A stretch of 64,000 bases of DNA. It comes from an uncultured Alphaproteobacteria bacterium. GTDB lineage: Bacteria > Pseudomonadota > Alphaproteobacteria > Rhizobiales > Hyphomicrobiaceae. The stretch is taken from the NCBI GenBank assembly GCA_963825625.1, contig CAWGUF010000019.1, forward strand, positions 135,534 through 199,533. The letters run 5' to 3'. Shown here piece by piece: positions 1 to 64,000 of this stretch. The stretch's first letter is position 1, and the number at the start of each line of letters is the position of its first letter. A program made the position numbers and the translations under genes. The notes below the pieces were generated by a model. The model saw only the letters and a list, made by a program, of their open reading frames with translations. It was not told the origin of the DNA and did not search any database.

Positions 1-1369
1 GTCCGCATTCGTGCAGATAAGCGATTGATCCCTGCGGCAGCAATCGCGAGATGTCGCGGTCGGAGGCAGCCATGCTCATGCAGCCCCACCAGGCGCTGCC
101 GGCCACCACGGGAATTTCCAGCGCCGGCAACTCCCGCTCCAGGCGGCTCCTGACGCTGGCGCGCACTGCGGCGCCGTCTGCCAGCGGATTGCGCAACTGG
201 TCGATGCGGTTGATGAAGACGATGATGCGGTCTTTGTGCAGACCGTTGAGAATGCGCAGCAGCGAGATCTCGTTGGCCGATAGCGGCTGCAAGGCTGAGA
301 TTACGAATACATAGATGTCGGAGCCTTCCAGGCTGCGGCGTGTGATCTCGTCACGCACGAGGAACGGGTCGTTGGTTCCCGGGGTGTCGATCAGCGTGAC
401 GGGAAAGGCGAACGGGCCGCCGGCCATATACAGATCGGCGGATCGTGTTATATCGGAAAACTGCTGTGTCTGGCCTTGCTGGCCCGGGCCCAGATAGGTT
501 CCGGCACTGACATAGCGTTCGAGCAATTCAGGCGTGATCTGCTGGTAGCCGTGCGTCTGGCCCAGCAGGTTTTCCAGCTGGTCACCGAGACGATGCTCGA
601 CGCGCTGGCGCATCACCTCCACTTGCGCCCGCAGCAACTCCGGCTCGAAGCCGGGAACCAGCCGTTCGGTCAGCTCGCGCAGCCGGCCACCACCTTCCGC
701 AAGCCGTTGCCACTCCTCCCGGCTGAAAAGCTGGAATACGGCCTTGGTGTCCGGCAACGGCCGGTCGTCGCGGCAATGCAGCGAGGTGACGACTGCGGTC
801 CACGGATTGATATCCGTCGGCAGCAGATCCGGCTGCAGCATCAGAGCGTTTATGAAGGAGCTCTTGCCGGCCTTGATCTGTCCGATCACGGCTATGCGGC
901 ATGTCTGCTCGGCGAGGACGCGGCGCGCTTCGGTGACGATCGGCAGCGCATGTGGGTCCAGATGCGGCTCCAGTCGGCCTGCGACGTCGATGAGGCGGCT
1001 GCGGACCTGCTCCAATCGGGTGCCGATGCGCGTTGGTGGCCGCGCTGGCTGCCGCGGCTTGGAGCTATCGTCGACAGCTACGCCGTCGCCACCCTGCGCA
1101 GATGGGTCGGCCACTGTCGGCGGCAACTTGCTCTCATACCCCATACGCTCGTCCGCTACCCTGCATCCCATCCGCCAGCACAACCCTGCTGGATCGGTCC
1201 CCTGCATCGCGAAGCCGTCGCCGTTCCCCGGTTCCCACTGGTCCGGAGAGACCAGGAAGACCAACCGGGGTTGTGCATTCTGGCCCTGCCGCAACGGAAA
1301 TCCCGTCCGATGAACCAGCTTCGAGCCGGCATGCCATTGCCAGAGCCTGATGCGTTCCCCGCCCTGCAC
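1..1369 (-). CDS. dynamin-family GTPase; the C-terminal part runs off the left window edge
   Basis: The minus-strand frame is absent from the ORF track because it has no stop inside the window. My own translation gives a G1 P-loop IAVIGQIKAGKSSFINAL (~nt 870), a G3 motif LIDTPG (~nt 370) and DIYVFVISALQPLSANEISLL, typical of bacterial dynamin-like proteins. There is an in-frame stop at 1370-1372; candidate starts are GTG 1369, ATG ~1210 and ATG 1144. The listed + ORF 476..1378 is the antisense artefact. Confidence 0.65.
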   Translation of the reverse strand, partial: MQGGERIRLWQWHAGSKLVHRTGFPLRQGQNAQPRLVFLVSPDQWEPGNGDGFAMQGTDPAGLCWRMGCRVADERMGYESKLPPTVADPSAQGGDGVAVDDSSKPRQPARPPTRIGTRLEQVRSRLIDVAGRLEPHLDPHALPIVTEARRVLAEQTCRIAVIGQIKAGKSSFINALMLQPDLLPTDINPWTAVVTSLHCRDDRPLPDTKAVFQLFSREEWQRLAEGGGRLRELTERLVPGFEPELLRAQVEVMRQRVEHRLGDQLENLLGQTHGYQQITPELLERYVSAGTYLGPGQQGQTQQFSDITRSADLYMAGGPFAFPVTLIDTPGTNDPFLVRDEITRRSLEGSDIYVFVISALQPLSANEISLLRILNGLHKDRIIVFINRIDQLRNPLADGAAVRASVRSRLERELPALEIPVVAGSAWWGCMSMAASDRDISRLLPQGSIAYLHECG

Positions 1370-1560
1370 CTACTGTAATAATCGTGGCGAATATGTGAGC
1401 AAGTAATTTTCGTGCTTGACAGTGGTAATTTAGCTAAGCGCGCTAGAGGTACACGCTGGAGCGGTCGCCGCGGCTTGCTGGGGCTCGTTGGCGCCGGTAT
1501 AACGCCGCCGGCAGCCGGCTTTCAGGCATCATCATCAACACCGGAGGGAAGGACCCCGCG

Positions 1561-1983
1561 ATGGCCATCGAGCAAACGTTCTCAATTATCAAGCCGGATG
1601 CGACGGCCCGCAATCTGACTGGGCAGATCAATGCCGTGATCGAGAAGGCTGGACTTCGGGTCGTGGCGCAGAAGCGGGTCCGGTGGACACGTGCTCAGGC
1701 GGCTAAATTCTACGAAGAGCATAAGGCGCGCCCGTTCTATGGCGAATTGTGCGAGTTCATGACCTCGGGCCCGATTGTTCTCCAGGTGTTGGAGGGCGAG
1801 GACGCGATTGCCAAGTACCGACAGGTGATGGGTGCCACCGATCCGGCCAAGGCGGACGAGGGCACGATCCGCAAGCTGTTCGCCAAGAGCGTGGGTGAGA
1901 ACTCGGTGCATGGGTCCGACAGCCCAGCTTCGGCCGAGCGTGAAATTGCGCTCAACTTCCGGCTCGATGAGATCGTGGGCTGA
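1561..1983 (+). CDS. ndk: nucleoside diphosphate kinase
   Basis: 140-aa ORF. It starts [13 protein letters not shown] and contains the NSVHGSDS active-site histidine motif. Full-length similarity to Ndk. Confidence 0.95.
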
Positions 1984-2107
1984 GATGAAATGAGAGAGAA
2001 TGGAGGCAGCCGCCATTTTCGGCATTGCAAGGGCCAGCAACCTTGCACTGCATGAAAAGTGGTGGCTGTCCCCATTTTTCCGTTCCGATTTCTGGTTGGA
2101 GCATTCC

Positions 2108-2611
2108 ATGATCACACCCGACTATGTGCGCACCATGGCCCGCTACAATCGGTGGCAGAACAACTCGCTCTACCGCGAGGCCGACAAGTTGACCGAGGCG
2201 CAGCGCAGCGAGAACCGCGGCGCATTCTTCGGCTCGGTGCACGCCACCTTGAGCCACATCCTGTTCGGCGATCAGATCTGGATGCACCGGCTCACCGGCT
2301 CTCCAGCGCCAACTGCCACCACGATCAAAGACAGCGTGGCGATGGTGCAGGACTGGTCCGACCTCAAAACGCAGCGCACGGCGTTTGACGGGCTGGTGAT
2401 GGCCTGGGCCGATAAGCTCGAGCCCGCCGTGCTGGAAGGCGAGCTGACATGGATGTCGGCGGCGCTGAATTGGCAGTTCACGCAGCCGCGGTGGATGCTC
2501 GTCACCCACATGTTCAATCACGCCACGCACCACCGGGGGCAGGTGCACTGCATGCTGACCGGCTTCGGGCTGAAGCCTGACGACACCGACATCCCCTTTA
2601 TGCCGAATTAA
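2108..2611 (+). CDS. DinB/DinB_2-family (YfiT-like) putative metal-dependent hydrolase
   Basis: ORF 2000..2611, with the internal Met at 2108 (MITPDYVRTMARYNRWQNNSLY...HATHHRGQ) giving the usual ~170 aa. The upstream 2000-2107 carries palindromic elements rather than coding-looking sequence. Confidence 0.75.
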   Translation: MITPDYVRTMARYNRWQNNSLYREADKLTEAQRSENRGAFFGSVHATLSHILFGDQIWMHRLTGSPAPTATTIKDSVAMVQDWSDLKTQRTAFDGLVMAWADKLEPAVLEGELTWMSAALNWQFTQPRWMLVTHMFNHATHHRGQVHCMLTGFGLKPDDTDIPFMPN

Positions 2612-2671
2612 GCGGCGCGGATTGGGCGACCGCCATGTTCGCGCGCTAACTGGATCGATGCGCGCGTGGGC

Positions 2672-3238
2672 TCAGGCGCCCTCGGCCAGCACCTTCCTCA
2701 GTGCCGCCCGCCGCTCGGGCCGGTACATCTCGTCGTAGGAGCGCGGGCCCAGCGGACCCTGCTCGATCTGCAGCGTTACGAACGCGGGACCGTCGCTCTG
2801 CAGCAGCCGCGGCAGCTTCTGCTCGAACTCCACGAGGTCGGCGATGACGTCGACTTTGTCGATGCCGGCGGCGCGCGCCATGCCGGCGAAATCGACGTTG
2901 TCGCGGTTGACGATCGGGTGGCCGCCATTGGCCTCGTAGGACCCGTTCTGCAATACGAAGTGCAGGAAGTTTTCGGTGCGGCTTGCCGCCAGCGTGACCA
3001 GTGTGCCCAGGTTCATCAGCAGGCTGCCGTCACCATCGAGCACAACCACCTTGCGCTCCGGCCGTGCCAACGCCAGTCCAAGCCCGTGACTGGAGCACAA
3101 GCCCATTGCCCCATGACTGAAATAATTGAGCGGGCGGTCATTGACCCGTATCCAGTCGCTGGCTGTGGAATAGGACGAGACCACGATCTCGTTGGTGATA
3201 TGGCGCTTGAGGATCTCGAGCAGGGCGACGCGGTTCAT
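2672..3238 (-). CDS. TPP-dependent decarboxylase, beta (C-terminal TPP-binding) subunit; sulfopyruvate/phosphonopyruvate decarboxylase ComE-like
   Basis: ORF 2672..3601 is trimmed to Met122 (MNRVALLEILKRH...). It carries the VVLDGDGSLLMNLG TPP-binding motif. A GAGGGAG RBS lies 8 nt upstream of ATG 3238. Confidence 0.75.
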   Translation of the reverse strand: MNRVALLEILKRHITNEIVVSSYSTASDWIRVNDRPLNYFSHGAMGLCSSHGLGLALARPERKVVVLDGDGSLLMNLGTLVTLAASRTENFLHFVLQNGSYEANGGHPIVNRDNVDFAGMARAAGIDKVDVIADLVEFEQKLPRLLQSDGPAFVTLQIEQGPLGPRSYDEMYRPERRAALRKVLAEGA

Positions 3239-3255
3239 TATGATAGCTCCCTCGT

Positions 3256-3789
3256 TCAGACTGGCCGGCGGCCGATGGTCAATGCCACCGGACGCGAGGT
3301 CGCATAGGCCTGCTCGATGGCCGGTGCGATCTTGGGGATGTCTGCATCGGTATCGATGTAATGATGGGGAATGCCCAGCACGTCCAGCATGGGCTCGGTG
3401 ATTCGTACTCCGAACCTGTTGGATTGCGTCGGTGCCACATCGGGCTCTTTCGACAAGAGGCCGATCATCATCACCATCGGCATCTCGTGCTCGCACGCCA
3501 CCGCCCGGATCGCGTTCATGGCGTAGAGAAAACCGGTGTATTGAATGAGGATCAGGGCGCGCTTGTTGCCATAGGTGAGGCCCGCCGCAATGCCCAGGCA
3601 CTCGTCCTCCTTGCAGACGCGGACGAGCTTGAGGTCCGTGTCCTCTGCCACACGCTTGAGCACACCCTGGCTGGTATGCAGGTCCGGCACTGACAGCACG
3701 TATTCCACGCCGGCCGCCTTCACCGCCTTTATGATCTCCTCGCCACTGAGCGTTCGGGCGTCGGACGCCGGCCTGGTTGCCGCTTTCAT
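3256..3789 (-). CDS. TPP-dependent decarboxylase, alpha (N-terminal pyrimidine-binding) subunit; ComD-like
   Basis: 177-aa ORF with the TPP-enzyme N-terminal domain pattern (GVEYVLSVPDLHTSQGV...GLLS). Its stop is 17 nt upstream of the beta-subunit start, which suggests a two-gene operon. Confidence 0.75.
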   Translation of the reverse strand: MKAATRPASDARTLSGEEIIKAVKAAGVEYVLSVPDLHTSQGVLKRVAEDTDLKLVRVCKEDECLGIAAGLTYGNKRALILIQYTGFLYAMNAIRAVACEHEMPMVMMIGLLSKEPDVAPTQSNRFGVRITEPMLDVLGIPHHYIDTDADIPKIAPAIEQAYATSRPVALTIGRRPV

Positions 3790-3852
3790 TTCGCTTCCTC
3801 GCCTGATAGCGCTTTGGTATGCGTTGTTTGCTACTGTTTTTCCGGCCGGTTC

Positions 3853-4305
3853 TCAGGCCAATCCCAGCCGGCTGGCGGCCAGTTGAATGAGCCGGGCCGC
3901 ACCGTCGGTGAGCCGATAACTACCAACGTCCGACAGCGGAACGAAGCGCGCATCCGAGATGTCGGTCTCGGCCTTGGGCTCGCCGGCCACCCACGTGCCG
4001 TAGAACACCGAAAGGCTGTAATGGCCTTTCACTCTGCCGGCCTCGTCGCGCTGAACGATGTCGTGCAGGTCGAGCAGACCCTCTATGTTGACCTGCAGCC
4101 TCGTTTCCTCGGCGATCTCGCGCAACGCAGCCTGGCTTGCCGTCTCACCCATCTTCACTTTGCCGCCGGGAAAGCTCCAGTACCCAACCTTCGGGCCATA
4201 GGCGCGCTCGGCGAGCAGCACCGTTGGGCCGCGAAAAATGGCGGCACTGGCGCAGGGGCGCGGCCACGGCCAGTGCTCGGGCGCAGGTCTTGGATCTGGT
4301 GTCAT
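3853..4305 (-). CDS. NUDIX hydrolase
   Basis: Nudix box GYWSFPGGKVKMGETASQAALREIAEETRL. ORF 3853..4560 is trimmed to Met86 (MTPDPRP...); ATG at 4305 checked in the sequence. Confidence 0.8.
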   Translation of the reverse strand: MTPDPRPAPEHWPWPRPCASAAIFRGPTVLLAERAYGPKVGYWSFPGGKVKMGETASQAALREIAEETRLQVNIEGLLDLHDIVQRDEAGRVKGHYSLSVFYGTWVAGEPKAETDISDARFVPLSDVGSYRLTDGAARLIQLAASRLGLA

Positions 4306-4472
4306 GCTGGTCGTCGCCTCATGGTCAGCGGTACGGGCAACAGCGTATGCGATGGCCGGCCTGCCTGTCCATGCGTGTCCGACATGGCGTGTCCTAGATG
4401 GCGGTAGCGCCGGCCGCTGCCACCCGCTACCATGATCCGGACGATAAAACCCCGTTTCAGCCGGAGGCCCGC

Positions 4473-5183
4473 ATGGCACGTGATTTCGAGGATCATTGCT
4501 GGAAGGACGTGATTCCGCAGCAGATGCTGGACATTTACCAGCATTACGCCCGCGAGACATACGTCGGCGATGCGCCGGCGCTGCTCGCCATCGACCTTTA
4601 TGAACTCGTGTATCAGGGCGGCGCCAGGCCAGTACAGGAGGTGACGAAGGAGTTTCCGTCCGCTTGCGGCGAATACGCCTACAACGCCATCCCGCCGACG
4701 AAACAGGTGTTCGCCGCCGCCCGCGCTGCCGGCTTGCCGGTCATCTATACAACTTCAGACGCCCGGCCAGACAGCCGCCCGCGCCGCGTATCGGCCACCA
4801 ACCGCAAGGGTGTGCCGCTCGACCCGTCGGCCTATGAGATCCGCGCCGACTTCAAGCCGGAGCCCGGCGACACCGTCATCACCAAGCAGCGCGCAAGTGC
4901 CTTCTTCGGCACACCGCTGGTCGCCCACTTGAACATGCTGGGGGTGCGCTCGCTGATCATCGTCGGCGACAGCACGTCGGGCTGCGTGCGCGCCAGCGCT
5001 GTCGATGCCTACAGCCACGGCTACCACGTCACGCTGGTGGAGGAATGCTGCTTCGACCGTTGCGAGCTGTCGCACAAGGTCAACCTGTTCGACATGCATC
5101 ACAAGTACTGCGATGTCATGCACGTCGACGAGGTTCTGGCGGCGCTGACAAAAATGAAGCCCGCGCGCGCAGCGGCGGAGTGA
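4473..5183 (+). CDS. isochorismatase-family cysteine hydrolase
   Basis: IIVGDSTSGCVRASAVDAYSHGY is typical of the isochorismatase/CSHase fold. ORF 4398..5183 is trimmed to Met26. Confidence 0.8.
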   Translation: MARDFEDHCWKDVIPQQMLDIYQHYARETYVGDAPALLAIDLYELVYQGGARPVQEVTKEFPSACGEYAYNAIPPTKQVFAAARAAGLPVIYTTSDARPDSRPRRVSATNRKGVPLDPSAYEIRADFKPEPGDTVITKQRASAFFGTPLVAHLNMLGVRSLIIVGDSTSGCVRASAVDAYSHGYHVTLVEECCFDRCELSHKVNLFDMHHKYCDVMHVDEVLAALTKMKPARAAAE

Positions 5184-5209
5184 GCCGATCAGCTGCGCGC
5201 CTTCAGTTT

Positions 5210-5274
5210 GTCGCTGGCGACTCCCCTTCGGGGAGCCGGCCGCCAGCGACGTGCGATACGCGCCGTTATTTTTG
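5210..5274 (+). terminator. probable intrinsic terminator after the isochorismatase gene
   Basis: Inverted repeat GTCGCTGGCG-ACTCCCC-TTCG-GGGAG-CCGGC-CGCCAGCGAC at 5210-5250, then a T-run TTATTTTT at ~5267-5274. Confidence 0.4.
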
Positions 5275-5547
5275 CGCTGCGACTGCGGCGCTTACGCAAT
5301 GCCTCGGATCGGCCATGACGGTCGATCGGGCATCGAGCAGGCGTCAAGCTGGCCGTCATGGCCGCGCCGGACAGAGGCGCAGCCGAAGTCCGGGACCAGG
5401 CGGCCATCCATGGCGGCGATCGGCATGCGTTGCGGTCGATCCACTTTGAGGCGCTTTCATGCCCCTGACGGCGAATCAATCTGTACAGCTCTTGACGATC
5501 AGCGCATAGTTAACACGCGGTGGAGTACATGCGCGGAGGGCGGCGTG

Positions 5548-6837
5548 ATGGAATGCGGCTCGGGTGAGTGGGCTTGTGTGGTTCTAAGCTTACTAGAAAA
5601 GCATGGGGTGGAGGCATCTCACGCGCTTGGTTGGCTGCCTAGCGTGGAGCTTCACGTTAGAGAAAACATACAGGCATTGATTGGCCTGCTTGGTCTATCA
5701 TTTGGTATCTATAAATGGTGGTATTTTCGTGATCGCGCCCTTCATCAGCGGCTTAAGGCCTATCTCAGCGAGCAGGATGCGCGCCTGAAAGAGGCGAGGT
5801 CGTATACGCTTGAGGCGATTAACCGGCCAGGAGCGAAGCGTCGGTTTGCCGAACCGCTTTTCGCCGTGGAGCCATTGCGCAAAGTGCTTCATAAGAAGGG
5901 TTGGAATTCCATTTTGAGCGCGAATACGCTTGAAACAGGTGCCGAACGCCTGATTGAGCAGGCTCTGCAAGGTGTCGAGGACCGGCTTGCAACGTCTCAG
6001 AACCAACTTGCGAGTTTTCGAGTGCAGCAAGCGAGTGCGCATTTACTCAAGGGCGCGATTGCGGCCGCGCGAGCTTCAAACATGCGAGATAGCGCACAAG
6101 CGTTCGCGTTGGATGATCGGGCCTTGAATGCATTTCGGACAGTGCAACTTGTTCCGGGATATGAACGTGATGTCGATGCGAAAGAGTTCGAGGCTCACCA
6201 GTTGCGAAAGCTGGGGCATCTTGCATTGGCGAAAGCTGCTTATTTGAAAACAGAAGAGTTTGCGGGTTTTTTGACCGATCAGCGTTCACGGGACTTGACA
6301 ACTGCTCGTTGCCGGCGCTGGCGCGCTAGTATTGAGCAGCAAGAAGCTATAGAGAGGTATGCTCGAGGCCAGCAAATTGGACGTGGGAGTCATAGAGCTC
6401 AGCAGTTGCTTAGAGGCGACGAAGCTGGTCAGGTTTTAGGTGCACTAATGTTGCGCAAACCGTATGAGCCGTTTGGCGGTTGGGATGCAATCGACCAAGG
6501 AGACTACCACTATTTTGCAGCGTTTGTGAGCGATAATTTGGGCTTTAATCTCCAAAGAGACGGAAGTCTCAATGACGCCGTTACTGAATACAAGCGAGTA
6601 TTGGAGAATACGCCGAGAAAATTATTCGGGTCCGAAACCAACAGGCGTCTGCGGGCTGCAGCTCATGCAGGTCTGGATCGCGCGCGAGCGGCTCAGAATA
6701 AAAGGCAGTTTGACGCCGCTTGGCTTCTGGCGCCATCACAGCCAGCGCAGGCCCATGCCCACGACGTAGGCCAGTCCAGCGGCGAGCAGGCCATTGACGA
6801 AGCTGCGGAGCAGGATGGCGTTGACGGCGCCCGATAG
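5548..6837 (+). CDS. hypothetical membrane-anchored alpha-helical protein encoded on a low-GC insertion; C-terminal end uncertain
   Basis: ATG 5548 sits 7 nt after a GGAGGG RBS. The product has one predicted TM helix (IQALIGLLGLSFGIYKWWYF) followed by ~370 aa of helical, Ala/Arg/Gln/Glu-rich sequence with no motif I recognise. The DNA at 5470-6725 is visibly AT-richer than its flanks. The frame has no stop until 6837, where it runs antisense through the neighbouring gene. Confidence 0.5.
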   Translation: MECGSGEWACVVLSLLEKHGVEASHALGWLPSVELHVRENIQALIGLLGLSFGIYKWWYFRDRALHQRLKAYLSEQDARLKEARSYTLEAINRPGAKRRFAEPLFAVEPLRKVLHKKGWNSILSANTLETGAERLIEQALQGVEDRLATSQNQLASFRVQQASAHLLKGAIAAARASNMRDSAQAFALDDRALNAFRTVQLVPGYERDVDAKEFEAHQLRKLGHLALAKAAYLKTEEFAGFLTDQRSRDLTTARCRRWRASIEQQEAIERYARGQQIGRGSHRAQQLLRGDEAGQVLGALMLRKPYEPFGGWDAIDQGDYHYFAAFVSDNLGFNLQRDGSLNDAVTEYKRVLENTPRKLFGSETNRRLRAAAHAGLDRARAAQNKRQFDAAWLLAPSQPAQAHAHDVGQSSGEQAIDEAAEQDGVDGAR

Positions 6838-6984
6838 TCCGAGATCGCGGCCGCGCTCGTAAAGCGGCGCGTGCTGGGCATACGAGATCGAGGCGAGCGC
6901 TATAGCGGCGGCGGCGACGGCCCACGGCGGCACGCCCGCAAAGCCTGCGAGAGAGGCGCCAAGTACTGCCAGATAGGCGAGCAT
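6736..6984 (-). CDS. small hydrophobic (2-3 TM) membrane protein
   Basis: 82-aa ORF with native GC content and hydrophobic segments (LAYLAVLGASLAGFAGV..., LLAAGLAYVVGMGL). Confidence 0.45.
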   Translation of the reverse strand: MLAYLAVLGASLAGFAGVPPWAVAAAAIALASISYAQHAPLYERGRDLGLSGAVNAILLRSFVNGLLAAGLAYVVGMGLRWL

Positions 6985-7090
6985 GGTTGTGTCTCCGAGA
7001 CCGCCACGCCCGCACCCCCTGCCAAGCGGCCGCGCAAGTTATGCCCGGATTCGGTTGCGGATGGGAGCGCGATCCCCAGGAATTACCAGC

Positions 7091-7115
7091 CCAGCGACCG
7101 CGCCGCGCTGGTTTT
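7091..7115 (+). terminator. hairpin plus T-tract (CCAGCG-N9-CGCTGG-TTTT)
   Basis: Perfect 6-bp inverted repeat followed by TTTT. It lies immediately upstream of the repeat array. Confidence 0.3.
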
Positions 7116-7120
7116 GGCAC

Positions 7121-7243
7121 GCTCCGGGCAACAGCCCGACGCGGTTTTTTGTTTCGCTCCGGGCAACAGCCCGACGCGTCTTTGTTCCGCTCCGGGCAAC
7201 AGCCCGACGCTGTCTTAGCGCGCTCCGGGCAACAGCCCGACGC
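7121..7243. repeat. four tandem direct repeats of the 22-bp unit GCTCCGGGCAACAGCCCGACGC, with 11-13 bp T-rich spacers (period 33-35 bp)
   Basis: Copies at 7121-7142, 7156-7177, 7189-7210 and 7222-7243, identical over 22 bp. Each can form a CGGGC/GCCCG hairpin with loop AACA. The array is intergenic, ~70-190 bp upstream of the acyltransferase gene. Confidence 0.85.
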
Positions 7244-7310
7244 TTGGTGGGCATGATTGCTGCAGCGGGGGGTGAGAGAAACCCAGGCTCCTCCAGTTGA
7301 CGTGGCAACA

Positions 7311-8456
7311 ATGTTCAGAATCGGACCATTCCGCAGCTCAAATGCCCCGGCGCAGCGTCGAGATGTTTCAATTCGCGACACCGATACCGGGCGGCGCAGG
7401 CGTGAAGGCCGGCTCGACTGGTTCGATTATGCCAAGGGTATCTGCATCATCCTGGTGGTGATGCTGCACTCCACGATCGGCACCGGCGAGGCCTACCGGG
7501 ACTGGGGGCTGGCGCCGCAGGGCTTCATGCATACGGTGGTGGCCTATGCCAAGCCGTTCCGCATGCCGGATTTCTTCATGCTGTCTGGTCTGTTTCTGTC
7601 CTATGCGATCGGCCGTGGCTGGCTGCACTATCTCGACAAGAAGCTGGTGCATTTCGCCTATTTCTATCTGCTGTGGACGACGATCCAGGTGGTGGTGAGA
7701 ACCGGCGCGACGAGCGGGCTGGAACCTGCCGGACTGTCGGCGCAACTGGTGGATGCGCTGGTGAACCCCTATCCGACGCTGTGGTTCATCTACGTGCTGC
7801 CGCTATTCTTCATCCTGACCAAGGCGATGCACGGCACAGTGCCGGGCTGGCTGATGCTGGCCGGCGCCGCGCTGCTGCAGATCCTGCCGGTGCATACCGG
7901 GTGGAAGGCGATCGACAGCATGGGCGCCCACTATTACGTCTACTTCCTGGCCGGCTATCTGCTCGCGCCGCGGATCTTCGCGTTGGCGCGCTGGGCGGAG
8001 GAGAACAGCGGCCGGGCTCTGGCGATGATCGCCGGCTGGGCCGTGCTGAACGGCATTCTGGTCTTCACTCCTAGCCCCATCGAGGGCTGGACGTCGGTGG
8101 CGGCGCTGCCGGTCGTTTCGCTGGCGCTGGGCGGTCTGGGTGCGGTGGCGATCATCATGATCGCCAGCGTGATGGCCAAGGCCGACGTGCTGGGCATCAT
8201 CCGATATTGCGGCAAACATTCGCTGGTACTCTACGTCTCGTTCACGATTCCGATGGCAACGACCCGGGTGCTGCTGCTGAAGACGGGTCTTGTCGCGGAT
8301 ACGGGGCTGGCTTCCGTGATCGTGTGGCTGGCGGCGCTGGCGGGGCCGCTGGTGCTGTACCTGATGGTGCGGTCGACGCCGCTGCGCTTCCTCTATGAGC
8401 GCCCGGACTGGCTGGTGCTGCCGTATCGCAGGTCGGCCACGGCGCAGGCCACCTGA
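7311..8456 (+). CDS. acyltransferase-3 family integral membrane protein (OafA/ExoZ-like)
   Basis: [20 protein letters not shown], the N-terminal motif of acyltransferase family 3, with about 10 predicted TM segments. ORF 7257..8456; start chosen at Met19. Confidence 0.8.
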
Positions 8457-8565
8457 GGACCGTCGGCAGCGCCGGGGCCCCAGCCGCAAAGACGCACCGC
8501 GGCGAAAACGTGTTGTGAACGCCGCGGGCCGCCTTGAGCGGTGCGGGTTGTCGCGCCATATTCGG

Positions 8566-11344
8566 GCCATGGCACGTGCTCCGAAATCGTCCGCCGCAGG
8601 TAAAAAGCCGCGTCCCTCGCGTGGCAAGTCCGGGAAGCCGCTGGCGCCGCCCGCGGAGACGGCCGCTGGCACGCCCGGTTTCGGCGAGGCGCCGCAGTCA
8701 TATTTTGTGCCCGGCGCCCCCCCCGCGGGCGATCCCAGCGCATCCGGCCGGCGCGCCGCAGGCGTGTCGGATGCGCCAAGCAAGACTCTCCCGGCCTTGC
8801 GCAACCAGGCGCTGACGCCGTCGTCGGATACATTCAGTGTCACGGCGGGGCTGCACGCGCTGCTCGCCCGGCCCGAGGAGCGGTCCACAGCCGCGCGCGA
8901 TCTGCTGGCGCGGCAGCCGATGATGGCCAGTCATCCGATCGTGGCCGGAACGGCGATGGAGTTCGTGCCGCACAGGCCAACCCGGCCCGAGAAATCGGAA
9001 GGCGGCATCCGGTTCGAGTTCGTCTCGGAGTTCGAGCCAAAGGGCGACCAGCCGCATGCGATCGCCGAGCTGGTGGCAGGTGTGCAGGCGCAGGAGCGGA
9101 CGCAGGTGCTGCTCGGCGTCACCGGCTCCGGCAAGACGTTCACGATGGCCAAGGTGATCGAGGCGACGCAGCGACCGGCGCTGATTCTGGCGCCGAACAA
9201 GACGCTGGCAGCGCAGCTCTACGGCGAGTTCAAGAGCTTCTTTCCGAACAATGCGGTCGAGTATTTCGTCTCCTACTACGACTACTACCAGCCCGAGGCC
9301 TACGTGCCGCGCACCGACACCTACATCGAGAAGGAATCCTCGATCAACGAGCAGATCGACCGTATGCGCCATGCCGCGACGCGTGCGCTGCTGGAGCGTG
9401 ACGACGTCATCATCGTGGCGTCGGTGTCGTGCATCTACGGTATCGGCTCGGTGGAGACCTATACGGCGATGACGTTCACGGTGCAGGTCGGCGACCAGAT
9501 ATCGCAACGTCAGCTGCTGGCCGATCTGGTGGCGCTGCACTATCGCCGCAACGACGGCAATTTCCATCGCGGCACGTTCCGCGTGCGCGGCGATACGATC
9601 GAATTGTACCCGGCCCACTTGGAGGATCGCGCCTGGCGCTTCTCGATGTTCGGGGACGAGATCGAGTCCATCACCGAATTCGATCCGCTGACGGGGCAGA
9701 AGAGCGACGAGCTGAAGCTGGTGAAGGTCTATTCCAACTCGCACTACGTGACGCCGAAGCCGACGCTGCAGCAGGCCATCCGACAGATCAAGGAAGAGCT
9801 GAAGCAGCGCCTCGACGAGCTTTACGCGAACGGCAAGCTCTTGGAGGCGCAGCGGCTGGAGCAGCGCACGATGTTCGACATGGAGATGATGGAGGCGACG
9901 GGCTCGTGCGCGGGGATCGAGAACTACTCGCGCTATCTCACCGGCCGCAAACCCGGCGAGCCGCCGCCGACGTTGTTCGAGTATCTACCCGACAACGCGA
10001 TCGTGTTCGCGGACGAAAGCCACGTCACCGTGCCGCAAATCGGCGGCATGTTCCGCGGCGACTTCCGGCGCAAGGCGACGCTGGCGGAGTACGGTTTCCG
10101 GCTACCGTCGTGCATGGACAATCGCCCGCTGCGGTTCGAGGAGTGGGATGCGATGCGGCCGCAGTCGGTTGCCGTATCGGCAACGCCGGGCGGCTGGGAG
10201 CTGGAGCAGACGGGGGGCGTGTTCGCCGAGCAGGTGATCCGGCCGACCGGGTTGATCGATCCGGAGGTGATCATCCGGCCGGCGACGAGCCAGGTCGACG
10301 ATCTGCTGGACGAGGTGCGCAAGGTTGCGAAGAAGGGCTACCGCACGCTGGTCACGACGCTGACCAAGCGCATGGCGGAAGACCTCACCGAGTACATGCA
10401 CGAGAACGGCGTACGGGTGCGCTACATGCACTCGGACGTGGAGACGCTGGAGCGGATCGAGATCATCCGCGATCTGCGACTGGGAGCATTCGATGTGCTG
10501 ATCGGGATCAATCTGCTGCGCGAGGGGCTCGACATTCCCGAGTGCGCGTCTGGTGGCTATACTCGATGCGGATAAGGAAGGTTTCCTGCGCTCGGAGACG
10601 TCGCTGGTGCAGACCATCGGGCGGGCGGCGCGCAATGTCGACGGTCGCGTCATTCTTTATGCTGACGGCATGACCGGGTCGATGGAGCGGGCGATAGCCG
10701 AGACCGACCGGCGGCGCGAAAAGCAGGTGGCCTGGAACGAGGCGAACGGTATCACCCCACAGAGCGTGCGCCGTTCGATCGGCGACATCATGGATTCGAT
10801 GTACGAGCGCGACCATGTGATCGTTGATGCCGGTGTCGCGGCCGAGGCCGGTACGGCGCTGGTCGGCCACAACCTGGGGGCGGTGATCGAGGATCTCGAG
10901 AAGAAGATGCGCGAGGCTGCGGCCGATCTGGAGTTCGAGACCGCCGCCCGGTTGCGCGACGAGGTCAAGCGCTTGCGCGAGACCGAGCTGGCGGTTGCCG
11001 ACGATCCGCTGGCGCGGGAGCTTGCCGTCGCCCCGCCGCGCGCTGCGACCTCCCGGCCTCCGAGCCGGGATCATGCGGGCGCGCGCAGCGCGCCGGTCAG
11101 GACTGCGGCAGGCTCAGGGATGGGCTCTGGGAAGGGCGCGCGCGAGGCGCAAGCAAAGAGGCCGCACAAACCGGGGCTCGATGAGATGACGGTCGGGCGG
11201 ACGGAGGTGCCGGCAGGCCGCGAACTGTCGACGCGGCCGCTGCCCAAACCGACGAAGACGGTCGATGTCGAGGACGGCATGGCGACCGTGCAGAAGGGCC
11301 CCCGTCGCGGCCGGGCAAAGAAGACGGGGCGGCCGGGGGCGTAA
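8566..11344 (+). pseudogene. uvrB: excinuclease ABC subunit B, with the reading frame interrupted once (apparent +1 insertion near 10541-10552)
   Basis: ORF 8395..10575 carries the N-terminal Ala/Pro/Lys-rich extension and UvrB helicase motifs ([24 protein letters not shown]) up to [15 protein letters not shown] 10553..11344 continues exactly with the canonical [16 protein letters not shown]...TIGRAARN and the UVR domain ([17 protein letters not shown]). The two pieces are in different frames. Confidence 0.85.
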
Positions 11345-11900
11345 AAGGAAATCGTCACCGGTTGTGGGACCGTTCAGTGTAATGAGATAACATTTCAGAT
11401 CGATCAGCTTCGGCTTTCACGGAATTTGATGGCCTGCTGCCAAGAGTCTGACTGCGAAGTGACCTGCATTTCGAGCACGGTCGAGTCATCGAGTGTCAAG
11501 GTCGGAGTCTGGCGTGTTATCAGTGCCCACGTCGTTCAATAGGCCACGCAATGCGCGTTTCGGGAGGCGAAGAGGTAATTTCGCATGCTGATTATGCTCA
11601 GGTCGAACCCGTAGACTTCGTGCGGATTGTGCAGCAATGGTCGTAATGATACGCACACGGATTGCGAGGCAGTCCGTTCGGCCAGATCAATCGGCCAGCC
11701 ATTTGCGGATGGCTGTGCGCGAATAGGCACAGATTTCTACAATCTGGCGATCGAGGGTAGGCTCTTTGCAGCATAGAGATTGACGGGGTTTGCCGGACTT
11801 ATTACTGATAATTGTTCAGATGTGATCGGCCCGAGTGAAAGGAGGCGGATCGCAGCTGGGTTGTCCATCTATCGTTCCGTATACAAAGGGAGGGGCGAAC

Positions 11901-12332
11901 GTGGGAAGGTGCGCGGAACGCGTAATCGAGACGTACTGCGATGCATACTTCCGGCGCGATTTCGATACGTGCATCGATTTATTCGAGGACGATGTTTTTT
12001 CCGGCATTCATTTGGACAGGAACCTGGTGCCGTTTGCCGGGCTGGGATTTGGCAAGAACGCGGTGCGGCGCCGGCTGGAGATTCTGGACGAGCTGTTTGT
12101 CGACGACCACTATCGCTTGATGCGGGTTTGTCCGGAGGGGCAGAACAGGGCCTGGTCGCGGATCGAGTTCCGCTCCTACCATCGCGCGACCGGCGAGGAA
12201 ATCGACGGGCATGTCCTGATCGACTGGCGCTTCCGCGACGGCCGCGTGATGCGCGCAGTGCACTATCCCGACAGGTCGCTGGTGGAGGCCTTTTTCCGGA
12301 TGGTTTCGGCTGAGGCCCTGCAAACCGAATAA
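11901..12332 (+). CDS. SnoaL/NTF2-like (ketosteroid-isomerase fold) protein
   Basis: ORF 11835..12332. GTG 11901 is preferred because AAAGGGAGGGG precedes it and the annotated ATG lies inside that RBS-like run. ~144 aa, typical size for the fold. Confidence 0.55.
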   Translation: MGRCAERVIETYCDAYFRRDFDTCIDLFEDDVFSGIHLDRNLVPFAGLGFGKNAVRRRLEILDELFVDDHYRLMRVCPEGQNRAWSRIEFRSYHRATGEEIDGHVLIDWRFRDGRVMRAVHYPDRSLVEAFFRMVSAEALQTE

Positions 12333-12433
12333 GCGGGCCTTGCTCATTCCCGATCAAGGGGGTCATGATATCTGCCTGAACTCCAGAGGCGGGCCCAATG
12401 GGCCTGCTTTCGTTTGCGCGGATTGGATCGAGC

Positions 12434-14779
12434 ATGGCGGATGGTGAAATGGCCCGGTGGCTGGGGCGGCGGGTGGTGCGGGTCGAGGATGCACGCTTGC
12501 TGGGCGGGGAGGGCCGCTTCGTCGATGACATCGAGTTGCCCGGCTTGCTGCACGCAGCGTTTCTGAGAAGTCCGGTCGCGCATGGACTGGTGCGCAGCAT
12601 CGACACCTCGGCGGCGGCTGCGATGCCCGGTGTCCGCGCCGTGCTGACGTACCAGGATCTCCGGCGGTTTCATGTCTTCGACCGTATCCCTCAGGCGCTG
12701 CCGGCCGGGGCACTGCGGTTCGATGTCGACCCCTATTGCCTGGTCGACAAGGAGGCGTGCTACGTCGGCGAGCCGATTGCCGTCATCGTGGCCGAGTCGC
12801 GAGCGGTAGCGGAAGATGCTGTTCGCGCCATCGAGCTCGATATCGAGCCGCTAGCGGCGGTCGTGGATCCGGTCGCGGGCTTGCAGGCCGGGGCTCCGAA
12901 AGCGCGTCTCGACGTCCCGGATAATCACGTTGCCCACAGCCGTATCGACTACGGTGACGTGGATGGGGGCTTTCAGCGTGCTGCGCATGTGCTCAGCGCG
13001 CGCTTCAGGCTCGACAAGGGGGGGATGCATGCGATCGAGACGCGCGGGATCGTGGCGCGGTTCGAGCCGCAAGAGGACCTGCTGACGGTCTGGTGCAACA
13101 CCCAGATGCCGCATCGGGCCAAGCAGATCCTGGTGGCCGCCCTGGGGCTCACAGAGCCTCAGGTGCGCGTGGCGGCACCCGATGTCGGTGGTGGCTTCGG
13201 TCCAAAGGCGACATTCCATCCCGAGGAGCTGGCGGTTCCGACGGCGGCCATGATGCTGGGGGCGCCGGTCAAATGGGTGGAGGACAGGGCCGAGAACTTC
13301 GTGGCCTGCTCGGGCGAGCGGTTGCAGGACTGGGATATGGAGATGGCGGTGGACGCCGATGGGCGGCTGCTTGCTGTCAGGGGGCGGCTTTGTCACGACC
13401 ACGGCGCGGCGACGCCATACGGCGTGGCGCTGGCCTACAACGCGGCGACCAATGTCGTGGGGCCGTACCGGTTGCCGGCGTACCGCATGGACATCGACTT
13501 GTGTCTGACGAACAAGGTTCCGGCGGTGCCCACGCGCGGCGCCGGGCGCCCGCAGGGCATGTTCGTGATGGAGCGTCTGCTCGACCGGGCGGCTGCAGCG
13601 GTGGGGGTCAGCCGCGAGGAGGTCAGGCGGCGCAACTTCATTCAGCCTGAGGAGATGCCGTTCACGATTCCCATTCTGCAGCGGGATGGCAGCGCCATGA
13701 CATACGACTCCGGCGACTATCCGCTGTGTCAGTCCAAGGCGCTGGCCGCGATCGCGTGGGATGGTTTCGAAGCCCGCAGGGCAGAGGCGCGGTCGCAGGG
13801 GCGGCTGCTCGGCATCGGGCTTGCCAATTATGTCGAGGCCACCGGACGCGGGCCGTTCGAAAGCGCCAGGCTCAGCATCGGCGCATCCGGGAAGATTTCG
13901 ATCGCCACCGGCGCCAGTGCTCAAGGCCAAGGCGTCGCGACAATGCTGGCACAGATCGCGGCTGAGGCGCTCGACGTGGACCCGGCCACGATTCACGTGG
14001 TGTCCGGCGACACGGTGGGCACGCCGATGGGTTTTGGCGCGTTCGCAAGCCGCCAGGCGGTGACCGCCGGCAACGCCATCATGGTTGCGGCGAGGCAGGT
14101 GGCGGACAAGGCGAAGCAGGCGGCATCGGCCATGCTCGAGGCGTCCGCCGACGACCTGGTGATCGTGAACGGGCGCGTGGAGGTGAAGGGGGTGCCGGGG
14201 CGGGGCAAGGCCTTGGCAGAGATCGCGCGGGCGATCAACGGCGTTCCAGGTTTTGCGCTGCCGGGCGGTGTTTCGCCGGGTCTTGCCGCCGCAGTCGATT
14301 TCGAGGTGTCGGCGCTGGCCTACTGCAATGGCTGTCACGTGGCAGAGGCGGAGGTCGATGTCGAGACCGGGCAGGTGCGGCTGACCCGCTACATCGTGGT
14401 GCACGACTGCGGGCGCATCATCAATCCGCTGATGGTGGAAGGCCAGGTGCTGGGGGCTGTGGTGCACGGCATTGGCGCCACGCTCTACGAGTGGATGCGG
14501 TATTCAGACGAGGGCCAGCCGCTATCGGTCAGCTATGGCGAATATCTGCTGCCGACCACCGATGTGGTACCGCGGATCGAGATGGTCCACGTCGAGACGC
14601 CTTCACCGACCAATCCGCTGGGGGTGAAGGGGGCGGCGGAGAGCGGCACGATCGGGGCGCCGGCGGTGATCGTGTCGGCGGTAGAAGATGCGTTGCGCGA
14701 GTATGGCGTGCGGGTGCGAGAACTGCCGCTGACGCCGGACCGGCTGCGCGCCTTGATTGCGGCTGCAGACGGACCCTGA
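12434..14779 (+). CDS. molybdopterin-binding large subunit of the xanthine dehydrogenase / CO dehydrogenase (CoxL) / aldehyde oxidoreductase family
   Basis: N-terminal WLGRRVVRVEDARLLGGEGRFVDD and a ~780 aa length with conserved XDH-family blocks. ORF 12398..14779; start chosen at Met13. Confidence 0.85.
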   Translation: MADGEMARWLGRRVVRVEDARLLGGEGRFVDDIELPGLLHAAFLRSPVAHGLVRSIDTSAAAAMPGVRAVLTYQDLRRFHVFDRIPQALPAGALRFDVDPYCLVDKEACYVGEPIAVIVAESRAVAEDAVRAIELDIEPLAAVVDPVAGLQAGAPKARLDVPDNHVAHSRIDYGDVDGGFQRAAHVLSARFRLDKGGMHAIETRGIVARFEPQEDLLTVWCNTQMPHRAKQILVAALGLTEPQVRVAAPDVGGGFGPKATFHPEELAVPTAAMMLGAPVKWVEDRAENFVACSGERLQDWDMEMAVDADGRLLAVRGRLCHDHGAATPYGVALAYNAATNVVGPYRLPAYRMDIDLCLTNKVPAVPTRGAGRPQGMFVMERLLDRAAAAVGVSREEVRRRNFIQPEEMPFTIPILQRDGSAMTYDSGDYPLCQSKALAAIAWDGFEARRAEARSQGRLLGIGLANYVEATGRGPFESARLSIGASGKISIATGASAQGQGVATMLAQIAAEALDVDPATIHVVSGDTVGTPMGFGAFASRQAVTAGNAIMVAARQVADKAKQAASAMLEASADDLVIVNGRVEVKGVPGRGKALAEIARAINGVPGFALPGGVSPGLAAAVDFEVSALAYCNGCHVAEAEVDVETGQVRLTRYIVVHDCGRIINPLMVEGQVLGAVVHGIGATLYEWMRYSDEGQPLSVSYGEYLLPTTDVVPRIEMVHVETPSPTNPLGVKGAAESGTIGAPAVIVSAVEDALREYGVRVRELPLTPDRLRALIAAADGP

Positions 14780-14797
14780 GCGCGGTCAACCGATGGG

Positions 14798-15103
14798 ATG
14801 GACATCATGGCGAAGGGCTATTGGATTGCAGAGATCACGATCCGCGAGCAGGACGGGTATGAGGCCTACCAGGCCGCCGTCCGGGTGGCGCTCGACATCT
14901 ATGGCGGCAGATATCTTGTCCGCGGCGGCAGGTCCGAGGCCAGGGAGGGCGAGCCGCGTCCGCGTGCGGTGGTGATCGAATTCAAGGACTATTCAACCGC
15001 GGTTGCCTGCTACGAGAGCCCGGAATTCACCAAGGCCAAAGGTATGCGGCAGCGCCTGGCCGACACCGACTTCCTGATCGTCGAAGGCTGGGACGAGGCG
15101 TGA
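14798..15103 (+). CDS. DUF1330-family small protein
   Basis: 101-aa ORF (MAKGYWIAEITIREQDGYEAYQ...). It begins 19 nt after the XDH-family stop. Confidence 0.65.
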   Translation: MDIMAKGYWIAEITIREQDGYEAYQAAVRVALDIYGGRYLVRGGRSEAREGEPRPRAVVIEFKDYSTAVACYESPEFTKAKGMRQRLADTDFLIVEGWDEA

Positions 15104-15230
15104 GCGCGACAGTGGCGCCGGCTCGCGGCAGGTGCCAATATGTGGCATGGATCGGGTGGGACGATGCTGCTACCAACCGAACTTTCGCATAGAGACGTGC
15201 AAGACGAGCTGATCGATTGCGAGCAAGCCC

Positions 15231-15578
15231 ATGAAATCCTGTACCCAATGCGGTCGCTGCTGCCAGAACCCTCACTTCATGGAGAGCCTCGGCATTTCCG
15301 AGGAGGACGAGGCGAGGTGGCGTGAACAGGGGCGAGGCGACATATTGGCGAAGGTGAACAACCAGATGGGCTGGCTGGAGCCTGGTCCGTGTCCGTTTGT
15401 CCACGAGATGGGAGATGGCCGCTACGCGTGTGCCATTTACGAGACGCGGCCCGGAACGTGCCGCGATTATCCGATTGCGGTGATCCACATGGAATTTGTC
15501 GATTGCGAGATGCTGGATCCGGGCGATACGGATGCCGATGTCGCCCGCTTCATGGGGCGGGCCGTGGCGCAACCGTGA
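15231..15578 (+). CDS. YkgJ-family Cys-cluster (putative Fe-S/Zn) protein
   Basis: CTQCGRCC ... CPF ... C motif arrangement of the UPF0153/YkgJ family. Confidence 0.7.
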   Translation: MKSCTQCGRCCQNPHFMESLGISEEDEARWREQGRGDILAKVNNQMGWLEPGPCPFVHEMGDGRYACAIYETRPGTCRDYPIAVIHMEFVDCEMLDPGDTDADVARFMGRAVAQP

Positions 15579-15717
15579 CGGAGAAAGCAGCTCGAGCCGC
15601 GCAGCGAAGTAAAATCGCGTTTCACCGTGCGGCGTGATAACCGCCTCAGGCGGCTTGTGTTGCGGCGGGGCTGGGCCGATACTGGGCCGTTTCCGCCGAC
15701 CCCGCGAGGCCGCCCGC

Positions 15718-16995
15718 ATGCCCAAGAGCCGCTTCATGCCGCATTACGCTTTCGTCGTGGCCGCGATCGCGTTCATCACGATGCTGACCGCGGCGGGCAT
15801 TCGCGCCAGTCCGGGCGTTCTGGTCGTGCCGCTGGAAAACGAGTTCGGCTGGTCGCGCTCCATCATCTCGCTTGCTGTCGGGATCAACATCCTGCTTTAC
15901 GGCGCCACAGGGCCGTTCGCTGCCGCACTGATGAACCGCTTCGGCGTTCGCAACATGATGCTGTTCTCGCTTGCGATGCTCGGCTACGGCGTGGGCATGA
16001 CGCCCTACATGCGCGAGTCGTGGCACATGCTGCTGCTGTGGGGGCTGATCGTAGGCATCGGTGCGGGCTCGGCGGCAAACGTGCTGGCGGTGACCGTTGC
16101 CGCGCGCTGGTTCACGAAGCATCGAGGGCTGGTCACCGGCATCATGCTGTCGGCAACCGCCACGGGGCAGCTCGTGTTCCTGCCGACGCTTGCCGCGATA
16201 GCCACGGCGTATGGCTGGCGCTGGGTGTCCTTCACCATGGCGATCTGCCTGCTGGTGCTGTTTCCGCTCGTCTTCTTCCTGATGCGCGACCGGCCGCAGG
16301 ATGTCGGGTTGCCGCCGTACGGGGAGACGGATGTCGAAAAGCCGGTGGAGCGGACGCGCGCCAATCCGGTGCGGGAGGCGTTCTCGGCATTGCGGGATGG
16401 GCTTGGGCAGCGCGACTACCTGTTGCTGGCGGCGACGTTCTTCGTGTGCGGAGCTTCGACCAACGGGCTGATGGGAACGCACCTGATACCGGCCTGCATC
16501 GACCACGGCATACCGGCGGTGGCGGCGGCGAGCATGCTGGCCTCGATGGCGATCTTCAATTTCTTCGGCACGACTGCGTCGGGCTGGCTGTCGGACCGCT
16601 ACGACAACCGGGTGCTGCTGGCGGTCTACTACGCCCTGCGCGGGGTGTCGCTGATCATCCTGCCGTTCTCGATGAACTCGTTCTATGGGTTGGCGCTGTT
16701 CGTTGCCTTCTACGGCCTCGACTGGTTCGCCACCGTGCCGCCAACGGTCAAGATCACGACACGTATGTTCGGGCGCGAGCGGGCCAACATCATGTTTGCC
16801 TGGCTGATGTGCGTTCATCAGATCGGGGGAGCGTCAGCGGCGTATCTGGGCGGTGCGGCGCGAGCCGAGCTCGGGACATATCTGCAAGCGTTCATCGTCG
16901 CAGCCCTGATGTGCTTCCTGGCCGCGCTGATCGCGCTGATGATCGGCCGGAACTGGGCGGTGGACGAGCCGCGACCGGTCGCTCAGCCGGCCTGA
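15718..16995 (+). CDS. MFS transporter
   Basis: 12-TM layout with MFS-type loops (GATGPFAAALMNRFGVRN). ORF 15634..16995; start at Met29, ATG 15718 checked. Confidence 0.85.
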   Translation: MPKSRFMPHYAFVVAAIAFITMLTAAGIRASPGVLVVPLENEFGWSRSIISLAVGINILLYGATGPFAAALMNRFGVRNMMLFSLAMLGYGVGMTPYMRESWHMLLLWGLIVGIGAGSAANVLAVTVAARWFTKHRGLVTGIMLSATATGQLVFLPTLAAIATAYGWRWVSFTMAICLLVLFPLVFFLMRDRPQDVGLPPYGETDVEKPVERTRANPVREAFSALRDGLGQRDYLLLAATFFVCGASTNGLMGTHLIPACIDHGIPAVAAASMLASMAIFNFFGTTASGWLSDRYDNRVLLAVYYALRGVSLIILPFSMNSFYGLALFVAFYGLDWFATVPPTVKITTRMFGRERANIMFAWLMCVHQIGGASAAYLGGAARAELGTYLQAFIVAALMCFLAALIALMIGRNWAVDEPRPVAQPA

Positions 16996-17003
16996 CAGGA
17001 AAT

Positions 17004-17029
17004 GGCTGGCGGGCTTGGCTGGCGGGCTT
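17004..17029. repeat. perfect tandem duplication of the 13-bp GGCTGGCGGGCTT
   Basis: Two adjacent identical copies immediately after the MFS stop codon. Confidence 0.6.
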
Positions 17030-17125
17030 GACGTCGGCATCACCGTCATTTGCTGCAGCACTTGTCAGTGAGGCGACGGCGAGGCATCACGTGCGGCATG
17101 CATTCGGGTTTCGCTTGAGGATTAG

Positions 17126-18466
17126 ATGATGAGATCAGCCAATTCGAAAACGGCCTCGCGCACGACTGCGGGTGAGGGGCCATTGAACATGCTTTCCGCT
17201 GCGGAGGCGGCGCGGGCCATTGCTGCCGGCGATTTCACGTCGGAAGCGCTCGTCAAGGCATGCCTCGAGCGGATCGAGGAGCGTGAGCCCAAGGTGCGGG
17301 CATGGGCGTTCCTTGATCCCGATCTGGCCCTGAAACAGGCGCGCGCACTCGACCGCGAGTTGAAGAAGAGCGGTCCTCGCGGGGCTCTGCACGGTGTGCC
17401 GGTGGGCATCAAGGATGTGCTGGATACGGCCGATATGCCGACCCAGATGGGCTCGGCGATCTATAAAGGCCATCAACCGAGATCGGATGCGGCATGCGTG
17501 GCGATGATGCGGCGCGCAGGCGCTGTAATCCTCGGTAAGACGGTGACGTGCGAGCTGGCGGGCGTGGCGCCGCGGGAAACGCGGAACCCGCACGATCCGA
17601 AACGTACCCCTGGCGGCTCCTCGTCAGGCTCTGGCGCCGCGGTTGCGGATTTTCATGTGCCGGTTGCATTCGGCACCCAAACCGGCGGCTCGGTGTTGCG
17701 GCCAGCGGCGTTCTGTGGAGCGGTGGGATACAAGCCGACCTACAACCTCATCAATCGCGCAGGGTTGAAATTCGCGGCCGAAGGCGTGGATACGATCGGG
17801 CTGATCGGACGTACGGTCGAGGATATGGCGCTGGTCACTGATGCCTGCGTCGGCCGATCACACAAGGCGGTGGCCAAGCTCAAGGCGCCGCCGCGTATCG
17901 GGCTGTGCCGGACGTTCCTGTGGGACGAGAAGGCGCAGCCGGAGACCAAGGCTGCGGTCGAGGCCGCGGCACGGGCAGCGGAAAAGGCGGGAGCCAGGGT
18001 GCGGCCGCTAGAGCTGCCGGCTGCGTTCACGCGGCTGACGAGGGTTCGTGATCTGATCAACAACTACGAGCGTGCCGTCGGCCTCGCCTGGGAATGGGAT
18101 GTGCATCGCAAGAGGCTGTCGCCGCAGATGACCGCGACGGTGGAGCGCGGGCTTGCCGCCAAACACGCCGACTACCTCGAGGCGGTGGTGCATGCCCAGG
18201 CTTGCCGGCTCGAGATCGACACGCTGCTGGAGGACTTCGACGTCCTGCTGACGCCGGCGGTCAACGGCGAGGCGCCGCTCGGCCTCGATTACGCGGGTGA
18301 TCCGGCTTTTCAGTCGCTGTGGACGCTGCTGCATGTGCCCAGCATCACGCTGCCGCTTGCCAAGGGGCCGGGCGGAATGCCGGTAGGCGTGCAACTTGTG
18401 GCGGCGCGAAATGCGGACAAGACGCTGCTGGAGGCAGCGCGGTGGATGATGGCGTTCGCGGCGTAG
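17126..18466 (+). CDS. amidase (amidase-signature family)
   Basis: GGSSSGSGAAVA signature with catalytic Lys/Ser context; 446 aa. Confidence 0.9.
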   Translation: MMRSANSKTASRTTAGEGPLNMLSAAEAARAIAAGDFTSEALVKACLERIEEREPKVRAWAFLDPDLALKQARALDRELKKSGPRGALHGVPVGIKDVLDTADMPTQMGSAIYKGHQPRSDAACVAMMRRAGAVILGKTVTCELAGVAPRETRNPHDPKRTPGGSSSGSGAAVADFHVPVAFGTQTGGSVLRPAAFCGAVGYKPTYNLINRAGLKFAAEGVDTIGLIGRTVEDMALVTDACVGRSHKAVAKLKAPPRIGLCRTFLWDEKAQPETKAAVEAAARAAEKAGARVRPLELPAAFTRLTRVRDLINNYERAVGLAWEWDVHRKRLSPQMTATVERGLAAKHADYLEAVVHAQACRLEIDTLLEDFDVLLTPAVNGEAPLGLDYAGDPAFQSLWTLLHVPSITLPLAKGPGGMPVGVQLVAARNADKTLLEAARWMMAFAA

Positions 18467-18523
18467 CCGTCTGGGCGAACGGGGCCGCGGCCGCTGTGCC
18501 ACTAGAGCAGTTTTATCCGACCA

Positions 18524-19933
18524 GTGAACCGCGGCAGTGGTTCCGTCTGGTCGGATGATGGTCTAGCGGGATCATTCGTCAGGCCGCTCGATCAATCGAG
18601 GTTTAACGTGCGCGAGTTCGAAGCCGTGGTCGCGGAGGCTCTGGAGCATCACAAGGCGGGGCGGCTCGCCGAGGCGGGGGCGGCATACGCCCGGGCGCTG
18701 GTGTTGTCACCGGAGCATCCGGCGGTGTTGCACAATATCGGGACCGTGCAGGCCGCGCAGGGCGATCACGTCATGGCGCTGGCAAGCTTCGACAGGGTTG
18801 TCGGGGTTGAGCCAGGGTATGCCGCGGCGCATTACAACCGCGGCGTGGCGCTGGAAAAGCTCGGCAGGGCGCGCGAGGCGATCGAGGCGTTCCGGCGCGC
18901 CGTTGCGCTCGAGCCTGGCAATTACGATGCGCACCGGGCGCTCGGCTTCCTTTGGCTGGCCGAAGGCGAGCGCGGGCGAGCCCTCGACCACTTCGCCCGC
19001 ACCTATGAGCTCAGGCGCGGCGAGGATCGGACCAGTGCTGCTGCTCGATCGCTCGATCACAGCTCGAAGGCCAAGCTTTCCCATGATGCCGGGCTGTTCC
19101 GCTACCTTGCCAGCGAAATGCGCGATGGGCGCCGGTTCGAGCTGCTGGCCCGGATTTACGAACAGGCTTCGGGGGGGCTTGGCGAGGGTATCGTCCGGCT
19201 CAGCGGCGACCAGCTCGAGCTTCTTGGCGAGGACTACAACACGGCGATCAACATCCGGGTTGCGCCGGAGCTGAGCGGTCCAGCGATCAATCCGGCGCTC
19301 GACGCAGAGGCGATCGCGCAGGGGTTTGCTGACGAGCGCGCGGTGGCAATCGACGACCTGCTGACGCCGCAGGCGCTGGCCGGTCTCGGCCGCAATCTGC
19401 TGGAAAGCACGATATGGCACGACTTCAGCCACATCGGCGGTTTCGTCGCGACCTATCTGGAAGATGGTCTGGCTTCACCGCTGCTGCTGCAGGTCGCCGA
19501 CGAGCTGCGTGGGTTGCTGCCTGCCGTGCTTGGCGCTCATCCGCTGACTCAGGCTTGGGCGTTCAAGGGGCTGGAAGGGCACGCCGCTGTCGATGCGCAT
19601 GCCGACGACGCCGCGATCAGTTTGAACCTGTGGCTGACGCCGGATGCCGCCAACCTGGAGCCGGGGCAGGGCGGTCTGGCGGTGTGCCGCAGGTTGCCGC
19701 CGGCCGATTGGGCAATGGCCGGCTACGATGCCGACAAGGACGCCGTGCGCGCGTTTCTCGAAGCCCACGCCGAGGATTTGCTGCGGGTGCCCTACCTGCA
19801 GAACCGGGCAGTGATGTTCGATGCCCGGCTGTTCCACCGCTCGGACGCACCACGGTTTCAGCCAGGGCATGCGAATCACCGGATCAATCTGACCCTGCTC
19901 TATGGCCGGCGGGGCGGAGCGAAGGCGGCATGA
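18524..19933 (+). CDS. TPR-repeat protein with a C-terminal domain of unknown function
   Basis: N-terminal TPR units (AEAGAAYARALVLSPEHPAVLHNIG..., AAAHYNRGVALEKLGRAREAIEAFRRA). The start could instead be GTG 18608. Confidence 0.55.
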   Translation: MNRGSGSVWSDDGLAGSFVRPLDQSRFNVREFEAVVAEALEHHKAGRLAEAGAAYARALVLSPEHPAVLHNIGTVQAAQGDHVMALASFDRVVGVEPGYAAAHYNRGVALEKLGRAREAIEAFRRAVALEPGNYDAHRALGFLWLAEGERGRALDHFARTYELRRGEDRTSAAARSLDHSSKAKLSHDAGLFRYLASEMRDGRRFELLARIYEQASGGLGEGIVRLSGDQLELLGEDYNTAINIRVAPELSGPAINPALDAEAIAQGFADERAVAIDDLLTPQALAGLGRNLLESTIWHDFSHIGGFVATYLEDGLASPLLLQVADELRGLLPAVLGAHPLTQAWAFKGLEGHAAVDAHADDAAISLNLWLTPDAANLEPGQGGLAVCRRLPPADWAMAGYDADKDAVRAFLEAHAEDLLRVPYLQNRAVMFDARLFHRSDAPRFQPGHANHRINLTLLYGRRGGAKAA

Positions 19934-20137
19934 CCGGTTGGCTGGGCGAGGGACCGGATCAGTGCCGAGCTGGTCACGGTGGCTGGAATGGCGGGGGGCG
20001 GGACTGCCAGGAGCATTGGCCGCACGGGCCTGATCAGGACAGGAAATTGACAGCACAGGCGAGAGCCCACTATGAGGTAACTCGTACGCGGGGCCTCCCG
20101 CGCGGCAACCATCCCGATAACCAAAATCAGCGGCGTC

Positions 20138-21009
20138 ATGACACTCGAACATTGCGAGAAATATACGGACACAGCGCTGCGCGTCGGCGATGCCGATCCT
20201 TATCCGCAGCGAACCGCCGGTGAATTCATCGGCACCGTCGTGTCCAACGACTGGGTGAACAAGGAATACAAGCACCTGATTCTGAAAGTGCACGAGCGGG
20301 CGCTGGAGGCCTATGCCGGGCAGTTCTTCCACCTGCTTTGTCCGACGCCGGATGGGGCCGAGGTGTGGATGCGGCGGCCGATGAGCATCTACCGCATCGA
20401 CAAGGCCAATGGGCACCTGGAATTCCTCTACAAGTGCGAGGGACGCGGGACGCGTGGCATGGCGATGATGGGGGCCGGCGACGAGTTCAACATGGCCGGT
20501 CCTCTCGGCAAGGGCTTCGGGCTCAAGGATGGCTGGAAGAACATCGTGGTGCTCGGTCGCGGCGTGGGGCTGGCGACGCTGGCGCCGCTGTCGCAGCTGG
20601 CGAAGGACGCTGGCGTGGGCGTGACGGCCATTCTGTCCGCGCGCAATCCAGACGTGGTGATGTCGCGAGGAGCTGTTCGAGGGTCTCGGTGCCAAGACGA
20701 TCACAGTGGTCGACAGCGACGCCTCCAGCGATGTCGCGAACGTCGAGAAGATCATCGAGGAGCTGATTGCTCAGGGCAAGGCCGACGCGTTCTTCACGTG
20801 CGGCTCCAGCCGGCTGCTCAAGCTGATGCAACAGCTCGGCAAGAAGCACGGTGTGCCCGGGCAGGTCGCCATGGAGCAGATCATGGTGTGCGGCTTCGGC
20901 GCCTGCTACGTCTGCATGCGGACGTTCGAGATCGACGGCGTCAAGACGCTTGAAGCGGGTGTGCCGCGACGGGCCGGTGTTCAATATGCAGGAGGCGGTG
21001 GGATGGTAG
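20138..21009 (+). pseudogene. PyrK-like FAD/NAD(P)-binding, [2Fe-2S] electron-transfer subunit, with two frame interruptions (near 20666 and near 20951)
   Basis: Frame 2 gives the N-terminal domain with RPMSIY ... ILSARNPDVVMS. Frame 0 continues EELFEGLGAKTITVVDSDASS ... MVCGFGACYVCMRTFEIDGVKT. Frame 1 ends KRVCRDGPVFNMQEAVGW*, the canonical PyrK C-terminus. Each junction is explained by one extra base. Confidence 0.7.
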
Positions 21010-21958
21010 ATCTGTCGGTCAAGATCGGCGACATCACGCTGCAGAATCCGGTCACGCCCGCATCGGGCGCGTTCTCGTGGGAATACAACGACGTCATCGA
21101 CTTGAACCGGCTCGGCGGCCTCGTCGCCAAGACGATCTGCCGCGAGCCGCGATTCGGCAACCCGACGCCGCGCATGGCGGAGACGGAAGCGGGCATCATC
21201 CAGTCGATCGGACTGCCCGGCAAGGGCATCGAGTACTTCATCGATCACATCGTGCCGGAGTACGCGCGGTTCAAACCGCCGCTGATCGTGTCGTGCTCGT
21301 CCGACAATATCGAGGAGTTCGCTCTGCTTGACGGAAGAGCTTGGCGCGTGTGCCCGACGTCGATGTGATCGAGGCCAACATCTCCTGCCCGACGCGCAAC
21401 CTGACGGGCCAGAACTTCGCGATGCACGAGGACTACACGCGCGATAGCGTGAGGGCGATCAAGGAGAAGTGCGCGGGCAAGCCGCTGTGGGTGAAGCTGT
21501 CGCCCAACGCCGGCGACATCGTCTCGATCGCGCTGGCGGCGGAAGAGGCGGGCGCGGATTGTCTCGTCATCGCCAACACCTTCCTTTCGCTCAAGATCCG
21601 CACCGACAACTTCCGTCCGGCGCTCGGCAACAAGTTCGGCGGGCTCGTTTCGCCGGCGCTGAAGCCGATCGTGCTGCGCATGGTCTATCAGGTCGCCAAG
21701 CAGGTGAAGATCCCGATCATCGGCATCGGCGGCGTGACCAAGGCGGAGGATGTCGTCGAGTACATGCTGGCGGGCGCCAGCGCGGTCGGCATCGGCTATG
21801 CGGGGTTCCGCAACCCGACCGCGCTGGTGCAGATCATCGATGACCTCGAGCGGTGGTGCGACGAGCGCGGCATCAAGACGGTCACCGAGCTGATCGGCGC
21901 GGTGAAGGACGACGACATGGAGATGGACCCGCTGGTTGCCGCCTCGCACGGGGTGTAG
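21003..21958 (+). pseudogene. class-1B dihydroorotate-dehydrogenase-like catalytic subunit (PyrD-like), with the frame interrupted near 21330-21345
   Basis: ATG 21003 overlaps the PyrK-like stop. The first piece is MVDLSVKIGDITLQNPVTPASGAFSWEY...IVSCSSDNIEEFALL. After a frame change it continues RVPDVDVIEANISCPT...IIGIGGVTKAEDVVEYMLAGASAVGIGYA. Confidence 0.7.
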
Positions 21959-22076
21959 TCGAAGGCCCAGCGACTACGCCGTTTCGCGGCGGATTGCTGC
22001 TGGGAGGTGCGTGGCCGCAATGGCAAACTGAGCGGTTGCATGCGAACCAGAACCGGAACACTGGCGCGAGCGAGCC

Positions 22077-23069
22077 ATGAAAGCCGTCGTCGTCGATACG
22101 TTGGGCCGGATAGAGAACGGCACGGTCGCGGAAATCGAAGCGCCGCGGCCTAGCGTTGGCCAGCTGCTGGTCGAGGTGCATGCCGTTCCCGTGAACTACG
22201 TCGACATCGTCACCATCACGGGCAAATACCAATTCAAGCCGGATCTGCCCTATACGCCAGGCAAGGGGCCCGCGGGGATCGTCACAGCGGTCGGCGCCGG
22301 TGTGGCGCGATTTGCGGTGGGCGATCGCGTGCTGGGCATGGCCGAATATGGCGGCTATGCCGAGCAGGCCGTGGTCGACGAGGACCAAGCCTACAAACTG
22401 CCGGACAGATTGTCGTTCGTCGACGCGGCGGCGATGTCGCTGGCCTACGATACGGCGTGGATGGCGCTCAGGGACAGAGCGCGCGTGGCGCCGGGCGATC
22501 ATGTGCTGGTGCTGGGCGCCAGCGGGGCGGTCGGCCGCGCCGCCATTCAGCTGGCAAACGCCATGGGGGCCGAGGTGGTGATGGCGGCGGTCTCATCGCC
22601 GGACAAGCGGGCCGCAGCGCTCGAGGCGGGCGCGGATGCGGTGATCGATCTGTCGCTTGGTGATATGCGTGAGAGCCTCAGGGCGCAGGTGTTCGAGGCG
22701 ACGAACGGACATGGCGCCGATGTGATTGTCGATCCCCTCGGCAGCCCGGTTTTCGAGGCGGCGATCCGGGCCGTTGCTTGGCGCGGGCGGGTCGTCGTGC
22801 TGGGCTTTGCGGCCGGCGGCATTCCTAGCCTGAAGCTCAATTACCTGATGCTGAAGAATGCGGAGGTTTCGGGACTGCAGATTTCCGACTACCGCAAGCG
22901 TATGCCGGAGCTCGTTCGCCAGGCGTGGGAGGAGGTCTTTGCTTTCAATGCGATGGGCAAGGTGACGCCGCCGAAATCGCAGACCTATCCACTCGATGAA
23001 TTCGCCGCCGCGATGCACGCGGTGGGACAGCGCAGCGCCGAGGGCCGCGTCGTTCTCGCACGGGGCTGA
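22077..23069 (+). CDS. MDR-superfamily NAD(P)H:quinone oxidoreductase / Zn-independent alcohol-dehydrogenase-like
   Basis: 330-aa ORF with the GASGAVGRAAIQLA Rossmann motif. Intact. Confidence 0.85.
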   Translation: MKAVVVDTLGRIENGTVAEIEAPRPSVGQLLVEVHAVPVNYVDIVTITGKYQFKPDLPYTPGKGPAGIVTAVGAGVARFAVGDRVLGMAEYGGYAEQAVVDEDQAYKLPDRLSFVDAAAMSLAYDTAWMALRDRARVAPGDHVLVLGASGAVGRAAIQLANAMGAEVVMAAVSSPDKRAAALEAGADAVIDLSLGDMRESLRAQVFEATNGHGADVIVDPLGSPVFEAAIRAVAWRGRVVVLGFAAGGIPSLKLNYLMLKNAEVSGLQISDYRKRMPELVRQAWEEVFAFNAMGKVTPPKSQTYPLDEFAAAMHAVGQRSAEGRVVLARG

Positions 23070-23177
23070 GCCTCACTCTGGACAAATGGCTTCCGGGCAG
23101 CTTTGCTGGGCCTTCAACGCGGCATCCGACAAGCTGCGGGGAGGATCACGTCTGCAACGAGGCGGAGAGGGCTCAAG

Positions 23178-25315
23178 ATGGCTGGGAAAAGCGGAGCAGG
23201 CAGCGGCGGCGCAACGGGCGGCGCGAAACAAGCGGCAACCGCCGATGGCTTGAAATCACCAAAATCGGTCCTCGCTGCGCAGTCGATTGCCATTGTCGGC
23301 GCCTCGGAGAAGGGGCGCTGGCCGACGCAGATTTTCAACAATCTCAAGAAGCTCGGCTACAAAGGGCAAGTCTACCTCATCAATCCGCGACAGACCGAGA
23401 TCTATGGCGAGCGCTGCTATCCCTCGCTCAAGGATTTGCCGGCGCCTGCCGAGCACGCCGCAGTGCTGGTTCCGACGCCAGCGGTGCAATCGGTGCTGGA
23501 AGATGCGGCGGCCAGCGGCGTCAGGTCGGCCACGATCTACGCAGCGGGATTCGGTGAGGGCTCCGATCCGGACTCGGCTGAGCGGGGCGAATGGCTCAGG
23601 AATTTCATCGCGCGCTCGCAGGTGCGGATTTCTGGGCCCAACTGCATGGGCTCGTTCAGTTATCGTGAGCGGCTGTTTGCGTATCCGCATGCCGCTTTGT
23701 GCGAGTTGGAGCCGGGGCCGGTCGGTCTGGTCTTCCAATCGGGCGGCAACCTGCAGTTCTATATGCAGTCGGGTGGCGACAGGGGCTTGCGTTATTCCTA
23801 CGCGGTCTCGACAGGAAACGAGCCCGATCTGAACCTGGCCGACTATGTCAACTTTCTGGTCGACGATCCCAATACCTCGACGATCGTCTTGTTCATCGAG
23901 GGTATTCGCAAGCCGGGTCCGTTCATGGTGGCGGCGGGCCGCGCGCTGGCAGCGGGCAAGCCGATCATCTGCATCAAGACCGGCCGCAGCCAGGCATCAC
24001 GCGAGGCGGCGATGTCGCATACCGGGGCAATCGCGGGAGATTTCGAATCGTTCCTCGCCATGTGCGATCGCTTCGGCATCGTGTGCTGCCGGTCGATGGA
24101 CGATCTGGTCGAGACTGCACTGGCTTTCCAATGCGGTCGCCGGCCAAAGGGTCCGAAGATCGGTTTCGTGACGACTTCGGGGGGAACGGTCGATCTTCTC
24201 TATGATTATTGCGAGGCGGAGGGCGCTGCCCTGGCCACTTTCTCCGAAGCGACCAAGGCGGCGTTGCTGCCGACGATGCAGGAAGGAATCGCGCCGAAGA
24301 ATCCGCTGGACGTCGGCATTCCCTCGACCTCAGAGGCGGCGGCTGGCTGGTGCCGGACTGTGCACAACGATGCGGATGTCGACATGGTCGGGTTTGCCAC
24401 CAATGTGCCGAAGAAAGGCGAAGGCTATGGCGATCTGGGGCCGTTCGCCAAGCTGACACAGGAGACAAGCAAGCCGCTGCTCGGCTTCGCGCGCGTTATA
24501 CATCAGTCGCCGATCGACATCGGGCAGGCGCAACGCGATTTCGGCTTCCCTCTCCTGCAGGGGCTGGAGCCGACGGTGCGGGCGATGAACGCGTTGTGGT
24601 TCCATGCCCAGCGGCAAGGCAAGGCGCCAGTGCTGCCGCCGCCGGCGCAAGCCAGCACGCTGACGGCTGAGACACTGGAGGCGACGCTTGCCACGTATGG
24701 CATCGTGCTGCCGAAGAGCACGCTGGCCACGAAGTCCGGGCGATGCGGTCAAGGCAGCCGAGGCCATGGGCTTTCCTGTCGTGCTCAAGATTCAATCCGC
24801 CGACATTCTGCACAAGACGGAGGCGGGCGGGGTGCTTGTCGACCTCGAGATCGCCGGAAGCGGTGGCGGAAGGGGCGCGCCAGCTCGAAGCGTCCGCGCG
24901 CAAGGCATTTCCCAAGGCCCGCATCGATGGTTTTCTCGTCCAGGAGATGGTGTCGGGTATCGAGGCGATCGTAGGGGCGCGTACGGATGAGCTTTACGGT
25001 CCGATGCTGCTGGTCGGTGCGGGCGGCATTCTGGTGGAATTGGCGAAGGATGCGCGGCTGGCGATGCTTCCGGTCGGCAATGACGAGATCAGCTCGATGA
25101 TCGACGGACTGAAACTCAACCGCCTGCTGGCGGGCTACCGCGGGCGGCCGCCGGCAGACCGTGCCGCGCTGGAGCAAACGGTTGCCGGGCTGGCACAATT
25201 CTTTCTCGATCATCGCGCGGCGATCCGGGATATCGAGATCAATCCGCTGATGATCCGGGCAGACGGTAAGGGTGCAATCGCCGTTGATGTTCGTGCGATC
25301 TGGCACGACCGCTGA
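23178..25315 (+). pseudogene. NDP-forming acyl-CoA synthetase (CoA-binding, succinyl-CoA-synthetase-like flavodoxin and ATP-grasp domains), with two frame interruptions (~24733 and ~24850)
   Basis: Frame 0 has the CoA-binding region SIAIVGASEKGRW. Frame 1 has PGDAVKAAEAMGFPVVLKIQSADILHKTEAGGVLVDLE. Frame 2 has SPEAVAEGARQLEASARKAFPKARIDGFLVQEM... to 25315. Both junctions are consistent with a single inserted base. Confidence 0.7.
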
Positions 25316-25372
25316 GCTCTGGGCCGTGCAGGCAATCCGTTTTCAGGCAATCCGTTTGGGGAGCATATCGTC

Positions 25373-26359
25373 ATGATTCAGGTGCGTCGGCTCGGCCATG
25401 CCACATTCACGACATCGGACATCGAGCGGGAGGTCGACTACTGGACCAACATCATGGGGCTCGCGGTGATCGACCGTACGCCAGACCGGGTCTTCCTTGG
25501 CACGCAGTACGGACATGAAGCGATCGCGCTGGTTGCGGAAGGCGATCCGGCGTGTCGACGCGATTGTCGTTTCAGGTGGCACCGGACAGCGATCTCGGCG
25601 AGCTGGCGGCCAAGGTGCTCGTCGAAGCACGGCGTGAAGTGCGAGCGCTCGAAAGGCATCTCGCCCGGCGTCGAGGATGCGATCACGTTCACGACCCGAA
25701 GGGCACGCTGACCGAGGTTTACGCCGATTACGCTTGGCAGATGCCGACGATCGCGATCCGGTCATCTCACCGCTGAAGTTCGGCCATATCGCCTACCGGG
25801 TCAATGACGCGCAGAAGGTTACGGCTTCTACACCGACGTGCTCGGCTTTCGGTGTCTCGGACTGGATCGGCGACCACTTCTCGTTCCTGCGCTGCGGGCC
25901 GGACCATCATACTGTCAACTTCGCGCGTTACGCGGAAGAGAAGCTGCATCACATCGCGTTCGAGGTGAAGGACGTGGCGACGCTGCACCGCGCTTGCGAC
26001 TTCCTCGGCCCAGGAACAAGATACAGCTGGTGTGGGGACCGATCAGGCACGTCGTCGGGCACAACATCGCTGCCTATCATCGCAATGCGGACGATATCCG
26101 CGTCGAGCTGTTCTGCGAGCTCGACATGATGCTCGACGAGACGCTGGGATACTTCGAGCCGCGGCCCTGGCACGAGGATCGGCCGCAGTGCCCCAAAGGT
26201 ATGGCCGGCGGATACCTGGCGGGCGCAATGGGGGTTCGGCTCATTCGGACAGTTTCCGGGCTATCCCTGAGGTCTCGACGCATTCTGAGCGTGGTTTTGC
26301 CGCAATATTCCGGAAAATACGTCGTGAAGATCATATCCGTGTGCGATAATACCGTTTGA
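25373..26359 (+). pseudogene. two-domain VOC-family extradiol ring-cleavage dioxygenase (catechol-2,3-dioxygenase-like), broken into at least 7 frame segments
   Basis: A GGGGAG RBS precedes ATG 25373. Recognisable pieces in alternating frames: MIQVRRLGHATFTTSDIEREVDYW...; RLSFQVAPDSDLGELAAKVL; SKHGVKCERSKGISPGVEDAITFT; DPKGTLTEVYADYAW; DRDPVISPLKFGHIAYRVNDAQK; YGFYTDVLGFR; VSDWIGDHFSFLRCGPDHHTVNFARYAEEKLHHIAFEV...; KIQLVWGPIRHVVGHNIAAYHRNADDIRVELFCELDMMLDE. Confidence 0.7.
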
Positions 26360-26461
26360 ACCCTGTGCAACGTTCGTGCGTTCGGTGTGGGGTTCTGCTA
26401 TACGTTAACCACTATGCAACCCTGGCGTGTAGCGTGCAGGACGTTGGAGTGGGGGTCAGAG

Positions 26462-27421
26462 ATGCGTGTGTTGCTTGGCATGTGTGTTGGCGCGGCGGTT
26501 GGTGCCGCGGCCGTACTGGGGATGCCGGATCTGGGCGGAACCGATGACCTGGCTGTCATCACCGGGGTTTCGTTCGATGGCAAGGCGCGGGTGGCCGTGC
26601 CTGATGGCGAGGTTGCAGCCAAGAATTTCGCGGTCGTCGAAAGCGCCCGGGCGGCCTCCCGGCGCGATGAGCCTGCGGCCGGGCCGGCGCGGAGTACGGG
26701 CGTGTCAGAGGTTGCATCGGGCGACGTGGCACGTTGGGCGGATACGCGCGTTGCGCGCCTTGGAGACGCCGTCGGCTCGAGTGCTCCGGCCGCGGTTCTG
26801 GTGCCGGAGCAAGTGAGCCGGGGAGTGGTCAATGCTATCGAGGTCCGCGATCCATCTCAAGGGCGGGATCTGGTGCGGGATCTTCAGCGCGAGTTGAAGC
26901 GTGTCGGCTGCTACTACGGCACTGTGGACGGAGACTGGGGGCCGGGTTCGCGCAGGGGAATGCGCGCGTTCATTTCACAACTGAATTCGCAGCTTCCCAC
27001 AGATCAGCCGGATTTCATCATGCTCACGCTGGTTCGGGGGCATGCGGGCGTTGCCTGCAACGGAACCGACAAAGGAAGCGGCGTAATGACCGCGCGTCGG
27101 CCAGATGCCGCGGCGACGATTGCGGCGGTGCCGGCTCCGGTCAGGGTCTACAGGATCAAACCGCGCCAGGACCGGGCGATTGCCGCAGTCAACGAGGCGA
27201 GTGGGCCGACCGTTTCACCTGCTCCGGTGCGGCCGGAGTTCGAGGGCAGAATGGCGGTCGGGGGGCCGACGGGGGCAATCAGCGTCCCGGCTCCAGTGCC
27301 CGCGGCTCGTCCGGTCGTGCGTCGGCCGGTGGTCCAGCGGGCGGCATCGCCACGGCGTGAGGTGCGGACGCCGCGGCGGCGCAATACGCAATGGACGGCG
27401 ACGTTCTTCGAGAGGAATTGA
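26462..27421 (+). CDS. secreted protein with a peptidoglycan-binding (PG_binding_1-like) domain
   Basis: Signal-peptide-like MRVLLGMCVGAAVGAAAVLG. Contains LQRELKRVGCYYGTVDGDWGPGSRRGMRAF, typical of the putative peptidoglycan-binding domain, and a Pro/Ala/Val-rich C-terminus. Confidence 0.6.
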   Translation: MRVLLGMCVGAAVGAAAVLGMPDLGGTDDLAVITGVSFDGKARVAVPDGEVAAKNFAVVESARAASRRDEPAAGPARSTGVSEVASGDVARWADTRVARLGDAVGSSAPAAVLVPEQVSRGVVNAIEVRDPSQGRDLVRDLQRELKRVGCYYGTVDGDWGPGSRRGMRAFISQLNSQLPTDQPDFIMLTLVRGHAGVACNGTDKGSGVMTARRPDAAATIAAVPAPVRVYRIKPRQDRAIAAVNEASGPTVSPAPVRPEFEGRMAVGGPTGAISVPAPVPAARPVVRRPVVQRAASPRREVRTPRRRNTQWTATFFERN

Positions 27422-27783
27422 GCACGAGGCTGCCTATACTGCGTTGGCGTGGTCACGCGTTTTGTTTGCCGGCGCTGCGTGCATAAGATGATCTGAAACC
27501 GGCGCGATGCCGAGCGCGCGTCGGCTGATGCGGTTGCACTGACGACGTACCGGCGCGACGCCGGCATGAATGGTCCGTATCGGCGGCCTGGCGGCCGGTC
27601 GAGGCTGACTACCCGATCCGGCGGCACAACAGTTTCTGGCCGGCCGGCCTCCGGTTCGGCGCATTCCTCATCCAAGCAGAAAATAAGGTCTGGTTCGGCG
27701 CCATCATTTGCGGTGGGCTCGGATAGGGCGTATTCAACTTATGCGGATCGGTGTCGACCGCTGGCAAGGTGTGAAGGAGTAGC

Positions 27784-29040
27784 GTGATGTTCAATGCGAA
27801 AGACCTGCTCGATGCGCTGGTGCGCGGCGCAGGGCCCGCGCAGCCACAACAGCAGCAAGGCGGAGGCCTGGGAGGCTTGGGCGACATTCTGGGACAGCTT
27901 GCCGGTGGTGCGCAGGGCGGTGGTCAAGGTGGCGGCCAGGGTGGCGGGCTGGCGGACATCCTCGGCAAGATGATGCAGGGCGGTGCGCAGCAGCAGGCGC
28001 CTGGTGGTGCCTCTGGGAGTGCTCCTGGCGCTCAGGGCGGGCCCGGTGGTCTTGGAGGCCTCGGCGATATTCTTGGCCAGCTGCAAAAGCAGATGGGTGG
28101 CCAGGCGCAGGCCCCGCAGATGACGCCGGGCGGGCAGGGTGGCTCTGGCGGCGGTATCGGAGATATCTTCGGCGAGCTGCAGAAGCATCTGGGGCCGGGC
28201 GCTCAAGGCGGTGGCCAGGGCGGTGGACAAGGTGCAGGGCAGTCGGCCGGTCAGGGCGCGCAGGGCGGCGGGCTGCTCGATATCCTAGGTCAAGTACTCG
28301 GTCAGGCGACGTCCGGCGTCAAGGAGGGGGCAGCCAGGATCGACAATGCGACCGGCGCCAGCGGACATGCGCGCGACGCCTTGGGCCAAGCCACCGGCAA
28401 GTCGCCGGAAGAGCTGCTGCAGCAGCTGCAGGAGCTGATAAAGAACAACCAACTGGGTACGGGTGCCGCTCTTGGCGGGCTTGGCGCACTGGTGCTGGGC
28501 ACGAAGACGGGACGTTCGCTGGCGGTCGGGGCAGCGAAGCTTGGTGCTCTGGCGCTGATCGGCGGTCTCGCCTACAAGGCCTATCAGAACTACAGCCAGG
28601 GTCGCGCGCCCATGGATACAGGAAATGCGCAGGGCCTTCTGGATGCGCCAGCGCCGCAAGGCTCCGGATTCGAGCCTGATGCGATTTCCAATGACCAGGC
28701 GATCCTGTATATCCGTGCCATGATCGCTGCGGCGGCTGCGGATGGTCGTATCGATGCGGCCGAGCAGCAAAAGATCATGGGCGGTCTGGAACAAGCTGGC
28801 ATCGAGCATGCCGCGCGCGAGTTCCTGGAGCAGGAGCTGCAAAACCCGGCCACGGTGGATGATCTGGCAGCCGCGGTGAACTCAGCGGAAGAAGCGGTGC
28901 AGGTGTTCACCGCGGCTCGCGTCGCCGTCGATCTCGACAACGCGGCGGAGCACGAGTTCCTGGTGACGCTGGCGAGCCGACTGGGCATCGAGGCGGATCT
29001 GGCCCAGCACATCGATGCTGCGGCGCGAGCTGCTGCGTAA
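27784..29040 (+). CDS. DUF533 / TerB-like (YebE-like) protein with an N-terminal Gly/Gln-rich low-complexity region
   Basis: Internal repeats GGLGGLGDILGQL (x2) and GGGQGGGQGGG. Central hydrophobic segment LGGLGALVLG...LGALALIGGLAYKAY. C-terminal TerB-like helical domain (ILYIRAMIAAAAADGRIDAAEQQKI...). Confidence 0.7.
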   Translation: MMFNAKDLLDALVRGAGPAQPQQQQGGGLGGLGDILGQLAGGAQGGGQGGGQGGGLADILGKMMQGGAQQQAPGGASGSAPGAQGGPGGLGGLGDILGQLQKQMGGQAQAPQMTPGGQGGSGGGIGDIFGELQKHLGPGAQGGGQGGGQGAGQSAGQGAQGGGLLDILGQVLGQATSGVKEGAARIDNATGASGHARDALGQATGKSPEELLQQLQELIKNNQLGTGAALGGLGALVLGTKTGRSLAVGAAKLGALALIGGLAYKAYQNYSQGRAPMDTGNAQGLLDAPAPQGSGFEPDAISNDQAILYIRAMIAAAAADGRIDAAEQQKIMGGLEQAGIEHAAREFLEQELQNPATVDDLAAAVNSAEEAVQVFTAARVAVDLDNAAEHEFLVTLASRLGIEADLAQHIDAAARAAA

Positions 29041-29065
29041 GCTTTGTCGCAATTTCAGGTCAAGG

Positions 29066-29108
29066 GCAGCCGCGGTCGTCACGATCGCGGCTGCTTGCAT
29101 TTTCTGCC
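29066..29108 (+). terminator. intrinsic terminator after the DUF533 gene
   Basis: 9-bp perfect stem GCAGCCGCG / CGCGGCTGC with loop GTCGTCACGAT, followed by TTGCATTTTCTG. Confidence 0.55.
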
Positions 29109-29395
29109 AGAATGGCACTGTTGGCGTTGCCCGTTGCACCCGGACCGCAGCCAGGGCTGTGCCGGGGCCGGAGCGCCGGAATATTGCATTTGCGCAGCGC
29201 GTGTCCGGTTGAATTTGTGAACAGAGCGCGCGCGTACGCCGGGGCGCGGCCTCGGTGGTTCCAACTGAACACAAACCGCTTTAGCATTGATTGGTGGAGG
29301 AGTTCGGGGGGCGGCCGCATTGGCGCCGTGTCAGCTCGCGTTGATGCTGCGGCTGGCGCCTCCGGGCACCGCAGATGATAAGATAGGTGGCTCGA

Positions 29396-31033
29396 ATGAA
29401 TGCAACGACGCCGGCGCGCAGCTATCCGGACCTGCACGAGCAGATCGAGGCGCTGGACAAGGCCGGGCTGCTGATCCGGGTGGACATTCCGATCAACAAG
29501 GACACCGAATTGCATCCGCTGATGCGTTGGCAATTCCGCGGCGGCATTGCCGAGGAGGATCGCAAGGCGATGCTGTTCACCAATGTGGTCGACAGCAAGG
29601 GGCGGCAGTATGACATGCCGGTGGTGATCGGCGCGATGGGGGCCAGTGCAAAGGTCTACCAGGTTGGCCTGGGCCATCCGCCAGATCAGGTGGGGGCAGT
29701 GTGGGCGCAAGCGATGGGCAACCTCATTGCACCGAAATTCGTAGACAACGCTCCGTGTCATGATGTTGTGATCGAAGGAGCAGAGCTGGACAAGCCCGGA
29801 CAGGCGCTCGATGCGCTGCCGGTGCCGATCTCGACGCCAGGCTGGGACAACGGACCCTATCTGACGACATCGGCATTCATCACCAAGGACCCGGAGACGG
29901 GTGTCCAGAACATCGGCAACTATCGCGCGCAGGTGAAGAGCCGACGCAGGCTCGGTATGAACCCGTCGGTGGAGCTGAAGGCTGGCGGTTATCTGCATTG
30001 GCTCAAGTACAAGGCGATGGGACAGCCGATGCCTGTGGCCGTCGTGGTGGGGTTGCCGCCGGCCGTGGCCTACGCGTCCGTGCAGAAGGCGCCGGAGACG
30101 GTGGACGAGATCGCACTGGCGGGCGGGCTCGTCGGCGCGCCGATCAATGTCACCAAGGCGAGGACGGTCGACCTCGTCATTCCGGCGGAAGCGGAGATCG
30201 TCATCGAGGGGTTCATCGATACCAACTATCTGGAGCCGGAGGCGCCGTTCGGAGAGAGCCACGGCCACGTCAATCTCGCCGAGTACAACGCCTTCATGGA
30301 TGTCACGTGCATCACGAGGCGGAAGAATGCGATCTTCACGACATTTCTGTCGCAGCTTGCGCCGAGCGAGGCGACGGCGATGCGGCAACCGGGTCAGGAA
30401 GCGATTTTCCTCCGCCACCTGAAGGAAGGGCTCGGCATCAGGGGAATTCAGCGCGTGCATATGCACATGCCGTTGATCGGTGGCTATCGCGTCCTGGCAT
30501 TGCAGTTCAGCCGCGACACAACGGATACGGAGGTTTGGCGCGCGCTTTATGCCTGCGTGACGATCCAGAGGCCGGCAGGCAAGTTCGTGATTGCGATCAA
30601 CGAGGATATCGATCCCAACAACGCCGATGCTATCCTGTGGGCGATGACGTTCCGCGCCAAGCCGCATCTGGATATGCAGATCCTGCCACATCGGGAGGAG
30701 GGGCATGGGCCGCGCGACAAGACGCGGGGAGCGGAGGATTCCTCACTGCTCGTCAACGCCACGCTGCGGCAGGACTTTCCGCCGATATCGCTGCCGAAAC
30801 GCGAATTCATGGAACGGGCGCGAGAGATCTGGGAGAACAAGCTGGAGCTTGGCAAGCTGAGCCCGGAAATGCCCTGGTACGGGTATGATCTGGGGGCGTG
30901 GACTGATGATCTCGAGCATCAGGCGCAGCTGGCGGTGCAGGGGGACTACTGGCAGACGGGCGACGTGATCGCCCAGAAGCGGCGGAGCGATGTTGAGATG
31001 AATGCCGAGGTCCGCGACTTCGAGGACAAGTAG
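29396..31033 (+). CDS. UbiD-family (prFMN-dependent) decarboxylase
   Basis: ~545 aa with conserved UbiD blocks (IRGIQRVHMHMPLIGGY..., EAPFGESHGHVN). ORF 29387..31033; ATG 29396 follows an AGGTGG RBS. Confidence 0.9.
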   Translation: MNATTPARSYPDLHEQIEALDKAGLLIRVDIPINKDTELHPLMRWQFRGGIAEEDRKAMLFTNVVDSKGRQYDMPVVIGAMGASAKVYQVGLGHPPDQVGAVWAQAMGNLIAPKFVDNAPCHDVVIEGAELDKPGQALDALPVPISTPGWDNGPYLTTSAFITKDPETGVQNIGNYRAQVKSRRRLGMNPSVELKAGGYLHWLKYKAMGQPMPVAVVVGLPPAVAYASVQKAPETVDEIALAGGLVGAPINVTKARTVDLVIPAEAEIVIEGFIDTNYLEPEAPFGESHGHVNLAEYNAFMDVTCITRRKNAIFTTFLSQLAPSEATAMRQPGQEAIFLRHLKEGLGIRGIQRVHMHMPLIGGYRVLALQFSRDTTDTEVWRALYACVTIQRPAGKFVIAINEDIDPNNADAILWAMTFRAKPHLDMQILPHREEGHGPRDKTRGAEDSSLLVNATLRQDFPPISLPKREFMERAREIWENKLELGKLSPEMPWYGYDLGAWTDDLEHQAQLAVQGDYWQTGDVIAQKRRSDVEMNAEVRDFEDK

Positions 31034-31057
31034 CGGACCTGGGCTGTCAGCGTCGGG

Positions 31058-32944
31058 TTACCGCGCCTGCGGTTGGCCGGGGCGGGATGCTGTCGCGCCG
31101 GCACCTGCACCGGTACCGGCGGCACCTGGTGTCGAATTCAGGGATTGGCCGAGGATCGCCATCAGCATGCCGGCAACGCCGCCGCCAGCTTCGCCAGACC
31201 CTCCGACCTGGACGCTGGGGACGAACTTCTGGGCGTTGGCAATCGCGGTTGTCAGCACCTCGGGATGGGCATTGGCGAATTTCGCGATGGTATCCAGCAT
31301 CAGCTCGAATTGGCGCAGCTTCACCGTAGCATCCGGCCCCAGCACGCCGACCTGCTTCTGCTGACCTTCGGAGATCAGCGATAGCTTGTCGCGTTCGCCC
31401 TGGCCTTCGTTGCGGGCGGCCTGTGCGTTCTGGATCGACCGCTGGACATTGATCTCAGCCTCCACCAGCTTGGTTTGCTGGTCGGCGGTCGCCTTCGCCT
31501 TTTCCGAGGTCACGCGCTGCTCCTGCGCGGACTTCTCCTGTACGAAGGCGCGGGCGAGCTGGGTTGCAAGCTGCTCACGGCGCACCGCGACCAGCAGCTC
31601 GGGCGGAATTGCGGGCTCGCCGAGGCGGACCTCACGGATGGTTACGCACGATTTCTGCGCTTCGGGACGGATGCGGCGCTCGATCTCACCTTCGATCAGC
31701 GGACGCTGGTTGATGAGGTCGAGCACTTTGGTGGGGCGATTGACCGTGACGAAGATCGGTTTGCCGTCGGGGTCCAGGACCGGCCGTCCGTCAGCGCCCA
31801 AGCGCGGCTCCGTGATCTCATAGCTGCCGCCGGCGACGTCGCGGGTGATGGCGCGGATGGACGGGGTGAGGACGCGATCCTCGACTTGCTTGAGGGTGCC
31901 GACGGCGGCGACGACGCAGGAGGCCTCGTTGGGGGAGACCTGCGCGACGACACGCAGCTCCAGCGGCACGTCCCAGCCTTCCATCTTGACGAACACGGCG
32001 CGGTCGGCGTTGTCGCGGGTGACGGGGATCTCCTCCTCGGTGCGGTTCTGCACGATCTCGCCCTTGGCATCGACCGTGAGCGAGATGTTGGCGCGGCGAT
32101 AGCCGCCGGCATAGGTCCAGACCTGGGCGCGGGTATCGATCTGGGTCAGCGCGAAGGCATCGGGATTGAAATAGTACTTGCCCGGCTGCAGCGGCTTGTC
32201 CCACACGCCGATGCAACCAACGGGCACGATCGGGGCGTCGAGACGGGCCCGGTCGTTGGCGGTGTTGACGCGGATAACGTCGCAGTTGGCCGGCTTGTCG
32301 GCCTTGAGGGTGCCGAAATCGATGTCGGCGTGGATGTTCGACTTGACGACGCCGACGTAGCCGGCCTCGACTTCACGCGCATCCGTCATCGTGATGTCCC
32401 ACAGATAACGATTGAGGCGGTATCTGCCTGGCGTCAGAACGGTTAGCTGCGGGCCACGCTGGCCACCATTCGTGAGGAAGACTTCCGCGTCGAGCATGCG
32501 GTAGCCGAACTGGGTGGCGAATGGATCGGCGAACGCCTGTCCCGGCCGCAGGGCGGCTCCGTCCTTGGCTGTCAGTATGCCGACTTTCCCTTTGGGGACG
32601 TTGATTTCCTGCTGGTTGGTGTCGACATCGTAGAGGACGTTGACCAGCGGCCAGAACTGGAAGCCTGGCGGCAGGATGCGCGCCTGGGGACCGTTCTCTC
32701 CCTCGACAGCGACGATTTTGCCTTCGCGCAGTGGACTGCCGCCATAGACCTTGAACAATTGGCCAAGGCGTCCGTCGGGTACGATCACGAAGGAGGTGGA
32801 CAGGATCGCGAATGCGATGATGCATATACCCAGAACGCGCGAGAGTGATGTTGCCAACGTGCTGCGGTAAGCGGCAGGAAGCACGACCGGCAGGACGAAG
32901 AAAACGAGGGCGCCCGCCAGAATCATCAGAATGAGGTTCAACAT
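31058..32944 (-). CDS. flotillin-family SPFH/band-7 membrane protein (YqiK/FloA-like)
   Basis: N-terminal TM segment and an SPFH domain, then a long Glu/Ala/Gln-rich coiled-coil tail (EKSAQEQRVTSEKAKATADQQTKLVEAEINVQRS...) and a Gly-rich end. Confidence 0.85.
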   Translation of the reverse strand: MLNLILMILAGALVFFVLPVVLPAAYRSTLATSLSRVLGICIIAFAILSTSFVIVPDGRLGQLFKVYGGSPLREGKIVAVEGENGPQARILPPGFQFWPLVNVLYDVDTNQQEINVPKGKVGILTAKDGAALRPGQAFADPFATQFGYRMLDAEVFLTNGGQRGPQLTVLTPGRYRLNRYLWDITMTDAREVEAGYVGVVKSNIHADIDFGTLKADKPANCDVIRVNTANDRARLDAPIVPVGCIGVWDKPLQPGKYYFNPDAFALTQIDTRAQVWTYAGGYRRANISLTVDAKGEIVQNRTEEEIPVTRDNADRAVFVKMEGWDVPLELRVVAQVSPNEASCVVAAVGTLKQVEDRVLTPSIRAITRDVAGGSYEITEPRLGADGRPVLDPDGKPIFVTVNRPTKVLDLINQRPLIEGEIERRIRPEAQKSCVTIREVRLGEPAIPPELLVAVRREQLATQLARAFVQEKSAQEQRVTSEKAKATADQQTKLVEAEINVQRSIQNAQAARNEGQGERDKLSLISEGQQKQVGVLGPDATVKLRQFELMLDTIAKFANAHPEVLTTAIANAQKFVPSVQVGGSGEAGGGVAGMLMAILGQSLNSTPGAAGTGAGAGATASRPGQPQAR

Positions 32945-33199
32945 GTCTTGTTCCTTCTCGTGGCCGGGTAATTCGCTGAAGCCAAACTAAGCCACTAGGC
33001 TATTTCCGCTGCGTACTGCCAGAGCGAGGAAATGGCGTAAAAACTTCCTCAGCGTATCAGTTGAAGCAGGTGGTCGCATCGCAAGACCGTCTGCTCCGGT
33101 TTCTAAATAGGACGGAAATTATTTAATTTTCGTAGCCATTTTAATTAGTTGATATGCAATTCCACAATTTTGGATCTGTCGGAGCGGCCAAGGCCAAAA

Positions 33200-34189
33200 C
33201 TAATTCGGTATGCGTTGTACCAGATCCGAGAGGCTGGAACTGGGCAACGGCTTGCGCAATGTGCCGTCGGCTACCGCTTCGGCCATCGTGCGTTCGAGCC
33301 CAATCATGCGGTCAGGATCGAGCATCGGCTTGGGAAAGAATTGGTCGCGCAGACGCCTGGCGCGTTCGAGCGGCATGCGGCGCCAATCGGCATAGAGCTT
33401 GAGCGCGCGCGGATCGGCGTACATTGCGTCGATCGTCTGTCGCCAGCCGCGCATGAAACGCGTGAGGGGGTCGCGGCGGGTTGCGTTCATTTGCTGAGAG
33501 GTAATGTTCACGCGCAAGGTGATGTCCGCGAAACTCGAATCGCTACCTTGAGCGAATATGCGTATTTCCGAGTTCTCCAGATGCTCCAGGCCGAACGGCG
33601 GGGCAGCCCATCCGATGTCGATCTGGCCACTGAGGACCTGGGACAAGGTCGGTGATGGCCAGCCGGTTGCCACGGGGCGTGCCTTCAGGCTCTTCTCCCG
33701 GATGAATGCCTTGACCACGGATCTGGTGCAGCAGTCGGTGGAATATGCGATCGTGCGACGGTCGGTATCGGTCCAGGCCCGGATCGGGCTGGACGCGCGT
33801 ACGTACCAATAGAGGTCGTGGGCGCCGGTGGCCTGACCGGCGATGATTTGGACGGGTGCTGAGGAGAGAGCGGCGTCCAACACATCGACGACGTCAGCGG
33901 CGATGCCGACATCCGCGGCGTTGGTCACGATCGCATTGACGGCATCGCGGGAGCCCCAGACGTAGTTTATCTCGAGCTCGATGCCGTGGCGTTTCATGAT
34001 GCCAAGCCGCTGCGCGAGTTCCACCACGGCGCCGTCCCAGGTTCCGCGTCTCGTTGCCGATACCCGCAAACGGTCCTGGGCGAGAGACGGCAGGGCGACG
34101 GCTGCAAGGCCGGCAGCGAGTAGCACAAGTGCTGCTATCCGGCCTGTTGTCCGTCGAGGCGGGCTGTCGAGTATGGTCATACAACGCAT
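33200..34189 (-). CDS. periplasmic substrate-binding protein of the NMT1/SsuA/TauA-like ABC transporter family
   Basis: Signal peptide (IAALVLLAAGLAAVALPSLAQD); ~300 aa mature protein with the SBP type-2 fold pattern. Confidence 0.65.
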   Translation of the reverse strand: MRCMTILDSPPRRTTGRIAALVLLAAGLAAVALPSLAQDRLRVSATRRGTWDGAVVELAQRLGIMKRHGIELEINYVWGSRDAVNAIVTNAADVGIAADVVDVLDAALSSAPVQIIAGQATGAHDLYWYVRASSPIRAWTDTDRRTIAYSTDCCTRSVVKAFIREKSLKARPVATGWPSPTLSQVLSGQIDIGWAAPPFGLEHLENSEIRIFAQGSDSSFADITLRVNITSQQMNATRRDPLTRFMRGWRQTIDAMYADPRALKLYADWRRMPLERARRLRDQFFPKPMLDPDRMIGLERTMAEAVADGTLRKPLPSSSLSDLVQRIPN

Positions 34190-34247
34190 GATAGACCAGA
34201 CTTGCGGGTATTGCGAAGGCTGGTTTTGCAGCGGGCAAGGCGGAGCG

Positions 34248-35567
34248 TTATTCGGCTGCTGCGGCGCTGCCCGATGTCGACTGTCGATTTGCGATTTCCA
34301 GCTCCTCGTCGGAGCAACCCAACGTGCGCCAATCCACAGTCTTGGCGACGATCCCCTGGAACGAGCGCAGGACCTTTTGGGGAATGCGCGGTTCAGTGGT
34401 CCCGATCACCGGGCCGCCGGTCGCAGCGGTGCGGGCGGCAGCCACCATCTGCTTCCTGAATTCCACGATGGCGAGATCGGAGGCGCCGAGGCGCTCGCGC
34501 GAGCGATCGCCGATCGCTCCCATCGTCTCCCACATCGCGATGTCCTGATTGGAGATGCCGCGGATGCCGGTCATGTTGCCGAGCCGCATGGCCATGCGGT
34601 CCTGCTGGTAGTTGTTCGCGATGTTGCGCAGATTGCGGTAGGTCTGGTCGACATCGAGACCAACGCGCGCAGACACGAAGTTGCGCCACTCGTCGAGGGC
34701 CGGCGTGGTCTCGCCGCCGAAGGCGACGAGATAGAGGACGGAAGAGGTGTCATCGCGCGGCACCTGCAGCGTGCAGGCGTGGTGCAGGTTGTTGGATGGG
34801 ATCAGGACGGTGCAGGGGGCGACGAACAGCGAGGTGCGGACATAATCGTGCGTGTCCGCGTTCTTGATCGGCCGGCGGACCGCAGCATAGCGGAACCCGA
34901 ACGAGGTATGCTGAAGAACCATGCGCGGGGATTTGTCGGTCGACGGACGCTGCCATTGCAGACCGGTGGAGCCGCCGGTCTCGATGCGCGCGGGCACCAT
35001 GTCGGAGGCATGCAGGCTGGATGAATGGGCGCTGTCGATGGAGCCTTCGAGCATCTGCGCCCAGTTGGCGTCCACGATCACCTTGCTGGAGACGACGCGG
35101 GTGTCGGGTGTCGGCACGAAAACCGGTGGCTCGAACGCGGGCATGCTCTGCCGCGGACCCATGTAGGTCCACACGAAGCCGCCGCATTCCACGACCGGGT
35201 AAGAGGTGAGCTTGACCTTGTCGCAGAAGCTCGATTCGGGCGGCTCGGAAGCCATCTCCAGGCAGTTGCCGTCGACGTCGAACTTCCAGCCGTGGTAGAG
35301 ACACCTGAGGCCACCTTCCTCGTTACGGCCATAGAACAGCGAGGCCCGGCGATGCGGGCAGGCTTCCTGGACGAGGCCGAGACGGCCGTCGGTGTCGCGG
35401 AATAGCACAAGGTCCTCGCCGAGCAGCCGCACCCGGACCGGATCGCCGTCAGCCTCTGCCACCTCCTCGACAAGGGCGGCGGGGAGCCAGTGATGCCGAA
35501 AGATCCTGCCCATAGCGGCATCGCCTTCGACGCGGCAGAGCAGATCGTTCTCCTCGGGCGAGAGCAT
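34248..35567 (-). CDS. Rieske non-heme-iron aromatic ring-hydroxylating oxygenase alpha subunit (phthalate-dioxygenase-like homomultimer type), intact copy
   Basis: Rieske motif CPHRRASLFYGRNEEGGLRCLYHGWKF, followed by a catalytic domain of ~300 aa. ORF 34248..35597; start at Met11 (MLSPEENDLLC). Confidence 0.85.
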   Translation of the reverse strand: MLSPEENDLLCRVEGDAAMGRIFRHHWLPAALVEEVAEADGDPVRVRLLGEDLVLFRDTDGRLGLVQEACPHRRASLFYGRNEEGGLRCLYHGWKFDVDGNCLEMASEPPESSFCDKVKLTSYPVVECGGFVWTYMGPRQSMPAFEPPVFVPTPDTRVVSSKVIVDANWAQMLEGSIDSAHSSSLHASDMVPARIETGGSTGLQWQRPSTDKSPRMVLQHTSFGFRYAAVRRPIKNADTHDYVRTSLFVAPCTVLIPSNNLHHACTLQVPRDDTSSVLYLVAFGGETTPALDEWRNFVSARVGLDVDQTYRNLRNIANNYQQDRMAMRLGNMTGIRGISNQDIAMWETMGAIGDRSRERLGASDLAIVEFRKQMVAAARTAATGGPVIGTTEPRIPQKVLRSFQGIVAKTVDWRTLGCSDEELEIANRQSTSGSAAAAE

Positions 35568-35641
35568 GGGGTCCTCCGCGGTGCCACCATCGCACAAGCA
35601 CGATGGTGCGAGTTTTCTTTGCGCTGCTGACGACCGCCGCC

Positions 35642-36968
35642 TTATTCGGCAGCTTCGGTCCGGCCACCGTTTGCGGCCTGCTGCTGTTTTGTGACGGCCA
35701 ACTCCTCATCCGTGCAGCCCAACGTGCGGAAGTCGTAGCCCTTGGGCGTGATGCCCTCGAACGATTGCAGCGCGGCGAGCGGAATGCGCGGCTCAGTCGT
35801 GCCGATGGCGGGGCCACCATTCTGCATGGTGCGCGCTGCTTCCACCATCTGCTTGCGGAACTCGACGACGGCGAGGTCGGAAGCGCCCAGGCGATCCTGC
35901 GTGCGATCGACGAGCGGGCCCATCGACTCCCACATCGAGATATCCTGGTTGGTGATGCCGGGAATGCCGGTGAAGTTGCCCAGCTTCATCAGCTGCCGGT
36001 CCTGCTTGTAGTTGTTGGCGCGGTTGCGCGTATTGCGATAGGTCTCGTCGAGGTCGATGCCCACACGGTTGGCGTGCAGCTTGCGCCAGTCCTCCTGCGA
36101 TGGCACCGTCTCGCCGCCGAACGCCACGAAATAGAACGTCGTGGAATAGTCGTCGCGCGGGACATGCACGGTACAGCTGCGGTGCAGGTTGTTGGGCGGG
36201 ATGTGCACCAGGTAGGGCGCCACGAACAGGGTCGTGCGGACGTAGTCGTGGGTCTGAGCGTCCTTGATGGGACGGCGGATGGCCGAATAGCGAAAGCCGA
36301 AGGAGGTGCGCTGCACCACCATTCGCGGCGCCTTGTCGGTCGAGGGGCGCTGCCATTGCGTCACGGTCGACTGTGCTCCCGGTACGCGCGCAGGCACCAT
36401 GTCGGAGGAGTGCAGCGTGGACGAGTGGGCGCTGTCGATGGAGCCTTCCAGCATCTGCACCCAATTGGCATCCACGATCACCTTCGTGCTCACCACGTGC
36501 GTGTCGGGGGTGGGTAGGAACACCGGCGGCTCGAATTCCGGCATCGTCTCCGGCGGACCCATGTAGGTCCAAACGAAGCCGGCGCACTCGCGAACCGGAT
36601 AGGATTTGATTTTGACCTTGTCGCAGAAACTAGACTTCGGCAGGCTCGGAGGCCATCTCCACGCAGTTGCCATCGACGTCGAATTTCCAGCCGTGGTAGA
36701 GGCAACGCAGGCCGCATTCCTCGTTGCGGCCGTAGAACAGCGAGGCGCGGCGATGCGGGCATGCCTCGTCTATCAGTCCGAGCCGGCCATCGGTGTCGCG
36801 GAACAGCACGAGATCTTCGCCCAGCAGGCGGACACGAACGGGGTCACCATCAGGCTCGGCGACCTCTTCGCTCAGTGCGGCGGGCAGCCAATGGCGGCGA
36901 TAGATCTGTCCCATCGGTGCATTGCCTTCGACGCGGCAAAGCAGATCGTTTTCCTCGGGTGTCAGCAT
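35642..36968 (-). pseudogene. second, tandem paralog of the Rieske oxygenase alpha subunit, with the frame interrupted between the Rieske and catalytic domains (~36633-36640)
   Basis: ORF 36630..37019 (true start ATG 36968, MLTPEENDLLC) ends ...NCVEMASEPAEV*. ORF 35642..36673 continues ...SSFCDKVKIKSYPVRECAGFVW... in another frame. Both pieces are ~85% identical at protein level to the intact copy; one extra G explains the junction. Confidence 0.75.
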
Positions 36969-37043
36969 GGAGGGTCTCCTCGAGGGTGGTTTCCCTGTGT
37001 CGATGACTATTTGGCGCAACGATAATGTCGGCGCGCCAATTGC

Positions 37044-37176
37044 ACTTAATATTAGACATCTAAGTTGTTCGTATAGCCAACGCGCAGATTGTTGTCGAGC
37101 GCAAATTTGGCGGCCCGTGCTTGCGCAGGCAGAGCTGTTCCGTTAGATGGTTAGACCCCTAAGTTCTTTAGCCCGT
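37044..37176. promoter_or_regulatory. divergent promoter region with two copies of the TTAGAC-NN-CTAAGTT motif
   Basis: ATTAGACATCTAAGTT (~37044-37059) and GTTAGACCCCTAAGTT (~37152-37167). Each has a TTAG/CTAA inverted core. They lie in the 246-bp gap between the divergent Rieske oxygenase and reductase genes. Confidence 0.4.
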
Positions 37177-37214
37177 CCGTCTACAGGACCGGCAGACCGG
37201 AGATTGCCGGCCAG

Positions 37215-38186
37215 ATGACAGCCGACGATATGCCGCCGATGATGCTATTGTCCGTGACGCGTGCCGAGCGGGCGGCCGAGGACATCCAACTGTTCGAGCT
37301 CCGTCGCCCGGATGGTGGGGAGCTGCCTGAGTTCACGCCTGGCGCTCACATAGACGTGGAGCTGCCCGGCGGCTACCGGCCGCAAGTACTCGCTGGCAAA
37401 TGATCCGGCCGATCGCGAGGTCTACCAGATCGCGGTCAAGCGCGAGGCCGAGGGGCGCGGTGGATCAGTGTCAATGGTCGACGGGATCAAGGCCGGTGAC
37501 ACGATCTCCGTGTCGCTGCCAAAAAACGAATTCGAGCTGAAGCCATCGCCGGCCGGCTATACGCTGATTGCCGGCGGGATCGGGATAACGCCGATATTGT
37601 CAATGGCGCGGCACCTCAAGTCGACAGGCGCGGGCAAGTTTCGCCTGTACTATCTGACGCGATCGAAGGCGGCGACGGCATTTCTGGAAGAGTTGTCCGG
37701 GCCGGAGTTTCGCGGGGCAACGTCAAGATCCACCACGACGGCGGCGATCCGGACAAGGCTCTCGATCTGTGGCCGGTGCTGGAGCAGCCCAAAGGCCATG
37801 TCTACTGCTGCGGTCCGCGCGGGCTGATGCAGGTGGTGCGCGATATGACCGGGCACTGGTCGAGCGCGGCGGTGCATTTCGAGGCGTTTACGGAGGGAGC
37901 GACAACCAAGCCCGACGACAAGCCGTTCAAGGTGACGGTGCGGCCAGGCGGTCAGGTCGTCGATGTTGCTGTCGGCACCTCGATCCTGGAGGCGTTGCGT
38001 GCGGGCGGCTTCAAGGTGCCTTCATCGTGCGAAAGTGGTACGTGCGGCTCGTGCAAGTCGAAGCTGGTGAGCGGTGTTGTCGATCATCGCGACTTCGTTC
38101 TGACCGATGAGGAGAAGGCGCGCCACATCATGGTGTGCGTCTCGCGGGCTTCGTCCGGCGACCTCGAGATCGAGATCGAGGGGTGA
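37215..38186 (+). pseudogene. phthalate-dioxygenase-reductase-type (FMN/NAD-binding plus plant-type [2Fe-2S]) oxygenase reductase, with two frame interruptions (~37380 and ~37724)
   Basis: Piece 1 ...HIDVELPGGYR. Piece 2 KYSLANDPADREVYQIAVKREAEGRGGSVSMVDGIKAGDTISVS...LYYLTRSKAATAFLEELSGPEFRG. Piece 3 NVKIHHDGGDPDKALDLWPVLEQPKGHVYCCGPRGLMQVV...CESGTCGSCKSKLVSG. Junctions look like an extra C in CGGCCGC and one G lost in a G-run. Confidence 0.75.
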
Positions 38187-39397
38187 TGGCGATGACGCGA
38201 GCTCTCAGAATCGGCGTGGCAGGGCTTGGCCGAGCGTTCTCGATCATGCTGCCCGCGCTTGGCAGCGAGAAGCTCGAGGTGGTGGCCGGTGCGGATCCGC
38301 GGCCCGAGGCGCGGGACAGCTTTCGCTCGGAGTTCCAGGCGCGGACGTACCCCACCGTTGACGAGCTATGCGCCGACAGCGCTGTCGAGGCCGTCTACAT
38401 TTCCACGCCGCATCAGTTCCATTGCGACAATGTCCGGGCGGCTGCCAGACACGGCAAGCATGTGCTGGTCGAGAAACCGATGGCACTGACCCTGGCGGAA
38501 TGCCGGGAGATGATCGAGACGGCGCGTGCGGCCGGCATCGTGCTGATCGTCGGGCACAGTCATTCGTTCGATCGGCCCATTCTGCGGACGCGGGAGATCA
38601 TCGCGTCGGGAGCGGTCGGCGAATTGAAGATGATCACGTCGGCCTACTTCACGGACTTTCTCTATCGTCCACGCAGACCCGAGGAGCTGGATACCGCGCA
38701 AGGTGGCGGCGTGATGTACAATCAGGCGCCGCATCAGGTCGACGTGGCGCGGCTGCTGGGCGGGGGCCTGGTCAAGAGCGTGCGGGCCAACCTCGGCGCC
38801 TGGGACCCTGCGCGGGGGACAGAAGGCGCGTACCAGGCACTGTTGACATTCGAGAATGGTACGACGGCATCGCTGACGTATTCCGGGTACGCCCATTTCG
38901 ACGGAGACGAGCTTGTCGACTGCGTCGCCGAAAGCGGGCTGCCGAAGGATCCTTCGCGCTACGGCGCGGCGCGGCGGGCGTTGGCTGCGGTGCGAAGCCA
39001 GGACGAGGAGTTGCGCGTCAAGGCGGCGACCAATTACGGCGGCGAGGGCTACTCCGGGCCGACCCGGTCGAGCACGGCGGCGGAGCGGCATCACCAGCAT
39101 TTCGGATTGGTGGTCGCAAGCTGTGAGCACGCAGACCTCAGGCCCACCGCCAAGGGAATCCATGTGTATGCGGACGAAGAGCGGCGGTTCGAGCCGCTGG
39201 CGCGGCCCCGGCTCTATCGCGACGAGGTGGTCGATGAGCTGCATGGTGCTGTCGTCGAAGGGGGCCCGGTGGTCCATTCGGGCGAATGGGGCATGGCGAC
39301 CATGGAGGTATGCCTCGCGATGTTGCAGTCGCACGCGGAAGGTCGAGAGATAGCCTTGAAGCACCAGGTTGCAATCGCGGGATTTGGGGGGAAATGA
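38186..39397 (+). CDS. Gfo/Idh/MocA-family NAD(P)-dependent oxidoreductase
   Basis: N-terminal Rossmann motif LRIGVAGLGRAFSIMLPAL and the EKP motif HVLVEKPMALT. ATG 38186 overlaps the reductase stop (TGATG), implying co-translation in an operon. Confidence 0.85.
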   Translation: MAMTRALRIGVAGLGRAFSIMLPALGSEKLEVVAGADPRPEARDSFRSEFQARTYPTVDELCADSAVEAVYISTPHQFHCDNVRAAARHGKHVLVEKPMALTLAECREMIETARAAGIVLIVGHSHSFDRPILRTREIIASGAVGELKMITSAYFTDFLYRPRRPEELDTAQGGGVMYNQAPHQVDVARLLGGGLVKSVRANLGAWDPARGTEGAYQALLTFENGTTASLTYSGYAHFDGDELVDCVAESGLPKDPSRYGAARRALAAVRSQDEELRVKAATNYGGEGYSGPTRSSTAAERHHQHFGLVVASCEHADLRPTAKGIHVYADEERRFEPLARPRLYRDEVVDELHGAVVEGGPVVHSGEWGMATMEVCLAMLQSHAEGREIALKHQVAIAGFGGK

Positions 39398-39454
39398 GAT
39401 GTCTGGATCGTCAATCATCAGTGTGTTCTGTGCTGCAGTCAGGGACCAGATCGC

Positions 39455-40078
39455 ATGAGCAAACCCACCGCCAAAGCCGAGCCGGATATTGCGGCGGATG
39501 CCGGGACGCAGGCAATCCTGCGCCATTGGCGCGAAGCCGTGCCCAATGATCGGCTCGCGCATCTGGTCAAGGATGCGATGCGGGGATTGCAGCGTGCGCT
39601 GCAGATCAGGCACGCCAAGTATTCGGTGTCTTTCGGTCATTGGACGTTCATGCGCATCCTGTGGGAGACGGACGGGCTGACGCAGCGCGAATTATCGGAG
39701 CGTGCCGGGGTGCAGGAGCCGACCACGTTCGCTGCTCTCAAGGCGATGGAAAAGCTTGGCTACGTCACGCGCCGCCAGCTGCCGGACAGCCGCAAGAAGG
39801 TGTATGTGTTCCTGACCGAGAAAGGACGCGTGCTGCGTCCGGAGCTGGTTCCGCTTGCGGAAGAGGTGAACCAGGTCGCGATCAAGGGGCTGACGTCGGA
39901 GGACATCGCCACGACGCGGCGCACGCTACTGGTCATGATCGAGAATCTGGCGCGGGATGAAGCCGAGCAATTGCGCCAGCATCGCCGTATTCCATCGACC
40001 CGCGAGCTGGCACGGCTCGTGGCGGAAGCGGAGGAGGAGGCGAACGCCAACAAGCCGGACAAATCTTTACCGGCGTAG
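39455..40078 (+). CDS. MarR-family transcriptional regulator
   Basis: Winged-helix region LTQRELSERAGVQEPTTFAALKAMEKLGYVTRRQLPDSRKKVYVFLTEKG. Confidence 0.85.
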   Translation: MSKPTAKAEPDIAADAGTQAILRHWREAVPNDRLAHLVKDAMRGLQRALQIRHAKYSVSFGHWTFMRILWETDGLTQRELSERAGVQEPTTFAALKAMEKLGYVTRRQLPDSRKKVYVFLTEKGRVLRPELVPLAEEVNQVAIKGLTSEDIATTRRTLLVMIENLARDEAEQLRQHRRIPSTRELARLVAEAEEEANANKPDKSLPA

Positions 40079-40101
40079 ACGGGGAGTGGAACAAAGAGAA
40101 G

Positions 40102-41608
40102 ATGCACGATCTCGATTTCGATCACGATCACCTGACCGACGACGACAAGGCCGAGATCGCCCGTTTCATCTGGGCGCAGGAGACCGTCGAGCTCAACACC
40201 GTCGGAATCGATATCGGTTCGTCGACCTCCCATCTGCTGTTCGCCAAGGTCGACGCTGCAACGGCGGTCACAGGGGTTGTCGTCGCGCTTTGCCGTAATC
40301 GACCGCGAGGTGGTCTGGCGCTCGCCGATCATGCTGACGCCGTTCCTGGCTGACGGCACGATCGATGCGCAGGCTCTGGGGCGGTTCATAAGCGGTGCCT
40401 ATCAACAAGCGGGGTTGCAGCGGAGCGACATTGATTCGGGCGCGGTCATTCTCACCGGCGAGGCGATCAAGCGAAAGAATGCGCGGGCCATCGACGAGCT
40501 GTTCGCGGAAGAGGCGGGAAAGTTCGTATGCGCTACCGCTGGCCATAAGCTCGAATGCATTCTCGCCGCGCACGGCTCGGGTGCGGTGCAGCTTTCCAAA
40601 GACCGCGACTGTCCGGTTCTTCATGTCGATATCGGCGGCGGAACCACCAAGCTCGCAATCATCGACAAGGGGGTGGTGCTGGACGTCGCGGCATTCGCCG
40701 TGGGCGGCCGATGCATTGCGGCGGATGCGGACGGCCGCTATACGCGGTTCGACGATTCGGCCGTTGCCGTCGCAAATGACCTGGCGCTGGACACGTCTCC
40801 AGATGCCCTGGCGGATGCCGAACTGCGCAGAAGATATGCCGAGCGATTGGCAAAGGTCGCGGCGGACTATGTGCTGGATCATCCGCGCGATGCACTGGGC
40901 AAGAGCTTCCTGCTGACGGAGGAGCTGGCGCGCAATGTCGCCCCGCAATTGATCACGTTCTCAGGTGGCGTATCGGAATACCTGTTCGGTGCGGAGGCGG
41001 AGGACTACGGCGACATCGCCAGGCCACTTGCGCAGGCGCTGCTGCGCGAGCTGGGAGAGCGCGAGGCCCCGAGGATGGTGGATCCGGGGCAACGAATTCG
41101 GGCCACCGTCATCGGCGCCTCGCAGTTCACCGTGCAGGTCAGCGGCAAGACGATCTTCCTGCCCGAGGACCAAAGCGCGCTGCCCGTCCACAACGTACCG
41201 GTCGTGCAGGCGGGCCTCGATCTCAGTGCTGATAAAATCGATGTGGCCGCGACCGCGGCAGCCATCCGCTCAGCCATCGACAAGATGGATCTGGACCCGG
41301 CCGCACCGATGGCGATCGCGTTCACCTGGGCCGGCGATCCGGAGTTCTCGCGGCTGGAGGCGATGGGCCAGGCCATCATCGAGGCGCTGGGCGATGCGGC
41401 GCAGACAAGCGGGCTGTTGCTGTTGATGATCGACGGCGATGTCGGGAAAACGCTGGGTCGCCTCTTGCACTACGAGCTTGACCTCAAGCGAAACCTGGTT
41501 TCGATCGATGGTGTGCAGTTGAAGGAACTCGACTATGTCGATGTCGGCCAGCTTATGGAGCCGCCCGGCGTGGTTCCCGTCGTAATCAAATCGCTACTGT
41601 TCAGCTGA
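40102..41608 (+). pseudogene. EutA-like ASKHA-fold ATPase (ethanolamine ammonia-lyase reactivase family), with the frame interrupted near 40250
   Basis: Piece 1 ...VGIDIGSSTSHLLFAKV. Piece 2 STLQRRSQGLSSRFAVIDREVVWRSPIMLTPF... including the second ASKHA motif LHVDIGGGTTKLAIID. One extra G explains the junction. Confidence 0.6.
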
Positions 41609-41644
41609 GAAGCGCTCGACCAATCTACAAGGAGGACGGCATCC

Positions 41645-42784
41645 ATGGCCAACGAGGCGAAACCGAACTATGGCATCGATCCCTATCTCGACTGGGTCGA
41701 GAAGGAGGGGCTCAAGGTCACCGAGCACTACGGGGTCGATCTCTTCAAGGTCGAGACGGCGTTCTGGCCGCGCTACGACACCAAGGCCGCTGCGGTGCAC
41801 CTGAAAGGGCGCGGCGATTTTGCCAATATGTTTGTCTACGATATCGATCCGGGCAAGTCGACGAGCCCGCAACGCCACCTCTACGAGGAGGTGATCTATG
41901 TGCTCGAAGGCTCCGGCAGCACGCAGCTCGAATTCCCCGACGGCACCAAGCGGGCGTTCGAATGGGGTCCGAAGAGCCTGTTTGCGATCCCACTGAATGC
42001 AAAGCATCGCCATTTCAATGGCTCAGGCCGCAACCGCGCGCTGATGGTCTCGACCACCGATCTGCCGATGGTCATGAACCTGTTCCACAACGAGGGCTTT
42101 ATTTTCGAGAACGACTTCAATTTCGCGGATCGGACCGGAAAGGAGTCGTACTATTCCGGCGAGGGCGACCTCATCACAGTGAAGCCCGGCAATCACATGT
42201 GGGAGACCAACTTCGTTCCCGATCTGTCGGCGATCGAGTTGCAGTCGTGGGGCGACCGCGGTGGCGGCGGCACCAATATCATGTTCGTGCTGGCCGACGG
42301 ATCGATGCACGCGCACATCTCGGAAATGCCGGTCGGCACCTACAAGAAGGGGCATCGGCATGGGCCGAGCTTCCACGTGATGTGCGTGGAAGGCAAAGGT
42401 TTCTCGCTGCTGTGGTATGAGGGCGACAAGGACTTCCTGCGCATCGACTGGGGCCACGGCGTCGTGTTCCCGCCGGCCGACCGCCAGCTCCACCAGCACT
42501 TCAATACCGGACCGACGAAGGCGCGCTATCTGGCGACCGCAGTCGGCGGCTTGCGCTATCCGATGATGGTGGAGCAGCGGCGATCGCTGCTGGGCCTCAA
42601 GCCGGGCGAGAAAGGCGCGGTATCGTTGAGCACCAAGGAAGGCGGCGATCAGATCGAGTACGAGGATCAGGATCCGCGCATCCATCGCATGTGGCTCGCC
42701 GACATGAAGAAGAACGGGGCTACACCGAAGATGGAGAAATGGATCCCGACACCGGCAGACCTCGACCTCGACGCTGCGGAGTAA
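41645..42784 (+). CDS. bicupin dioxygenase, gentisate/1-hydroxy-2-naphthoate 1,2-dioxygenase-like
   Basis: Two cupin modules with His-rich metal motifs (PLNAKHRHFN and KKGHRHGPSFHVMCVEG); ~380 aa as in GDO-type enzymes. Confidence 0.65.
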   Translation: MANEAKPNYGIDPYLDWVEKEGLKVTEHYGVDLFKVETAFWPRYDTKAAAVHLKGRGDFANMFVYDIDPGKSTSPQRHLYEEVIYVLEGSGSTQLEFPDGTKRAFEWGPKSLFAIPLNAKHRHFNGSGRNRALMVSTTDLPMVMNLFHNEGFIFENDFNFADRTGKESYYSGEGDLITVKPGNHMWETNFVPDLSAIELQSWGDRGGGGTNIMFVLADGSMHAHISEMPVGTYKKGHRHGPSFHVMCVEGKGFSLLWYEGDKDFLRIDWGHGVVFPPADRQLHQHFNTGPTKARYLATAVGGLRYPMMVEQRRSLLGLKPGEKGAVSLSTKEGGDQIEYEDQDPRIHRMWLADMKKNGATPKMEKWIPTPADLDLDAAE

Positions 42785-42892
42785 GAGCGGCGCCGGCACG
42801 GCACGGCATCAGGGCGTAGTCTGCCGTGCCGACCAGTGTCGGCGGCAGTTCGGCTTCCGGCTCCTCTCGCGCGGGGCTGGGGGCGGGCGGGG

Positions 42893-43492
42893 TCAGGGGG
42901 CTTTCGTCTCCTCGATCATGCGCTCCAGGCGCTTGCTGAGGTACCAGGAAAGAGCGAGGAACCCGACCAGCATCGCCGTGCCCAAACCTGAGGAGGCGTT
43001 ATTGAGCGCCTTCTCGGAGACCTGACCGAAGGCATAGCCGATCGACACCATGGTCACGGACCATAATCCCGCAGCAACGAAGTTTATCGGCAGGAACTTT
43101 CCCCAGGACAGGCTCGACATGCCATAGGCAAACCCGGCCAGGCCGCGAATGCCATGCGGGTAGCGGTGCAGCAGGATCATCCATAGGTAATGGTTCTGGG
43201 TCAGGCGGGTGACGACCTCCATCGCGCGATGCACTTTAGGGAAGCGCTCGAGCCAGCCGATGCCGAAGCGTTTTCCGATCCAGAAGCGGATGGCATCGCC
43301 GAAGAAGCTGCCGATCCAGCATACCGCGACGATGGTTCCGAATTTCAGCGCGCCGGCATGGGCGGCATAGCCGGCGAACAGCGCAATCAACAGGCTGTGC
43401 GAGGCTGCGTAGGCAAACAAGATGGAATAAGCCGCATCGCCGTGCTGGCGCAACAGATCAAGGAACGAAGCGAGGTCCGTTGGGATCGTCAC
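42893..43492 (-). CDS. DedA-family (SNARE-associated / TVP38) membrane protein
   Basis: ORF 42893..43588. GTG 43492 is preferred (a GGAGA RBS sits 11 nt upstream). Conserved DedA region FGDAIRFWIGKRFG. Confidence 0.75.
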   Translation of the reverse strand: MTIPTDLASFLDLLRQHGDAAYSILFAYAASHSLLIALFAGYAAHAGALKFGTIVAVCWIGSFFGDAIRFWIGKRFGIGWLERFPKVHRAMEVVTRLTQNHYLWMILLHRYPHGIRGLAGFAYGMSSLSWGKFLPINFVAAGLWSVTMVSIGYAFGQVSEKALNNASSGLGTAMLVGFLALSWYLSKRLERMIEETKAP

Positions 43493-43609
43493 TGGTCGTC
43501 TCCGATTGCCGGTGGCTCGTTGGGGAAGGCGGAGGTTTGCTAGCACGGCTCCGGCGTCTGGAGAAGCCAAATGATCTTGTGGCGGCACAATCCTTCGGCT
43601 GCGGTTTGC

Positions 43610-44710
43610 TCAGTTTTTTCTGCAGATATCTCTGAGTGCTTTCCAGTCGTCCTGGCTCATCGACGGCTGGATCGGATAGGTCGGTTGTGCCTCCGCGGTG
43701 CGAGCGCGAACATCGGGCTCGGGATGCGTGCGCAGCAGGCTTGGTGTCTTGGATGCGCCTTTCTTGTCTTCGAGCTTCGAGACCCGTCGGAAGAAATCCG
43801 CAAGTCCAATGGGGGAGATGCCGGCCTGCTTCAGGATGCCGAAGGCGGTGGCATCTGCCTCGCGCTCGGCGGACCGGGTGTAGCTGAATTGCGTGAGGAG
43901 GACGCCGATATTGGCGAGTGCGCCGCCGCCGCCGCCCATCATCAATTCAACCGCCGCCGTCAGGCCCAGCACGCGCACGATTCCGGCCTCGGAATGAAGC
44001 CCCAGTCCGTGGCCCATTTCATGCGCCAGAACACCGGCGACCTCGTCCGGGCCCTTGGCGCTCTGGATGATAGCCCGTGTCAGTACGATCTGCTCGCCTG
44101 GGGCCGCAAATGCGTTGATCAGGCCCCAGTCCAGCACCTTGACGTCGAAGCGTTTGCTGGAGCCGCTGGCCTTCTCGAGCCGGGCCACCAGCCGATCGAG
44201 CGCTGCCCGGCCGGCCGGGGCGTCGCAGACGCGCCGGTCCGTGGCCATGGATGTGATGACCTGCTCGCCTACGGTCTTGCGCAGAGTGTCGGGCATCAGG
44301 CTGGCGACCCAACGTGCAGGCGACAGGTCAGAGAGGTGGATTGCGACGGCGATCAGAGCCACGCCGGCCGCAACGGCGATCCATGGTCGTGCTGCGCGCC
44401 AGCCATAGGAGGCGGACGTGATCTGCGGCGCAGCCTTCGCCAGCGCCTGTGCGAAGCCGGCGTCGGCGACAAACAGCGTCGCTCCGGGCATGTGACCGTA
44501 GGTGACGAGAACATCCGTCGCCTTGCGCGTGACCGGCGCGGCGACACCGAGTGCGCCATAAGGCCAGATCAACGCCTCGGATGCACCGGAAGCGTCGATC
44601 TGGATGCCGCGGTCAGTGAGGCGGATGTCCACGACCTGGCTCGCCGCGGTCTTGCCGTCGCTGAATTGGCCCTGCCAGGCAGGGCCTGGTGATGCCTGGT
44701 CAGAATGCAT
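43610..44710 (-). CDS. M48-family zinc metallopeptidase
   Basis: HEMGH zinc-binding motif (VLAHEMGHGLGLHSE). ORF 43610..44815; start at Met36, ATG 44710 checked. Confidence 0.8.
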   Translation of the reverse strand: MHSDQASPGPAWQGQFSDGKTAASQVVDIRLTDRGIQIDASGASEALIWPYGALGVAAPVTRKATDVLVTYGHMPGATLFVADAGFAQALAKAAPQITSASYGWRAARPWIAVAAGVALIAVAIHLSDLSPARWVASLMPDTLRKTVGEQVITSMATDRRVCDAPAGRAALDRLVARLEKASGSSKRFDVKVLDWGLINAFAAPGEQIVLTRAIIQSAKGPDEVAGVLAHEMGHGLGLHSEAGIVRVLGLTAAVELMMGGGGGALANIGVLLTQFSYTRSAEREADATAFGILKQAGISPIGLADFFRRVSKLEDKKGASKTPSLLRTHPEPDVRARTAEAQPTYPIQPSMSQDDWKALRDICRKN

Positions 44711-45845
44711 CGATGTCGAACGCCTGTGCCAAACCTTCGCCGCGCCTGGCGGCATCCTCTGCCCGTTGCGCGATCGACTCCAACAGTGCGTTGCCGTCGA
44801 TCGATAGACGCTCAACCATATAGCGCGCGGATCTGGCCTGGGCGATAGGTGTCAGCAGGCCGAGGGTCAAGAAGACCAACAGAAAGTTTGATATTCCGAG
44901 CCAGATCAGGCTGCCGGCCGTTGCCCGGCCGCGAAAGGAGGCATCCTCGAAGTGGGTATGCTCGGCGAAGTGGTTCATCATGCGCGCCCGGTACCAGCCG
45001 CTCAGGAACATGTAGAGCAGGGTCGCGACGAACAGGGTGCCGTAGATGACGAGCAGCAGCGCGGCTATGCTGCTGGCCGAGGTCGGGCCGGTCTGGAGCT
45101 GCCTGGGGTCGACGCCCAGCAGCGGAATCAATGCAAACCAACTGCCGATCAGCAGTCCGAGAATGAGGAGGCCACCGAACCACAGGATCGCGAAGCGGCT
45201 GTAGAGCGGGCCAGAGCCGGCAGTGAAGCGGAACGGGACGCTGCCGAAGCGCATGTCGTCGGTCAGGCGTGACTGCAACTTTGCCGAGCGCCATGGCGAG
45301 GCCCAGCCGAGCGTCAGCGGGATCAGCAGCCCGGTCCAGAAATAGGTCCAGGCGAACGACCAAGAGTTGCCCTCCATGCCACCGCGAATGCCTCGCCAAC
45401 TGGTTCGGGACAGGCGGTAGCGTTGTGCCCGGTAGGTGGCGACGCCTGCGAGCAGGAAGAAGGCGGCGTAGAGGATGACCTGAAAGACCTGGAGTGCGGT
45501 CGACTTGGGGCCGAAGGCGGCGCCGACGGCGAAAGACAGCAGGATGACAGGCAGCACAACGACCGCGAATACGATCAGGAAGCCAAGGAACAGCTCCTTG
45601 CCGGTGCCAGTGTATTGCAATGGCTCGCCATTCAGCCGGGCGGCCGACCAGATCCGACGTCGCACCTCTGTCTTGCCCCAGAAGCCATAGATACCCAGCG
45701 TGATCAGCCGCAGCAGAAAATTCTTGATGCTGAGCCCGATCATGCCCGGCGGTGCCGACCAGTCGAGTTGCATGTTGCCTGTCGGCGGCGGTTGGGAGGC
45801 GTCATTCGGGACGGAAGGCGGATTGTTGAGACTGGAAACGGTCAT
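44700..45845 (-). CDS. DUF898/YjgN-family multi-pass membrane protein
   Basis: Hydrophobic repeats typical of DUF898. ORF 44700..45932; start at Met30, with a GGAGA RBS. Its stop overlaps the M48 start by 11 nt. Confidence 0.7.
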   Translation of the reverse strand: MTVSSLNNPPSVPNDASQPPPTGNMQLDWSAPPGMIGLSIKNFLLRLITLGIYGFWGKTEVRRRIWSAARLNGEPLQYTGTGKELFLGFLIVFAVVVLPVILLSFAVGAAFGPKSTALQVFQVILYAAFFLLAGVATYRAQRYRLSRTSWRGIRGGMEGNSWSFAWTYFWTGLLIPLTLGWASPWRSAKLQSRLTDDMRFGSVPFRFTAGSGPLYSRFAILWFGGLLILGLLIGSWFALIPLLGVDPRQLQTGPTSASSIAALLLVIYGTLFVATLLYMFLSGWYRARMMNHFAEHTHFEDASFRGRATAGSLIWLGISNFLLVFLTLGLLTPIAQARSARYMVERLSIDGNALLESIAQRAEDAARRGEGLAQAFDIDAF

Positions 45846-46420
45846 CGGAGATCTCCGAATGAAATGGATCTGAGCCTGATCCTTTTGCATAATTTGACAG
45901 GCGATATGACCAATGGTGATATCACCCGTCACGCGAATGCATCGGCTCCATTATTCAACACGCACAACTTGTCTATGTGAGCGGAACGTTCCAGAGCCGA
46001 AGCTATTCTGTAGTTGCGCGGCGACGCAAGGAAGTTCCCTCGGCAGGTGTTGCACGACTGCCTGATTTCCCATCATTCGTTAACTGTGTCAGCACTGCAA
46101 CGGTATCGATTGCCGTGTGCCTCTATTGAGCCACAAACCGTCATCATGAATGCAGGATGAAGGCTGAAGCCGCAGGCGCGGCTGAAGGAAATGCGGATCG
46201 TCACGGACCGGCAGAGTTCGGTATGGCAGGGCAACCCGAGGGCTTGCACGCGGGCTTTCGCACGGCCTGCTGTGCAGGCGTGGTGGTTGGGTGCGTCCTC
46301 GTACGCTGGCACCTGTGAACGGCGTTAGAGGACGTGCATGGCGGGAAGCAGGTGTCGGACGATCATTGGAAATAGATCGAAATAGCGGGGCTTAAGATGG
46401 CGGCAGGTAGCAACTGAACA

Positions 46421-48145
46421 ATGACAAAATATGAATTCGACAAATCGAAGCTGCCGAGCCGTCACGTCACGGAAGGGCCTTCGCGTGCGCCGCACCGCTC
46501 CTACTACTATGCGATGGGGCTGAGCGAGGAGCAGATCCACCGGCCACTGGTAGGTGTGGTCAGCGCCTGGAACGAGGCCGCGCCCTGCAACATCGCCCTG
46601 ATGCGCCAGGCGCAGTCCGCCAAGAAGGGCGTGGACGAGGCCGGCGGCACGCCGCGCGAGTTCTGCACCATCACGGTGACCGATGGCATCGCGATGGGCC
46701 ACCAGGGCATGAAATCGTCGCTGGTGTCGCGGGAGGTGATCGCCGATTCGATCGAGCTCACCATGCGCGGTCACTGCTACGACGCCTTCGTGGGCATCGC
46801 CGGCTGCGACAAGTCGTTGCCGGGCGTGATGATGGCCCAGCTTCGCCTGAACGTGGCGAGTGTGTTCATGTACGGCGGCTCGATCATGCCGGGCAGGTTC
46901 CATGGCAAGGACGTCACCGTCGTCGACGTGTTCGAAGGCGTTGGAATGCACGCCGCCGGCAAAATGTCGGACGAAGAGTTGTTTGAGCTCGAGTGCGTGG
47001 CTTGTCCGGGGGCTGGCGCCTGTGGCGGCCAGTTCACTGCCAATACGATGGCGTGCGTGTCCGAGGCGATCGGTCTCGCACTGCCTGGCTCGGCTGGTGC
47101 GCCGGCGCCTGACACGCGGCGTGACCATTATGCGGTGGAGAGCGGCAAGGCGGTGATGCGTCTGCTGGCCGACGGCATCCGTCCCCGCGATATCGCTACG
47201 CGCAAGGCGTTCGAGAACGCCGCTGTGATCGTCGCGGCGACCGGCGGGTCGACCAACGCGGCGCTACACCTGCCGGCGATGGCGCATGAGGCCGGCATCA
47301 AGTTCGACTTGTTCGACGTCGCCGAGATCTTCAAGCGCACGCCCTACATTGCCGACCTGAAGCCAGGCGGGAAATACGTCGCCAAGGACGTGTTCGATAT
47401 CGGTGGCGTGCCGCAGATCATGAGGGCGCTGCTCGACGGTGGCCTGCTGCACGAGGATTGCCTGACCGTCTCCGGCAAGACGATCAAGGAGAACCTCAAG
47501 GATGTGAAGTTCAACCGCGACCAGAAGGTGGTTTATCCGGTCTCCAGTCCGATCACGCCGACCGGCGGCGTTGTCGGCCTCAAGGGATCGCTCGCGCCGG
47601 AGGGTGCGATCGTAAAGGTCGCGGGCATGAAGGTGCTGAAGTTCAAGGGGCCGGCTCGCTGCTTCGATTGCGAGGAAGATGCGTTCGCCGCGGTCGAGAA
47701 GCGTCAGATCAAGGACGGCGAGGTGATCGTCATCCGGTACGAAGGGCCCAAGGGCGGGCCGGGCATGCGTGAGATGCTCTCCACCACTGCCGCGCTTTAC
47801 GGCCTTGGCCAGGGCGAGAAGGTAGCGCTGATCACCGATGGGCGGTTCTCGGGTGGCACGCGCGGCTTCTGCATTGGCCACGTTGGACCGGAGGCGGCGG
47901 TCGGCGGTCCGATCGCGCTGCTCAAAGATGGCGATATCATTGTGATCGATGCAGAGAACGGCGTGCTGGATCTCGAGGTTCCGGAGAGCGAGCTCGAGGC
48001 AAGGCGACGCGCCTGGAAAGCGCCCAGAAATATCCATCAGAGCGGCGTGTTGCGGAAGTATGCGGACCAGGTGGGTCCGGCGTGGAGTGGAGCGGTCACT
48101 CACCCCGGGGCGGCGGAGGAAGTGGTGTGTTATGCGGATATCTAA
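46421..48145 (+). CDS. ilvD: dihydroxy-acid dehydratase
   Basis: 574 aa with full-length IlvD/Edd-family signature ([27 protein letters not shown]). Intact. Confidence 0.95.
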
Positions 48146-49166
48146 TCTGACGGCTCTGCGGGTGGGTGCAGTTGCTCTGCTACTCGCTCTCAGCGCTCAA
48201 GCTACGCTGGCGAGGGATGGGCGAACGCCACATTTCGCGTCGGCGGATGACGCCTACCGGCAGGCGCTGGGCTCGTGGCGGGGTGGCTACGTCGAGCAGG
48301 CCATACCTGCTTTCCGGTTTGCCGCAGGCAAAGGCAATTTCCTGGCCAAGTTCTATCTGGCGCGCATCCTGTCGGACAGCGGGACCCCCTATACGGACCA
48401 CCCGGCTGCCTATCGGATATACAACGAAATGGCCAGGGCCTACATCAACGTAGATCCCGACGACGACCGGCGTGCTCCGTTTGTGGCGCGCGCACTGTCA
48501 GCCCTTGCACGCTACGTCAAGGACGGGCTGCCGGAGATCGGGGTCAAGCCCGACCCTGCTCGAGCTGCAGAGTTTCTGCGGCATGCGGCGCAGTTCTTCA
48601 ACGATGAGGATGCGCAATTCGAGTTGGCGAAGCTCTATCTCACGGGCGAGGGCGTTCCGAAGGACCCGCAAGTCGCGATGCATTGGCTGTCGGTGCCAAC
48701 GCAGCGGGGACATGCCGGGGCGCAGGCGTTCCTGGCCGATATCTACTGGCGGGGACTGCAATGGCGCGATGCTGGGGGCCGCAAGCACGTGATTCGCCGG
48801 GATCCGCTGCGCGCATTCGCGCTGATCTCGGTTGCAGTCGAGCATGCGCCCGATCGGGACCGGATCTGGATCGAGGATATCTACCAGAACATCTTTTGTG
48901 GCGCTTCCAGCGGGACCCGCTTCCAAGCGCAGGGGATGGTGGCTGACTGGCGCAAGAAATACGGCCGCAATCTGCCGCAGCCGAGCGTAGGCATCGGGCC
49001 GCTCGCACCCAAGGCGGTGCGATCCTGCAGCAACGGTGAGTCGGTACCGCCGCCGCTGGTGCGCTATGAAGAAGCAAGCCCGATGCGCCCGGCCGCAGGG
49101 CCGCGGGTGATGCAAGGAGGCATGCTGGGTAACGGTGTCATGGGTGTTGGTGCGTCGCGGCGGTAG
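48132..49166 (+). CDS. secreted Sel1-repeat (TPR-like) protein
   Basis: Signal peptide [24 protein letters not shown] followed by Sel1-type repeats ([45 protein letters not shown]). ATG 48132 checked; it overlaps the ilvD end by 14 nt. Confidence 0.7.
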
Positions 49167-49263
49167 GTGATCGACGCATTCGCCAGTCCCGCGCTGGGGT
49201 CCGTCCGGTACGCACCGAAGACGACCTCGATGGTCTGCAGTTGCCCGAGCGCGTGTAAAAAAG

Positions 49264-49305
49264 AAGGGCCCCCTTCCTTGCGGAAGAGGGCCCTTTGGGC
49301 GTTTT
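49264..49305. terminator. bidirectional intrinsic terminator
   Basis: Stem AAGGGCCC / GGGCCCTT with a nested CTTCC/GGAAG stem. It is flanked by an A-run on the left (TGTAAAAAAG) and TGGGCGTTTT on the right, so both strands read as hairpin plus T-tract. Confidence 0.55.
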
Positions 49306-49352
49306 GGGAGCGCTGGGAATTGGACGGCCGGGGAGGGCGGCCGGCCAGCCGG

Positions 49353-49538
49353 TCAGCGTGGGACGGCTGGCGAAATCATGGAGACCGATCCAGTGACGGC
49401 TGCATTCCGTCCGGCCGAAGCCGAAACCAGGAGCGATCCTGTGAGAAGGCAGCAGGCGACGGAGAGGCAGGCGAGTGCGGTGCACTTCGTCAGCGTCGTG
49501 CGCCTATCCTTCTCCATCATCGCGCCATGCAGGTCCAT
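49353..49538 (-). CDS. possible small secreted or lipoprotein-like peptide
   Basis: 61-aa ORF with a hydrophobic, Cys-containing N-terminal segment (TALACLSVACCLLTGSLLVSASA). It sits between the bidirectional terminator and the AT-rich region. Weakly supported. Confidence 0.25.
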   Translation of the reverse strand: MDLHGAMMEKDRRTTLTKCTALACLSVACCLLTGSLLVSASAGRNAAVTGSVSMISPAVPR

Positions 49539-49907
49539 CGTGTTCTTGTCTCGGTGTCTGTGTGTCGTTCAGTTGAGCTATTGGTAACCCATAACATATT
49601 CTTAGTCTATCGACTCACGAAAACAGGTTTAATTGCCCAAGTGTTAATTTAATACTTTGTTAAGGCGGCTTAATTCTTTTGCTTTGCTGGGTTTGTCCAG
49701 GTGTGTGGTTCACCGATCAAAGGGAGCCTGAATCCGTCGATTGGTTGGTCGCGCAACTCAATCTGATGTTGGCGGGATGGCTACGCGTCGAGGGCAGCCG
49801 CGCGGTGCGGGCGTGGCCCTGATGCATCCCTGTGGCCATATCGTGCGCAGGGGCCATCGCTGTGCATTGGCGCAGGGGGCGGTACGGCTTATAGGGTCGC
49901 CTATCGG

Positions 49908-51977
49908 GTGTTGTCGATGCTCCGCTCTCTGGCTGCCGTGATCTTGGTGGACAATGGGGGCGGGTATCATTTGGCGGCGAGGAAGCTGGCCGGCGTGCGT
50001 CTTGATGGCCGACAGTGGTGGTTTCGGGTGGCAGCGCCTGTGCTGGCTGCGTTGCTGGTGCTGGGATCGGGCTCGAGGATGCCGCTTGCGCAAATGCCGC
50101 CGGCCGGGCCGGCACAATCTGCAGATGTGCCGTCGCCGAACAACGGCACTCCCGGCGTTCGGGCAGTTGACGCGCCGGGGGGTGCCAAGCAGGCCGCTCC
50201 AGCAAGCCCTGTGTCCCTTGCAAGTCCTGGGTCCCCCGTTGAAGCTGCCGTCGCGGTTCCGCCGCGCCCGGAAGGGGTTATTGCAGCCAAGGCGTATGGC
50301 ACATTGGAACGGCATTGCGCCCGTTGCCATCAGGCGGGATTACTGGGCAGCGCGGAAGCCGGCGGTGGTATCGCCAATATGCTGGCGCTGGAGGAAATCG
50401 CTCGCGATCCAGCGCTGATACGCCCTGGCGTGCCGGATGCCTCCGGGCTTTACCTCTCCATTCTGGCCAATCGAATGCCGCCGGATTCGGGTCACGCCGC
50501 GGCAGAAGAGTTGAGGGGGGATGAGCTACAGGCCTTGCGCGACTGGATCAACGAGTTGCCGGTAGAGGCGGGCGCGCGGTGCGCCGGCCGCAAGCGGGTG
50601 GCTCCGGACGAAATCGGGCAGGTGCTCAGCAGTGTCGTCAGCGCGGCCGATCCCGCGACGGCTGAGCGGCTTCGCTTCATCTCGCTGGCCCATCTTCATA
50701 ACGCGTGCCTCGAGCGCGAGGCGATCGAGGGGTTCGTTCAAGGGGTTCGGGTGCTCATTGCCGGTTTCGGGCGGTCTGCCGGACCTGGATCGGTCAAGCG
50801 AATCGGGCCGGGCGGGGCCATCCTGGTGCTCGATCTTGCCGAAGCCGGCTGGGTGCCAGCGCAGTGGGAGGTGCTGGCAGCGGCCGACGCGATGAGGTCG
50901 CTGCCGGTTGGTGCGGTCTCGGAGGCCGTGCGGGAGGCTACTCAGTCGCGCTGGCCATTGCTGGCCGCCGACCGGATGGCGCACAACGCCTTGCAGGGAC
51001 GCGTGCGAGATATGCTGCAGGACCTTGCAGCGCAGTCAGGGCATGGTTCCGGTTCGGCGTCGCTTGGCGGCAGGCAGGCTGTGCTCGATGCCGGCAATCC
51101 GCAGATGCCTGCTCAGATGGTGCGGCTCGGTCTCGACCCCAAGCTCAGGATCTGGGGGCTGACGCCGTTGGGAGCGCTTGGTCACGCCTATCGGCGGCCG
51201 GCCGATCTGCGGCGCGCAGCGGCTGACTTTGGCATTGAGCCGGAGCAGTTGTTCAAGAACCTCAAGTCTCTGGACGGGGCCGATGCATTGACGGCGGGTC
51301 TACTGCGACAGGGCGTGGCCAGACGGGCGGATGTGGAGCGACTGCTCGTGCGGCTCGCGGCGAGGGAAGGCCCGCTGGCTGGCAGCCCAGCCCAATCGCC
51401 GACAGTATCGATCATTATGCCGCCATCGCCAGACGGGCCTTCGCCGGGGGATGCACAGCCATTCGACCTCGCCGTCTGGGGCGATAAAAATGACTACGCG
51501 GTCGGTGATCCCGTCGTGCTGCATGCGCAAGCGGGGTCCGATTGCTATCTGACGCTGATCGGGGTGGACAAGGACAAGCGCGCCATCGTGCTGTTTCCCA
51601 ATGACTTCGAGCGCAACAACAAGCTTGCTGCCGGCCAGATCATGCGCGTGCCGGGCGCAGGCGCGGGCTACGCGTTCCGGTTCGACGACAAGGCGCGGGA
51701 GTTGATCGTGGGGATCTGCTCCAAGACCGCAAAGCCGCCCGATAGCATCGTGCATGATTTCGAGCGGCTGCGGTTTACCGTTCTGGGGGACTGGCAGATC
51801 TTCCTGCGCGAACCGCTGCTGCTTGGCGAGGCGGGCCGGGACGATGCTGCAACCGCCGTTCCCAGACCGAAGAAAAGGAACAGCAGGCGGGGCAGGAGCG
51901 CGAGGAAAGACGCGCCTGCCGCTCCGGTCGAACCCGCCGCGCAGGCGCGGGCAGCGTTCGTCGTCAACATCAGGTGA
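49908..51977 (+). CDS. large secreted/membrane-anchored protein with a single CxxCH haem-c motif and a C-terminal DUF4384-like domain
   Basis: Hydrophobic anchor WWFRVAAPVLAALLVLG; ERHCARCHQAG (CxxCH); C-terminal AVWGDKNDYAVGDPVVLHAQAGSDCYLTLIGVDKDKRAIVLFPN resembling DUF4384. Start codon uncertain. Confidence 0.5.
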   Translation: MLSMLRSLAAVILVDNGGGYHLAARKLAGVRLDGRQWWFRVAAPVLAALLVLGSGSRMPLAQMPPAGPAQSADVPSPNNGTPGVRAVDAPGGAKQAAPASPVSLASPGSPVEAAVAVPPRPEGVIAAKAYGTLERHCARCHQAGLLGSAEAGGGIANMLALEEIARDPALIRPGVPDASGLYLSILANRMPPDSGHAAAEELRGDELQALRDWINELPVEAGARCAGRKRVAPDEIGQVLSSVVSAADPATAERLRFISLAHLHNACLEREAIEGFVQGVRVLIAGFGRSAGPGSVKRIGPGGAILVLDLAEAGWVPAQWEVLAAADAMRSLPVGAVSEAVREATQSRWPLLAADRMAHNALQGRVRDMLQDLAAQSGHGSGSASLGGRQAVLDAGNPQMPAQMVRLGLDPKLRIWGLTPLGALGHAYRRPADLRRAAADFGIEPEQLFKNLKSLDGADALTAGLLRQGVARRADVERLLVRLAAREGPLAGSPAQSPTVSIIMPPSPDGPSPGDAQPFDLAVWGDKNDYAVGDPVVLHAQAGSDCYLTLIGVDKDKRAIVLFPNDFERNNKLAAGQIMRVPGAGAGYAFRFDDKARELIVGICSKTAKPPDSIVHDFERLRFTVLGDWQIFLREPLLLGEAGRDDAATAVPRPKKRNSRRGRSARKDAPAAPVEPAAQARAAFVVNIR

Positions 51978-52013
51978 GGCGGCGTCGCCGTGATCAGGAG
52001 GCCGGGCGGTGCA

Positions 52014-52448
52014 TCACAGCGCGGTCAGCTTGGCGAGCACGCGCACAGTGTACCACACTTTCGGCTTAACCTTGACCGGCTGGCCGTTCATCATCACGCC
52101 GAAGACGGCGTACTGCGAAACCGACATCATCTTGTTGCCGGCGACGAAGCGGCGGGCCTCGCCGGCTTCGGCGACGATCGCCTGGCCAACGGCGCAGGCA
52201 GTGGGGTCGTTTGCCCCGGCATTGGTCATGGCAAGTGCCACCTCGAGCGCGAGGCCATCGGCGAGATGGGCGCGATACACGCTTTCGGCTTGTGCGGCGG
52301 TGTCGCACCAGATGCCGGTGCTCAGCTGCAACGCCTCGGCGCTGGCCGTGGCCGGTGTCAGCGCTGCGGTGGACACCACTGCGGCGAACACCGTGCTGCG
52401 GAGTATGCGAGAAACGGATGCGTCGTTGAGCCTGGACATGACGTTCAC
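52014..52448 (-). CDS. small secreted protein of unknown function
   Basis: 144-aa ORF with signal peptide (LRSTVFAAVVSTAALTPATASA). No recognisable domain. Confidence 0.45.
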   Translation of the reverse strand: MNVMSRLNDASVSRILRSTVFAAVVSTAALTPATASAEALQLSTGIWCDTAAQAESVYRAHLADGLALEVALAMTNAGANDPTACAVGQAIVAEAGEARRFVAGNKMMSVSQYAVFGVMMNGQPVKVKPKVWYTVRVLAKLTAL

Positions 52449-52669
52449 CGGATGTTGCGGGTTGCCTTGTCGTAACGTGTGAGTGCATCATGCCGATCTA
52501 AATCCAAGCTCGCAGTTCCCGCCGAAACATAAGGCTTAGCGGGGGAAACGCGGTATTCCGCGTGGGGCTATTGCCAAGGCGCGAGTTCTCTCCTTAGGCT
52601 TGTCCGGGGTGCTCGCCGGGATTCCCAGTCGGTCGGCAGGCGCCATGTGCTGCAGAGTTTCAGGAGACG

Positions 52670-53668
52670 TTGCCGATGATGAAGGCCGCCAAGTCTGACA
52701 GCAGCCCGGCTGCAAAGCCGGGTGCGCGGCCTGCGACCAAGGGGGGGCGCAAGGTCATCATCACTTGCGCGGTGACCGGCGCGATCCATACGCCGACCAT
52801 GTCGCCCTACCTGCCGATCACGCCCCAGCAGATCGCGGACGAGGCCGTGGCCGCAGCGGAAGCGGGGGCGGCGGTGGTGCACCTGCACGCACGCAATCCG
52901 CAGGACGGGCGGCCGGACCAGTCGCCGGAGGCGTTCGAGCCGTTCCTCAAGGTGATCAAGCAACGTTCCGGTGTGGTGGTGAACATCACCACGGGCGGCG
53001 CGCCGACCATGGTTGTGGAGGAGCGTGTGCGGCCGGCCGCCACGTACAAGCCGGAGATTGCCTCGCTGAATATGGGCACGATGAACTTCGGCCTCTACCC
53101 CATGCTCGCCCGCTACAAGGACTTCAAATACGATTGGGAGAAGCCTTATCTCGAAGGCACAAAGGCGGGGATGTTCAAGAACACGCTGGCCGATATCGAG
53201 TACATTCTGAAGACGTGTGCGGAGAATGGCACGCGATTCGAGATCGAGTGCTACGACATCGGCCATCTCTACACGCTTTCCCACTTCGCCGAGCGCGGGA
53301 TCATCAAGCCGCCGTTCTTCATCCAGTCGGTGTTCGGCATCCTCGGCGGCATTGCTCCGCATCCGGAGGACGTGATCCACATGCGGCGTACTGCTGATCG
53401 CCTGTTCGGTCAGGACTACCAATGGTCGGTGCTGGGTGCCGGGCGCAGCCAGATGGCGGTTGCCGCGCAGGCGGTGGCCATGGGCGGAAATGTGCGCGTC
53501 GGGCTCGAGGATTCACTTTGGCTCGGCCCAGGGCAACTGGCCAAGTCGAATGCCGAGCAGGTTGCCAAGGTGCGCCAGATCATCGACGGGCTTGGTATCG
53601 AGATCGCAACGCCGGACGATGCGCGCGAAATTCTCGGCCTGAAAGGCGCCGACCAAGTGAATTTCTGA
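52670..53668 (+). CDS. 3-keto-5-aminohexanoate cleavage enzyme family (BKACE / DUF849)
   Basis: KVIITCAVTGAIHTP ... VVHLHARNPQDGRP and the TIM-barrel BKACE pattern; ~320 aa. Confidence 0.85.
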   Translation: MPMMKAAKSDSSPAAKPGARPATKGGRKVIITCAVTGAIHTPTMSPYLPITPQQIADEAVAAAEAGAAVVHLHARNPQDGRPDQSPEAFEPFLKVIKQRSGVVVNITTGGAPTMVVEERVRPAATYKPEIASLNMGTMNFGLYPMLARYKDFKYDWEKPYLEGTKAGMFKNTLADIEYILKTCAENGTRFEIECYDIGHLYTLSHFAERGIIKPPFFIQSVFGILGGIAPHPEDVIHMRRTADRLFGQDYQWSVLGAGRSQMAVAAQAVAMGGNVRVGLEDSLWLGPGQLAKSNAEQVAKVRQIIDGLGIEIATPDDAREILGLKGADQVNF

Positions 53669-53724
53669 GGGTGGCATCGCGATACGGCCCACCGGGCGAG
53701 AACAGCTGAACTGAGGAGAAGGGC

Positions 53725-54777
53725 ATGCGATGGGGTGTCTGGACACCGCTTCCCGCAACCGTCCAAACGGAGCCGGCTCTGGAGGCCGGTACCCGGCAAC
53801 TCAAGTGTCACGGCGGCGCGGGAGAGCCTGATCTGTCGTTCGCGTTCGCACGCGATGTGCTGCAGCGCGGGGAAAGCTACGGCTTCGATCTGACGCTGGT
53901 GGCGCAACGCTTTCTGGGGCCGGATCCCGACTGCATCGTGATGGCATCGGCGCTGGCCGCGCATACCTCGAAGATGCACGTCATGCCGGCCGTTCACCCC
54001 GGGATCATGACGCCGCACGTGGTCGCCAAGATGATGACGACACTCGATCGGCTGAGTGGCGGGCGCAGCGCTTTGAACATCATTACAGGCTGGTTCCGCG
54101 AGGAGTTCGAATTGTTCTCCAACGGCGCCTACATCGAGGACGAGGCGAGCCGATACCGGCGGATCGACGAATATGTCCAGGTGCTCAAGGGGCTGTGGTC
54201 GGAGCAGACTTTCAGTTTCGATGGCAAATTCTACAATTTCCGCGACGCCAGCCTGCCCAACCGGCCGGCGCAGGTGCCGCATCCGCCACTCTACACGGCG
54301 ACGCGCAACGAGCTTGGCAAGGACACCACCGCCCGGCATTGCGATGTCTGGTTCGTGCCGGTGCAGCCGGGGGTCGACAGCTACGAGAGCAATTTCACGA
54401 CGATTGCGCGCGACGTCGAGGACATGCAGCGGCGGGCCGCGCGCCATGGCCGGCAGTTGAAGTTCGCGATCGGGTGCTATGTCGTGTGCGAGGCCAGCAA
54501 CGAGGCGGCCTATCAGCGGGCACTGGAGTTCGAGGGGCGGGGCACCGACAACAAGCTCGCTTTCATCTCCGCGCGCGGGCTGGGTGCAGGTCTGGTGGGC
54601 ACGCCCGAACGTATCGCCCAACGGCTGCGCCGGTACGAGGACATCGGGGTAGACATTACGATGCTGCACTACAAGCCGATGCTGGCAGGGCTGGACAGAT
54701 TTGCCGCCGAGGTGATGCCGCTGATGCAACCATCGCGGGCGAAGGAGACGGCGGACGCCGCAGCGGCAACGCATTGA
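53725..54777 (+). CDS. LLM-class (luciferase-like) flavin-dependent oxidoreductase
   Basis: MRWGVWTP... N-terminus and the LNIITGW motif typical of the LLM family. Confidence 0.8.
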   Translation: MRWGVWTPLPATVQTEPALEAGTRQLKCHGGAGEPDLSFAFARDVLQRGESYGFDLTLVAQRFLGPDPDCIVMASALAAHTSKMHVMPAVHPGIMTPHVVAKMMTTLDRLSGGRSALNIITGWFREEFELFSNGAYIEDEASRYRRIDEYVQVLKGLWSEQTFSFDGKFYNFRDASLPNRPAQVPHPPLYTATRNELGKDTTARHCDVWFVPVQPGVDSYESNFTTIARDVEDMQRRAARHGRQLKFAIGCYVVCEASNEAAYQRALEFEGRGTDNKLAFISARGLGAGLVGTPERIAQRLRRYEDIGVDITMLHYKPMLAGLDRFAAEVMPLMQPSRAKETADAAAATH

Positions 54778-54874
54778 AACCGTATTTCGCTGGCCGGTAT
54801 GCGATGATCGCGTATACCTACGAGCGAGAGTGATCACACTCTATCCCACGGTTGCCTGACGGAAGGAGGCGACA

Positions 54875-56152
54875 ATGCCACTGGAAACCACACCGGCGCC
54901 CGGGCCTCGGTTGCGCGAATTGCCCGAGATCACGGTCGAGACGAACTCTGCCGAATACCTGGCTCACGCATCGCGCCAGGCGCTGCTCGAATACGACGAC
55001 TTTCCGCTGCTGGTGGATGTCGATGCGCATCTGCAGGAAGGGCGGTTCTGGCACGAGATCATCGAGCTCATCGACGACAAGGTGCTGCGCCACGCCGGCC
55101 AGGAAATGATCGCGCTGGGGAACCGGGCGGCGCTGACCAACGTGACGCCAGGCCTGCTCTACCAGTCGATGTCCGGCCGGGTGCCGCACCAGGTGGGCCC
55201 GCGCGAGAAGGTCGACGACCCGGCCACAGCGGGGCATCCGTTCGTGCAGATCGTCAGGCGCTCGATCGATGCCATGGGCATCGATTATCAGATGATTTTC
55301 CCGACGATCATGCTGAGCCTCGGCATGAATGCTGCAGAGAACCACGAGAGCGGCCTGGCGCGTGCCTACAGCCGCTGGCTGGCGGAGGTGGTGCTGCCGG
55401 AGGACGAGCGGATCCTGGGACTGGCCTATCTGCCGTTCAACGATCCGGAGGAGTGCGAGCGGATTGTGGCGAAGTATGCCGGTGTAGAGCGGATGGTCGG
55501 CTTCTCGATCTGCGCGGTGCGATACAGCCCGGTGCACCACAACAAGTATATGCGCCTCTACCGGATGATCGAGGAGAGCGGCAAGGCGCTGGTGTTTCAT
55601 GCCGGTCCTTACTGGCAGGACGAGTCGTTCAAGCAGCTCAATCGGTTCATCGGCATGCACGCACTGTCGTTCGTGCACTACAATCTCATCCACATGACCA
55701 ATTGGCTGCTCAATGCGCTGCCGGAGCGGTTCCCCAAGCTCAATGTGGTGTGGGTGGAAAGCGGGCTGGCGTGGATTCCGTTCCTGATGCAGCGTCTCGA
55801 CCATGAGGCCATGCTGCGGCAGAACGAGTGCCCCGGGCTGAAGCGGCGGCCGTCGGAGTACATGCGGGAGATGTACTACACCTCGCAACCAATGGAGCAG
55901 ACCGATCTGAAACTGCTGCAGGGCACCTTGGAGGCGATGAACGCATCGACGCAGCTGCTCTACGCGTCAGACTGGCCACATTGGGATTTCGATCCGCCGA
56001 GCTCGATCACACGGCTGCCGTTCCTGTCGACGCAGGACAAGCACAATATTCTCGGGCTCAACGCTGCGCGTGCGTTCGGGCTGCCGACCAAGCGCCTCCG
56101 GCCGCGCGCTGCCGACGTGCTGGCGCGGCGCGAGAAGGAGCTGGCACGTTGA
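54875..56152 (+). CDS. amidohydrolase-2 (ACMSD-like, PF04909-type) metal-dependent hydrolase
   Basis: His/Asp metal ligands in the characteristic order (DVDAHL..., ...HAGP..., ASDWPHWD), over 425 aa. Confidence 0.8.
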   Translation: MPLETTPAPGPRLRELPEITVETNSAEYLAHASRQALLEYDDFPLLVDVDAHLQEGRFWHEIIELIDDKVLRHAGQEMIALGNRAALTNVTPGLLYQSMSGRVPHQVGPREKVDDPATAGHPFVQIVRRSIDAMGIDYQMIFPTIMLSLGMNAAENHESGLARAYSRWLAEVVLPEDERILGLAYLPFNDPEECERIVAKYAGVERMVGFSICAVRYSPVHHNKYMRLYRMIEESGKALVFHAGPYWQDESFKQLNRFIGMHALSFVHYNLIHMTNWLLNALPERFPKLNVVWVESGLAWIPFLMQRLDHEAMLRQNECPGLKRRPSEYMREMYYTSQPMEQTDLKLLQGTLEAMNASTQLLYASDWPHWDFDPPSSITRLPFLSTQDKHNILGLNAARAFGLPTKRLRPRAADVLARREKELAR

Positions 56153-56448
56153 GCGATCAGCCGACGTCGCTGCGCCCGGAAGTGAACGGCTTCGTTGCGC
56201 TTGCGGAAGCGGCACGAGACACGCCCGAGGATACCACTCTGCTCACGGACGAGGAGCTGATGGCGGCAATGACGGCCGCCGTCAGGCTCTACGCCGCGCG
56301 GGCGGAGGCGCTGGAACGGTTCGCACCGCCGATCGACAAGTCGAAGGTGATGCCGACGGAGGCTCTCAGGGCCATCTCGGAGATGATCCGCACCATCGAC
56401 GTCAACATGTTCGATGTCTCGATGTGGCATGCGCGACAGGGCGGCTGA
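56149..56448 (+). CDS. small hypothetical protein (99 aa), probably translationally coupled to the amidohydrolase gene
   Basis: This is the C-terminal part of listed ORF 55828..56448. TTG 56149 overlaps the amidohydrolase TGA (cgTTGAgc); the alternative start is GTG 56182. GC-rich third codon positions throughout. The stop TGA is embedded in the palindromic element. Confidence 0.4.
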   Translation: MSDQPTSLRPEVNGFVALAEAARDTPEDTTLLTDEELMAAMTAAVRLYAARAEALERFAPPIDKSKVMPTEALRAISEMIRTIDVNMFDVSMWHARQGG

Positions 56449-56470
56449 AAATGGGGACAGCCCCATTTTC
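56447..56470. promoter_or_regulatory. perfect 24-bp palindrome GAAAATGGGGACAGCCCCATTTTC (copy 1)
   Basis: 9-bp arms AAAATGGGG / CCCCATTTT around the loop ACAG, flanked by G...C. It begins at the stop codon of the small ORF. It could equally be a bidirectional terminator, as an A-tract and a T-tract flank a GC stem. Confidence 0.7.
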
Positions 56471-56504
56471 GTCGGCTGTGGGATGCGCGTGCTGATTTGA
56501 ACTG

Positions 56505-56528
56505 GAAAATGGAGCTGTCCCCATTTTC
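56505..56528. promoter_or_regulatory. second copy of the palindromic element (GAAAATGGAGCTGTCCCCATTTTC)
   Basis: Same arms with one mismatch and the loop inverted (CTGT). It is 58 bp from copy 1 and ends 21 nt before the kynA ATG (a GGGAGG RBS lies in between). Confidence 0.7.
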
Positions 56529-56549
56529 GCGTTTTCGGGAGGCGATGCC

Positions 56550-57383
56550 ATGAGCGACGCCTATGATCCGGCCCGGGATGGCGCGCAGATGTCGTCCTCG
56601 GGCGGCATGAGCTACGGCGATTATCTCCATCTCGATGCGGTGCTCTCGGCGCAGCATCCGCGCAGTGCCGCGCACGACGAGATGCTGTTCATCATCCAGC
56701 ATCAGACCAGCGAGCTGTGGATGCGGCTGACGCTTCACGAGGTGGATGCGGCGCGCCAGACATTGCGAGAGGAGAATTTCCGGCCGGCGTTCAAGATGCT
56801 GACCCGTGTCGCGCGCATCTTCGACCAGCTCAACCTGAGCTGGAACGTGCTGCGTACGATGACGCCGAGCGAGTACACGCAATTCCGCGACCAGCTTGGT
56901 ACGTCGTCCGGCTTCCAGTCCCATCAGTACCGGCTGATCGAGTACGCTCTGGGCAATCGCAACACGGCGATGCTCAGGATCCACGAGCACCGGCCGGATC
57001 ATCACCGGCTGCTGACGGACGAGCTGGCGCGGCCGTCGCTTTATCACGTCGCCCTCGATGCCCTGGCCCGCGAGATGGGCCTGACGTTCGATCCGGCCGT
57101 CTATCGGCTGGATGGTCCGCACGTGCCGGATGAGGCTGTCCGGCAGGCCTGGACGCGGGTGTATCAGGATCCGCATACGCATTGGAACCTCTATGAGCTG
57201 GCCGAGAAGCTGGTCGATCTGGAGGACTATTTCCGCCGTTGGCGCTTCAACCACGTGACCACGGTGGAGCGCATCATCGGTTTCAAGCGCGGCACCGGCG
57301 GCACCAGCGGCGTGCAGTATCTGCGCAAGATGCTGGAAGTCGAGTTGTTCCCCGAGTTGTGGCAGCTGCGCGGGAGCCTGTGA
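56550..57383 (+). CDS. kynA: tryptophan 2,3-dioxygenase
   Basis: 277 aa with the TDO family pattern ([16 protein letters not shown]..., [16 protein letters not shown], haem-ligand region [17 protein letters not shown]). Confidence 0.9.
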
Positions 57384-57385
57384 CG

Positions 57386-58591
57386 ATGGCCGCCGGGACA
57401 TCCAGATCGCTGCCGATGAAGGAGCTGTTCGATCTGCCAGCGGGCGTCATCTATCTCGATGGGAACTCGTTGGGGCCGTTGCCGCGCTCGGTGGCTGCGC
57501 GCGTCGATGCGATGATCCGTGACGAATGGGGGGAGCGGCTGATACGCGGCTGGAACGAGGCCGGCTGGATGGATCTGCCGCGCCGGCTGGGCGATGCGAT
57601 CGGCAGACTGATCGGGGCTGCACCCGGCAGCGTGGTGACTGGCGATACGTTGTCGATCAAGGTCTATCAGGCGCTGGCGGCGGCGCTGGATCTGCGGCCT
57701 GGGCGCCGTGTCGTGCTTTCGGATACCGGCAATTTTCCCAGCGACCTCTACATGGCCGAGGGACTGATCGCGACGGCAGGCCAGCGTCACGAGTTGCGGG
57801 TTGTGGCGCCGGAGGATGTCGCGGCCGCAATCGACGAGAAGGTGTCGGTCGTCATGCTGACGGAGGTCGACTATCGCACCGGTCGCCGTCACGACATGGA
57901 GGCGATATCGCAGAGAGCGCGGGAGGCGGGAGCGGTCACCGTCTGGGATCTGGCCCATAGCGCCGGTGCGATCCCGGTCAACCTTGCCGGCTCGGGGTGT
58001 GAATTCGCTGTGGGCTGCACGTACAAGTATCTGAATGGCGGTCCCGGAGCGCCGGCCTTCATCTATGTCAGGCCGGATCTGATCGAGGGGGTGCGGCCGT
58101 CACTCGCGGGCTGGATGGGGCACGATGCTCCATTCGCGTTCGAGGCTGGCTATCGTCCGGCAGGCTCCATCGAGCGGATGCGCGTGGGCACACCGGCCGT
58201 GATCCAGATGACTGCGCTGGAGGAGGCGTTGAAGGTCTGGGATGGTCTCGACATGATGGATGTTCATCGTGCCAGCATCGAGCTGTCGGAGTTCTTCATT
58301 GCGCAGGCTGAGCAGCGCTGTCCAGCGCTTCGGCTTGTCAGCCCCAGGGACCCCGGCGCGCGCGGCTCGCAGGTCTCGTTCGCTTTCCCGCATGGATATG
58401 CTGCAATTCAGGCGCTGATCGAGCGTGGGGTGATCGGAGATTTCCGTGCGCCGGATATCATGCGATTTGGGTTCAGCCCGCTCTATCTGGATCGACAGGA
58501 CGTGACGCAGGCTGTCGAGGTGATGGCGGAGGTGCTGGAGGGGGAGCATTGGCGCGAGCCGAGGTTCCAGACGAAGCGCCGGGTGACTTGA
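57386..58591 (+). CDS. kynU: kynureninase
   Basis: ATG 57386 is 2 nt after the kynA stop. It has the PLP-fold kynureninase pattern (VIYLDGNSLGP, CEFAVGCTYKYLNGGPGAPAFIYV). ORF 57239..58591; start at Met50. Confidence 0.9.
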   Translation: MAAGTSRSLPMKELFDLPAGVIYLDGNSLGPLPRSVAARVDAMIRDEWGERLIRGWNEAGWMDLPRRLGDAIGRLIGAAPGSVVTGDTLSIKVYQALAAALDLRPGRRVVLSDTGNFPSDLYMAEGLIATAGQRHELRVVAPEDVAAAIDEKVSVVMLTEVDYRTGRRHDMEAISQRAREAGAVTVWDLAHSAGAIPVNLAGSGCEFAVGCTYKYLNGGPGAPAFIYVRPDLIEGVRPSLAGWMGHDAPFAFEAGYRPAGSIERMRVGTPAVIQMTALEEALKVWDGLDMMDVHRASIELSEFFIAQAEQRCPALRLVSPRDPGARGSQVSFAFPHGYAAIQALIERGVIGDFRAPDIMRFGFSPLYLDRQDVTQAVEVMAEVLEGEHWREPRFQTKRRVT

Positions 58592-58647
58592 CATCGGGGC
58601 GCATCAGGCTGTCCCAATCAGAGCGAAGTGGCAGGAGGAGACGCAAG

Positions 58648-59043
58648 ATGCCGGATACGCATGTAGGCAGAGCTTCCGATTTTCCCGATCCGGGGCGCAA
58701 GGTGTTCGAGATCGACGGGGTGGAGTTCGGCGTATTCAAGCTGGGGGGCGAATTCTTCGCCTATCTCAATAATTGCCCGCACCTCGATGGCCCGGTGTGC
58801 CAGGGGAAGATGCTGCCCCTGGTGCTGGAGGACGTGAGGCCGGACCTTACCAGCGGCGGCATGGTGTTCTGCGAGACGAACCAGAACATCACCTGTCCCT
58901 GGCATGGCATGGAGTTCGACATCCGCACCGGCCGGCATCCCTTCGACAAGCGCTTCCGGCTCAAGAGCCTGAAAGTGCGCGTTGCCGACGATGCGCTGTA
59001 CGTGGACGTGCCGCAAGGTCAACCACAGGCGCCGGCGGCCTGA
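58648..59043 (+). CDS. small Rieske [2Fe-2S]-domain protein (NirD/ferredoxin-like)
   Basis: CPH ... CPWH Rieske ligands (NNCPHLDGPVCQG ... ITCPWHGMEF). An AGGAGGA RBS precedes ATG 58648. Confidence 0.75.
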   Translation: MPDTHVGRASDFPDPGRKVFEIDGVEFGVFKLGGEFFAYLNNCPHLDGPVCQGKMLPLVLEDVRPDLTSGGMVFCETNQNITCPWHGMEFDIRTGRHPFDKRFRLKSLKVRVADDALYVDVPQGQPQAPAA

Positions 59044-59253
59044 TCGGATGTTCGCGTGGAGGGTGGCGTGACAGCGAAGCGTTAACGATAATGCGCGAGA
59101 CGAAAACGCGCACGCATGAATCGTGATCGCGGGTCTTTACAGCGACGGCGTTGGGGCTTATCTCCTGCAATTCGAAACCTGAACGTAGTGGCGGTCTCTG
59201 CTGGTCCTAGCAGCGCCTACTGGTTGAAACCCGACTGGTGGAGGTCCCATGAG

Positions 59254-60427
59254 ATGGAGCGATTCCCGTCTGCGGCGCACTGATCGAAGGCGCTAAAGCC
59301 CGAGCATCCCGTGTTCGGCATCCGTCCGCACGCCGCAGCGCGCGCGGCGCATTGGTTTCTGAAGAACTTCCCTGGTGAGGTGGCCTACGCCTACAAGGCG
59401 AACCACTCGGTCTTCATGATCGGGGCGCTTTATGGCGCCGGCATCACGCAGTTCGACGTCGCCTCCTTGCCGGAGCTGGAGGACGCGGCGACCATTCCCG
59501 GCGTGCAAGCTGCACTTCATGCATCCGGTGAAGTCTCGCCGGGCGATCAGGCTCGCCTACCACGAGTACGGCATTCGCTGCTTTGCTCTCGACACCGAGG
59601 ACGAGCTTGCGAAAATCCTGGAGGAGACGGGCAACGCGAAGGATCTGCAACTCTTCGTGCGTATTTCCGTCCCTGCCAAGGACAGCCGGGTGCCACTGGA
59701 GCGGAAGTTCGGGATCACGGGGCCGAAGGCTGCGAGGTTGCTCGTCAAGACCCGCCAGCACTGCGACGAGCTCGGACTGACATTCCACGTCGGCTCACAG
59801 ACGACGACGCCGGATGCCTACATCTCGGCGCTGGAGGAATGCCGTAAGCTGATCGTCAAGGCTGGCGTGGTGGTGGATGCGATCGATGTCGGCGGCGGCT
59901 TTCCATCACGCTATACCGACAGCCATCCGTCGCCTTTGTCGGCGTTCGTGGAGGCGATCGGGGCGGCGTTCGAGCGCATGCCGGTATCGCATGACTGCCG
60001 TCTGATCTGCGAGCCCGGCCGCGCGCTGGTGGCGGAGGCGGAGAGCCTGGTCGTGCGGGTCGATGCCCGGCGTGGCGACGAGTTGTTCATCAACGATGGC
60101 AGCTACGGGGCGCTGTTCGATGCCGCACACCTGAACTTCGTGTTCCCTGTGCGTCTGGTGGGGCGGGATGTGCCGGTCTCCGAGCAGATGCATCCATTCG
60201 AGTTCTGGGGGCCGACCTGCAACTCGATCGATCGCATGAAGGGACCGTTCATGCTGCCGGCATCGGTGCGTGAAGGCGACTATCTGGAGATCGGCAATGT
60301 CGGCGCCTATGGCCGCGCCATTGGTGGCCGGTTCAATGGCTATGGCCAATACCAGGAGGCGATACTGGAGGACGAGCCGATGTTCTCCATGTATGCCGGA
60401 CCCGAGGCCGCGGTGGCGAACGGGTAG
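59254..60427 (+). pseudogene. ornithine/lysine decarboxylase (alanine-racemase-fold PLP enzyme), with an in-frame TGA at codon 10 and a frame interruption near 59497
   Basis: ATG 59254 has a GGTGGAGG RBS 8 nt upstream and reads MERFPSAAH-TGA(59281-83)-SKALKPEHPVFGIRPHAAARAAHWFLKNFPGEVAYAYKAN...FDVASLPELEDAATIP, then shifts to CKLHFMHPVKSRRAIRLAYHEYGIR...GGGFP...EPGRALV... to 60427. The listed ORFs begin at GTG 59311 and at 59432. Confidence 0.7.
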
Positions 60428-60499
60428 ACGATCAGGGTTCGGTAGAGATCGAGGATGGGGCCAGATCGACAGGTCTGGCTCCAATGCACAGGTGCTGCC

Positions 60500-61441
60500 A
60501 TGAGCAAGAAGGGCAAGCGGTCAGCCCGGTTCGACTATCTGCCGGCAGAGGAGGCCTTCCTCGATCCCGAGCGCGCGGACCGGGATCGTCCGGAGGATGC
60601 GCGCGCGGTCGTCATTCCGTTCGGGCTCGAGGCCTCGGTGAGCTATGGCGGAGGGACGCGCAAGGGGCCGGACGCCATCCTGGCGGCAAGCCACCAGCTG
60701 GAAATGTTCGACGAGGAGCTTTGGCGCGAGCCCTACCTCGACTACGGCATCGCCACCCTGAAAGCGCCGGGCCCGGTGAAGGCGGTCGACAAGTCGCTCG
60801 ACCGGCTGGAGGAGACGGTCGAAGCCGTGCTCGCCGCGGATCGCTTTCCTTTCGTGCTGGGTGGGGAGCACTCGATCACGGCAGGGGCAATCCGGCCGTT
60901 CGCGAGGCGCTATCCGGATCTGGCGGTGCTGCAGTTCGATGCTCACGCCGACCTGCGCGACGGCTATCTGGGAGAGCATTACTCGCATGCTTCCGCGATG
61001 CGGCGGGTGCTCGACCACAAGTCGGTCACGCTGGTATCGGTGGGGATTCGCGCGATCTCCAAACCGGAGGCGGACTTCCTGTTCAACAACAGGCGCCGGA
61101 TCCACATGCACTTCGCGCACTCACAGCACGTCTGGGATGTGGAGCAGATCGTCAAGCCGCTGACGGGCCGACCAGTCTATGTGACATTCGATATCGATGC
61201 TCTCGACGGCTCGGTGATGCCTGCAACCGGTACGCCGACCCCAGGCGGCATGGGCTATTGGCAAGCCCTGGAAATCCTGCGGCGGACAGCGGAGGTTTCC
61301 ACGATCGTCGGTGCCGATCTGGTTGAGCTTGCTCCCTTGAAGGGCATGCATGCGTGCGATTTTCTCGCAGCCCAGCTTGCCTACAAGATGATGAGCTACG
61401 CGCTTTCGGGCACCGCGCCGCGCGTAGGCGGGGAGGTATGA
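60500..61441 (+). CDS. agmatinase/ureohydrolase family (arginase fold)
   Basis: Conserved Mn ligands in the GGEHSIT, DAHADL and DIDALD context. ORF 60455..61441; start at Met16, ATG 60500 checked. Confidence 0.85.
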   Translation: MSKKGKRSARFDYLPAEEAFLDPERADRDRPEDARAVVIPFGLEASVSYGGGTRKGPDAILAASHQLEMFDEELWREPYLDYGIATLKAPGPVKAVDKSLDRLEETVEAVLAADRFPFVLGGEHSITAGAIRPFARRYPDLAVLQFDAHADLRDGYLGEHYSHASAMRRVLDHKSVTLVSVGIRAISKPEADFLFNNRRRIHMHFAHSQHVWDVEQIVKPLTGRPVYVTFDIDALDGSVMPATGTPTPGGMGYWQALEILRRTAEVSTIVGADLVELAPLKGMHACDFLAAQLAYKMMSYALSGTAPRVGGEV

Positions 61442-61478
61442 GGCGCACGTTTGGGCGCGTGGCGTTCTACTCGGCGCT

Positions 61479-61694
61479 CTATGCCCTGGCGAAGCGTGCG
61501 TAGATGTATGTCTCCTGACTGCGCTCAAGGCGCCTGCGCCGGTTGCGGGCGCGGTTCGCCATCAGCATGAGAACGGCGATCATGGCGAAAATGGCCATCG
61601 CGGTGCAGGAGAGCACCAAAAAGCTTTCCTCCGGGCTCGCTTCGCCAACTATGGCAACGCGATGGAGCACCTCGAACACCGACTCGTTGCCCAT
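61479..61694 (-). CDS. possible small single-TM protein
   Basis: ORF 61479..61793 with internal Met starts (MNMGNES...), a hydrophobic segment AMAIFAMIAVLMLMA and an Arg-rich tail. Weakly supported. Confidence 0.25.
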   Translation of the reverse strand: MGNESVFEVLHRVAIVGEASPEESFLVLSCTAMAIFAMIAVLMLMANRARNRRRRLERSQETYIYARFARA

Positions 61695-61924
61695 GTTCAT
61701 TTGTTCCTTCTGGACGGGTTTCAATCCGCATTCTGTCTGTCTGTATGCGGCGTCAAGAAGCATAAAATTTGAATCAAATTCAAGGCCGGACAATCCGTTC
61801 CCTTATCGAATTGTTACATTGGGTGCTGGCTCGTTTACAGTTGCCGGCGCATCCTGGTGATGAGACCGAAACCCTGATTTCGCAACAGCGGGCGCTCGCG
61901 ATGCAGGTGCCCCTCTCGGGCGGC

Positions 61925-62968
61925 CTATCGTTTCAGGATCTGCCGCAGGCGGTCGATGACCGGCTTGGGTGTCGCAAACATCTCGCTCATCAACTGCTGC
62001 ATCTGGGCACCGTTGGTCGGCCGGGCTGGCCCTTTCATGATCTTGATCGTCTCATCCACGACGGCTTTGTCCGCCATCGTATCGTTGAAGGCCTTGCGCA
62101 ATTCGGCCAGGCGGTCGGCCGGCAAACCGGGGGGGCCGAGATAGGCATTCGACAACGCCAGGGGAGCAAACAGCAGCTTCAGCATCTGCTTGTCCGCGGT
62201 GGTTTTTGCCAGGTCTATCGCGGAGGGAAGATCGGGGAAGTCGGGATGCTTCTCGGTACCCATTTGCATCAGGTAAACGATCTTGTTGTCCCGAATCCAG
62301 TCTGCCTTGACGCCTCTCAGGCTCGACCATGTCCAGCCGCAACGCCCATGCGTTTCCCCGCGCTCCATTGCGATTGCCGTCTCTCGGGTTCCCCGATAAC
62401 CGGTGATGACCTTGAACTTCGTTCCGAGCACTGCGTTGATCACGACGGGATAGATGTCGGTGGTGGATCCGGCTCCGGTACCGGCTACGGTCATCTCTCG
62501 TTGTTTCGCATCTTCAAGTGTCTTGAAGCCCGAGGAATGCCAAGCCAGACACATGCTGACGTCCTTGGTCCAGGCTCCGATCGATGCGAAATCGGTCATC
62601 TGGTAGCTGATTTTGCGGCTGCCGATCAGTGGCTCCAGCAGAGGGCCGGAGGGAATTGTGGCGATCGTGGTGCCGTCCTTTGGGGCTACTCCGGCGAGGT
62701 AGTCCAGCACGCGAATGCCGCCGGCGCCGGGCATCAGTTGTGGTGTGATGACGGGATTGCCGGGCACGTGACGGGCCAAGTGCCGAGAGAAGATTCGCGC
62801 CGCCGTATCGAGGCCGCCTCCAGCGGTGCCGCCAATGAGCAGCGTGATCTGCTTGCCCTTGAAGAACGGGTCGGCCGCGCTCGCCATGGTGGAGGCAGCC
62901 AGCGGCAGAATGCCGGCGATGGCGAAGATCGCGACCGAGCGGCGGAGCCGCAGATGTTTCCTGAGCAT
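61925..62968 (-). CDS. tripartite tricarboxylate transporter substrate-binding protein (TctC/Bug family)
   Basis: Signal peptide plus Bug-family SBP pattern (ITLLIGGTAGGGLDTAARIFSRHLARHVPGNP...). Confidence 0.85.
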   Translation of the reverse strand: MLRKHLRLRRSVAIFAIAGILPLAASTMASAADPFFKGKQITLLIGGTAGGGLDTAARIFSRHLARHVPGNPVITPQLMPGAGGIRVLDYLAGVAPKDGTTIATIPSGPLLEPLIGSRKISYQMTDFASIGAWTKDVSMCLAWHSSGFKTLEDAKQREMTVAGTGAGSTTDIYPVVINAVLGTKFKVITGYRGTRETAIAMERGETHGRCGWTWSSLRGVKADWIRDNKIVYLMQMGTEKHPDFPDLPSAIDLAKTTADKQMLKLLFAPLALSNAYLGPPGLPADRLAELRKAFNDTMADKAVVDETIKIMKGPARPTNGAQMQQLMSEMFATPKPVIDRLRQILKR

Positions 62969-63137
62969 GTGTCCTCCCTGCTGCCAGCGGCTTCGGTTAT
63001 TCGGTTGAGTCCGGATTGCCAGCAGCGCGCAGATGTTTTCCTAAGCGTTATAGCCTCGTAAATCTCCTGTCGCCAGATGCTGCGCAACGTCTTGACAGCG
63101 GATCGGCCACACACCCATAAGGGTGGCCCGATCTGAT

Positions 63138-63213
63138 AGGGCGGTTAGCTCAGCGGTAGAGCACACGCTTCACACGCGTGGGGTCACAGGTTCAATCCCT
63201 GTACCGCCCACCA
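63138..63213 (+). tRNA. tRNA-Val (anticodon CAC)
   Basis: Hand-folded cloverleaf. Acceptor stem GGGCGGT/ACCGCCC; D arm GCTC-AGCGGTAGA-GAGC; anticodon stem CACGC/GCGTG with loop TTCACAC; T arm ACAGG-TTCAATC-CCTGT; discriminator A and an encoded CCA. Confidence 0.85.
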
Positions 63214-63434
63214 CGGTCGGGTCGTTCCTGCCGATCGATACCGGCCAATCACGCTGCCTCGCGAATGGTCGTAGCTGCAGGGGCTCGGCGTGTCAGAAAA
63301 TGCTCGACTCGCCACGCGCCATAGGCAATATCACCTAGCGAAAATTCAAGGGTCGATACCCACGTTGTTCGCGTAGGGACGTGCTTCCGCGGAAGCACGG
63401 AGGCAATCTGAATTTCAATGGTGGCTAGGCAGCG

Positions 63435-64000
63435 TGGAGTGTGCAATGCGGTTGACTGCAAATTCTCCCAAAGTCCTCAATCGGCTGGTGCCCGGGTGCG
63501 CCGTGCTAGTGCTGGCCGGGTTGCTGGCTGGCGGCGCGACGGCGCAAAAGGGGCCGCAGCCCGCACCTGCGCCTGTGCAGCCGCAGGCTCAGAAGAGCCA
63601 GGAGTACGTTCCTGAGGAAGGCCAGGAAGGCAAGGACGTCATCTGGCTGCCAACGGCAGATGCGCACGTTGCACGCATGCTCGACATGGCGAAGGTGAAA
63701 GCGTCCGACCATGTGATCGACCTGGGCTCGGGGGATGGACGCACGGTGCTGGCGGCGGCGAGGCGCGGGGCCAAGGCGCACGGCATTGAATACAATCCGG
63801 ATATGGTCACCTTATCCCAACGGCGCGCGCAGCAGGCTGGCCTTGCAGAGCGGGCTACATTTGAAAAGGCCGACATCTTCGAGACGGATTTTACTAAGGC
63901 TACGGTGCTGACGCTGTTCCTGCTGCCCGAGCTGAATCTCAAGCTTAGGCCCAAAATCCTCGACATGAAGCCGGGAACCCGCGTCGTCTCCAACACTTTC
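63435..64000 (+). CDS. class-I SAM-dependent methyltransferase with signal peptide; runs off the right edge
   Basis: Absent from the ORF track because it has no stop in the window. My translation gives MRLTANSPKVLNRLVPGCAVLVLAGLLAGGATAQ... and VIDLGSGDGRTVLAAARRGAKAHGIEYNPDM (SAM-binding motif I). Confidence 0.65.

Follow-up and report, generated by a model that had tools for sequence, protein, structure and literature searches.

The ndk gene and the DinB-family gene downstream of it are separated by an 85-nt inverted-repeat element, here designated E1, in which a degenerate left arm and a well-preserved right arm flank a spacer with a hairpin of its own (Table 1). A second, 82-nt member of the same family, designated E2, is placed between a small ORF and kynA (56550-57383). 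Throughout this report, the window is the entire 64-kb stretch of DNA that was analyzed, and positions are given in its coordinates unless another contig is named.

Table 1. Positions of the two elements, their parts and the genes next to E1 in the window.
Feature	Position	Strand	Observations
ndk (context)	1561..1983	+	Pfam NDK, E 5.5e-54
E1, complete inverted-repeat (doublet) element, 85 nt	1996..2080		R1 match 1995-2080, 42.6 bits, E about 2e-9; single long hairpin
E1 left arm, degenerate, GAGAATGGAGGCAGCCGCCATTTTC	1996..2020		pairs with right arm; aligns to the better-preserved left arm of L062
E1 spacer, own hairpin, GCATTGCAAGG ... CCTTGCACTGC	2022..2051		inverted repeat I1
E1 right arm, well preserved, GAAAAGTGGTGGCTGTCCCCATTTTTC	2054..2080		arm-profile match 2054-2081, E 3.4e-6; has the exact 14-mer of E2
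DinB-family gene, start placed at 2108	2108..2611	+	Pfam DinB, E 4.6e-24, aligned from residue 6
E2, second family member, 82 nt	56447..56528		R1 match 56446-56529, 56.6 and 53.1 bits on the two strands, E about 2e-13 for the former
E2 left arm, GAAAATGGGGACAGCCCCATTTTC	56447..56470		24-nt palindrome GAAAATGGGG-ACAG-CCCCATTTTC; perfectly complementary 10-nt stems, ACAG center; arm-profile match 56445-56472, E 1.7e-5
E2 right arm, GAAAATGGAGCTGTCCCCATTTTC	56505..56528		24-nt palindrome GAAAATGGAG-CTGT-CCCCATTTTC; inverted relative to left arm, CTGT center; arm-profile match 56504-56530, E 1e-5

A preliminary description of this DNA had reported two degenerate copies of one palindrome after ndk, namely GAATGGAGGCAGCCGCCATTTTCGG at 1998-2022 and GAAAAGTGGTGGCTGTCCCCATTTTTCC at 2054-2081. 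Both strings are present in the window (the second, as quoted, extends one base more, to 2082), and they lie 15-98 nt past the ndk stop codon (1981-1983) and within the mechanically called ORF 2000..2611, as had been claimed. However, they are not separate sites. The two strings are inverted arms of one hairpin that pair with each other, and because of this mutual pairing and of a covariance match to the whole doublet at 1995-2080, we treat them as a single element. Similarly, the expectation that copies would occur in pairs 45-60 bp apart captured the paired build, but what it took for two independent sites is a single doublet. The original observation is therefore confirmed and sharpened to one element rather than two.

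The region from 1996 to 2080 is predicted to fold as one hairpin of about -51 to -60 kcal/mol (z = -5.8 versus shuffled sequences), and a 131-nt stretch containing E1 yields -60.3 kcal/mol with the same z score. The inverted repeat I1 in the spacer has 11-nt arms that are 91% complementary and 8 nt apart. When the left arm (1998-2022) is compared alone to the arm profile described below, its match is not significant (E 20). The stem of E1 ends with ...CCCC and is followed by AUUUUUCC, in which an A precedes the U run, and part of this run pairs with the A-rich stretch upstream.

E2 belongs to a slightly shorter subtype than E1. Its two palindromes form one unit in opposite orientations, and this unit folds as a long hairpin (z = -5.1) whose stem also ends with ...CCCC, followed by AUUUUCGC, with part of the U run again paired to the A-rich stretch upstream. 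The first bases of the left arm overlap the TGA of the small ORF (55828..56448). This ORF has no Pfam match and overlaps the end of an amidohydrolase gene (54875-56152) in another frame, and the real gene behind it is probably short, with about 90 codons.

The kinship between the two loci, which had been proposed from shared half-sites, is upheld both by a common 14-mer, GCTGTCCCCATTTT, and by the family model, which recovers the two loci. Exact copies of the 14-mer are located at 2065 (+), 56448 (-) and 56514 (+) and nowhere else in the window. By chance, 0.3 occurrences are expected when up to two mismatches are allowed, and a count of three was not attained in any of 100 shuffles. No sequence is shared by the two spacers, each about 35 nt in length.

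Two models were used to search for family members. The arm profile was derived from 115 non-redundant metagenomic arms and included no sequence from the window, and it yields only the three matches in the window that are listed in Table 1. The second model, R1, is a covariance model that describes the doublet as a whole; 43 metagenomic elements, and nothing else, went into it, and it was run without filters over the 64 kb. After E2 and E1, the next score is 9.6 bits. These scores place E1 and E2 in one family and show the window to have exactly two recognizable copies. A covariance search for paired copies, which had been put forward as a check, thus recovers the E1 and E2 loci and nothing else, and the relationship between the sequences downstream of ndk and those upstream of kynA is significant under a model built without them.

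No Rfam 15 family matches E1 or E2 at the gathering threshold, and permissive scans with E1 and six other family loci gave just sub-threshold matches to microRNA precursors and plastid 3′ UTR hairpins. The sole gathering-level Rfam match in the window is a tRNA gene at 63139-63210 (+) (RF00005, 68.8 bits). Elsewhere in the window, which has a G+C content of 63.5%, a strikingly AT-rich intergenic stretch (…TTTCTAAATAGGACGGAAATTATTTAATTTTCGTAGCCATTTTAATTAGTTGATATGCAATTCCACAATTTTGG…) is located at 32945-33200 between two minus-strand ORFs.

An internal start for the DinB-family gene at 2108 had also been suggested, and the protein comparisons agree with this position. Among 120 listed homologues, most are 165-170 aa in length and all but a few (up to 182 aa) measure 160-175 aa, which favors the start at 2108. 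These homologues cover 95-100% of the 167-aa product that begins there. The 36-aa upstream extension (the codons from 2000 to 2107) matches no family. Based on the homologue lengths, the position of the Pfam DinB alignment and the unmatched extension, we interpret the longer ORF (2000..2611) as a read-through of the repeat. The gain for annotation is a DinB-family start set at 2108 and a spurious 36-codon N-terminal extension that is explained by the repeat. Named homologues are from MAGs labeled Hyphomicrobiales, Hyphomicrobiaceae or Pseudomonadota, with 61-64% identity.

The ndk-dinB spacer could be compared among relatives. An element is present at the same spot in L001 and L003, which have an identical Ndk, and in L062, whose DinB is 93% identical and whose element scores 51.5 bits with R1. 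In contrast, relatives with DinB proteins of 62-71% identity have ndk-dinB gaps of 25-95 nt and lack the element. The gap is 25 nt in L063 (71% identical DinB), 30 nt in the P0005 contig (69%), 55 nt in L126 and L127 (67%), and 95 nt in L124 (65%), where it is filled by an unrelated repeat. R1 has no match in those of the element-free relatives that have readable DNA. Because the distant relatives are without the element while the 93% relative carries it at the same place, we conclude that E1 is a lineage-specific insertion, for which no excision or transposition event was seen directly and the empty sites are too diverged to map the exact boundaries.

The copies in the window and in L062 have not diverged evenly. 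The 3′ 20 nt of the right arm (GGTGGCTGTCCCCATTTTTC, 2061-2080) are identical, whereas about one quarter of the left-arm positions differ and most of the spacer has changed. Such uneven divergence is consistent with an old, decaying copy in which one arm is the exception. The corresponding empty-site and synteny comparison for E2 did not show conserved synteny, and the one kynA relative compared (78% identical) has another gene upstream. The kynA gene of the window is closest to that of Rhodobacteraceae, also at 78%.

Two contigs that carry ndk deserve further mention. The 95-nt spacer of L124 (1406-1500) consists of an unrelated palindrome of heptamer repeats, (GTGAGTG)n ... (CACTCAC/CACTACT)n, and therefore the same intercistronic spot has gained a different hairpin repeat in another lineage. 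The low-coverage contig L002, which has an identical Ndk, carries at 434-520 one left arm and the start of an L062-like spacer (…CCATTTTCGTCACTGCGACGGGCAGC), followed by unrelated coding-like DNA. Either the DNA was rearranged with a breakpoint within the element, or the assembly is chimeric at the hairpin.

To view the family more broadly, a two-arm pattern derived from the window was used to scan public metagenome contigs. The scan yielded 57 loci versus about two expected, a number that we estimated from the pattern length, and GGGA precedes CAGC in 54 of the 57 although the pattern does not require it. The arm consensus is (G/A)AAAATGGGGACAGC-nCC-wwTTTT, which can also be written (G/A)AAAATGGGGACAGCgcCCwwTTTT. 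Each arm is a short imperfect palindrome, and the two arms are mutually inverted, as is evident from their ACAG and CTGT centers. The spacer differs from copy to copy, such that the family alignment is without conserved spacer columns.

Just inside the invariant core is a 6-mer that has 22 variants between lineages. Arm complementarity at this 6-mer is 93% within an element, compared to 56% with shuffled partners (maximum 64% in 1000 shuffles). Moreover, double-sided changes are found at 6 of the 15 consensus stem pairs, and one of these pairs is GC in 19 cases, UA in 13, CG in 6 and AU in 2. These data show that complementarity between the arms is maintained while their sequence varies. Additional arrangements include solo arms, tandem arrays (with five arms in L099) and nested arms (L088 and L092). 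Among about 55 non-redundant elements, whose exact ends are uncertain by a few bases, no flanking direct repeats indicative of target-site duplication were found.

The suggestion that the palindromes belong to a dispersed, REP-like family that occurs in pairs is borne out by the 57 metagenome loci and by further copies on many contigs, but the family is not small, given that its members span several phyla. Many contigs carry several copies in different intergenic regions, such as four within 4.7 kb of L089, and the neighbors are ordinary chromosomal genes, including carB, topA and genes for acyl-CoA dehydrogenases and hydrolases. Two copies in L070 likewise reside among ordinary acyl-CoA metabolism genes. 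We considered whether these two could be the ends of a 3.7-kb transposon and rejected this idea, as genes for acyl-CoA dehydrogenase, enoyl-CoA hydratase and a biotin carrier occupy the interval. In L070, L086 and L120, the DNA between arm pairs contains no transposase gene.

Taxa were assigned from the proteins that these contigs encode, by way of clusters at 90% identity. By this approach, the loci with a G+C content of 41% derive from Ca. Desantisbacteria, in which there is about one element per 1.3 kb and nearly every intergenic region is occupied. L092 was assigned to Vicinamibacterales (Acidobacteriota) and L116 to Ca. Ratteibacteria. The same 14-nt core is therefore present in at least four phyla when the Alphaproteobacteria of the window are included.

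One contig from Ca. Desantisbacteria, L064, carries a 788-aa YfhO-family ORF (6642-9008) that runs in frame through an element at 7334-7410 (peptide ...GKWGQGKWGKWGQRPIFSSKNRALSPFSRALSPFS...) and takes its final 14 codons and stop codon from a solo arm at about 8975. The insertion falls within the region matched by Pfam YfhO (residues 13-447). This ORF, which shows the same kind of repeat read-through as the one at the DinB-family gene, may reflect an in-frame copy inside a gene, or else a chance fusion of two genes. In-frame intragenic repeat copies have been described for the RPEs of Rickettsia.

Other collections yielded little. A scan of a genome collection with GAAAATGGNGNNNNCNCCATTTTC, which is too narrow a query, gave 58 single scattered matches, none with an ACAG center or a partner arm. 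A full-element query against the PLSDB plasmids found noise in the spacer only and not the family, and the family is essentially absent from the IMG/VR viral contigs, where the one match is in a giant-virus MAG and is probably due to chance. A literature text search for the core sequence returned unrelated primer matches only, and the core is absent from two survey papers on REPs. The family is apparently uncatalogued, and this negative literature result is weak evidence that it is undescribed.

Given these characteristics, we consider it probable that E1 is a copy of a non-autonomous, hairpin-forming dispersed repeat, with a build like that of REP doublets (REPINs), that inserted into the ndk-dinB spacer. 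The element entered this short intercistronic spacer in a recent ancestor of the lineage and is now decaying, with its left arm diverged and its right arm intact. Copies may be made in trans by an enzyme that recognizes the arm or the hairpin. The most likely candidate for such an enzyme would be a single-strand HUH/Y1, RAYT-like transposase, because target-site duplications are missing, the ends form hairpins and the spacers are unconserved.

The insertion might also have local effects. A transcript that spans ndk and dinB would contain a hairpin of about -50 kcal/mol, with an A-rich stretch on one side and a U run on the other, and this structure could attenuate read-through into dinB or protect the 3′ end of ndk. 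Likewise, the transcript that spans the small ORF and kynA would carry a strong hairpin with an A-rich stretch and a U run, and attenuation or 3′-end protection might occur there as well. Most likely, the element is tolerated rather than required.

The closest known systems are REPINs, BIME-like REP doublets that a Y1/HUH transposase, RAYT, mobilizes. REPINs are 89-bp doublets of inverted REPs that form a hairpin, with non-identical but structured spacers and flanking A/T runs (PMC3337134), and REP dimers have spacers of 20-100 bp and occasional intragenic copies (PMC3733652). The family described herein shares many of these features. Two imperfect palindromes are inverted with their center bases setting the orientation, and the whole 82-85-nt unit forms one hairpin. 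The spacer of about 35 nt varies among copies and yet is structured, as seen with the 11-bp hairpin in E1. Further similarities are the extragenic location after stop codons with flanking A and T runs, the existence of arms on their own, of tandem arrays and, occasionally, of in-frame copies inside genes, and the lack of observed target-site duplication.

There are also distinctions from REPINs. The two described REP superfamilies are defined by a GTAG or a CGTC tag (PMC3733652), whereas the arm consensus has neither; CGTC follows three left arms (E2, L062 and L002) but is not found in the family generally. No RAYT gene flanked by these arms was found in the window and about 120 loci. The window has two copies in the 64 kb that represent the only part of this genome read, compared to tens to hundreds of REPINs per genome. 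REPIN/RAYT systems have been described as lineage-specific and inherited vertically together with the RAYT, in contrast to the single core that occurs here in at least four phyla. Because the tags are lacking, no RAYT was found beside the arms in the DNA searched and the core is common to several phyla, we do not file the family as a member of the REPINs.

A partner transposase was sought by tblastn with two Y1 probes, one an approximate sequence of E. coli RayT and the other a genuine sequence of Y1_Tnp. The window and about 120 loci that were searched, a sample far too small to exclude such a partner, contain one Y1_Tnp gene, in L085 (1077-1664, Pfam E 2.4e-15). We rejected this gene as the partner, as the palindrome that flanks it, GGGTCTGACCC, is different from the arms of E1 and E2. 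The region itself (L085:960-1700) comprises a 195-aa Y1_Tnp (IS200-like) gene between mtnA-like and thiL-like genes, with a short palindrome, GGGTCAGACCC / GGGTCTGACCC, on both flanks accompanied by ACATAA-type sequences. A RAYT accompanied by a REP of its own would be expected to look like this, and the pair has no relation to the E1/E2 family.

Two other types of mobile DNA were evaluated and set aside. MITEs derived from DDE-type IS elements (e.g., Correia/NEMIS, ERIC and RUP) are similarly short, non-coding, bounded by terminal inverted repeats, dispersed in intergenic regions, able to form a long hairpin in mRNA, and polymorphic between relatives. However, the elements examined herein have no target-site duplication, their interior differs in every copy, and each terminal repeat is itself palindromic. 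A classical MITE was rejected on the absence of both a target duplication and a conserved interior. To our knowledge there is no parent IS with these ends, and none with ends of the E1/E2 type was found in this analysis. The attC sites of integrons have outer core sites, RYYYAAC / GTTRRRY, that flank an imperfect palindrome, and they reside in a cassette array beside an integrase. An attC site was rejected given that the outer ends here are GAAAATGG / CCATTTTC and the neighbors are ordinary chromosomal genes.

The foremost alternative is that the element is an intrinsic, bidirectional transcription terminator that is kept by selection, in which case a useful module would have been copied around and mobility would be secondary. 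Although we judge this improbable, some features are expected of such a terminator. Like Rho-independent terminators that act in both directions, the elements have a GC-rich stem flanked on each strand by runs of A and U and are located downstream of genes. In the consensus, the stem (GGGGACAGC.../...GCTGTCCCC) has AAAAT upstream and ATTTT(T) downstream and is symmetric on both strands. However, the U run of the window copies is partly paired and, in E1, starts only after an A, and a consensus terminator scan called neither E1 nor E2. Furthermore, it is the sequence, and not the shape alone, that is conserved across phyla.

A crude call of gene context gave 26 tandem, 7 convergent and 2 divergent arrangements, and both of the divergent cases proved to be miscalls on inspection. 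The copies therefore sit downstream of genes, where terminators are expected, and the presence of a copy in almost every intergenic region of the Ca. Desantisbacteria contigs is also compatible with termination. In contrast, both window copies lie immediately ahead of a start codon, in spacers that look operonic. The next co-directional start is 27 nt from the end of E1 and 21 nt from the end of E2, and no promoter-like site was found in either interval. The ndk-dinB spacers of 25-55 nt in three element-free relatives and 95 nt in a fourth indicate an operon, in which a strong terminator would silence dinB. The copy that is in frame inside the YfhO-like ORF is likewise difficult to reconcile with termination.

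Selection at the level of RNA was also considered. For E1 and E2 alone, the sense strand folds 6-10 kcal/mol better than the antisense strand and has more G.U pairs. However, over 24 oriented elements there are 29 G.U pairs in the sense and 28 in the antisense direction, and so we have dropped the claim of RNA-level selection, of which this family-wide comparison gives no sign. Because the next starts are close, no promoter-like site was found and the spacers are short in three of the four element-free relatives, the elements are unlikely to serve primarily as strong terminators. Activity as a terminator or attenuator is nevertheless plausible, and the A/T runs that flank REPINs have been interpreted as co-option for attenuation (PMC3337134).

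Another possibility, which we regard as very improbable, is that the core acts like the DNA uptake signals of Neisseria (DUS) or Haemophilus (USS). Such signals accumulate throughout the genome, often as inverted pairs that double as terminators, and they are specific to one bacterial family. A short invariant core with AT-rich flanks, inverted pairs, solo arms, one in-frame intragenic copy and a density of about one per 1.3 kb in the Ca. Desantisbacteria contigs would all suit this explanation. However, the core is found in at least four phyla rather than in one family, the variable bases beside it are complementary between arms, which a linear signal would not need, tandem and nested arm arrays exist, and the 64-kb window contains just two copies. 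The least credible alternative is a role as operators, with a dimeric transcription factor binding the palindromes and controlling the DinB-family and kynurenine-pathway genes together: two palindromic sites with common half-sites (GAAAATGG/CCATTTTC) do lie 20-100 nt upstream of each of the two starts. However, the same sequence is found at very high density in unrelated phyla, where the genes on either side are also unrelated. It is missing from the orthologous ndk-dinB spacers and degenerate at the left site of E1, and conserved synteny upstream of kynA could not be demonstrated with the one relative compared (78% identical).

It is possible, although we lean slightly against so wide a claim, that the window copies belong to an undescribed REP-doublet-like family without GTAG or CGTC tags, in which one 14-nt core (AAAATGGGGACAGC) is found in Alphaproteobacteria, Acidobacteriota (Vicinamibacterales), Ca. 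Desantisbacteria and Ca. Ratteibacteria, and which fills almost every intergenic region in some genomes. If so, the repeat would have spread horizontally with its mobilizing enzyme, or it would be recognized by a host factor that is conserved across phyla. Among hosts, density varies between two per 64 kb and one per 1.3 kb. Such a family would be suitable for addressing three questions: how these repeats move between hosts, which enzyme copies them, and whether they are co-opted as attenuators inside operons.

We view the family as a modestly interesting, apparently uncatalogued variant of REP doublets with an unusually broad host range. This breadth does not make the copy between ndk and dinB functionally important. 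E1 looks old and decaying, and it is an ordinary, probably neutral repeat insertion.

A different palindrome, G(A/G)C-GAAAATGGGGAGCTCCCCATTTTC-G(T/C)C, was observed in 8 of the 58 matches from the genome-collection scan (L009, L024, L025, L028, L030, L044, L047 and L053), with L024 carrying a two-base variant of the GAAAATGGGGAGCTCCCCATTTTC core. The palindrome is followed by ATTATGGTGAG in L024, L028, L047 and L053 and by a truncated ATTC in L044, and in L028 the reverse complement of the ATTATGGTGAG flank also precedes it. The hosts are Clostridium, Desulfosporosinus, Desulfobulbaceae, Desulforhopalus, Dehalococcoidales and Haloplasmataceae, and this palindrome appears to be a second cross-phylum repeat.

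Follow-up and report, generated by a model that had tools for sequence, protein, structure and literature searches.

Within the window, the whole 64-kb stretch of DNA analyzed here, two convergent genes meet and overlap at their 3' ends. The larger, at 5548..6837 on the plus strand, is an ORF with homologues and is predicted to encode a full-length, membrane-anchored TPR protein of 429 aa. The smaller, a homologous convergent ORF at 6736..6984 on the minus strand, encodes a predicted four-helix integral membrane protein of 82 aa with a conserved LYxRGxxLGL loop. The large ORF runs from an ATG at 5548 to a TAG at 6835-6837, and a ribosome binding site, GGAGGG, can be read from the sequence 7 nt ahead of the ATG (5535..5540, plus strand); all homologous loci have a G-rich block ahead of the start codon. 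Family alignments place the motif MxCGxxDxxC at residues 1-10 (5548..5577, plus strand), and because homologues keep this N-terminal motif, the start at 5548 is confirmed.

In 27 of 28 related loci, the large gene has the small gene as its convergent partner, and the reverse look-up, starting from the small protein, found a large-gene partner in 5/5 loci. The ORFs at 5548-6837 (+) and 6736-6984 (-) make up a single convergent two-gene cassette, chromosomal and conserved, in Hyphomicrobiaceae-like Alphaproteobacteria. We found the pair in Hyphomicrobiaceae, Devosia and Parvularculaceae, with one copy per retrieved locus. It adjoins uvrB in 8 loci from different genera, surrounded by housekeeping genes, and its genomic position differs among Hyphomicrobium species. 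One locus adjoins a prophage-like block. Two MAG loci, L026 and L028, hold frameshifted or truncated copies, so the pair may be dispensable, assembly errors being the alternative. The cultured Hyphomicrobium zavarzinii ATCC 27496 (locus L018) carries the pair, which therefore is experimentally tractable.

The large protein is built from a series of distinct segments. Cys3 and Cys10 of the N-terminal motif are at least 90% conserved and are the sole conserved cysteines. They belong to an acidic N-tail (residues 1-40) that is predicted to be periplasmic, since the tail is net negative and the sequence after the anchor is rich in K and R, a topology in keeping with the positive-inside rule. The anchor, supported by hydropathy and conservation (residues 41-60; 5668..5727, plus strand), has the pattern GLxGxSFGxWKWWY, combining a GxxGxxxG motif with an aromatic belt. 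Its residues 41-55 are IQALIGLLGLSFGIY, followed immediately by WKWWYFRDR, and residues 41-80 form the best-conserved block of the protein in the conservation profile. Residues 61-181 (5728..6090, plus strand) are predicted to be cytoplasmic and comprise, by model and conservation, a juxtamembrane helix, an RPGxxRxFxxPLF loop and a long coiled-coil helix. The TPR-like helical-repeat domain (residues 182-385; 6091..6702, plus strand) contains an invariant EAHQLRKLG and is the fastest-diverging part. By alignment, the conserved core then ends at residues 386-396 (6703..6735, plus strand) with QFDAAWLLAP; a Y/FDxxWL motif aligns in all full-length homologues, and the core stops one base short of the stop codon of the small gene. 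The large gene thus encodes a bitopic inner-membrane protein with an acidic N-tail bearing a Cys pair, a marginal anchor, a coiled coil and a TPR domain, the last two in a predicted cytoplasmic orientation. Omega is 0.07-0.17 in close pairs, which shows purifying selection over 396 codons.

We modeled the large protein with AlphaFold2 (pLDDT 85.7, pTM 0.75) and found it all-helical past the anchor, with helices at 31-92 and 126-178; the anchor region forms part of the first of these, a single long helix. Structure comparison identifies a TPR or helical-repeat fold, a right-handed solenoid. As modeled, this fold is a TPR scaffold, neither enzyme nor pore, and the TPR similarity suggests a scaffold or ligand-binding role. 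Sequence searches of Pfam, NCBIfam, PHROG and PADLOC gave no match to the window's large protein. The Pfam family TPR_2 matches 6/78 family members (best E 2e-5), the window protein not being one of them, and the family profile gave only weak TPR-like matches to PDB sequences (E 0.02-0.3). The protein has 21 close homologues and 281 representative clusters at 50% identity, and a further database search with the family profile gained no annotated or more distant relatives. Because no described family matches, we consider the large-protein family undescribed. An earlier note on this DNA had described an ORF starting at 5548 behind a good RBS and encoding an N-terminal TM helix and a helical remainder of no recognizable family. 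The RBS and conserved N-terminus, the all-helical model and the empty family searches agree with it. Its TM helix is real but marginal, with a Kyte-Doolittle hydropathy of 1.77 over 15 residues and just 1.03 over 19, and on account of this marginal anchor a monotopic or peripheral membrane association is possible.

The small protein is nearly always exactly 82 aa long across loci. It has 27 database homologues, and its gene is under purifying selection (omega 0.05-0.2). The AlphaFold2 model is confident (pLDDT 94.2) and places helices at residues 2-16, 21-37, 39-47 and 51-81. Searches for a similar fold and for Pfam or NCBIfam families, including LapA/DUF1049, returned no match.

Beyond its core, the large protein of the window carries a non-conserved tail of 33 aa (residues 397-429 plus the stop codon; 6736..6837, plus strand) that is predicted to be disordered (AlphaFold2 pLDDT 51-54). 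The 102 nt that encode it, the last of the large ORF, lie within the high-GC small gene, antisense and in register to its last 34 codons. The tail as a selected, conserved domain was considered and rejected: its apparent alignment among homologues is that of the small protein's conserved last helix, seen through the in-register antisense reading. Tail length is fixed by the first TTA, CTA or TCA codon of the small gene read antisense, that is, by the open antisense run, and the small gene's synonymous divergence barely drops beneath the tail (pS ratio 0.93 vs 1.03 in tail-less loci). Among homologues, the overlap between the two genes ranges from -10 nt (stop codons 10 nt apart) to +132 nt, with many loci at 4 nt or none. 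The tail in the window is probably an incidental by-product of the overlap; more generally, GC-rich codon usage can extend an ORF far into the antisense strand of a neighbor as a neutral side effect. That the ORF reads on antisense to its neighbor until 6837 had been seen before and holds. The truncation of its 3' end at the right-hand junction, which had been proposed along with it, is contradicted by homologues of 390-430 aa that align end to end with the large protein, the core ending at residue 396 (6735). In all loci, the 3' ends of the two genes abut or overlap and leave no space for a terminator, and a terminator scan found no intrinsic terminator-like site between them.

Composition sets the large gene apart from its surroundings. 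With a GC content of 0.531, the stretch 5470-6725 falls below the window mean of 0.635 (z = -4.5; sd 0.023 over 1250-nt windows) and is the GC minimum among all 1250-nt windows of the 64 kb. In the core of the large gene, GC1 is 0.64, GC2 0.45 and GC3 0.50, so the deficit is synonymous, lying in third codon positions. The neighboring genes have similar GC1 and GC2 and differ only in GC3 (isochorismatase 0.81, acyltransferase 0.83, uvrB 0.87, small gene 0.78). The low-GC stretch begins at a -35-like hexamer at 5482, and composition changes sharply at the stop codon. These measurements bear out the AT-richness and deviant codon style reported for 5470-6725 by the earlier note (windowed GC z = -4.5; GC3 0.50 vs 0.80-0.87 in neighboring genes). 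Across the family, the large gene has a lower GC content than its locus in 28/28 loci, the difference reaching 4 points or more in 24 of them, and its GC3 is more than 0.1 under background in 23/29 homologues, whatever the host, with neighbor ORFs and GC3 background delimited by simple heuristics. Low GC3 is a property of the family: the large gene shows it in nearly every host. This is a warning for island calling, as a sharp one-gene GC dip may be a stable trait of a resident family and not a recent insertion.

Compositional deviation from the host (z -4.5; GC3 0.50 vs ~0.8) is one mark of a genomic islet that the large gene shows. There is no tRNA in 1-20000 of the window, no flanking direct repeat, no mobility gene or integrase beside the pair, and no real match in an Rfam scan of 4800-7600. 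Plasmid and phage protein searches and an IMG/VR scan found no copies of the pair. None of the 5027 models of PADLOC-DB 2.0 matches the large protein at E up to 10. Among 150 neighbor ORFs from 28 loci, no defense or mobile-element family recurs: each defense family occurs at most 3 times, from syntenic triplets or generic domains, and the top Pfam families are housekeeping. The region had been interpreted as a single-gene insertion beside a native gene, encoding an abortive-infection or defense effector or a toxin. The "native gene" is the 82-aa partner seen in 27/28 and 5/5 loci; insertion finds no support, given the missing tRNA, repeats and mobility gene, the uvrB-adjacent position in 8 loci and the family-wide low GC3; and an effector or toxin is at odds with the empty PADLOC search, the lack of recurrent defense neighbors and of plasmid, phage or viral copies, and the TPR-scaffold fold. 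A terminator hairpin was likewise noted beside the large gene. It exists (5210-5250, followed by a T-run; z -2.4) but belongs to the isochorismatase gene, because it lies directly 3' of that gene's stop codon. A tandem array of 22-mers at 7113-7249 was considered as part of the module and rejected, as it is missing from all related loci.

The two genes and their flanks have not diverged at the same pace. Between loci L002 and L009, nucleotide identity is 86-88% in the flanks, 81% in the upstream intergenic region and 86% in the small gene; the small proteins are 88% identical in amino acids, the large proteins only 46%, with a pS of 0.78. L018 and L022 have a similar small-gene dS (0.47 vs 0.49 for L002 and L009), yet their large proteins are 86% identical. 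Between L012 and L015, the 5' half of the large gene has a dS of 0.5-0.6 and the TPR part 1.94, and dN rises from 0.04 to 0.19 with omega at 0.10. Across pairs, the identities of the large and small proteins correlate weakly (rho 0.25), and the best non-self match of the window protein is 50% for the large protein and 68-73% for the small one. Omega is 0.04-0.26 everywhere measurable, with no signal of positive selection. The TPR-coding part thus diverges several-fold faster than the partner and flanks, with purifying selection retained. In at least two lineage pairs, dN and dS are both raised with omega low, which indicates that the large gene or its TPR segment was replaced by a divergent homologous allele; we regard these as signs of segment replacement in the TPR-coding part under purifying selection. 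Of the foreignness proposed in the earlier note, what stands, beside the deviant composition, is that in some lineages the large gene and its surroundings have discordant histories; the hallmarks of insertion are missing.

Low GC3 and high synonymous divergence may instead have arisen in place, through relaxed selection or biased gene conversion acting on the synonymous sites of a gene with weak expression, or through transcription-associated AT-biased mutation from convergent transcription. This is a tentative alternative, one we think could be right but would not expect to be. It fits a trait that is family-wide and independent of host GC, with GC1 and GC2 normal and GC3 alone deviating, and it fits pairs with vertical-looking histories, in which large-gene dS is still 2.5-3 times small-gene dS (1.15 vs 0.47 for L018/L022; 0.98 vs 0.34 for L012/L015). 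Positive GC skew over the large gene also speaks for it, but the neighboring genes share this skew. Left unexplained are large proteins that are 86% identical in one pair and 46% in another at equal small-gene dS and the four-fold step in dN and dS inside one gene; the sharpness of the compositional boundary at the stop codon also speaks against it.

Each gene of the pair has its own conserved promoter-like motifs, which we recognized by conservation across loci after a sigma70 and terminator consensus scan had given no promoter and terminators at chance level only. Upstream of the large gene, the -35-like hexamer TGTACA (5482..5487, plus strand) lies within a conserved CTGTACA; CT[GA]TACA or CTTGACA occurs there in 19/27 loci vs 0.5% of background windows. 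It is separated by 17 nt from the -10-like element CATAGT (5505-5510), part of the conserved block GCATAGTTAAC (5504..5514, plus strand), which includes a TTAAC half-site. GCAT[AT]GT or GCATTAAC occurs in 18/27 loci vs 2.2% of background, and the joint -35/-10 pattern in 13/27 loci vs 0.2%. From their conservation and spacing, these blocks probably act as a promoter. Just 5' of the RBS of the small gene lies a conserved leader block (7001..7015, minus strand), GTGCGGGCGTGGCGG in the window and GTGCGCGTCGCGGC as family consensus, whose motif GTGC[GT][CG]GT is found in 19/28 loci vs 2% of background. Farther upstream, 68 nt 5' of the small gene's start codon, is a conserved GANTC site for CcrM methylation (7048..7052), and a GANTC lies at -59 to -71 from this start codon in 24/28 loci. 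The GcrA consensus is YGAKTCK, with GANTC near -20 or +2 to +30 of the TSS (PMC4647560); it is fitted by 15/25 such sites vs 24% of background GANTC sites, and GGATTCG, the site in the window, differs from it at one base. Promoters of sigma32 (RpoH) have CTTGAA, N13-16, and then a motif of the CCCCATNT or CCTATAT type (PMC4843759). A strict sigma32-like motif precedes the small gene in 11/28 loci vs 0.1% of background; neither the window nor its closest relatives L001, L004 and L011 have it. A full CtrA box is present in 2 loci only, and no EcfG, LexA or sigma54 motif was found at the loci. The GANTC and sigma32-like motifs of the small gene would point to stress or cell-cycle control.

The best explanation of the whole, to which we give an even chance, is that the two proteins cooperate in the inner membrane as a TPR adaptor or sensor pair with coupled expression. 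The large protein would use its conserved anchor and juxtamembrane helix to dock on the small protein or to work alongside it, and its variable TPR surface in the cytoplasm would recognize a ligand or client, whether peptide or protein. The pair would thereby be a membrane-tethered TPR adaptor or sensor plus a small integral partner. The large gene would use a sigma70-type promoter and the small gene a promoter region with a CcrM/GcrA-type GANTC site at a fixed place; about half of the loci, the window not among them, would add a sigma32-like heat-shock promoter for the small gene. Expression of the two genes is probably coupled negatively, via convergent, overlapping transcription. Convergent overlap alone does not prove antisense or interference control.

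A different emphasis is possible, in which the pair is a two-component immune or self/non-self system: the tethered TPR sensor would be under frequency-dependent selection with its alleles swapped by recombination, and the small protein would be an effector, for example a membrane-permeabilizing one, as in abortive-infection pairs that couple a sensor to a membrane effector. Hypervariability concentrated in the TPR domain, with evidence of allele or segment replacement, speaks for this, as do AT-richness typical of flexible-genome genes, an invariant and strongly constrained small membrane partner, the varying position among Hyphomicrobium species, the decayed-looking copies in two MAGs and the prophage-like block at one locus. 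We nonetheless consider it improbable. None of the 5027 PADLOC models is similar, the neighbors are housekeeping genes and not defense islands, copies on phages, plasmids or viral contigs are lacking, each retrieved locus has a single copy, omega is low wherever measurable (0.04-0.26) without positive selection, and the promoter motifs suggest stress or cell-cycle control, not constitutive surveillance. Equally speculative, and in our estimation just as unlikely, is a new two-component membrane system in which a conserved small protein is joined by a tethered TPR sensor. Repeated homologous replacement of alleles or segments would keep the sensor's ligand-binding domain diverse, and the domain would stay AT-rich, much like immune or self/non-self loci; convergent overlapping transcription would be the switch.

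The overlap could also be taken as the point of the arrangement. As in type I toxin-antitoxin systems, the 82-aa protein would be harmful, the read-through 3' end of the large mRNA would be its antisense repressor, and the function of the large protein would be secondary. The 3'-3' overlap or abutment is indeed obligatory in all loci, without a terminator between the genes, and the small hydrophobic protein has an inducible-looking promoter of its own. Typical type I toxins, however, are shorter than 60 aa with a single helix, and their antisense is a non-coding RNA; here the product is 82 aa, a confident four-helix bundle of strict length, and the overlap is 4 nt or zero in many loci. The large gene is not a mere antisense carrier, because it is under strong purifying selection over 396 codons. 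We find this account very unlikely. Least probable, to the point that we set it aside, is a recently acquired single foreign gene that lost its 3' end at the right-hand junction and encodes a defense effector or toxin: the compositional break is sharp and real, no described family matches and in some lineages the large gene and its flanks have discordant histories, but the protein is full length beside its 390-430-aa homologues with an incidental tail, the supposed native neighbor is a conserved partner, the uvrB-adjacent position is common to 8 loci of several genera, tRNA, integrase and flanking repeat are all missing, GC3 is low in almost every host, the fold is a TPR scaffold and PADLOC is empty for protein and neighborhood alike.

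If the adaptor or sensor reading holds, the pair represents an unannotated protein-pair family of ~280 clusters (50% identity), for which Pfam, NCBIfam, PHROG and PADLOC have no model and which is confined to Alphaproteobacteria that bud, bear prosthecae or are related to such forms. The family combines an unusual trio of traits: strict tail-to-tail overlap, a lasting synonymous AT bias in GC-rich hosts and a fast-diverging or exchanged TPR domain.

Several known systems share parts of this organization. Soluble TPR proteins, including sNASP, LGN/Pins, kinesin light chain and the Rap/NprR/PlcR (RRNPP) peptide sensors, have just 8-17% identity to the large protein, and its anchor, coiled coil and small partner have no counterpart in them; the large protein, for its part, has no HTH or phosphatase module. 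Defense pairs of a sensor and a membrane effector (RexA/RexB type) and immune proteins with a TPR sensor such as Avs are similar in logic only, in that a variable cytoplasmic sensor-like domain is paired with a small membrane protein that is conserved, and the gene is AT-rich and evolves fast; PADLOC homology, an NTPase or nuclease module and a defense-island or mobile-element context are missing here. The txpA/RatA and bsrG/SR4 modules are likewise convergent units with necessarily overlapping 3' ends and one small hydrophobic product. In our pair, both partners are conserved protein-coding genes, the small protein has 82 aa and four helices, and the antisense partner is a conserved 396-codon gene, in contrast to type I toxin-antitoxin systems. 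LapB (YciM) and LapA (YciS) of Enterobacteria are an anchored cytoplasmic TPR adaptor and a small inner-membrane protein that are heat-shock regulated. The large protein differs from LapB in lacking sequence similarity to it or any Pfam or NCBIfam match, in ending with WLLAP and a disordered tail where LapB has a C-terminal rubredoxin-like zinc domain with paired CxxC, and in its hypervariable TPR part, which would be surprising in an essential housekeeping regulator. The large and small genes are convergent and overlapping, whereas lapA lies upstream of lapB in the same orientation and is co-transcribed with it as an operon. Like LapB, the large protein has an N-terminal anchor, here of marginal hydropathy, followed by predicted cytoplasmic TPR repeats; as with LapB/LapA, a small integral membrane protein is encoded next door, and heat-shock-type promoter motifs are present in about half of the loci of the pair.

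Of the 28 loci retrieved via the large protein, 27 carry a homologous ORF that converges on the large gene and abuts or overlaps its 3' end. This partner is exactly 82 amino acids long in almost all of these loci, with 36-65% identity to the copy in the window (6736-6984, minus strand). The reverse look-up, from homologues of the small protein, found a convergent, Pfam-less gene of ~400 amino acids at the large-gene position in five of five loci, and the two of these that were checked are large-protein homologues (E-values of 1e-33 and 1e-57). The small gene, which the earlier note took for a native neighbor of a solitary insert, is therefore the partner of the large gene (5548-6837, plus strand). 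An all-against-all comparison of flanking ORFs revealed no third gene traveling with the pair. Both genes are under purifying selection: wherever dS allowed an estimate, omega came to 0.07-0.17 in the large gene and 0.05-0.2 in the small one.

The large gene is intact, with an incidental read-through tail at residues 397-429. It starts at ATG 5548 behind a GGAGGG at 5535-5540, stops at 6835-6837, and sends its final 102 nt antisense into the 82-codon small ORF. The earlier note described the sequence accurately; the truncation of the 3' end that it proposed is not upheld. A search of 5.8 billion clustered proteins returned 21 homologues of the large protein, and HMMER, run exhaustively over 1.84 billion representatives, matched 281 clusters (73 below 1e-30), with relatives nearly all 390-450 amino acids long. 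Homologues align with the large protein from an N-terminal MxCGxxDxxC motif through a C-terminal Y/FDxxWL motif, and the window copy of the latter (FDAAWLLAP) closes the core at residue 396, base 6735, one base before the small-gene stop codon. The residues beyond are predicted by AlphaFold2 to be disordered (pLDDT 51-54). Among homologues, the overlap of the two genes spans a continuous range from -10 to +132 nt, including a bare 4-nt stop-stop overlap in eight loci. In long-tail loci, the two frames are antisense in register and the tail ends where it first meets a small-gene TTA, CTA or TCA codon; such codons account for 3.3% of the codons in that gene. Tails appear to align with one another only because they mirror the conserved last helix of the small protein, and beneath them the small gene is almost as divergent at synonymous sites as elsewhere (pS ratio of 0.93, versus 1.03 in tail-less loci). 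The disorder, the variable overlap set by antisense codons, and the near-unchanged pS together mark the tail as incidental read-through. The terminator hairpin reported beside the insert does exist (5210-5250, with a T-run), but it lies directly after the isochorismatase stop and is a terminator-like structure belonging to that gene.

The region 5470-6725 is indeed AT-rich, with a GC content of 0.531 versus 0.635 for the whole window (z = -4.5 in 1250-nt windows), making it the lowest-GC 1250-nt window within the 64 kb. This deviation is almost wholly synonymous: the large-gene core has GC1 of 0.64, GC2 of 0.45 and GC3 of 0.50, and GC1 and GC2 are similar in the isochorismatase, acyltransferase, uvrB and small genes, where GC3 is 0.78-0.87. 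The large gene falls below the GC of its own locus in 28/28 loci, with a gap of 4 points or more in 24 of them, and in 23 of 29 its GC3 is more than 0.1 lower than a crude background for coding DNA; the composition of the small gene across loci is intermediate to native. Low GC and evolutionary rate are traits of the whole large-gene family. A second low-GC stretch (11400-12100, 0.51-0.58) sits immediately downstream of uvrB in the window, where no ORFs occur from 11345 to ~11780 and a 165-amino-acid ORF follows (11835-12332).

Identified hosts of the pair are all Alphaproteobacteria, mostly Hyphomicrobium and Hyphomicrobiaceae; among them are the cultured H. zavarzinii ATCC 27496 and two MAGs, one Devosia and one Parvularculaceae. 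Eight loci carry uvrB on the small-gene side (the window and related loci L001, L004, L006, L011, L027, L030 and L032), a second group adjoins DUF4175, lysA and argH, and pyrG, tpiA and rlmL lie near the pair in H. zavarzinii. Among the 150 nearest-neighbor ORFs, no PADLOC or Pfam family recurs beyond syntenic triplets and no integrase or transposase is prominent. There is no tRNA within 1-20000 of the window, no repeats flank the pair, and it is absent from 72,556 plasmids, 50,697 phage records and IMG/VR. These results show that the pair is a resident, chromosomal, convergent two-gene cassette rather than a truncated single-gene insert. The only mobile-element-like neighborhood seen is on the metagenomic contig L029 (1-7405), where the pair adjoins a prophage-like block of ~16 small ORFs in a shared orientation, two of them coding for a DUF5681 protein and an AAA_25/ATPase protein. 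Two copies look damaged: in L026 (6001-6952) a frameshift interrupts the large gene and the small gene can barely be detected, and L028 (6001-6966) lacks ~800 bp of the large gene, contains in-frame stops, and has a frameshift at the C-terminus of the small ORF. These could reflect decay or, since both are long-read MAGs, assembly or sequencing error. The window's uvrB is itself split into two ORFs (8395-10575 and 10553-11344), implying a frameshift near 10553-10575; it is also called as two genes in L001 and is intact, at 883-885 amino acids, in L030 and L032. The split is either genuine or an error of sequencing or assembly.

The two genes diverge unevenly. In every locus pair with shared flanks, the large gene is the least alignable segment. 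Between L002 and L009, nucleotide identity is 86-88% in flanking genes, 81% in upstream intergenic DNA (a block extending 48 nt into the large ORF) and 86% in the small gene (88% for amino acids), while the large gene body aligns only in patches of 67-77% and its protein is 46% identical (pS 0.78). The L018/L022 pair matches L002/L009 in small-gene dS (0.47 versus 0.49), yet its large proteins are 86% identical, so the L002/L009 difference reflects discordant history rather than a uniform rate. Between L012 and L015, the 5' half of the large gene has dS of 0.5-0.6 and dN of 0.04, and the TPR part has dS of 1.94, dN of 0.19 and omega of 0.10. Raised dN and dS with low omega indicate replacement of the TPR segment by a divergent homologue, not positive selection. 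Mean identity across loci is 38% in the TPR region versus 53% in the anchor region, and the pairwise identities of the two proteins show a weak correlation (rho 0.25). No relative of the large protein of the window exceeds 50% identity; the small protein of the window has relatives at 68-73%. Even in vertical-looking pairs, large-gene dS is 2.5-3 times that of the small gene, and in-place relaxed synonymous constraint probably contributes to the divergence too. Such hypervariability could suit a role in defense or recognition with the TPR part as a diversifying sensor, a reading we consider unlikely given the genomic context, the lack of defense-family signal and an omega that is low throughout. 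Less likely still, and quite improbable, is a type-I-toxin-like reading. The earlier reading of an inserted defense gene is only partly supported: its observation is confirmed, and the proposed insertion and truncation are not supported.

The products of the cassette are predicted to be a cytoplasmic TPR scaffold tethered to the membrane and a small membrane protein of four helices. The large protein, modeled by AlphaFold2 from a 78-sequence alignment (pLDDT 85.7, pTM 0.75), begins with helix 7-27 and a 62-residue helix, 31-92, holding a hydrophobic segment (41-55, IQALIGLLGLSFGIY) with a GxxGxxxG motif, followed directly by an aromatic and basic belt, WKWWYFRDRALHQRLK. Beyond this lie a conserved RPG...PLF loop, a long helix (126-178) and a helical-repeat domain (182-385). 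The all-helical layout and hydrophobic segment match the suggested N-terminal membrane helix and helical body, but the anchor is only marginal by hydropathy (1.77 over 15 residues, 1.03 over 19). A net-negative N-tail and basic C-flank suggest an N-out/C-in topology with a cytoplasmic TPR domain. Cys3 and Cys10 (C-x6-C, 5554-5577) are kept in at least 90% of the 78 relatives; should the N-tail be periplasmic, they might pair in a disulfide or coordinate a metal. No enzymatic, NTPase, nuclease or pore-like element occurs in the large protein. In its model (pLDDT 94.2), the small protein has helices 2-16, 21-37, 39-47 and 51-81 and a conserved LYxRGxxLGL loop; no structural or family relatives of it were found.

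A generic promoter scan found nothing; cross-locus comparison gave motifs instead. Upstream of the large gene is CTGTACA, N16, GCATAGTTAAC, comprising a putative -35 block (TGTACA, 5482-5487, plus strand; 19/27 loci versus 0.5% background) and, after a 17-nt spacer, a -10 block (CATAGT, 5505-5510, plus strand; 18/27 versus 2.2%). The low-GC stretch starts at this predicted promoter. In L011 and L027, a full CtrA-box-like TTAA-N7-TTAA overlaps the -10 block, ~40-60 nt upstream of the large-gene start; most other loci keep a TTAAC half-site only (5510-5514 in the window). Upstream of the small gene, GANTC (7048-7052 in the window) lies 59-71 nt ahead of the start codon in 24/28 loci, and 15 of 25 such sites match the GcrA consensus YGAKTCK (PMC4647560), versus 24% of background GANTC sites. 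A GTGCGCGTCGCGGC block precedes the small-gene RBS in 19/28 loci (window variant at 7001-7015). About 100 nt upstream of the small gene, CTTGAA, N13-14, (T)CCCCAGNT occurs in 11-13 of 28 loci versus 0.1-1.3% background. This element is similar to sigma32 promoters, for which the RpoH1 consensus in S. meliloti is CTTGAA-N15-16-CCTATAT (PMC4843759); no copy of it can be detected in the window or in the nearest relatives of the window. The two genes have no intrinsic terminator-like site between them, so transcripts from both promoters should overlap. A terminator-like hairpin with a T-run inside the anchor-coding part (5689-5670, minus strand) would, if real, stop antisense transcripts from the small-gene promoter, but such sites occur at chance level in the region and this one alone carries no weight. 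Between the small-gene start and the acyltransferase_3 gene, 7113-7249 holds a tandem array of four 33-35 nt units arranged head to tail. They share a perfectly identical 22-nt core (GCTCCGGGCAACAGCCCGACGC), which is itself a small hairpin (CGGGC-AACA-GCCCG), and have T-rich spacers. The array has no other occurrence in the 64 kb (0.01 matches expected by chance). It may be a REP-like element or an array of terminators or operators; its absence from 29/29 related loci makes it genome-specific, and we rejected it as part of the module.

We propose that, within the inner membrane, the conserved anchor and juxtamembrane module may act together with the small protein, and that the variable TPR surface may bind a protein or peptide ligand, which together form the most economical mechanism. 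Convergent overlapping transcription might impose reciprocal expression, and the small gene may be tied to stress and/or cell-cycle control. To this whole package we give an even chance. By predicted function, the pair is an undescribed membrane-anchored TPR adaptor with a small partner and unusual evolutionary behavior. Its nearest known analogue in design is LapB/LapA, from which it differs in lacking the rubredoxin domain, in its convergent rather than operonic arrangement, and in matching no sequence model.

Follow-up and report, generated by a model that had tools for sequence, protein, structure and literature searches.

The question raised by this locus is whether the uvrB gene, found here in two overlapping open reading frames (ORFs), has been lost or split in the organism itself, or whether it is broken only in the sequence that was deposited. 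Within the window, i.e., the whole stretch of 64 kb that was analyzed, the second ORF lies in the +1 frame relative to the first, and the sequence-only reading, which had described the gene in this way, is borne out with respect to both ORFs (Table 1). ORF1 ends with an out-of-frame tail of eight residues (SGGYTRCG) followed by the TAA stop at 10573-10575. The frame of ORF2 is free of stops from 10502 on, and its GTG codon at 10553 sits 20 nt 5′ of the ORF1 stop, with an overlap of 23 nt between the two ORFs. ORF1 is identical to the database protein P0063 and ORF2 to P0121, both of which are singletons originating from one 418,126-bp NCBI/ENA contig. In regard to the start of the gene, ATG 8569 (MARAPK...) is likely to be used rather than 8395, since relatives begin there and so does P0063 (668 aa); a start at 8395 would run into the upstream acyltransferase gene (7257-8456).

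Table 1. Coordinates of the uvrB features and of the other genes with frame changes in the 64-kb window.
Feature	Position	Strand	Description
uvrB ORF1	8395..10575 (longest) or 8569..10575	+	668 aa from ATG 8569
uvrB ORF2	10553..11344	+	263 aa from GTG 10553, +1 frame relative to ORF1
Extra T	10549	+	+1 frame change; GAG TGC GCG [T] CTG GTG GCT
Repaired uvrB	8569..11344	+	924 aa with T10549 taken out
pyrK-like and pyrD-like pair	20138..21958	+	four +1 changes, ~20666, ~20949, ~21327 and ~21349
ADP-forming acyl-CoA synthetase	23178..25315	+	two +1 changes, ~24738 and ~24850
Extradiol (glyoxalase-fold) dioxygenase	25373..26188	+	~7 changes (2 x +1, 5 x -1), 25552-26012
LigXa-like Rieske oxygenase	35642..36966	-	+1 change ~36635; Rieske and catalytic domains in different frames
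FAD/NAD/2Fe-2S reductase (of Rieske oxygenase)	37197..38183	+	+1 change ~37383, -1 change ~37717
eutA-like gene	40102..41608	+	+1 change ~40252
Orn/DAP/Arg decarboxylase-family gene	59311..60427	+	+1 change ~59506

Taken over both ORFs, the encoded set of UvrB features is complete, comprising helicase motifs I, II, V and VI and the domains PF17757, PF12344 and PF02151. Motif I (GVTGSGKT, 9115-9138), motif II (DESH, 10006-10026) and motif V (10495-10542) are carried by ORF1, together with the Pfam domains ResIII/DEAD and UvrB_inter and a Helicase_C domain truncated to positions 6-84 of 110. ORF2 carries motif VI (QTIGRAARN, 10610-10636), the UvrB domain, the UVR domain (10895-10981) and the conserved C-terminal tail. 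Likewise, the NCBIfam UvrB equivalog NF003673 (653 positions) is covered over 2-513 by ORF1 and over 516-652 by ORF2. As given, uvrB thus consists of two frames and not of one polypeptide, and ORF2 alone reaches 165 bits on NF003673, which is below the cut-off. Concerning the regulatory context, the SOS box of the alphaproteobacterial type (GTTCN7GTTC) has no match across the whole 64-kb window.

One extra nucleotide had been suspected around 10541-10552, and it could be placed at T10549: when six relatives (L033, L002, L008, L001, L011 and L022) are aligned at the nucleotide level, this is the sole internal column with a gap. Independently of the alignment, a codon-usage Viterbi segmentation puts the frame switch at 10548/10549. 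The extra base is absent in all 45 relatives compared, every one of which reads TGY GCN/GGN/CGG and then CTN/TTN at this position. The T-bearing version of the site, within 10500-10600, is GCGTCTGG, and the T-less version at 10546-10552 is GCGCTGG. The sequence-only reading had located the break inside motif VI; it actually lies between motifs V and VI, two codons past the end of the former and 20 codons ahead of the latter.

Removal of this base had been expected to yield an intact UvrB of 950 aa. The protein is indeed intact once T10549 is taken out, its length being 924 aa if translation begins at ATG 8569 or 982 aa if it begins at 8395, close to the expected value. The repaired protein scores 1071.1 bits against NF003673 (cut-off 743) in a single stretch over 2-652/653, and 1004 bits against TIGR00631 over 1-658/658, and its Pfam Helicase_C match extends to 6-109/110. 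It has the N-terminal extension (8569-8955) and the C-terminal tail (~10996-11341) typical of the clade, and is collinear with P0001-P0073 from MARAPK through KTGRPGA. The intact UvrBs of Hyphomicrobiaceae/Hyphomicrobiales (P0001, P0002 and, from Hyphomicrobium sp. CS1BSMeth3, P0073) are 880-990 aa long, like the repaired protein, with which they share 83-84% identity overall and 92-94% in the core. Common to them is the order of N-terminal extension, helicase domains, UvrB_inter, UvrB and UVR, with a tail ending in ...RKTGRPGA. Unlike these relatives, the present sequence has one additional T at 10549, through which uvrB is read as two ORFs. An error in the consensus is favored because the removal of a single base restores a complete UvrB that is collinear with its relatives.

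Furthermore, no additional stops or indels were found in either half of uvrB, and neither relaxed constraint nor a second lesion, as looked for in a decaying pseudogene, was detected 3′ of the shift. Identity to the closest relatives is 92-94% 5′ of the shift and 88-91% 3′ of it, the ratio between the two parts being that seen between pairs of intact relatives, and GC3 amounts to 0.81-0.84 on both sides. A second frame problem was looked for in the linker following the UVR domain (11010-11150), where the IEDRAG...KYG motif of relatives was found in no alternative frame, and this segment was therefore treated as a divergent linker. This absence of relaxed constraint in uvrB also speaks in favor of a consensus error.

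The comparison with relatives points in the same direction. Among the 78 relatives' loci not ended by a contig edge, 77 hold the uvrB core in one frame, the single exception (L077) being a metagenome-assembled genome (MAG) with a break at another position. The database protein search gave nothing above 84% identity besides the uvrB fragment itself, and a metagenome collection scanned for the site (43-44 nt), both with the extra base and in its absence, yielded 0 hits, so that no independent copy of the species was found by the protein search or by the scan for the site. A consensus error is favored since nearly all relatives keep a single-frame core, and since the two fragments are singletons of one contig and the lesion occurs in no second assembly.

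Could the frame change be functional? Release factor 2, encoded by prfB, is synthesized by means of a +1 shift that is conserved across bacteria and takes place at CUU UGA C, preceded by a Shine-Dalgarno-like element. The uvrB locus is similar in having a +1 frame change mid-way in a housekeeping gene, and it could accordingly be read as a programmed +1 ribosomal frameshift or, alternatively, as a two-piece uvrB in which ORF2 is translated by coupling from its in-frame GTG at 10553, within the overlap with ORF1. However, the shift in uvrB is confined to one assembly, none of the 45 relatives having the extra base, and it is devoid of a prfB-type motif. When the shift site GAG TGC GCG TCT GGT was read for a slippery or stall motif, none was present, and GCG TCT GGT offers neither a slippery codon nor a stop or rare codon. 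There is no Shine-Dalgarno-like element at a suitable distance, the closest candidate, GAGGGG, being situated ~22 nt 5′ of the shift, and direct reading of the sequence ahead of GTG 10553 revealed no clear ribosome-binding site. Regarding the products, the split would separate motif V from motif VI within RecA-like domain 3, an M would replace the conserved L-V, and ORF1 would end in a junk tail. Moreover, the only truncated UvrB among the best 120 database matches is ORF1 of the present sequence. As both conservation and signals are lacking, the programmed frameshift and the split gene were rejected, and a functional shift of either kind is scarcely credible.

The uvrB break is accompanied by 18 other ±1 frame changes, located in eight further conserved genes of the 64-kb window (Table 1), which brings the total to 19 changes (13 of +1 and 6 of -1) spread over 9 conserved genes. 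Of roughly 55 genes in the window, ~9 are broken (16%, or about one in six), and within conserved genes a break occurs about once every 3-4 kb. After stitching of the frames, the Pfam matches of the eight other genes become full-length and continuous. Fragments of the pyrK/pyrD-like pair match partial profiles, and stitching gives DHO_dh 2-289/291 in one stretch and DHODB_Fe-S_bind 1-39/41. In the acyl-CoA synthetase, the ATP-grasp_5 match grows from 71-218/221 in the downstream fragment alone to 7-218/221, and from 141 to 214 bits. Two Glyoxalase stretches appear in the stitched dioxygenase, the better one covering 1-118/121, compared to 1-53/121 in its longest single ORF. The Rieske oxygenase ORF at 35645-36673 holds LigXa_C only, and its stitched N-terminus adds Rieske 1-87/88; an intact paralogue at 34251-35597 has both domains in a single frame. 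The stitched reductase matches FAD_binding_6 (3-98/99), NAD_binding_1 (1-108/109) and Fer2 (2-76/77), the EutA profile is extended from 35-474/475 as encoded to 2-474/475, and the stitched decarboxylase covers Orn_Arg_deC_N 8-247/247. As eight more conserved genes of the window are broken alike, an assembly error is favored for uvrB as well.

If all 19 breaks were real, they would indicate genome-wide pseudogenization in a mutator or a host-restricted lineage, with uvrB as one of many dead genes. The share of broken genes would suit such a scenario, and a repair-deficient mutator could in principle gather indels. Nevertheless, the stitched frames contain nothing but ±1 indels, with no nonsense codons, larger deletions or truncations, and codon bias is fully kept (GC3 about 0.8), as are the Pfam scores. 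In the 0.9-kb dioxygenase gene, seven changes fall within ~460 bases and a three-frame reading found no stop in the stitched frame, which is unlike neutral decay, and the stitched protein keeps a good score; a technical origin is favored here because decay would leave far more substitutions and stops than indels. It is also implausible that 16% of the genes, among them those of central metabolism, would be broken in a free-living bacterium of 63% GC, and the pseudogenization scenario is considered very improbable. From these patterns we infer that the frame breaks of the window would be technical and not biological.

Alternatively, T10549 alone could be a real and very recent mutation, carried by the sequenced strain or by a subpopulation that ended up in the consensus, with loss of nucleotide excision repair (NER). 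The T is present in the deposited sequence, both fragments are called as genes, the site is not a homopolymer, the uvrB break stands apart from the clusters of other breaks, and the undecayed downstream part fits a recent event as well as an artefact. A real T would mean that excision repair is absent, because ORF1 is devoid of motif VI and of the UvrC-binding UVR domain, and the cell would then be sensitive to UV and mitomycin. The uvrB deletions of the Salmonella Ames tester strains are experimentally verified loss-of-function lesions in cultured strains. A real T10549 would resemble them in the absence of excision repair and in higher UV and chemical mutability, but the present case differs in being read from an assembled sequence with pervasive frame errors around it. 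By extension, an environmental Hyphomicrobiaceae population or sub-lineage might have recently lost NER via a frameshift between motifs V and VI and could be a UV-sensitive mutator, although the chance of this appears slim. Against a real mutation stand the 18 breaks in eight neighboring conserved genes, which make the consensus unreliable at the single-base level, the intact uvrB in 77 of the 78 complete loci of relatives, and the lack of support from any independent assembly, P0063 and P0121 being singletons and the metagenome scan having given no hits. A real lesion is hence improbable. The sequence-only reading had left the choice between an NER-deficient strain and a wrong base call; given the 18 other breaks and the absence of further decay in uvrB, the wrong base call is strongly favored and NER deficiency disfavored.

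Judging from the reading frames and their relatives, the split of uvrB is thus very probably due to one base wrongly inserted into the consensus of a single error-prone public assembly, a 418-kb contig that is the sole source of the sequence, and in the living Hyphomicrobiaceae-like alphaproteobacterium uvrB is most likely intact. In such a scenario, one spurious T would have entered the assembly consensus at 10549, whereupon gene callers would have cut uvrB into the 668-aa and 263-aa products, the source plausibly being a MAG that was built from long reads or poorly polished. Gene-fragmenting indels are documented in long-read assemblies (PMC12007338; PMC9262707), which also favors this explanation; they are dealt with by Kastor (PMC12007338) and, in the case of Nanopore MAGs, taken up in PMC9262707. 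As with such errors, many genes of one assembly are affected here. The likeness extends to conserved genes being turned into adjacent overlapping ORFs, with one base added or removed restoring each protein.

Two features count against the error. The uvrB T and most other sites lie outside homopolymers, and the breaks are clustered, with the uvrB break isolated. At the 12 break sites checked (one per break, dioxygenase excluded), neither long homopolymer runs nor a shared motif was found; a GANTC/GATC methylation motif was inspected by eye at the uvrB, pyrK1 and ACS2 sites only. Sites outside homopolymers are not typical of the errors classically made by nanopore, 454 or Ion Torrent sequencing. 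In PMC9262707, indels in Nanopore MAGs are put down mainly to homopolymer regions, and the present breaks differ from those indels both in their sites and in their clustering. Regarding distribution, 13 of the 19 breaks fall in 20.6-26.0 kb and 4 in 36.6-40.3 kb, and the break nearest to that of uvrB is about 10 kb away, which indicates a local error rate near uvrB below the window average.

With an ordinary uvrB most likely intact in the cell, the biological weight of the split is small, and its value is that of a quality warning. As roughly one in six genes of the window is split by ±1 errors, calls of pseudogenes, split genes, gene loss or recoding made from this contig are unreliable until it is polished, and the same applies to other first-stage findings from the window. 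The singleton fragments P0063 and P0121 in public databases are, in turn, likely artefacts.

A pair of TPP-enzyme ORFs at 2672-3852 on the reverse strand was also considered as another frameshift and was rejected, as two complete ORFs lying side by side emerged when all three frames were read. The pair was left out of the break count because each ORF has its own start and stop, and it appears to be a natural two-subunit enzyme of the decarboxylase type.

The two overlapping ORFs of uvrB, offset by a +1 frame change, that the sequence-only reading had described are confirmed by the ORF list, the sequence, Pfam and NF003673 (the NCBIfam UvrB equivalog profile, 653 positions). The upstream ORF1 (726 aa, 8395-10575) carries ResIII/DEAD, UvrB_inter and a partial Helicase_C (6-84/110), and the downstream ORF2, listed from GTG 10553 to 11344 in a frame that is open from 10502, carries the UvrB and UVR domains. 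On NF003673 the pieces nearly abut, covering positions 2-513 and 516-652.

In regard to the site of the change, uvrB loci were taken from 80 species-representative genomes, and the codons at the junction were compared in 45 listed relatives. All 45 have GAR TGY GCN/GGN/CGG immediately before CTN/TTN GTN (Leu/Phe-Val), and the window reads GAG TGC GCG T CTG GTG. When 10479-10668 is aligned with six relatives at the nucleotide level, only one internal gap column results, at T10549, and a codon-usage Viterbi segmentation trained on the window's own long ORFs independently placed the frame switch at 10548/10549. This T is not homopolymeric, since it sits between G and C. The break had earlier been placed inside helicase motif VI, but it falls between motifs V and VI, as motif V (10495-10542) ends two codons before it and motif VI (10610-10636) starts 20 codons after it. 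A programmed +1 frameshift, or a UvrB functional in two pieces, is rejected, because the extra base occurs in none of the 45 compared relatives, GCG TCT GGT offers no slippery or stall signal, a clear ribosome-binding site ahead of GTG 10553 is absent, and RecA-like domain 3 would be cut between motifs V and VI.

Deletion of T10549 gives one ORF, whose product from ATG 8569 (924 aa) matches NF003673 in one stretch (2-652/653) with 1071 bits (cut-off 743), TIGR00631 with 1004 bits, and Pfam Helicase_C over 6-109/110. This is a uvrB of the ordinary Hyphomicrobiaceae type, and UvrBs of that family (880-990 aa, 83-84% identity) are its nearest matches in the database. With these the repaired protein is collinear from a common MAR(A/S)PK start onwards, across an N-terminal extension specific to the clade, the core, and a C-terminal tail with a conserved 18-residue motif and RRGRxRKTGRPGA. 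Because of this shared start, ATG 8569 is the likely beginning of the gene; a start at 8395 would overlap the upstream acyltransferase gene. Among the 120 best matches, the only truncated UvrB is the database entry for ORF1 itself (P0063), 100% identical to ORF1 from ATG 8569; this entry and that of ORF2 (P0121) are each a singleton, and a single 418,126-bp NCBI/ENA contig is the source of the two. The N-terminal extension of the clade (about 130 aa, window 8569-8955; proteins P0001-P0073) has the conserved motifs PRPSRGxSGKPxxPPxET, continued by ten further residues, and LPALRNQAL. The C-terminal tail, about 115 aa past the UVR domain (10996-11341), ends in the same proteins in the RRGRxRKTGRPGA sequence, which is AT-hook-like.

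Many same-strand frame switches in the window were first flagged by surveying GC3 and by the Viterbi segmentation, and the flagged genes were checked by Pfam searches, as fragments and then as frame-stitched proteins. Besides uvrB, eight conserved genes carry 18 changes of +/-1, bringing the total to 19 (13 of +1 and 6 of -1) in 9 of about 55 genes, with no stop codon in any stitched protein.

Conserved genes with +/-1 frame changes in addition to uvrB, with profile matches before and after stitching
Gene	Window position	Frame changes	Profile match, fragments to stitched
pyrK-like, pyrD-like, acyl-CoA synthetase and dioxygenase genes	20138-26188		
pyrK-like	~20666, ~20949	2	DHODB_Fe-S_bind 1-17/41 to 1-39/41
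pyrD-like	~21327, ~21349	2	DHO_dh 2-110 + 119-289 (two ORFs) to 2-289/291, one stretch
ADP-forming acyl-CoA synthetase	~24738, ~24850	2	ATP-grasp_5 71-218 to 7-218/221
Extradiol dioxygenase	25552-26012	~7	Glyoxalase 1-53 to 1-118/121
Rieske oxygenase and its reductase	35642-38183		
LigXa-like Rieske oxygenase	~36635 (minus strand)	1	Rieske and catalytic domains in different frames
FAD/NAD/2Fe-2S reductase	~37383, ~37717	+1, -1	
eutA	40102-41608	1 (~40252)	35-474 to 2-474/475
Orn/DAP decarboxylase family	59311-60427	1 (~59506)	

The paralogue adjoining the split Rieske oxygenase is intact. The adjacent ORFs at 2672-3852 (-), with TPP_enzyme_N and TPP_enzyme_C in different frames, were considered as a further frameshift and not counted, as each has its own start and stop; they represent a natural two-subunit TPP enzyme of the sulfopyruvate or phosphonopyruvate decarboxylase type.

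Of the two explanations left by the sequence-only reading, an NER-deficient strain or a wrong base call, the window-wide +/-1 breaks favour the latter, and T10549 would very probably be a consensus or assembly error, making the uvrB frameshift an artefact. Gene-fragmenting indels are documented for long-read assemblies (PMC12007338, PMC9262707). Genome-wide true pseudogenisation is rejected, since the lesions across the broken genes are +/-1 indels only, without nonsense codons, larger deletions or truncations, and the genes retain their codon bias and domain scores in full. In neutral decay, substitutions are far more numerous than indels. About seven indels in the 0.9-kb dioxygenase gene without a stop in the stitched frame would thus make such decay an unfit explanation. 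No second lesion was found in uvrB itself; its identity to the nearest relatives is 92-94% upstream of the shift and 88-91% downstream, a proportion also seen between intact relatives (e.g., 84.6% downstream vs. 91.7% upstream). Among the relatives' loci uninterrupted by a contig end, 77 of 78 have a single-frame uvrB core. The lone exception (L077, 3001-5044; CAVQHF010000004.1), from the unrelated MAG MFD05684.bin.2.182, is two-framed elsewhere in uvrB, at core residues ~217-220.

It is also conceivable, albeit quite improbable, that T10549 is real and marks a very recent uvrB null allele. In its favour, the uvrB break stands isolated; 13 of the 19 changes cluster in 20.6-26.0 kb, where the consensus may be locally poor owing to low coverage or a mixture of strains. 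Furthermore, the sites are mostly non-homopolymeric and are thus not accounted for by the classical error mode of nanopore sequencing. On the other hand, a rough Bayesian estimate with two isolated breaks outside clusters (about 2 per 55 kb) would give a 2.8-kb gene a chance of about 10% of carrying such an error, while true frameshifts of uvrB are expected to be much less frequent than this in free-living alphaproteobacteria, which favours consensus error. No second assembly of the species was found in the searched collections.

The single-base accuracy of the contig is poor, and pseudogene or recoding calls from it are therefore untrustworthy without read-level checks, a quality warning that is the practical upshot of this analysis.

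Long stretches without codon-usage coding signal lie at 5179-6738, spanned by a 528-aa ORF (5251-6837) with no Pfam match, and at 49141-50342, where a 689-aa DUF4384 ORF (49908-51977) has its 5' part. An aromatic or O-demethylase-like catabolic cluster at 34248-42784 comprises two LigXa-like Rieske oxygenases, a reductase, a GFO/IDH/MocA oxidoreductase, a MarR regulator, an EutA-like protein and a cupin. Further downstream are a kynurenine-pathway pair, tryptophan 2,3-dioxygenase and kynureninase (56550-58591), and the only tRNA or Rfam match of the window, tRNA-Val (CAC) at 63139-63213 (+).

What the first reader, a model, noticed from the sequence alone, without database searches (positions are those of the whole stretch)
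8395..60427. Frame interruptions are non-randomly distributed and biased toward +1 insertions
I find interruptions in uvrB, the PyrK-like and PyrD-like genes, the acyl-CoA synthetase, the extradiol dioxygenase, Rieske oxygenase copy 2, the PDR-type reductase, the EutA-like gene and the ODC. Long genes interleaved with them are clean: the 793-aa XDH subunit, the MFS transporter, the amidase, UbiD, flotillin, ilvD, the MDR oxidoreductase between two broken genes, and Rieske copy 1. Most junctions I could resolve are a single extra base, several in short C/G runs (CGGCCGC, CCGGGCG, ATTCCCG); only about two are deletions. Random decay should give insertions and deletions in roughly comparable numbers and should also hit large neutral targets. 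A strong insertion bias clustered in particular operons points to a technical cause (homopolymer over-calling or a consensus/polishing problem) or to a mutator-type process. If biological, several catabolic operons and NER would be simultaneously inactive. That would be a notable lifestyle signal.
Basis: inference. Interest (0 to 1): 0.6.

Follow-up and report, generated by a model that had tools for sequence, protein, structure and literature searches.

The report
Assembly indel errors, not pseudogenes
Nine genes in this window are split by clustered single-base indels, mostly insertions, but read-based assemblies of the same organism show four of them intact, so these are consensus errors in one assembly rather than gene decay.

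Summary
All nine named genes are frame-interrupted, and every interleaved gene I could test is clean. They fall in kb-scale clusters (10549; 20667-21340; 24730-26189; 36638-37700; 40252; 59273-59507).

They are artefacts of the source assembly, a 418-kb NCBI/ENA contig. Logan assemblies of runs ERR15459714 and ERR12037369 carry flanking proteins identical to the window's, next to intact genes:
- acyl-CoA synthetase, 711 aa
- extradiol dioxygenase, 296 aa
- PDR-type reductase, 322 aa
- ODC, 390 aa

The gene lengths differ from the window by exactly the net indels I inferred (+2, +7, +3, +1 nt).

Other evidence agrees:
- Every clearly resolved event is a single base; the remainder are compatible with that.
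- No broken gene carries a nonsense substitution.
- The repaired dioxygenase matches 95 of 95 invariant family columns.

Homopolymer over-calling is not the cause: 14 of 14 well-resolved insertions sit in runs of 2 or fewer. Five genes (uvrB, PyrK-like, PyrD-like, Rieske copy 2, EutA-like) lack direct read-based confirmation. The sequencing platform could not be determined. Interest is low.

The parts
8395..11344 (+). uvrB. One extra base at 10548-10550 (GCG[T]CTG) shifts the frame inside Helicase_C, in the conserved [21 protein letters not shown] stretch.
   Evidence: Pfam splits Helicase_C between two ORFs. The sequence was read directly. Alignment to P0241, P0242, P0246 and P0249 gives one consistent +1 at 10543-10549. 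Not confirmed by read-based contigs.
20138..21009 (+). PyrK-like flavoprotein. Two single-base insertions, at about 20666-20670 and about 20948-20952.
   Evidence: DNA alignment with syntenic loci L002-L005. Alignment to four references agrees.
21003..21958 (+). PyrD-like dehydrogenase. Two single-base insertions 13 nt apart (GCTG to GCTTG at about 21326-21330, and about 21340-21344), which together look like a -1 shift.
   Evidence: DNA alignment. Three of four references call two +1 events. The C-terminal 207 aa are 95% identical to relatives.
23178..25315 (+). ADP-forming acyl-CoA synthetase. Single-base insertions at about 24731-24733 and 24846-24847. The gene is 2138 nt here and 2136 nt (711 aa, intact) in the Logan contig.
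   Evidence: Pfam. Alignment to five references. Logan contig of ERR15459714.
25373..26270 (+). Extradiol (VOC-type) dioxygenase. At least 11 single-base events: deletions at 25691 and 25824; insertions at 25621, 25853, 26006, 26013 and 26189; further events between 25530 and 25750. The gene is 898 nt here and 891 nt (296 aa, intact) in the Logan contig.
   Evidence: Alignment to five references. Logan contig. The repaired protein matches 95 of 95 invariant columns of 81 homologs.
35642..36968 (-). LigXa-type Rieske oxygenase copy 2. One extra base at 36635-36640.
   Evidence: Pfam finds no Rieske domain in the main ORF. Alignment to five references gives +1 at 36635-36641. The spacing to the tandem paralog changes from 1400 to 1401 nt at this point.
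37215..38186 (+). PDR-type (FAD/NAD/2Fe-2S) reductase. One extra base at about 37373-37381 and two extra bases in a GGGG run at about 37700. The gene is 972 nt here and 969 nt (322 aa, intact) in the Logan contig.
   Evidence: Pfam. Alignment to seven references. Logan contig of ERR15459714.
40102..41608 (+). EutA-like protein. One extra base at 40251-40253 (GT[CGA]CG).
   Evidence: Pfam EutA positions 34-474 lie in one frame. Five references agree on +1 at 40252. The Logan contig ends too early to test this site.
59254..60427 (+). Ornithine/lysine decarboxylase-like PLP enzyme. A deletion at 59273 and an insertion at about 59287-59290 form a compensating pair that creates the TGA at 59281. 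A further insertion lies at 59505-59509. The gene is 1174 nt here and 1173 nt (390 aa, intact) in the Logan contig.
   Evidence: Alignment and sequence reading. Logan contigs of ERR15459714 and ERR12037369.
12398..20000 (+). Clean stretch: XDH large subunit, DUF1330, CxxCxxCC-domain ORF, MFS, amidase and TPR protein.
   Evidence: Pfam. No frameshift in alignments for XDH, amidase and TPR. An identical amidase is present in Logan contigs.
28572..35972 (.). Clean stretch that is collinear with a 7.4-kb Logan contig: DUF533 C-terminus, UbiD, flotillin, NMT1 and Rieske copy 1. Every gene boundary matches to the base.
   Evidence: with coordinates converted from the Logan gene table. Flotillin is 628/628 identical.

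Best explanation
The frame interruptions are base-level consensus errors in the assembly the window was cut from, a 418,126-nt contig deposited in NCBI and ENA. They are almost all single extra bases with a few missing bases. They concentrate in kb-scale patches where the local error rate reaches about 0.3-1.4%, and the sequence between the patches is accurate. The organism, a Hyphomicrobiaceae-like alphaproteobacterium, has intact copies of these genes.

Shown: intact ACS, dioxygenase, PDR reductase and ODC in read-based contigs of the same organism.

Inferred: the other five genes are broken by the same process. The cause is an error-prone, probably long-read or hybrid, consensus that was polished incompletely or disturbed by strain mixtures.
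For: (1) Source. The window's intact proteins and two of its broken fragments (the 598-aa ACS fragment and the 112-aa dioxygenase fragment) each exist in the 15-billion-protein collection on a single contig of 418,126 nt.

(2) Independent assemblies. Logan contigs of run ERR15459714 carry proteins identical to the window's MDR (330 aa), MarR (207 aa) and arginase (313 aa). Next to them lie an intact ACS of 711 aa, an intact dioxygenase of 296 aa, an intact reductase of 322 aa and an intact ODC of 390 aa. A second run, ERR12037369, has an uninterrupted ODC reading frame of at least 405 codons ending at the same stop.

(3) Geometry. Gene starts, stops and spacers match the window to the base. 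The only differences are inside the broken genes, which are longer by +2, +7, +3 and +1 nt. These are exactly the net indels inferred beforehand from homolog alignments. A clean 7.4-kb stretch is collinear with no net indel.

(4) Lesion spectrum. Every clearly resolved event is a single base, and the unresolved ones are compatible with that. No nonsense codon arises except through a frameshift. Insertions outnumber deletions about 23 to 3. Real bacterial pseudogenes show 300 insertions to 396 deletions and a broad size range (PMC6054270).

(5) No decay. The dioxygenase carries at least 11 indels, yet once repaired it matches 95 of 95 invariant and 38 of 39 near-invariant columns of 81 homologs. 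The C-terminal part of PyrD is 95% identical to relatives in other genera.

(6) Gene-fragmenting indels are a documented property of long-read assemblies (PMC12007338).
Against: Logan DNA could not be read ('file too large'), so the comparison rests on gene tables: product lengths, Pfam domains and coordinates.

Five genes (uvrB, PyrK, PyrD, Rieske copy 2, EutA) have no read-based check.

The indels are not homopolymer-associated, which is atypical of the usual ONT, HiFi, 454 and Ion Torrent consensus errors. The platform and the reason for the patchiness are therefore unexplained. GC content inside the patches equals the window mean.

The window's GFO protein is not exactly matched in Logan although the length is the same. 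This shows some strain or substitution difference between the two data sets.
Confidence: 0.93

Rival explanations
1. Real, very recent pseudogenes in one strain. The deposited contig represents a sub-lineage that truly carries the indels, and the Logan contigs come from a co-occurring sister strain with intact genes.
For: Logan contigs break at the same length in two runs: the amidase contig is 2,441 nt in both. The GFO protein is not identical. Both point to strain heterogeneity in these samples.
Against: The flanking proteins are 100% identical over 207-628 aa. A lineage that accumulated at least 26 indels, at least 11 of them in one 0.9-kb gene, should also show substitutions. None falls on 95 invariant columns, and there are no nonsense mutations and no larger indels. 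The insertion excess runs opposite to the natural excess of deletions.
Confidence: 0.04
2. A mutator or localised error-prone synthesis process, for example patch synthesis after DNA damage helped by loss of uvrB, produced clustered +1 frameshifts.
For: The events are significantly clustered, are insertion-biased, and include a repair gene.
Against: From general knowledge, mismatch-repair-deficient and DinB-type spectra are dominated by -1 or +1 changes in mononucleotide runs together with base substitutions. Here the insertions lie in runs of 2 or fewer, with no excess substitutions. Intact alleles exist in the read-based contigs.
Confidence: 0.02
3. Programmed recoding, by ribosomal frameshifting or transcriptional slippage, rescues these genes.
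For: None specific. Most shifts are +1.
Against: There is no slippery or homopolymeric motif at the sites. Some genes carry several shifts of both signs. All homologs, including the nearest MAG, are unshifted at these positions.
Confidence: 0.01

Closest known systems
Gene-fragmenting indel errors in long-read or hybrid (meta)genome assemblies, as described for example in the Kastor paper (PMC12007338)
   Same: Single-base indels split otherwise conserved genes into adjacent ORFs. They disappear in an accurate read-based assembly. They create apparent pseudogenes.
   Different: Published long-read consensus errors are mostly homopolymer-associated, and for nanopore data are often deletions. 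Here the errors are mostly insertions in non-repetitive context, and they come in kb-scale patches rather than being spread evenly.
Pseudogene-rich genomes of recently host-restricted bacteria (Ca. Burkholderia leaf-nodule symbionts, PMC6054270; Sodalis glossinidius, PMC3091646)
   Same: Many genes, including catabolic operons, are interrupted by several small indels each.
   Different: Those genomes show an excess of deletions (insertion to deletion ratio about 0.76), a broad range of indel sizes and accelerated non-synonymous change. The window shows an insertion excess, events that are single bases wherever they can be resolved, perfect conservation of invariant residues, and intact alleles in the reads.

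Membership tests
Sequencing/assembly indel artefact | The lesions are absent from an independent assembly of reads from the same organism. | tested here: met
   Logan contigs with identical flanking proteins hold an intact ACS (711 aa), dioxygenase (296 aa), PDR reductase (322 aa) and ODC (390 aa). Not testable for uvrB, PyrK, PyrD, Rieske copy 2 or EutA.
Sequencing/assembly indel artefact | The affected genes are otherwise under unchanged purifying selection, with no excess substitutions and no nonsense codons. | tested here: met
   The dioxygenase matches 95 of 95 invariant columns. Alignments contain no in-frame stop other than the TGA at 59281, which a frameshift pair creates.
Sequencing/assembly indel artefact | Uniform event size of one base. 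| tested here: met
   Every clearly resolved event is one base. Length differences against Logan equal the sums of single-base events. The GGGG site in PDR may be a single 2-nt event.
Sequencing/assembly indel artefact | The lesions coincide with low coverage, low base quality, or joins in the assembly. | not testable with these tools
   No reads, qualities or assembly metadata are available. GC content in the clusters equals the window mean.
Homopolymer over-calling (454, Ion Torrent, nanopore type) | Indels lie in mononucleotide runs of 3 or more. | tested here: not met
   14 of 14 well-resolved insertions have a maximum run length of 2 or less. Only the PDR site at about 37700 lies in GGGG.
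Genuine pseudogenes from reductive evolution | Excess of deletions and mixed lesion types (nonsense mutations, multi-base indels, IS insertions). | tested here: not met
   About 23 insertions to 3 deletions. There are no nonsense substitutions and no IS elements in the broken genes. Compare PMC6054270.
Genuine pseudogenes from reductive evolution | Relaxed selection in the inactivated genes. | tested here: not met
Programmed ribosomal frameshifting | A conserved shift site with a slippery motif, shared by orthologs. | tested here: not met
   Orthologs in L001-L005, L050 and L052 and the P-series proteins are unshifted. No motif is present at the sites.

The most novel reading that the evidence does not exclude
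A co-occurring sub-lineage of this Hyphomicrobiaceae population really carries a burst of insertion-biased, non-homopolymer, kb-clustered frameshifts. This would be a localised insertion-prone mutational process that has not been described in bacteria. On this reading the deposited contig reports that lineage faithfully, and the Logan contigs report its intact sister.
Probability: 0.03. Interest if true: 0.6.

Novelty: not a real feature. Interest (0 to 1): 0.07.

Why it matters
The main value is as a warning. Taken at face value, this window suggests that nucleotide excision repair and several aromatic and amino-acid catabolic operons are inactive. That would wrongly imply a degenerating, host-restricted lifestyle, and it would add spurious truncated proteins to databases. 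At least two of the truncated products (the 598-aa ACS fragment and the 112-aa dioxygenase fragment) are already deposited as singleton 'proteins'. The patchy, insertion-biased, non-homopolymer error pattern is also a useful signature for flagging similar contigs, and it shows that this contig needs re-polishing before any pseudogene or metabolic analysis.

Tried and rejected
- Exact look-ups of window proteins (XDH, DUF1330, ilvD, dioxygenase fragment, GFO) found nothing. The look-up appears to hide the source contig, and Logan coverage is patchy.
- The genome-contig scan with MDR found no relative closer than 73% aa. It was useful only for synteny and PyrK/PyrD references.
- tblastn of ACS against plasmids gave only 33% identity, too distant to place junctions.
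- Plain blastn against 74-79% identical relatives produced many spurious compensating gap pairs. I replaced it with a frameshift-aware protein-to-DNA alignment.
- The third chimeric protein search returned only flotillins. It did, however, reveal the 100% match that led to the Logan contigs.
- Apparent frameshifts in the low-complexity N-terminal extension of uvrB (8395-8990) differ between references, so I discarded them.
- A possible -1/+1 pair in the PG-binding gene (27308/27331) rests on a 41% identical low-complexity alignment and is not counted.
- A TPP-enzyme 'split' at 3259 is two genes, with a stop codon, a GAGGGAG ribosome-binding site and an ATG. It is not a frameshift.
- GC content of the error clusters equals the window mean, so GC does not explain them.
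- The run accessions do not appear in the literature library.
Full report
**What the window is.** The window is 63.5% G+C with mostly plus-strand genes. The nearest public relatives are Hyphomicrobiaceae, Devosia and Bradyrhizobiaceae MAGs. The closest is GCA_050186055.1, at 73-92% amino-acid identity depending on the gene.

**Checking the interruptions.** Pfam scans of stop-to-stop ORFs show that each of the nine named genes has its domains distributed over adjacent ORFs in different frames:
- uvrB: Helicase_C is split at about 10545.
- PyrK-like and PyrD-like: DHO_dh positions 2-110 and 118-289 lie in separate ORFs.
- ADP-forming acyl-CoA synthetase: ATP-grasp_5 is spread over three frames.
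- Extradiol dioxygenase.
- LigXa-type Rieske oxygenase copy 2: the Rieske domain is missing from the main ORF.
- PDR-type reductase.
- EutA-like protein.
- ODC-like decarboxylase.

**Locating the events.** I collected references in three ways: syntenic loci, chimeric protein searches and a representative search for UvrB. I then wrote a protein-to-DNA aligner that allows frameshifts.

| Gene | Events |
|---|---|
| uvrB | +1 at 10548-10550 |
| PyrK-like | +1 at about 20667; +1 at about 20949 |
| PyrD-like | two +1 events, at about 21327 and 21340 |
| ACS | +1 at about 24731; +1 at 24847 |
| Dioxygenase | 8 shifts called, resolving to at least 9 events |
| Rieske copy 2 | +1 at about 36638 |
| PDR reductase | +1 at about 37377; a shift in GGGG at about 37700 |
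| EutA-like | +1 at 40252 |
| ODC | -1 at 59273; +1 at about 59290; +1 at about 59507 |

The two PyrD insertions are 13 nt apart and together look like a deletion. The Rieske copy 2 insertion also shows up as a change in spacing to its tandem paralog, from 1400 to 1401 nt. The first two ODC events are a compensating pair that creates the TGA at 59281.

XDH, amidase, TPR, MDR, Rieske copy 1, GFO, MarR, ilvD, Sel1, arginase and flotillin show no frameshift.

**Statistics.** Over 25.9 kb of tested coding sequence the events are strongly clustered. The per-gene chi-square is 105.6, which none of 200,000 simulations reached. The median gap is 196 nt against 773 nt expected. Insertions outnumber deletions 17 to 6 before refinement and about 23 to 3 after it (p=9e-5).

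**Sequence context.** All 14 well-resolved insertions lie where the longest mononucleotide run is 2 or less. Homopolymer over-calling is therefore not the mechanism. GC content in the clusters equals the window mean.

**No sign of decay.** After repair, the dioxygenase matches 95 of 95 invariant and 38 of 39 near-invariant columns of 81 homologs, as well as real family members do. The PyrD C-terminus is 95% identical to orthologs in other genera, while neighbouring genes are 62-67% identical. No broken gene has a nonsense substitution. Every clearly resolved event is one base. Curated bacterial pseudogenes, by contrast, show 300 insertions to 396 deletions, a power-law size distribution and accelerated non-synonymous change (PMC6054270).

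**The decisive evidence.** A protein search by chance returned a flotillin 628/628 identical to the window's. Exact look-ups showed that the window's intact proteins and two of its broken fragments sit on a single 418,126-nt NCBI/ENA contig, which is the source. Looking up intact window proteins then found Logan contigs built from public runs ERR15459714 and ERR12037369.

- Next to an identical MDR (330 aa) lie an intact ACS (711 aa; 2136 nt against 2138 nt in the window) and an intact dioxygenase (296 aa; 891 nt against 898 nt).
- Upstream of an identical MarR (207 aa) lie a 401-aa GFO and an intact PDR reductase (322 aa; 969 nt against 972 nt).
- Upstream of an identical arginase (313 aa) lies an intact ODC (390 aa; 1173 nt against 1174 nt). 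The second run has an uninterrupted ODC frame of at least 405 codons.

All spacers and gene boundaries outside the broken genes match to the base. This includes a clean, collinear 7.4-kb stretch. The length differences (+2, +7, +3, +1 nt) equal the net indels inferred beforehand. They also resolve two ambiguities: the PDR GGGG site holds two extra bases rather than a deletion, and the dioxygenase holds at least 9 extra and at least 2 missing bases.

**Conclusion.** The interruptions are consensus errors in the deposited contig. They are not pseudogenes, not a mutator footprint and not recoding. For uvrB, PyrK, PyrD, Rieske copy 2 and EutA this is inferred from the same lesion spectrum and the same conservation, because no read-based contig covered those sites.

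The platform and the cause of the patchiness remain unknown. Gene-fragmenting indels are well known in long-read assemblies (PMC12007338). The non-homopolymer insertion bias seen here is atypical of the usual nanopore or HiFi residual errors. It would fit an unpolished or strain-confused long-read consensus, but that is speculation.

Noticed in passing
window 34248-35567 and 35642-36968 (minus strand): Two tandem LigXa-type Rieske oxygenase paralogs, 75-80% identical at the DNA level and 1400 nt apart. The cluster continues with a PDR-type reductase, a GFO/IDH/MocA oxidoreductase and a MarR regulator. The arrangement is conserved in many freshwater and soil metagenome contigs (L022-L043).
   Followed up: partly
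window 20138-21958; loci L002-L005: The PyrK-like and PyrD-like pair is far more conserved across genera (80-95% aa) than its syntenic neighbours amidase, TPR protein and MDR (62-67%). It sits in a conserved XDH-amidase-TPR-PyrK-PyrD-MDR cluster, which suggests a strongly constrained pathway of unknown role.
   Followed up: no
window 8395-8990: uvrB has a low-complexity N-terminal extension of about 200 aa before the conserved core. Related UvrB representatives of 844-961 aa have similar but poorly alignable extensions.
   Followed up: partly
window 52600-59050 versus L050: In the nearest MAG, DUF4384 is followed directly by ODC. The window has about 7 kb of extra genes between them: BKACE, luciferase-like monooxygenase, amidohydrolase, tryptophan 2,3-dioxygenase, kynureninase and a small Rieske ferredoxin.
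   Followed up: no
window 2675-3789 (minus strand): A TPP enzyme appears split into an N-domain ORF and a C-domain ORF. It is two genes with a stop, a GAGGGAG ribosome-binding site and an ATG, like the alpha and beta subunits of sulfopyruvate or phosphonopyruvate decarboxylase. It is not a frameshift.
   Followed up: yes
window 38192-39397: The window's 401-aa GFO/IDH/MocA protein is not exactly matched in Logan, although the Logan contig has a 401-aa GFO at the same position. There is at least one substitution difference, from strain variation or a substitution error.
   Followed up: partly
window 26462-27418: The PG_binding_1 protein aligns poorly (41%) to its ortholog. There is a possible compensating -1/+1 pair at 27308/27331 in a low-complexity region. 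Unresolved.
   Followed up: partly
window 63139-63213: A tRNA-Val (CAC) gene, 100% identical over 75 nt to the one in the nearest Hyphomicrobiaceae MAG (L050, L051).
   Followed up: yes
window 5251-6837: A 528-aa ORF with no Pfam match lies in a 2-kb region (5200-7250) with a weak coding signal.
   Followed up: no
Logan contigs of ERR15459714 and ERR12037369: The amidase contig is 2,441 nt with the same gene layout in both runs. Contig ends therefore seem set by graph branching from strain mixtures rather than by coverage. This may be relevant to why a long consensus of this population is error-prone in patches.
   Followed up: no
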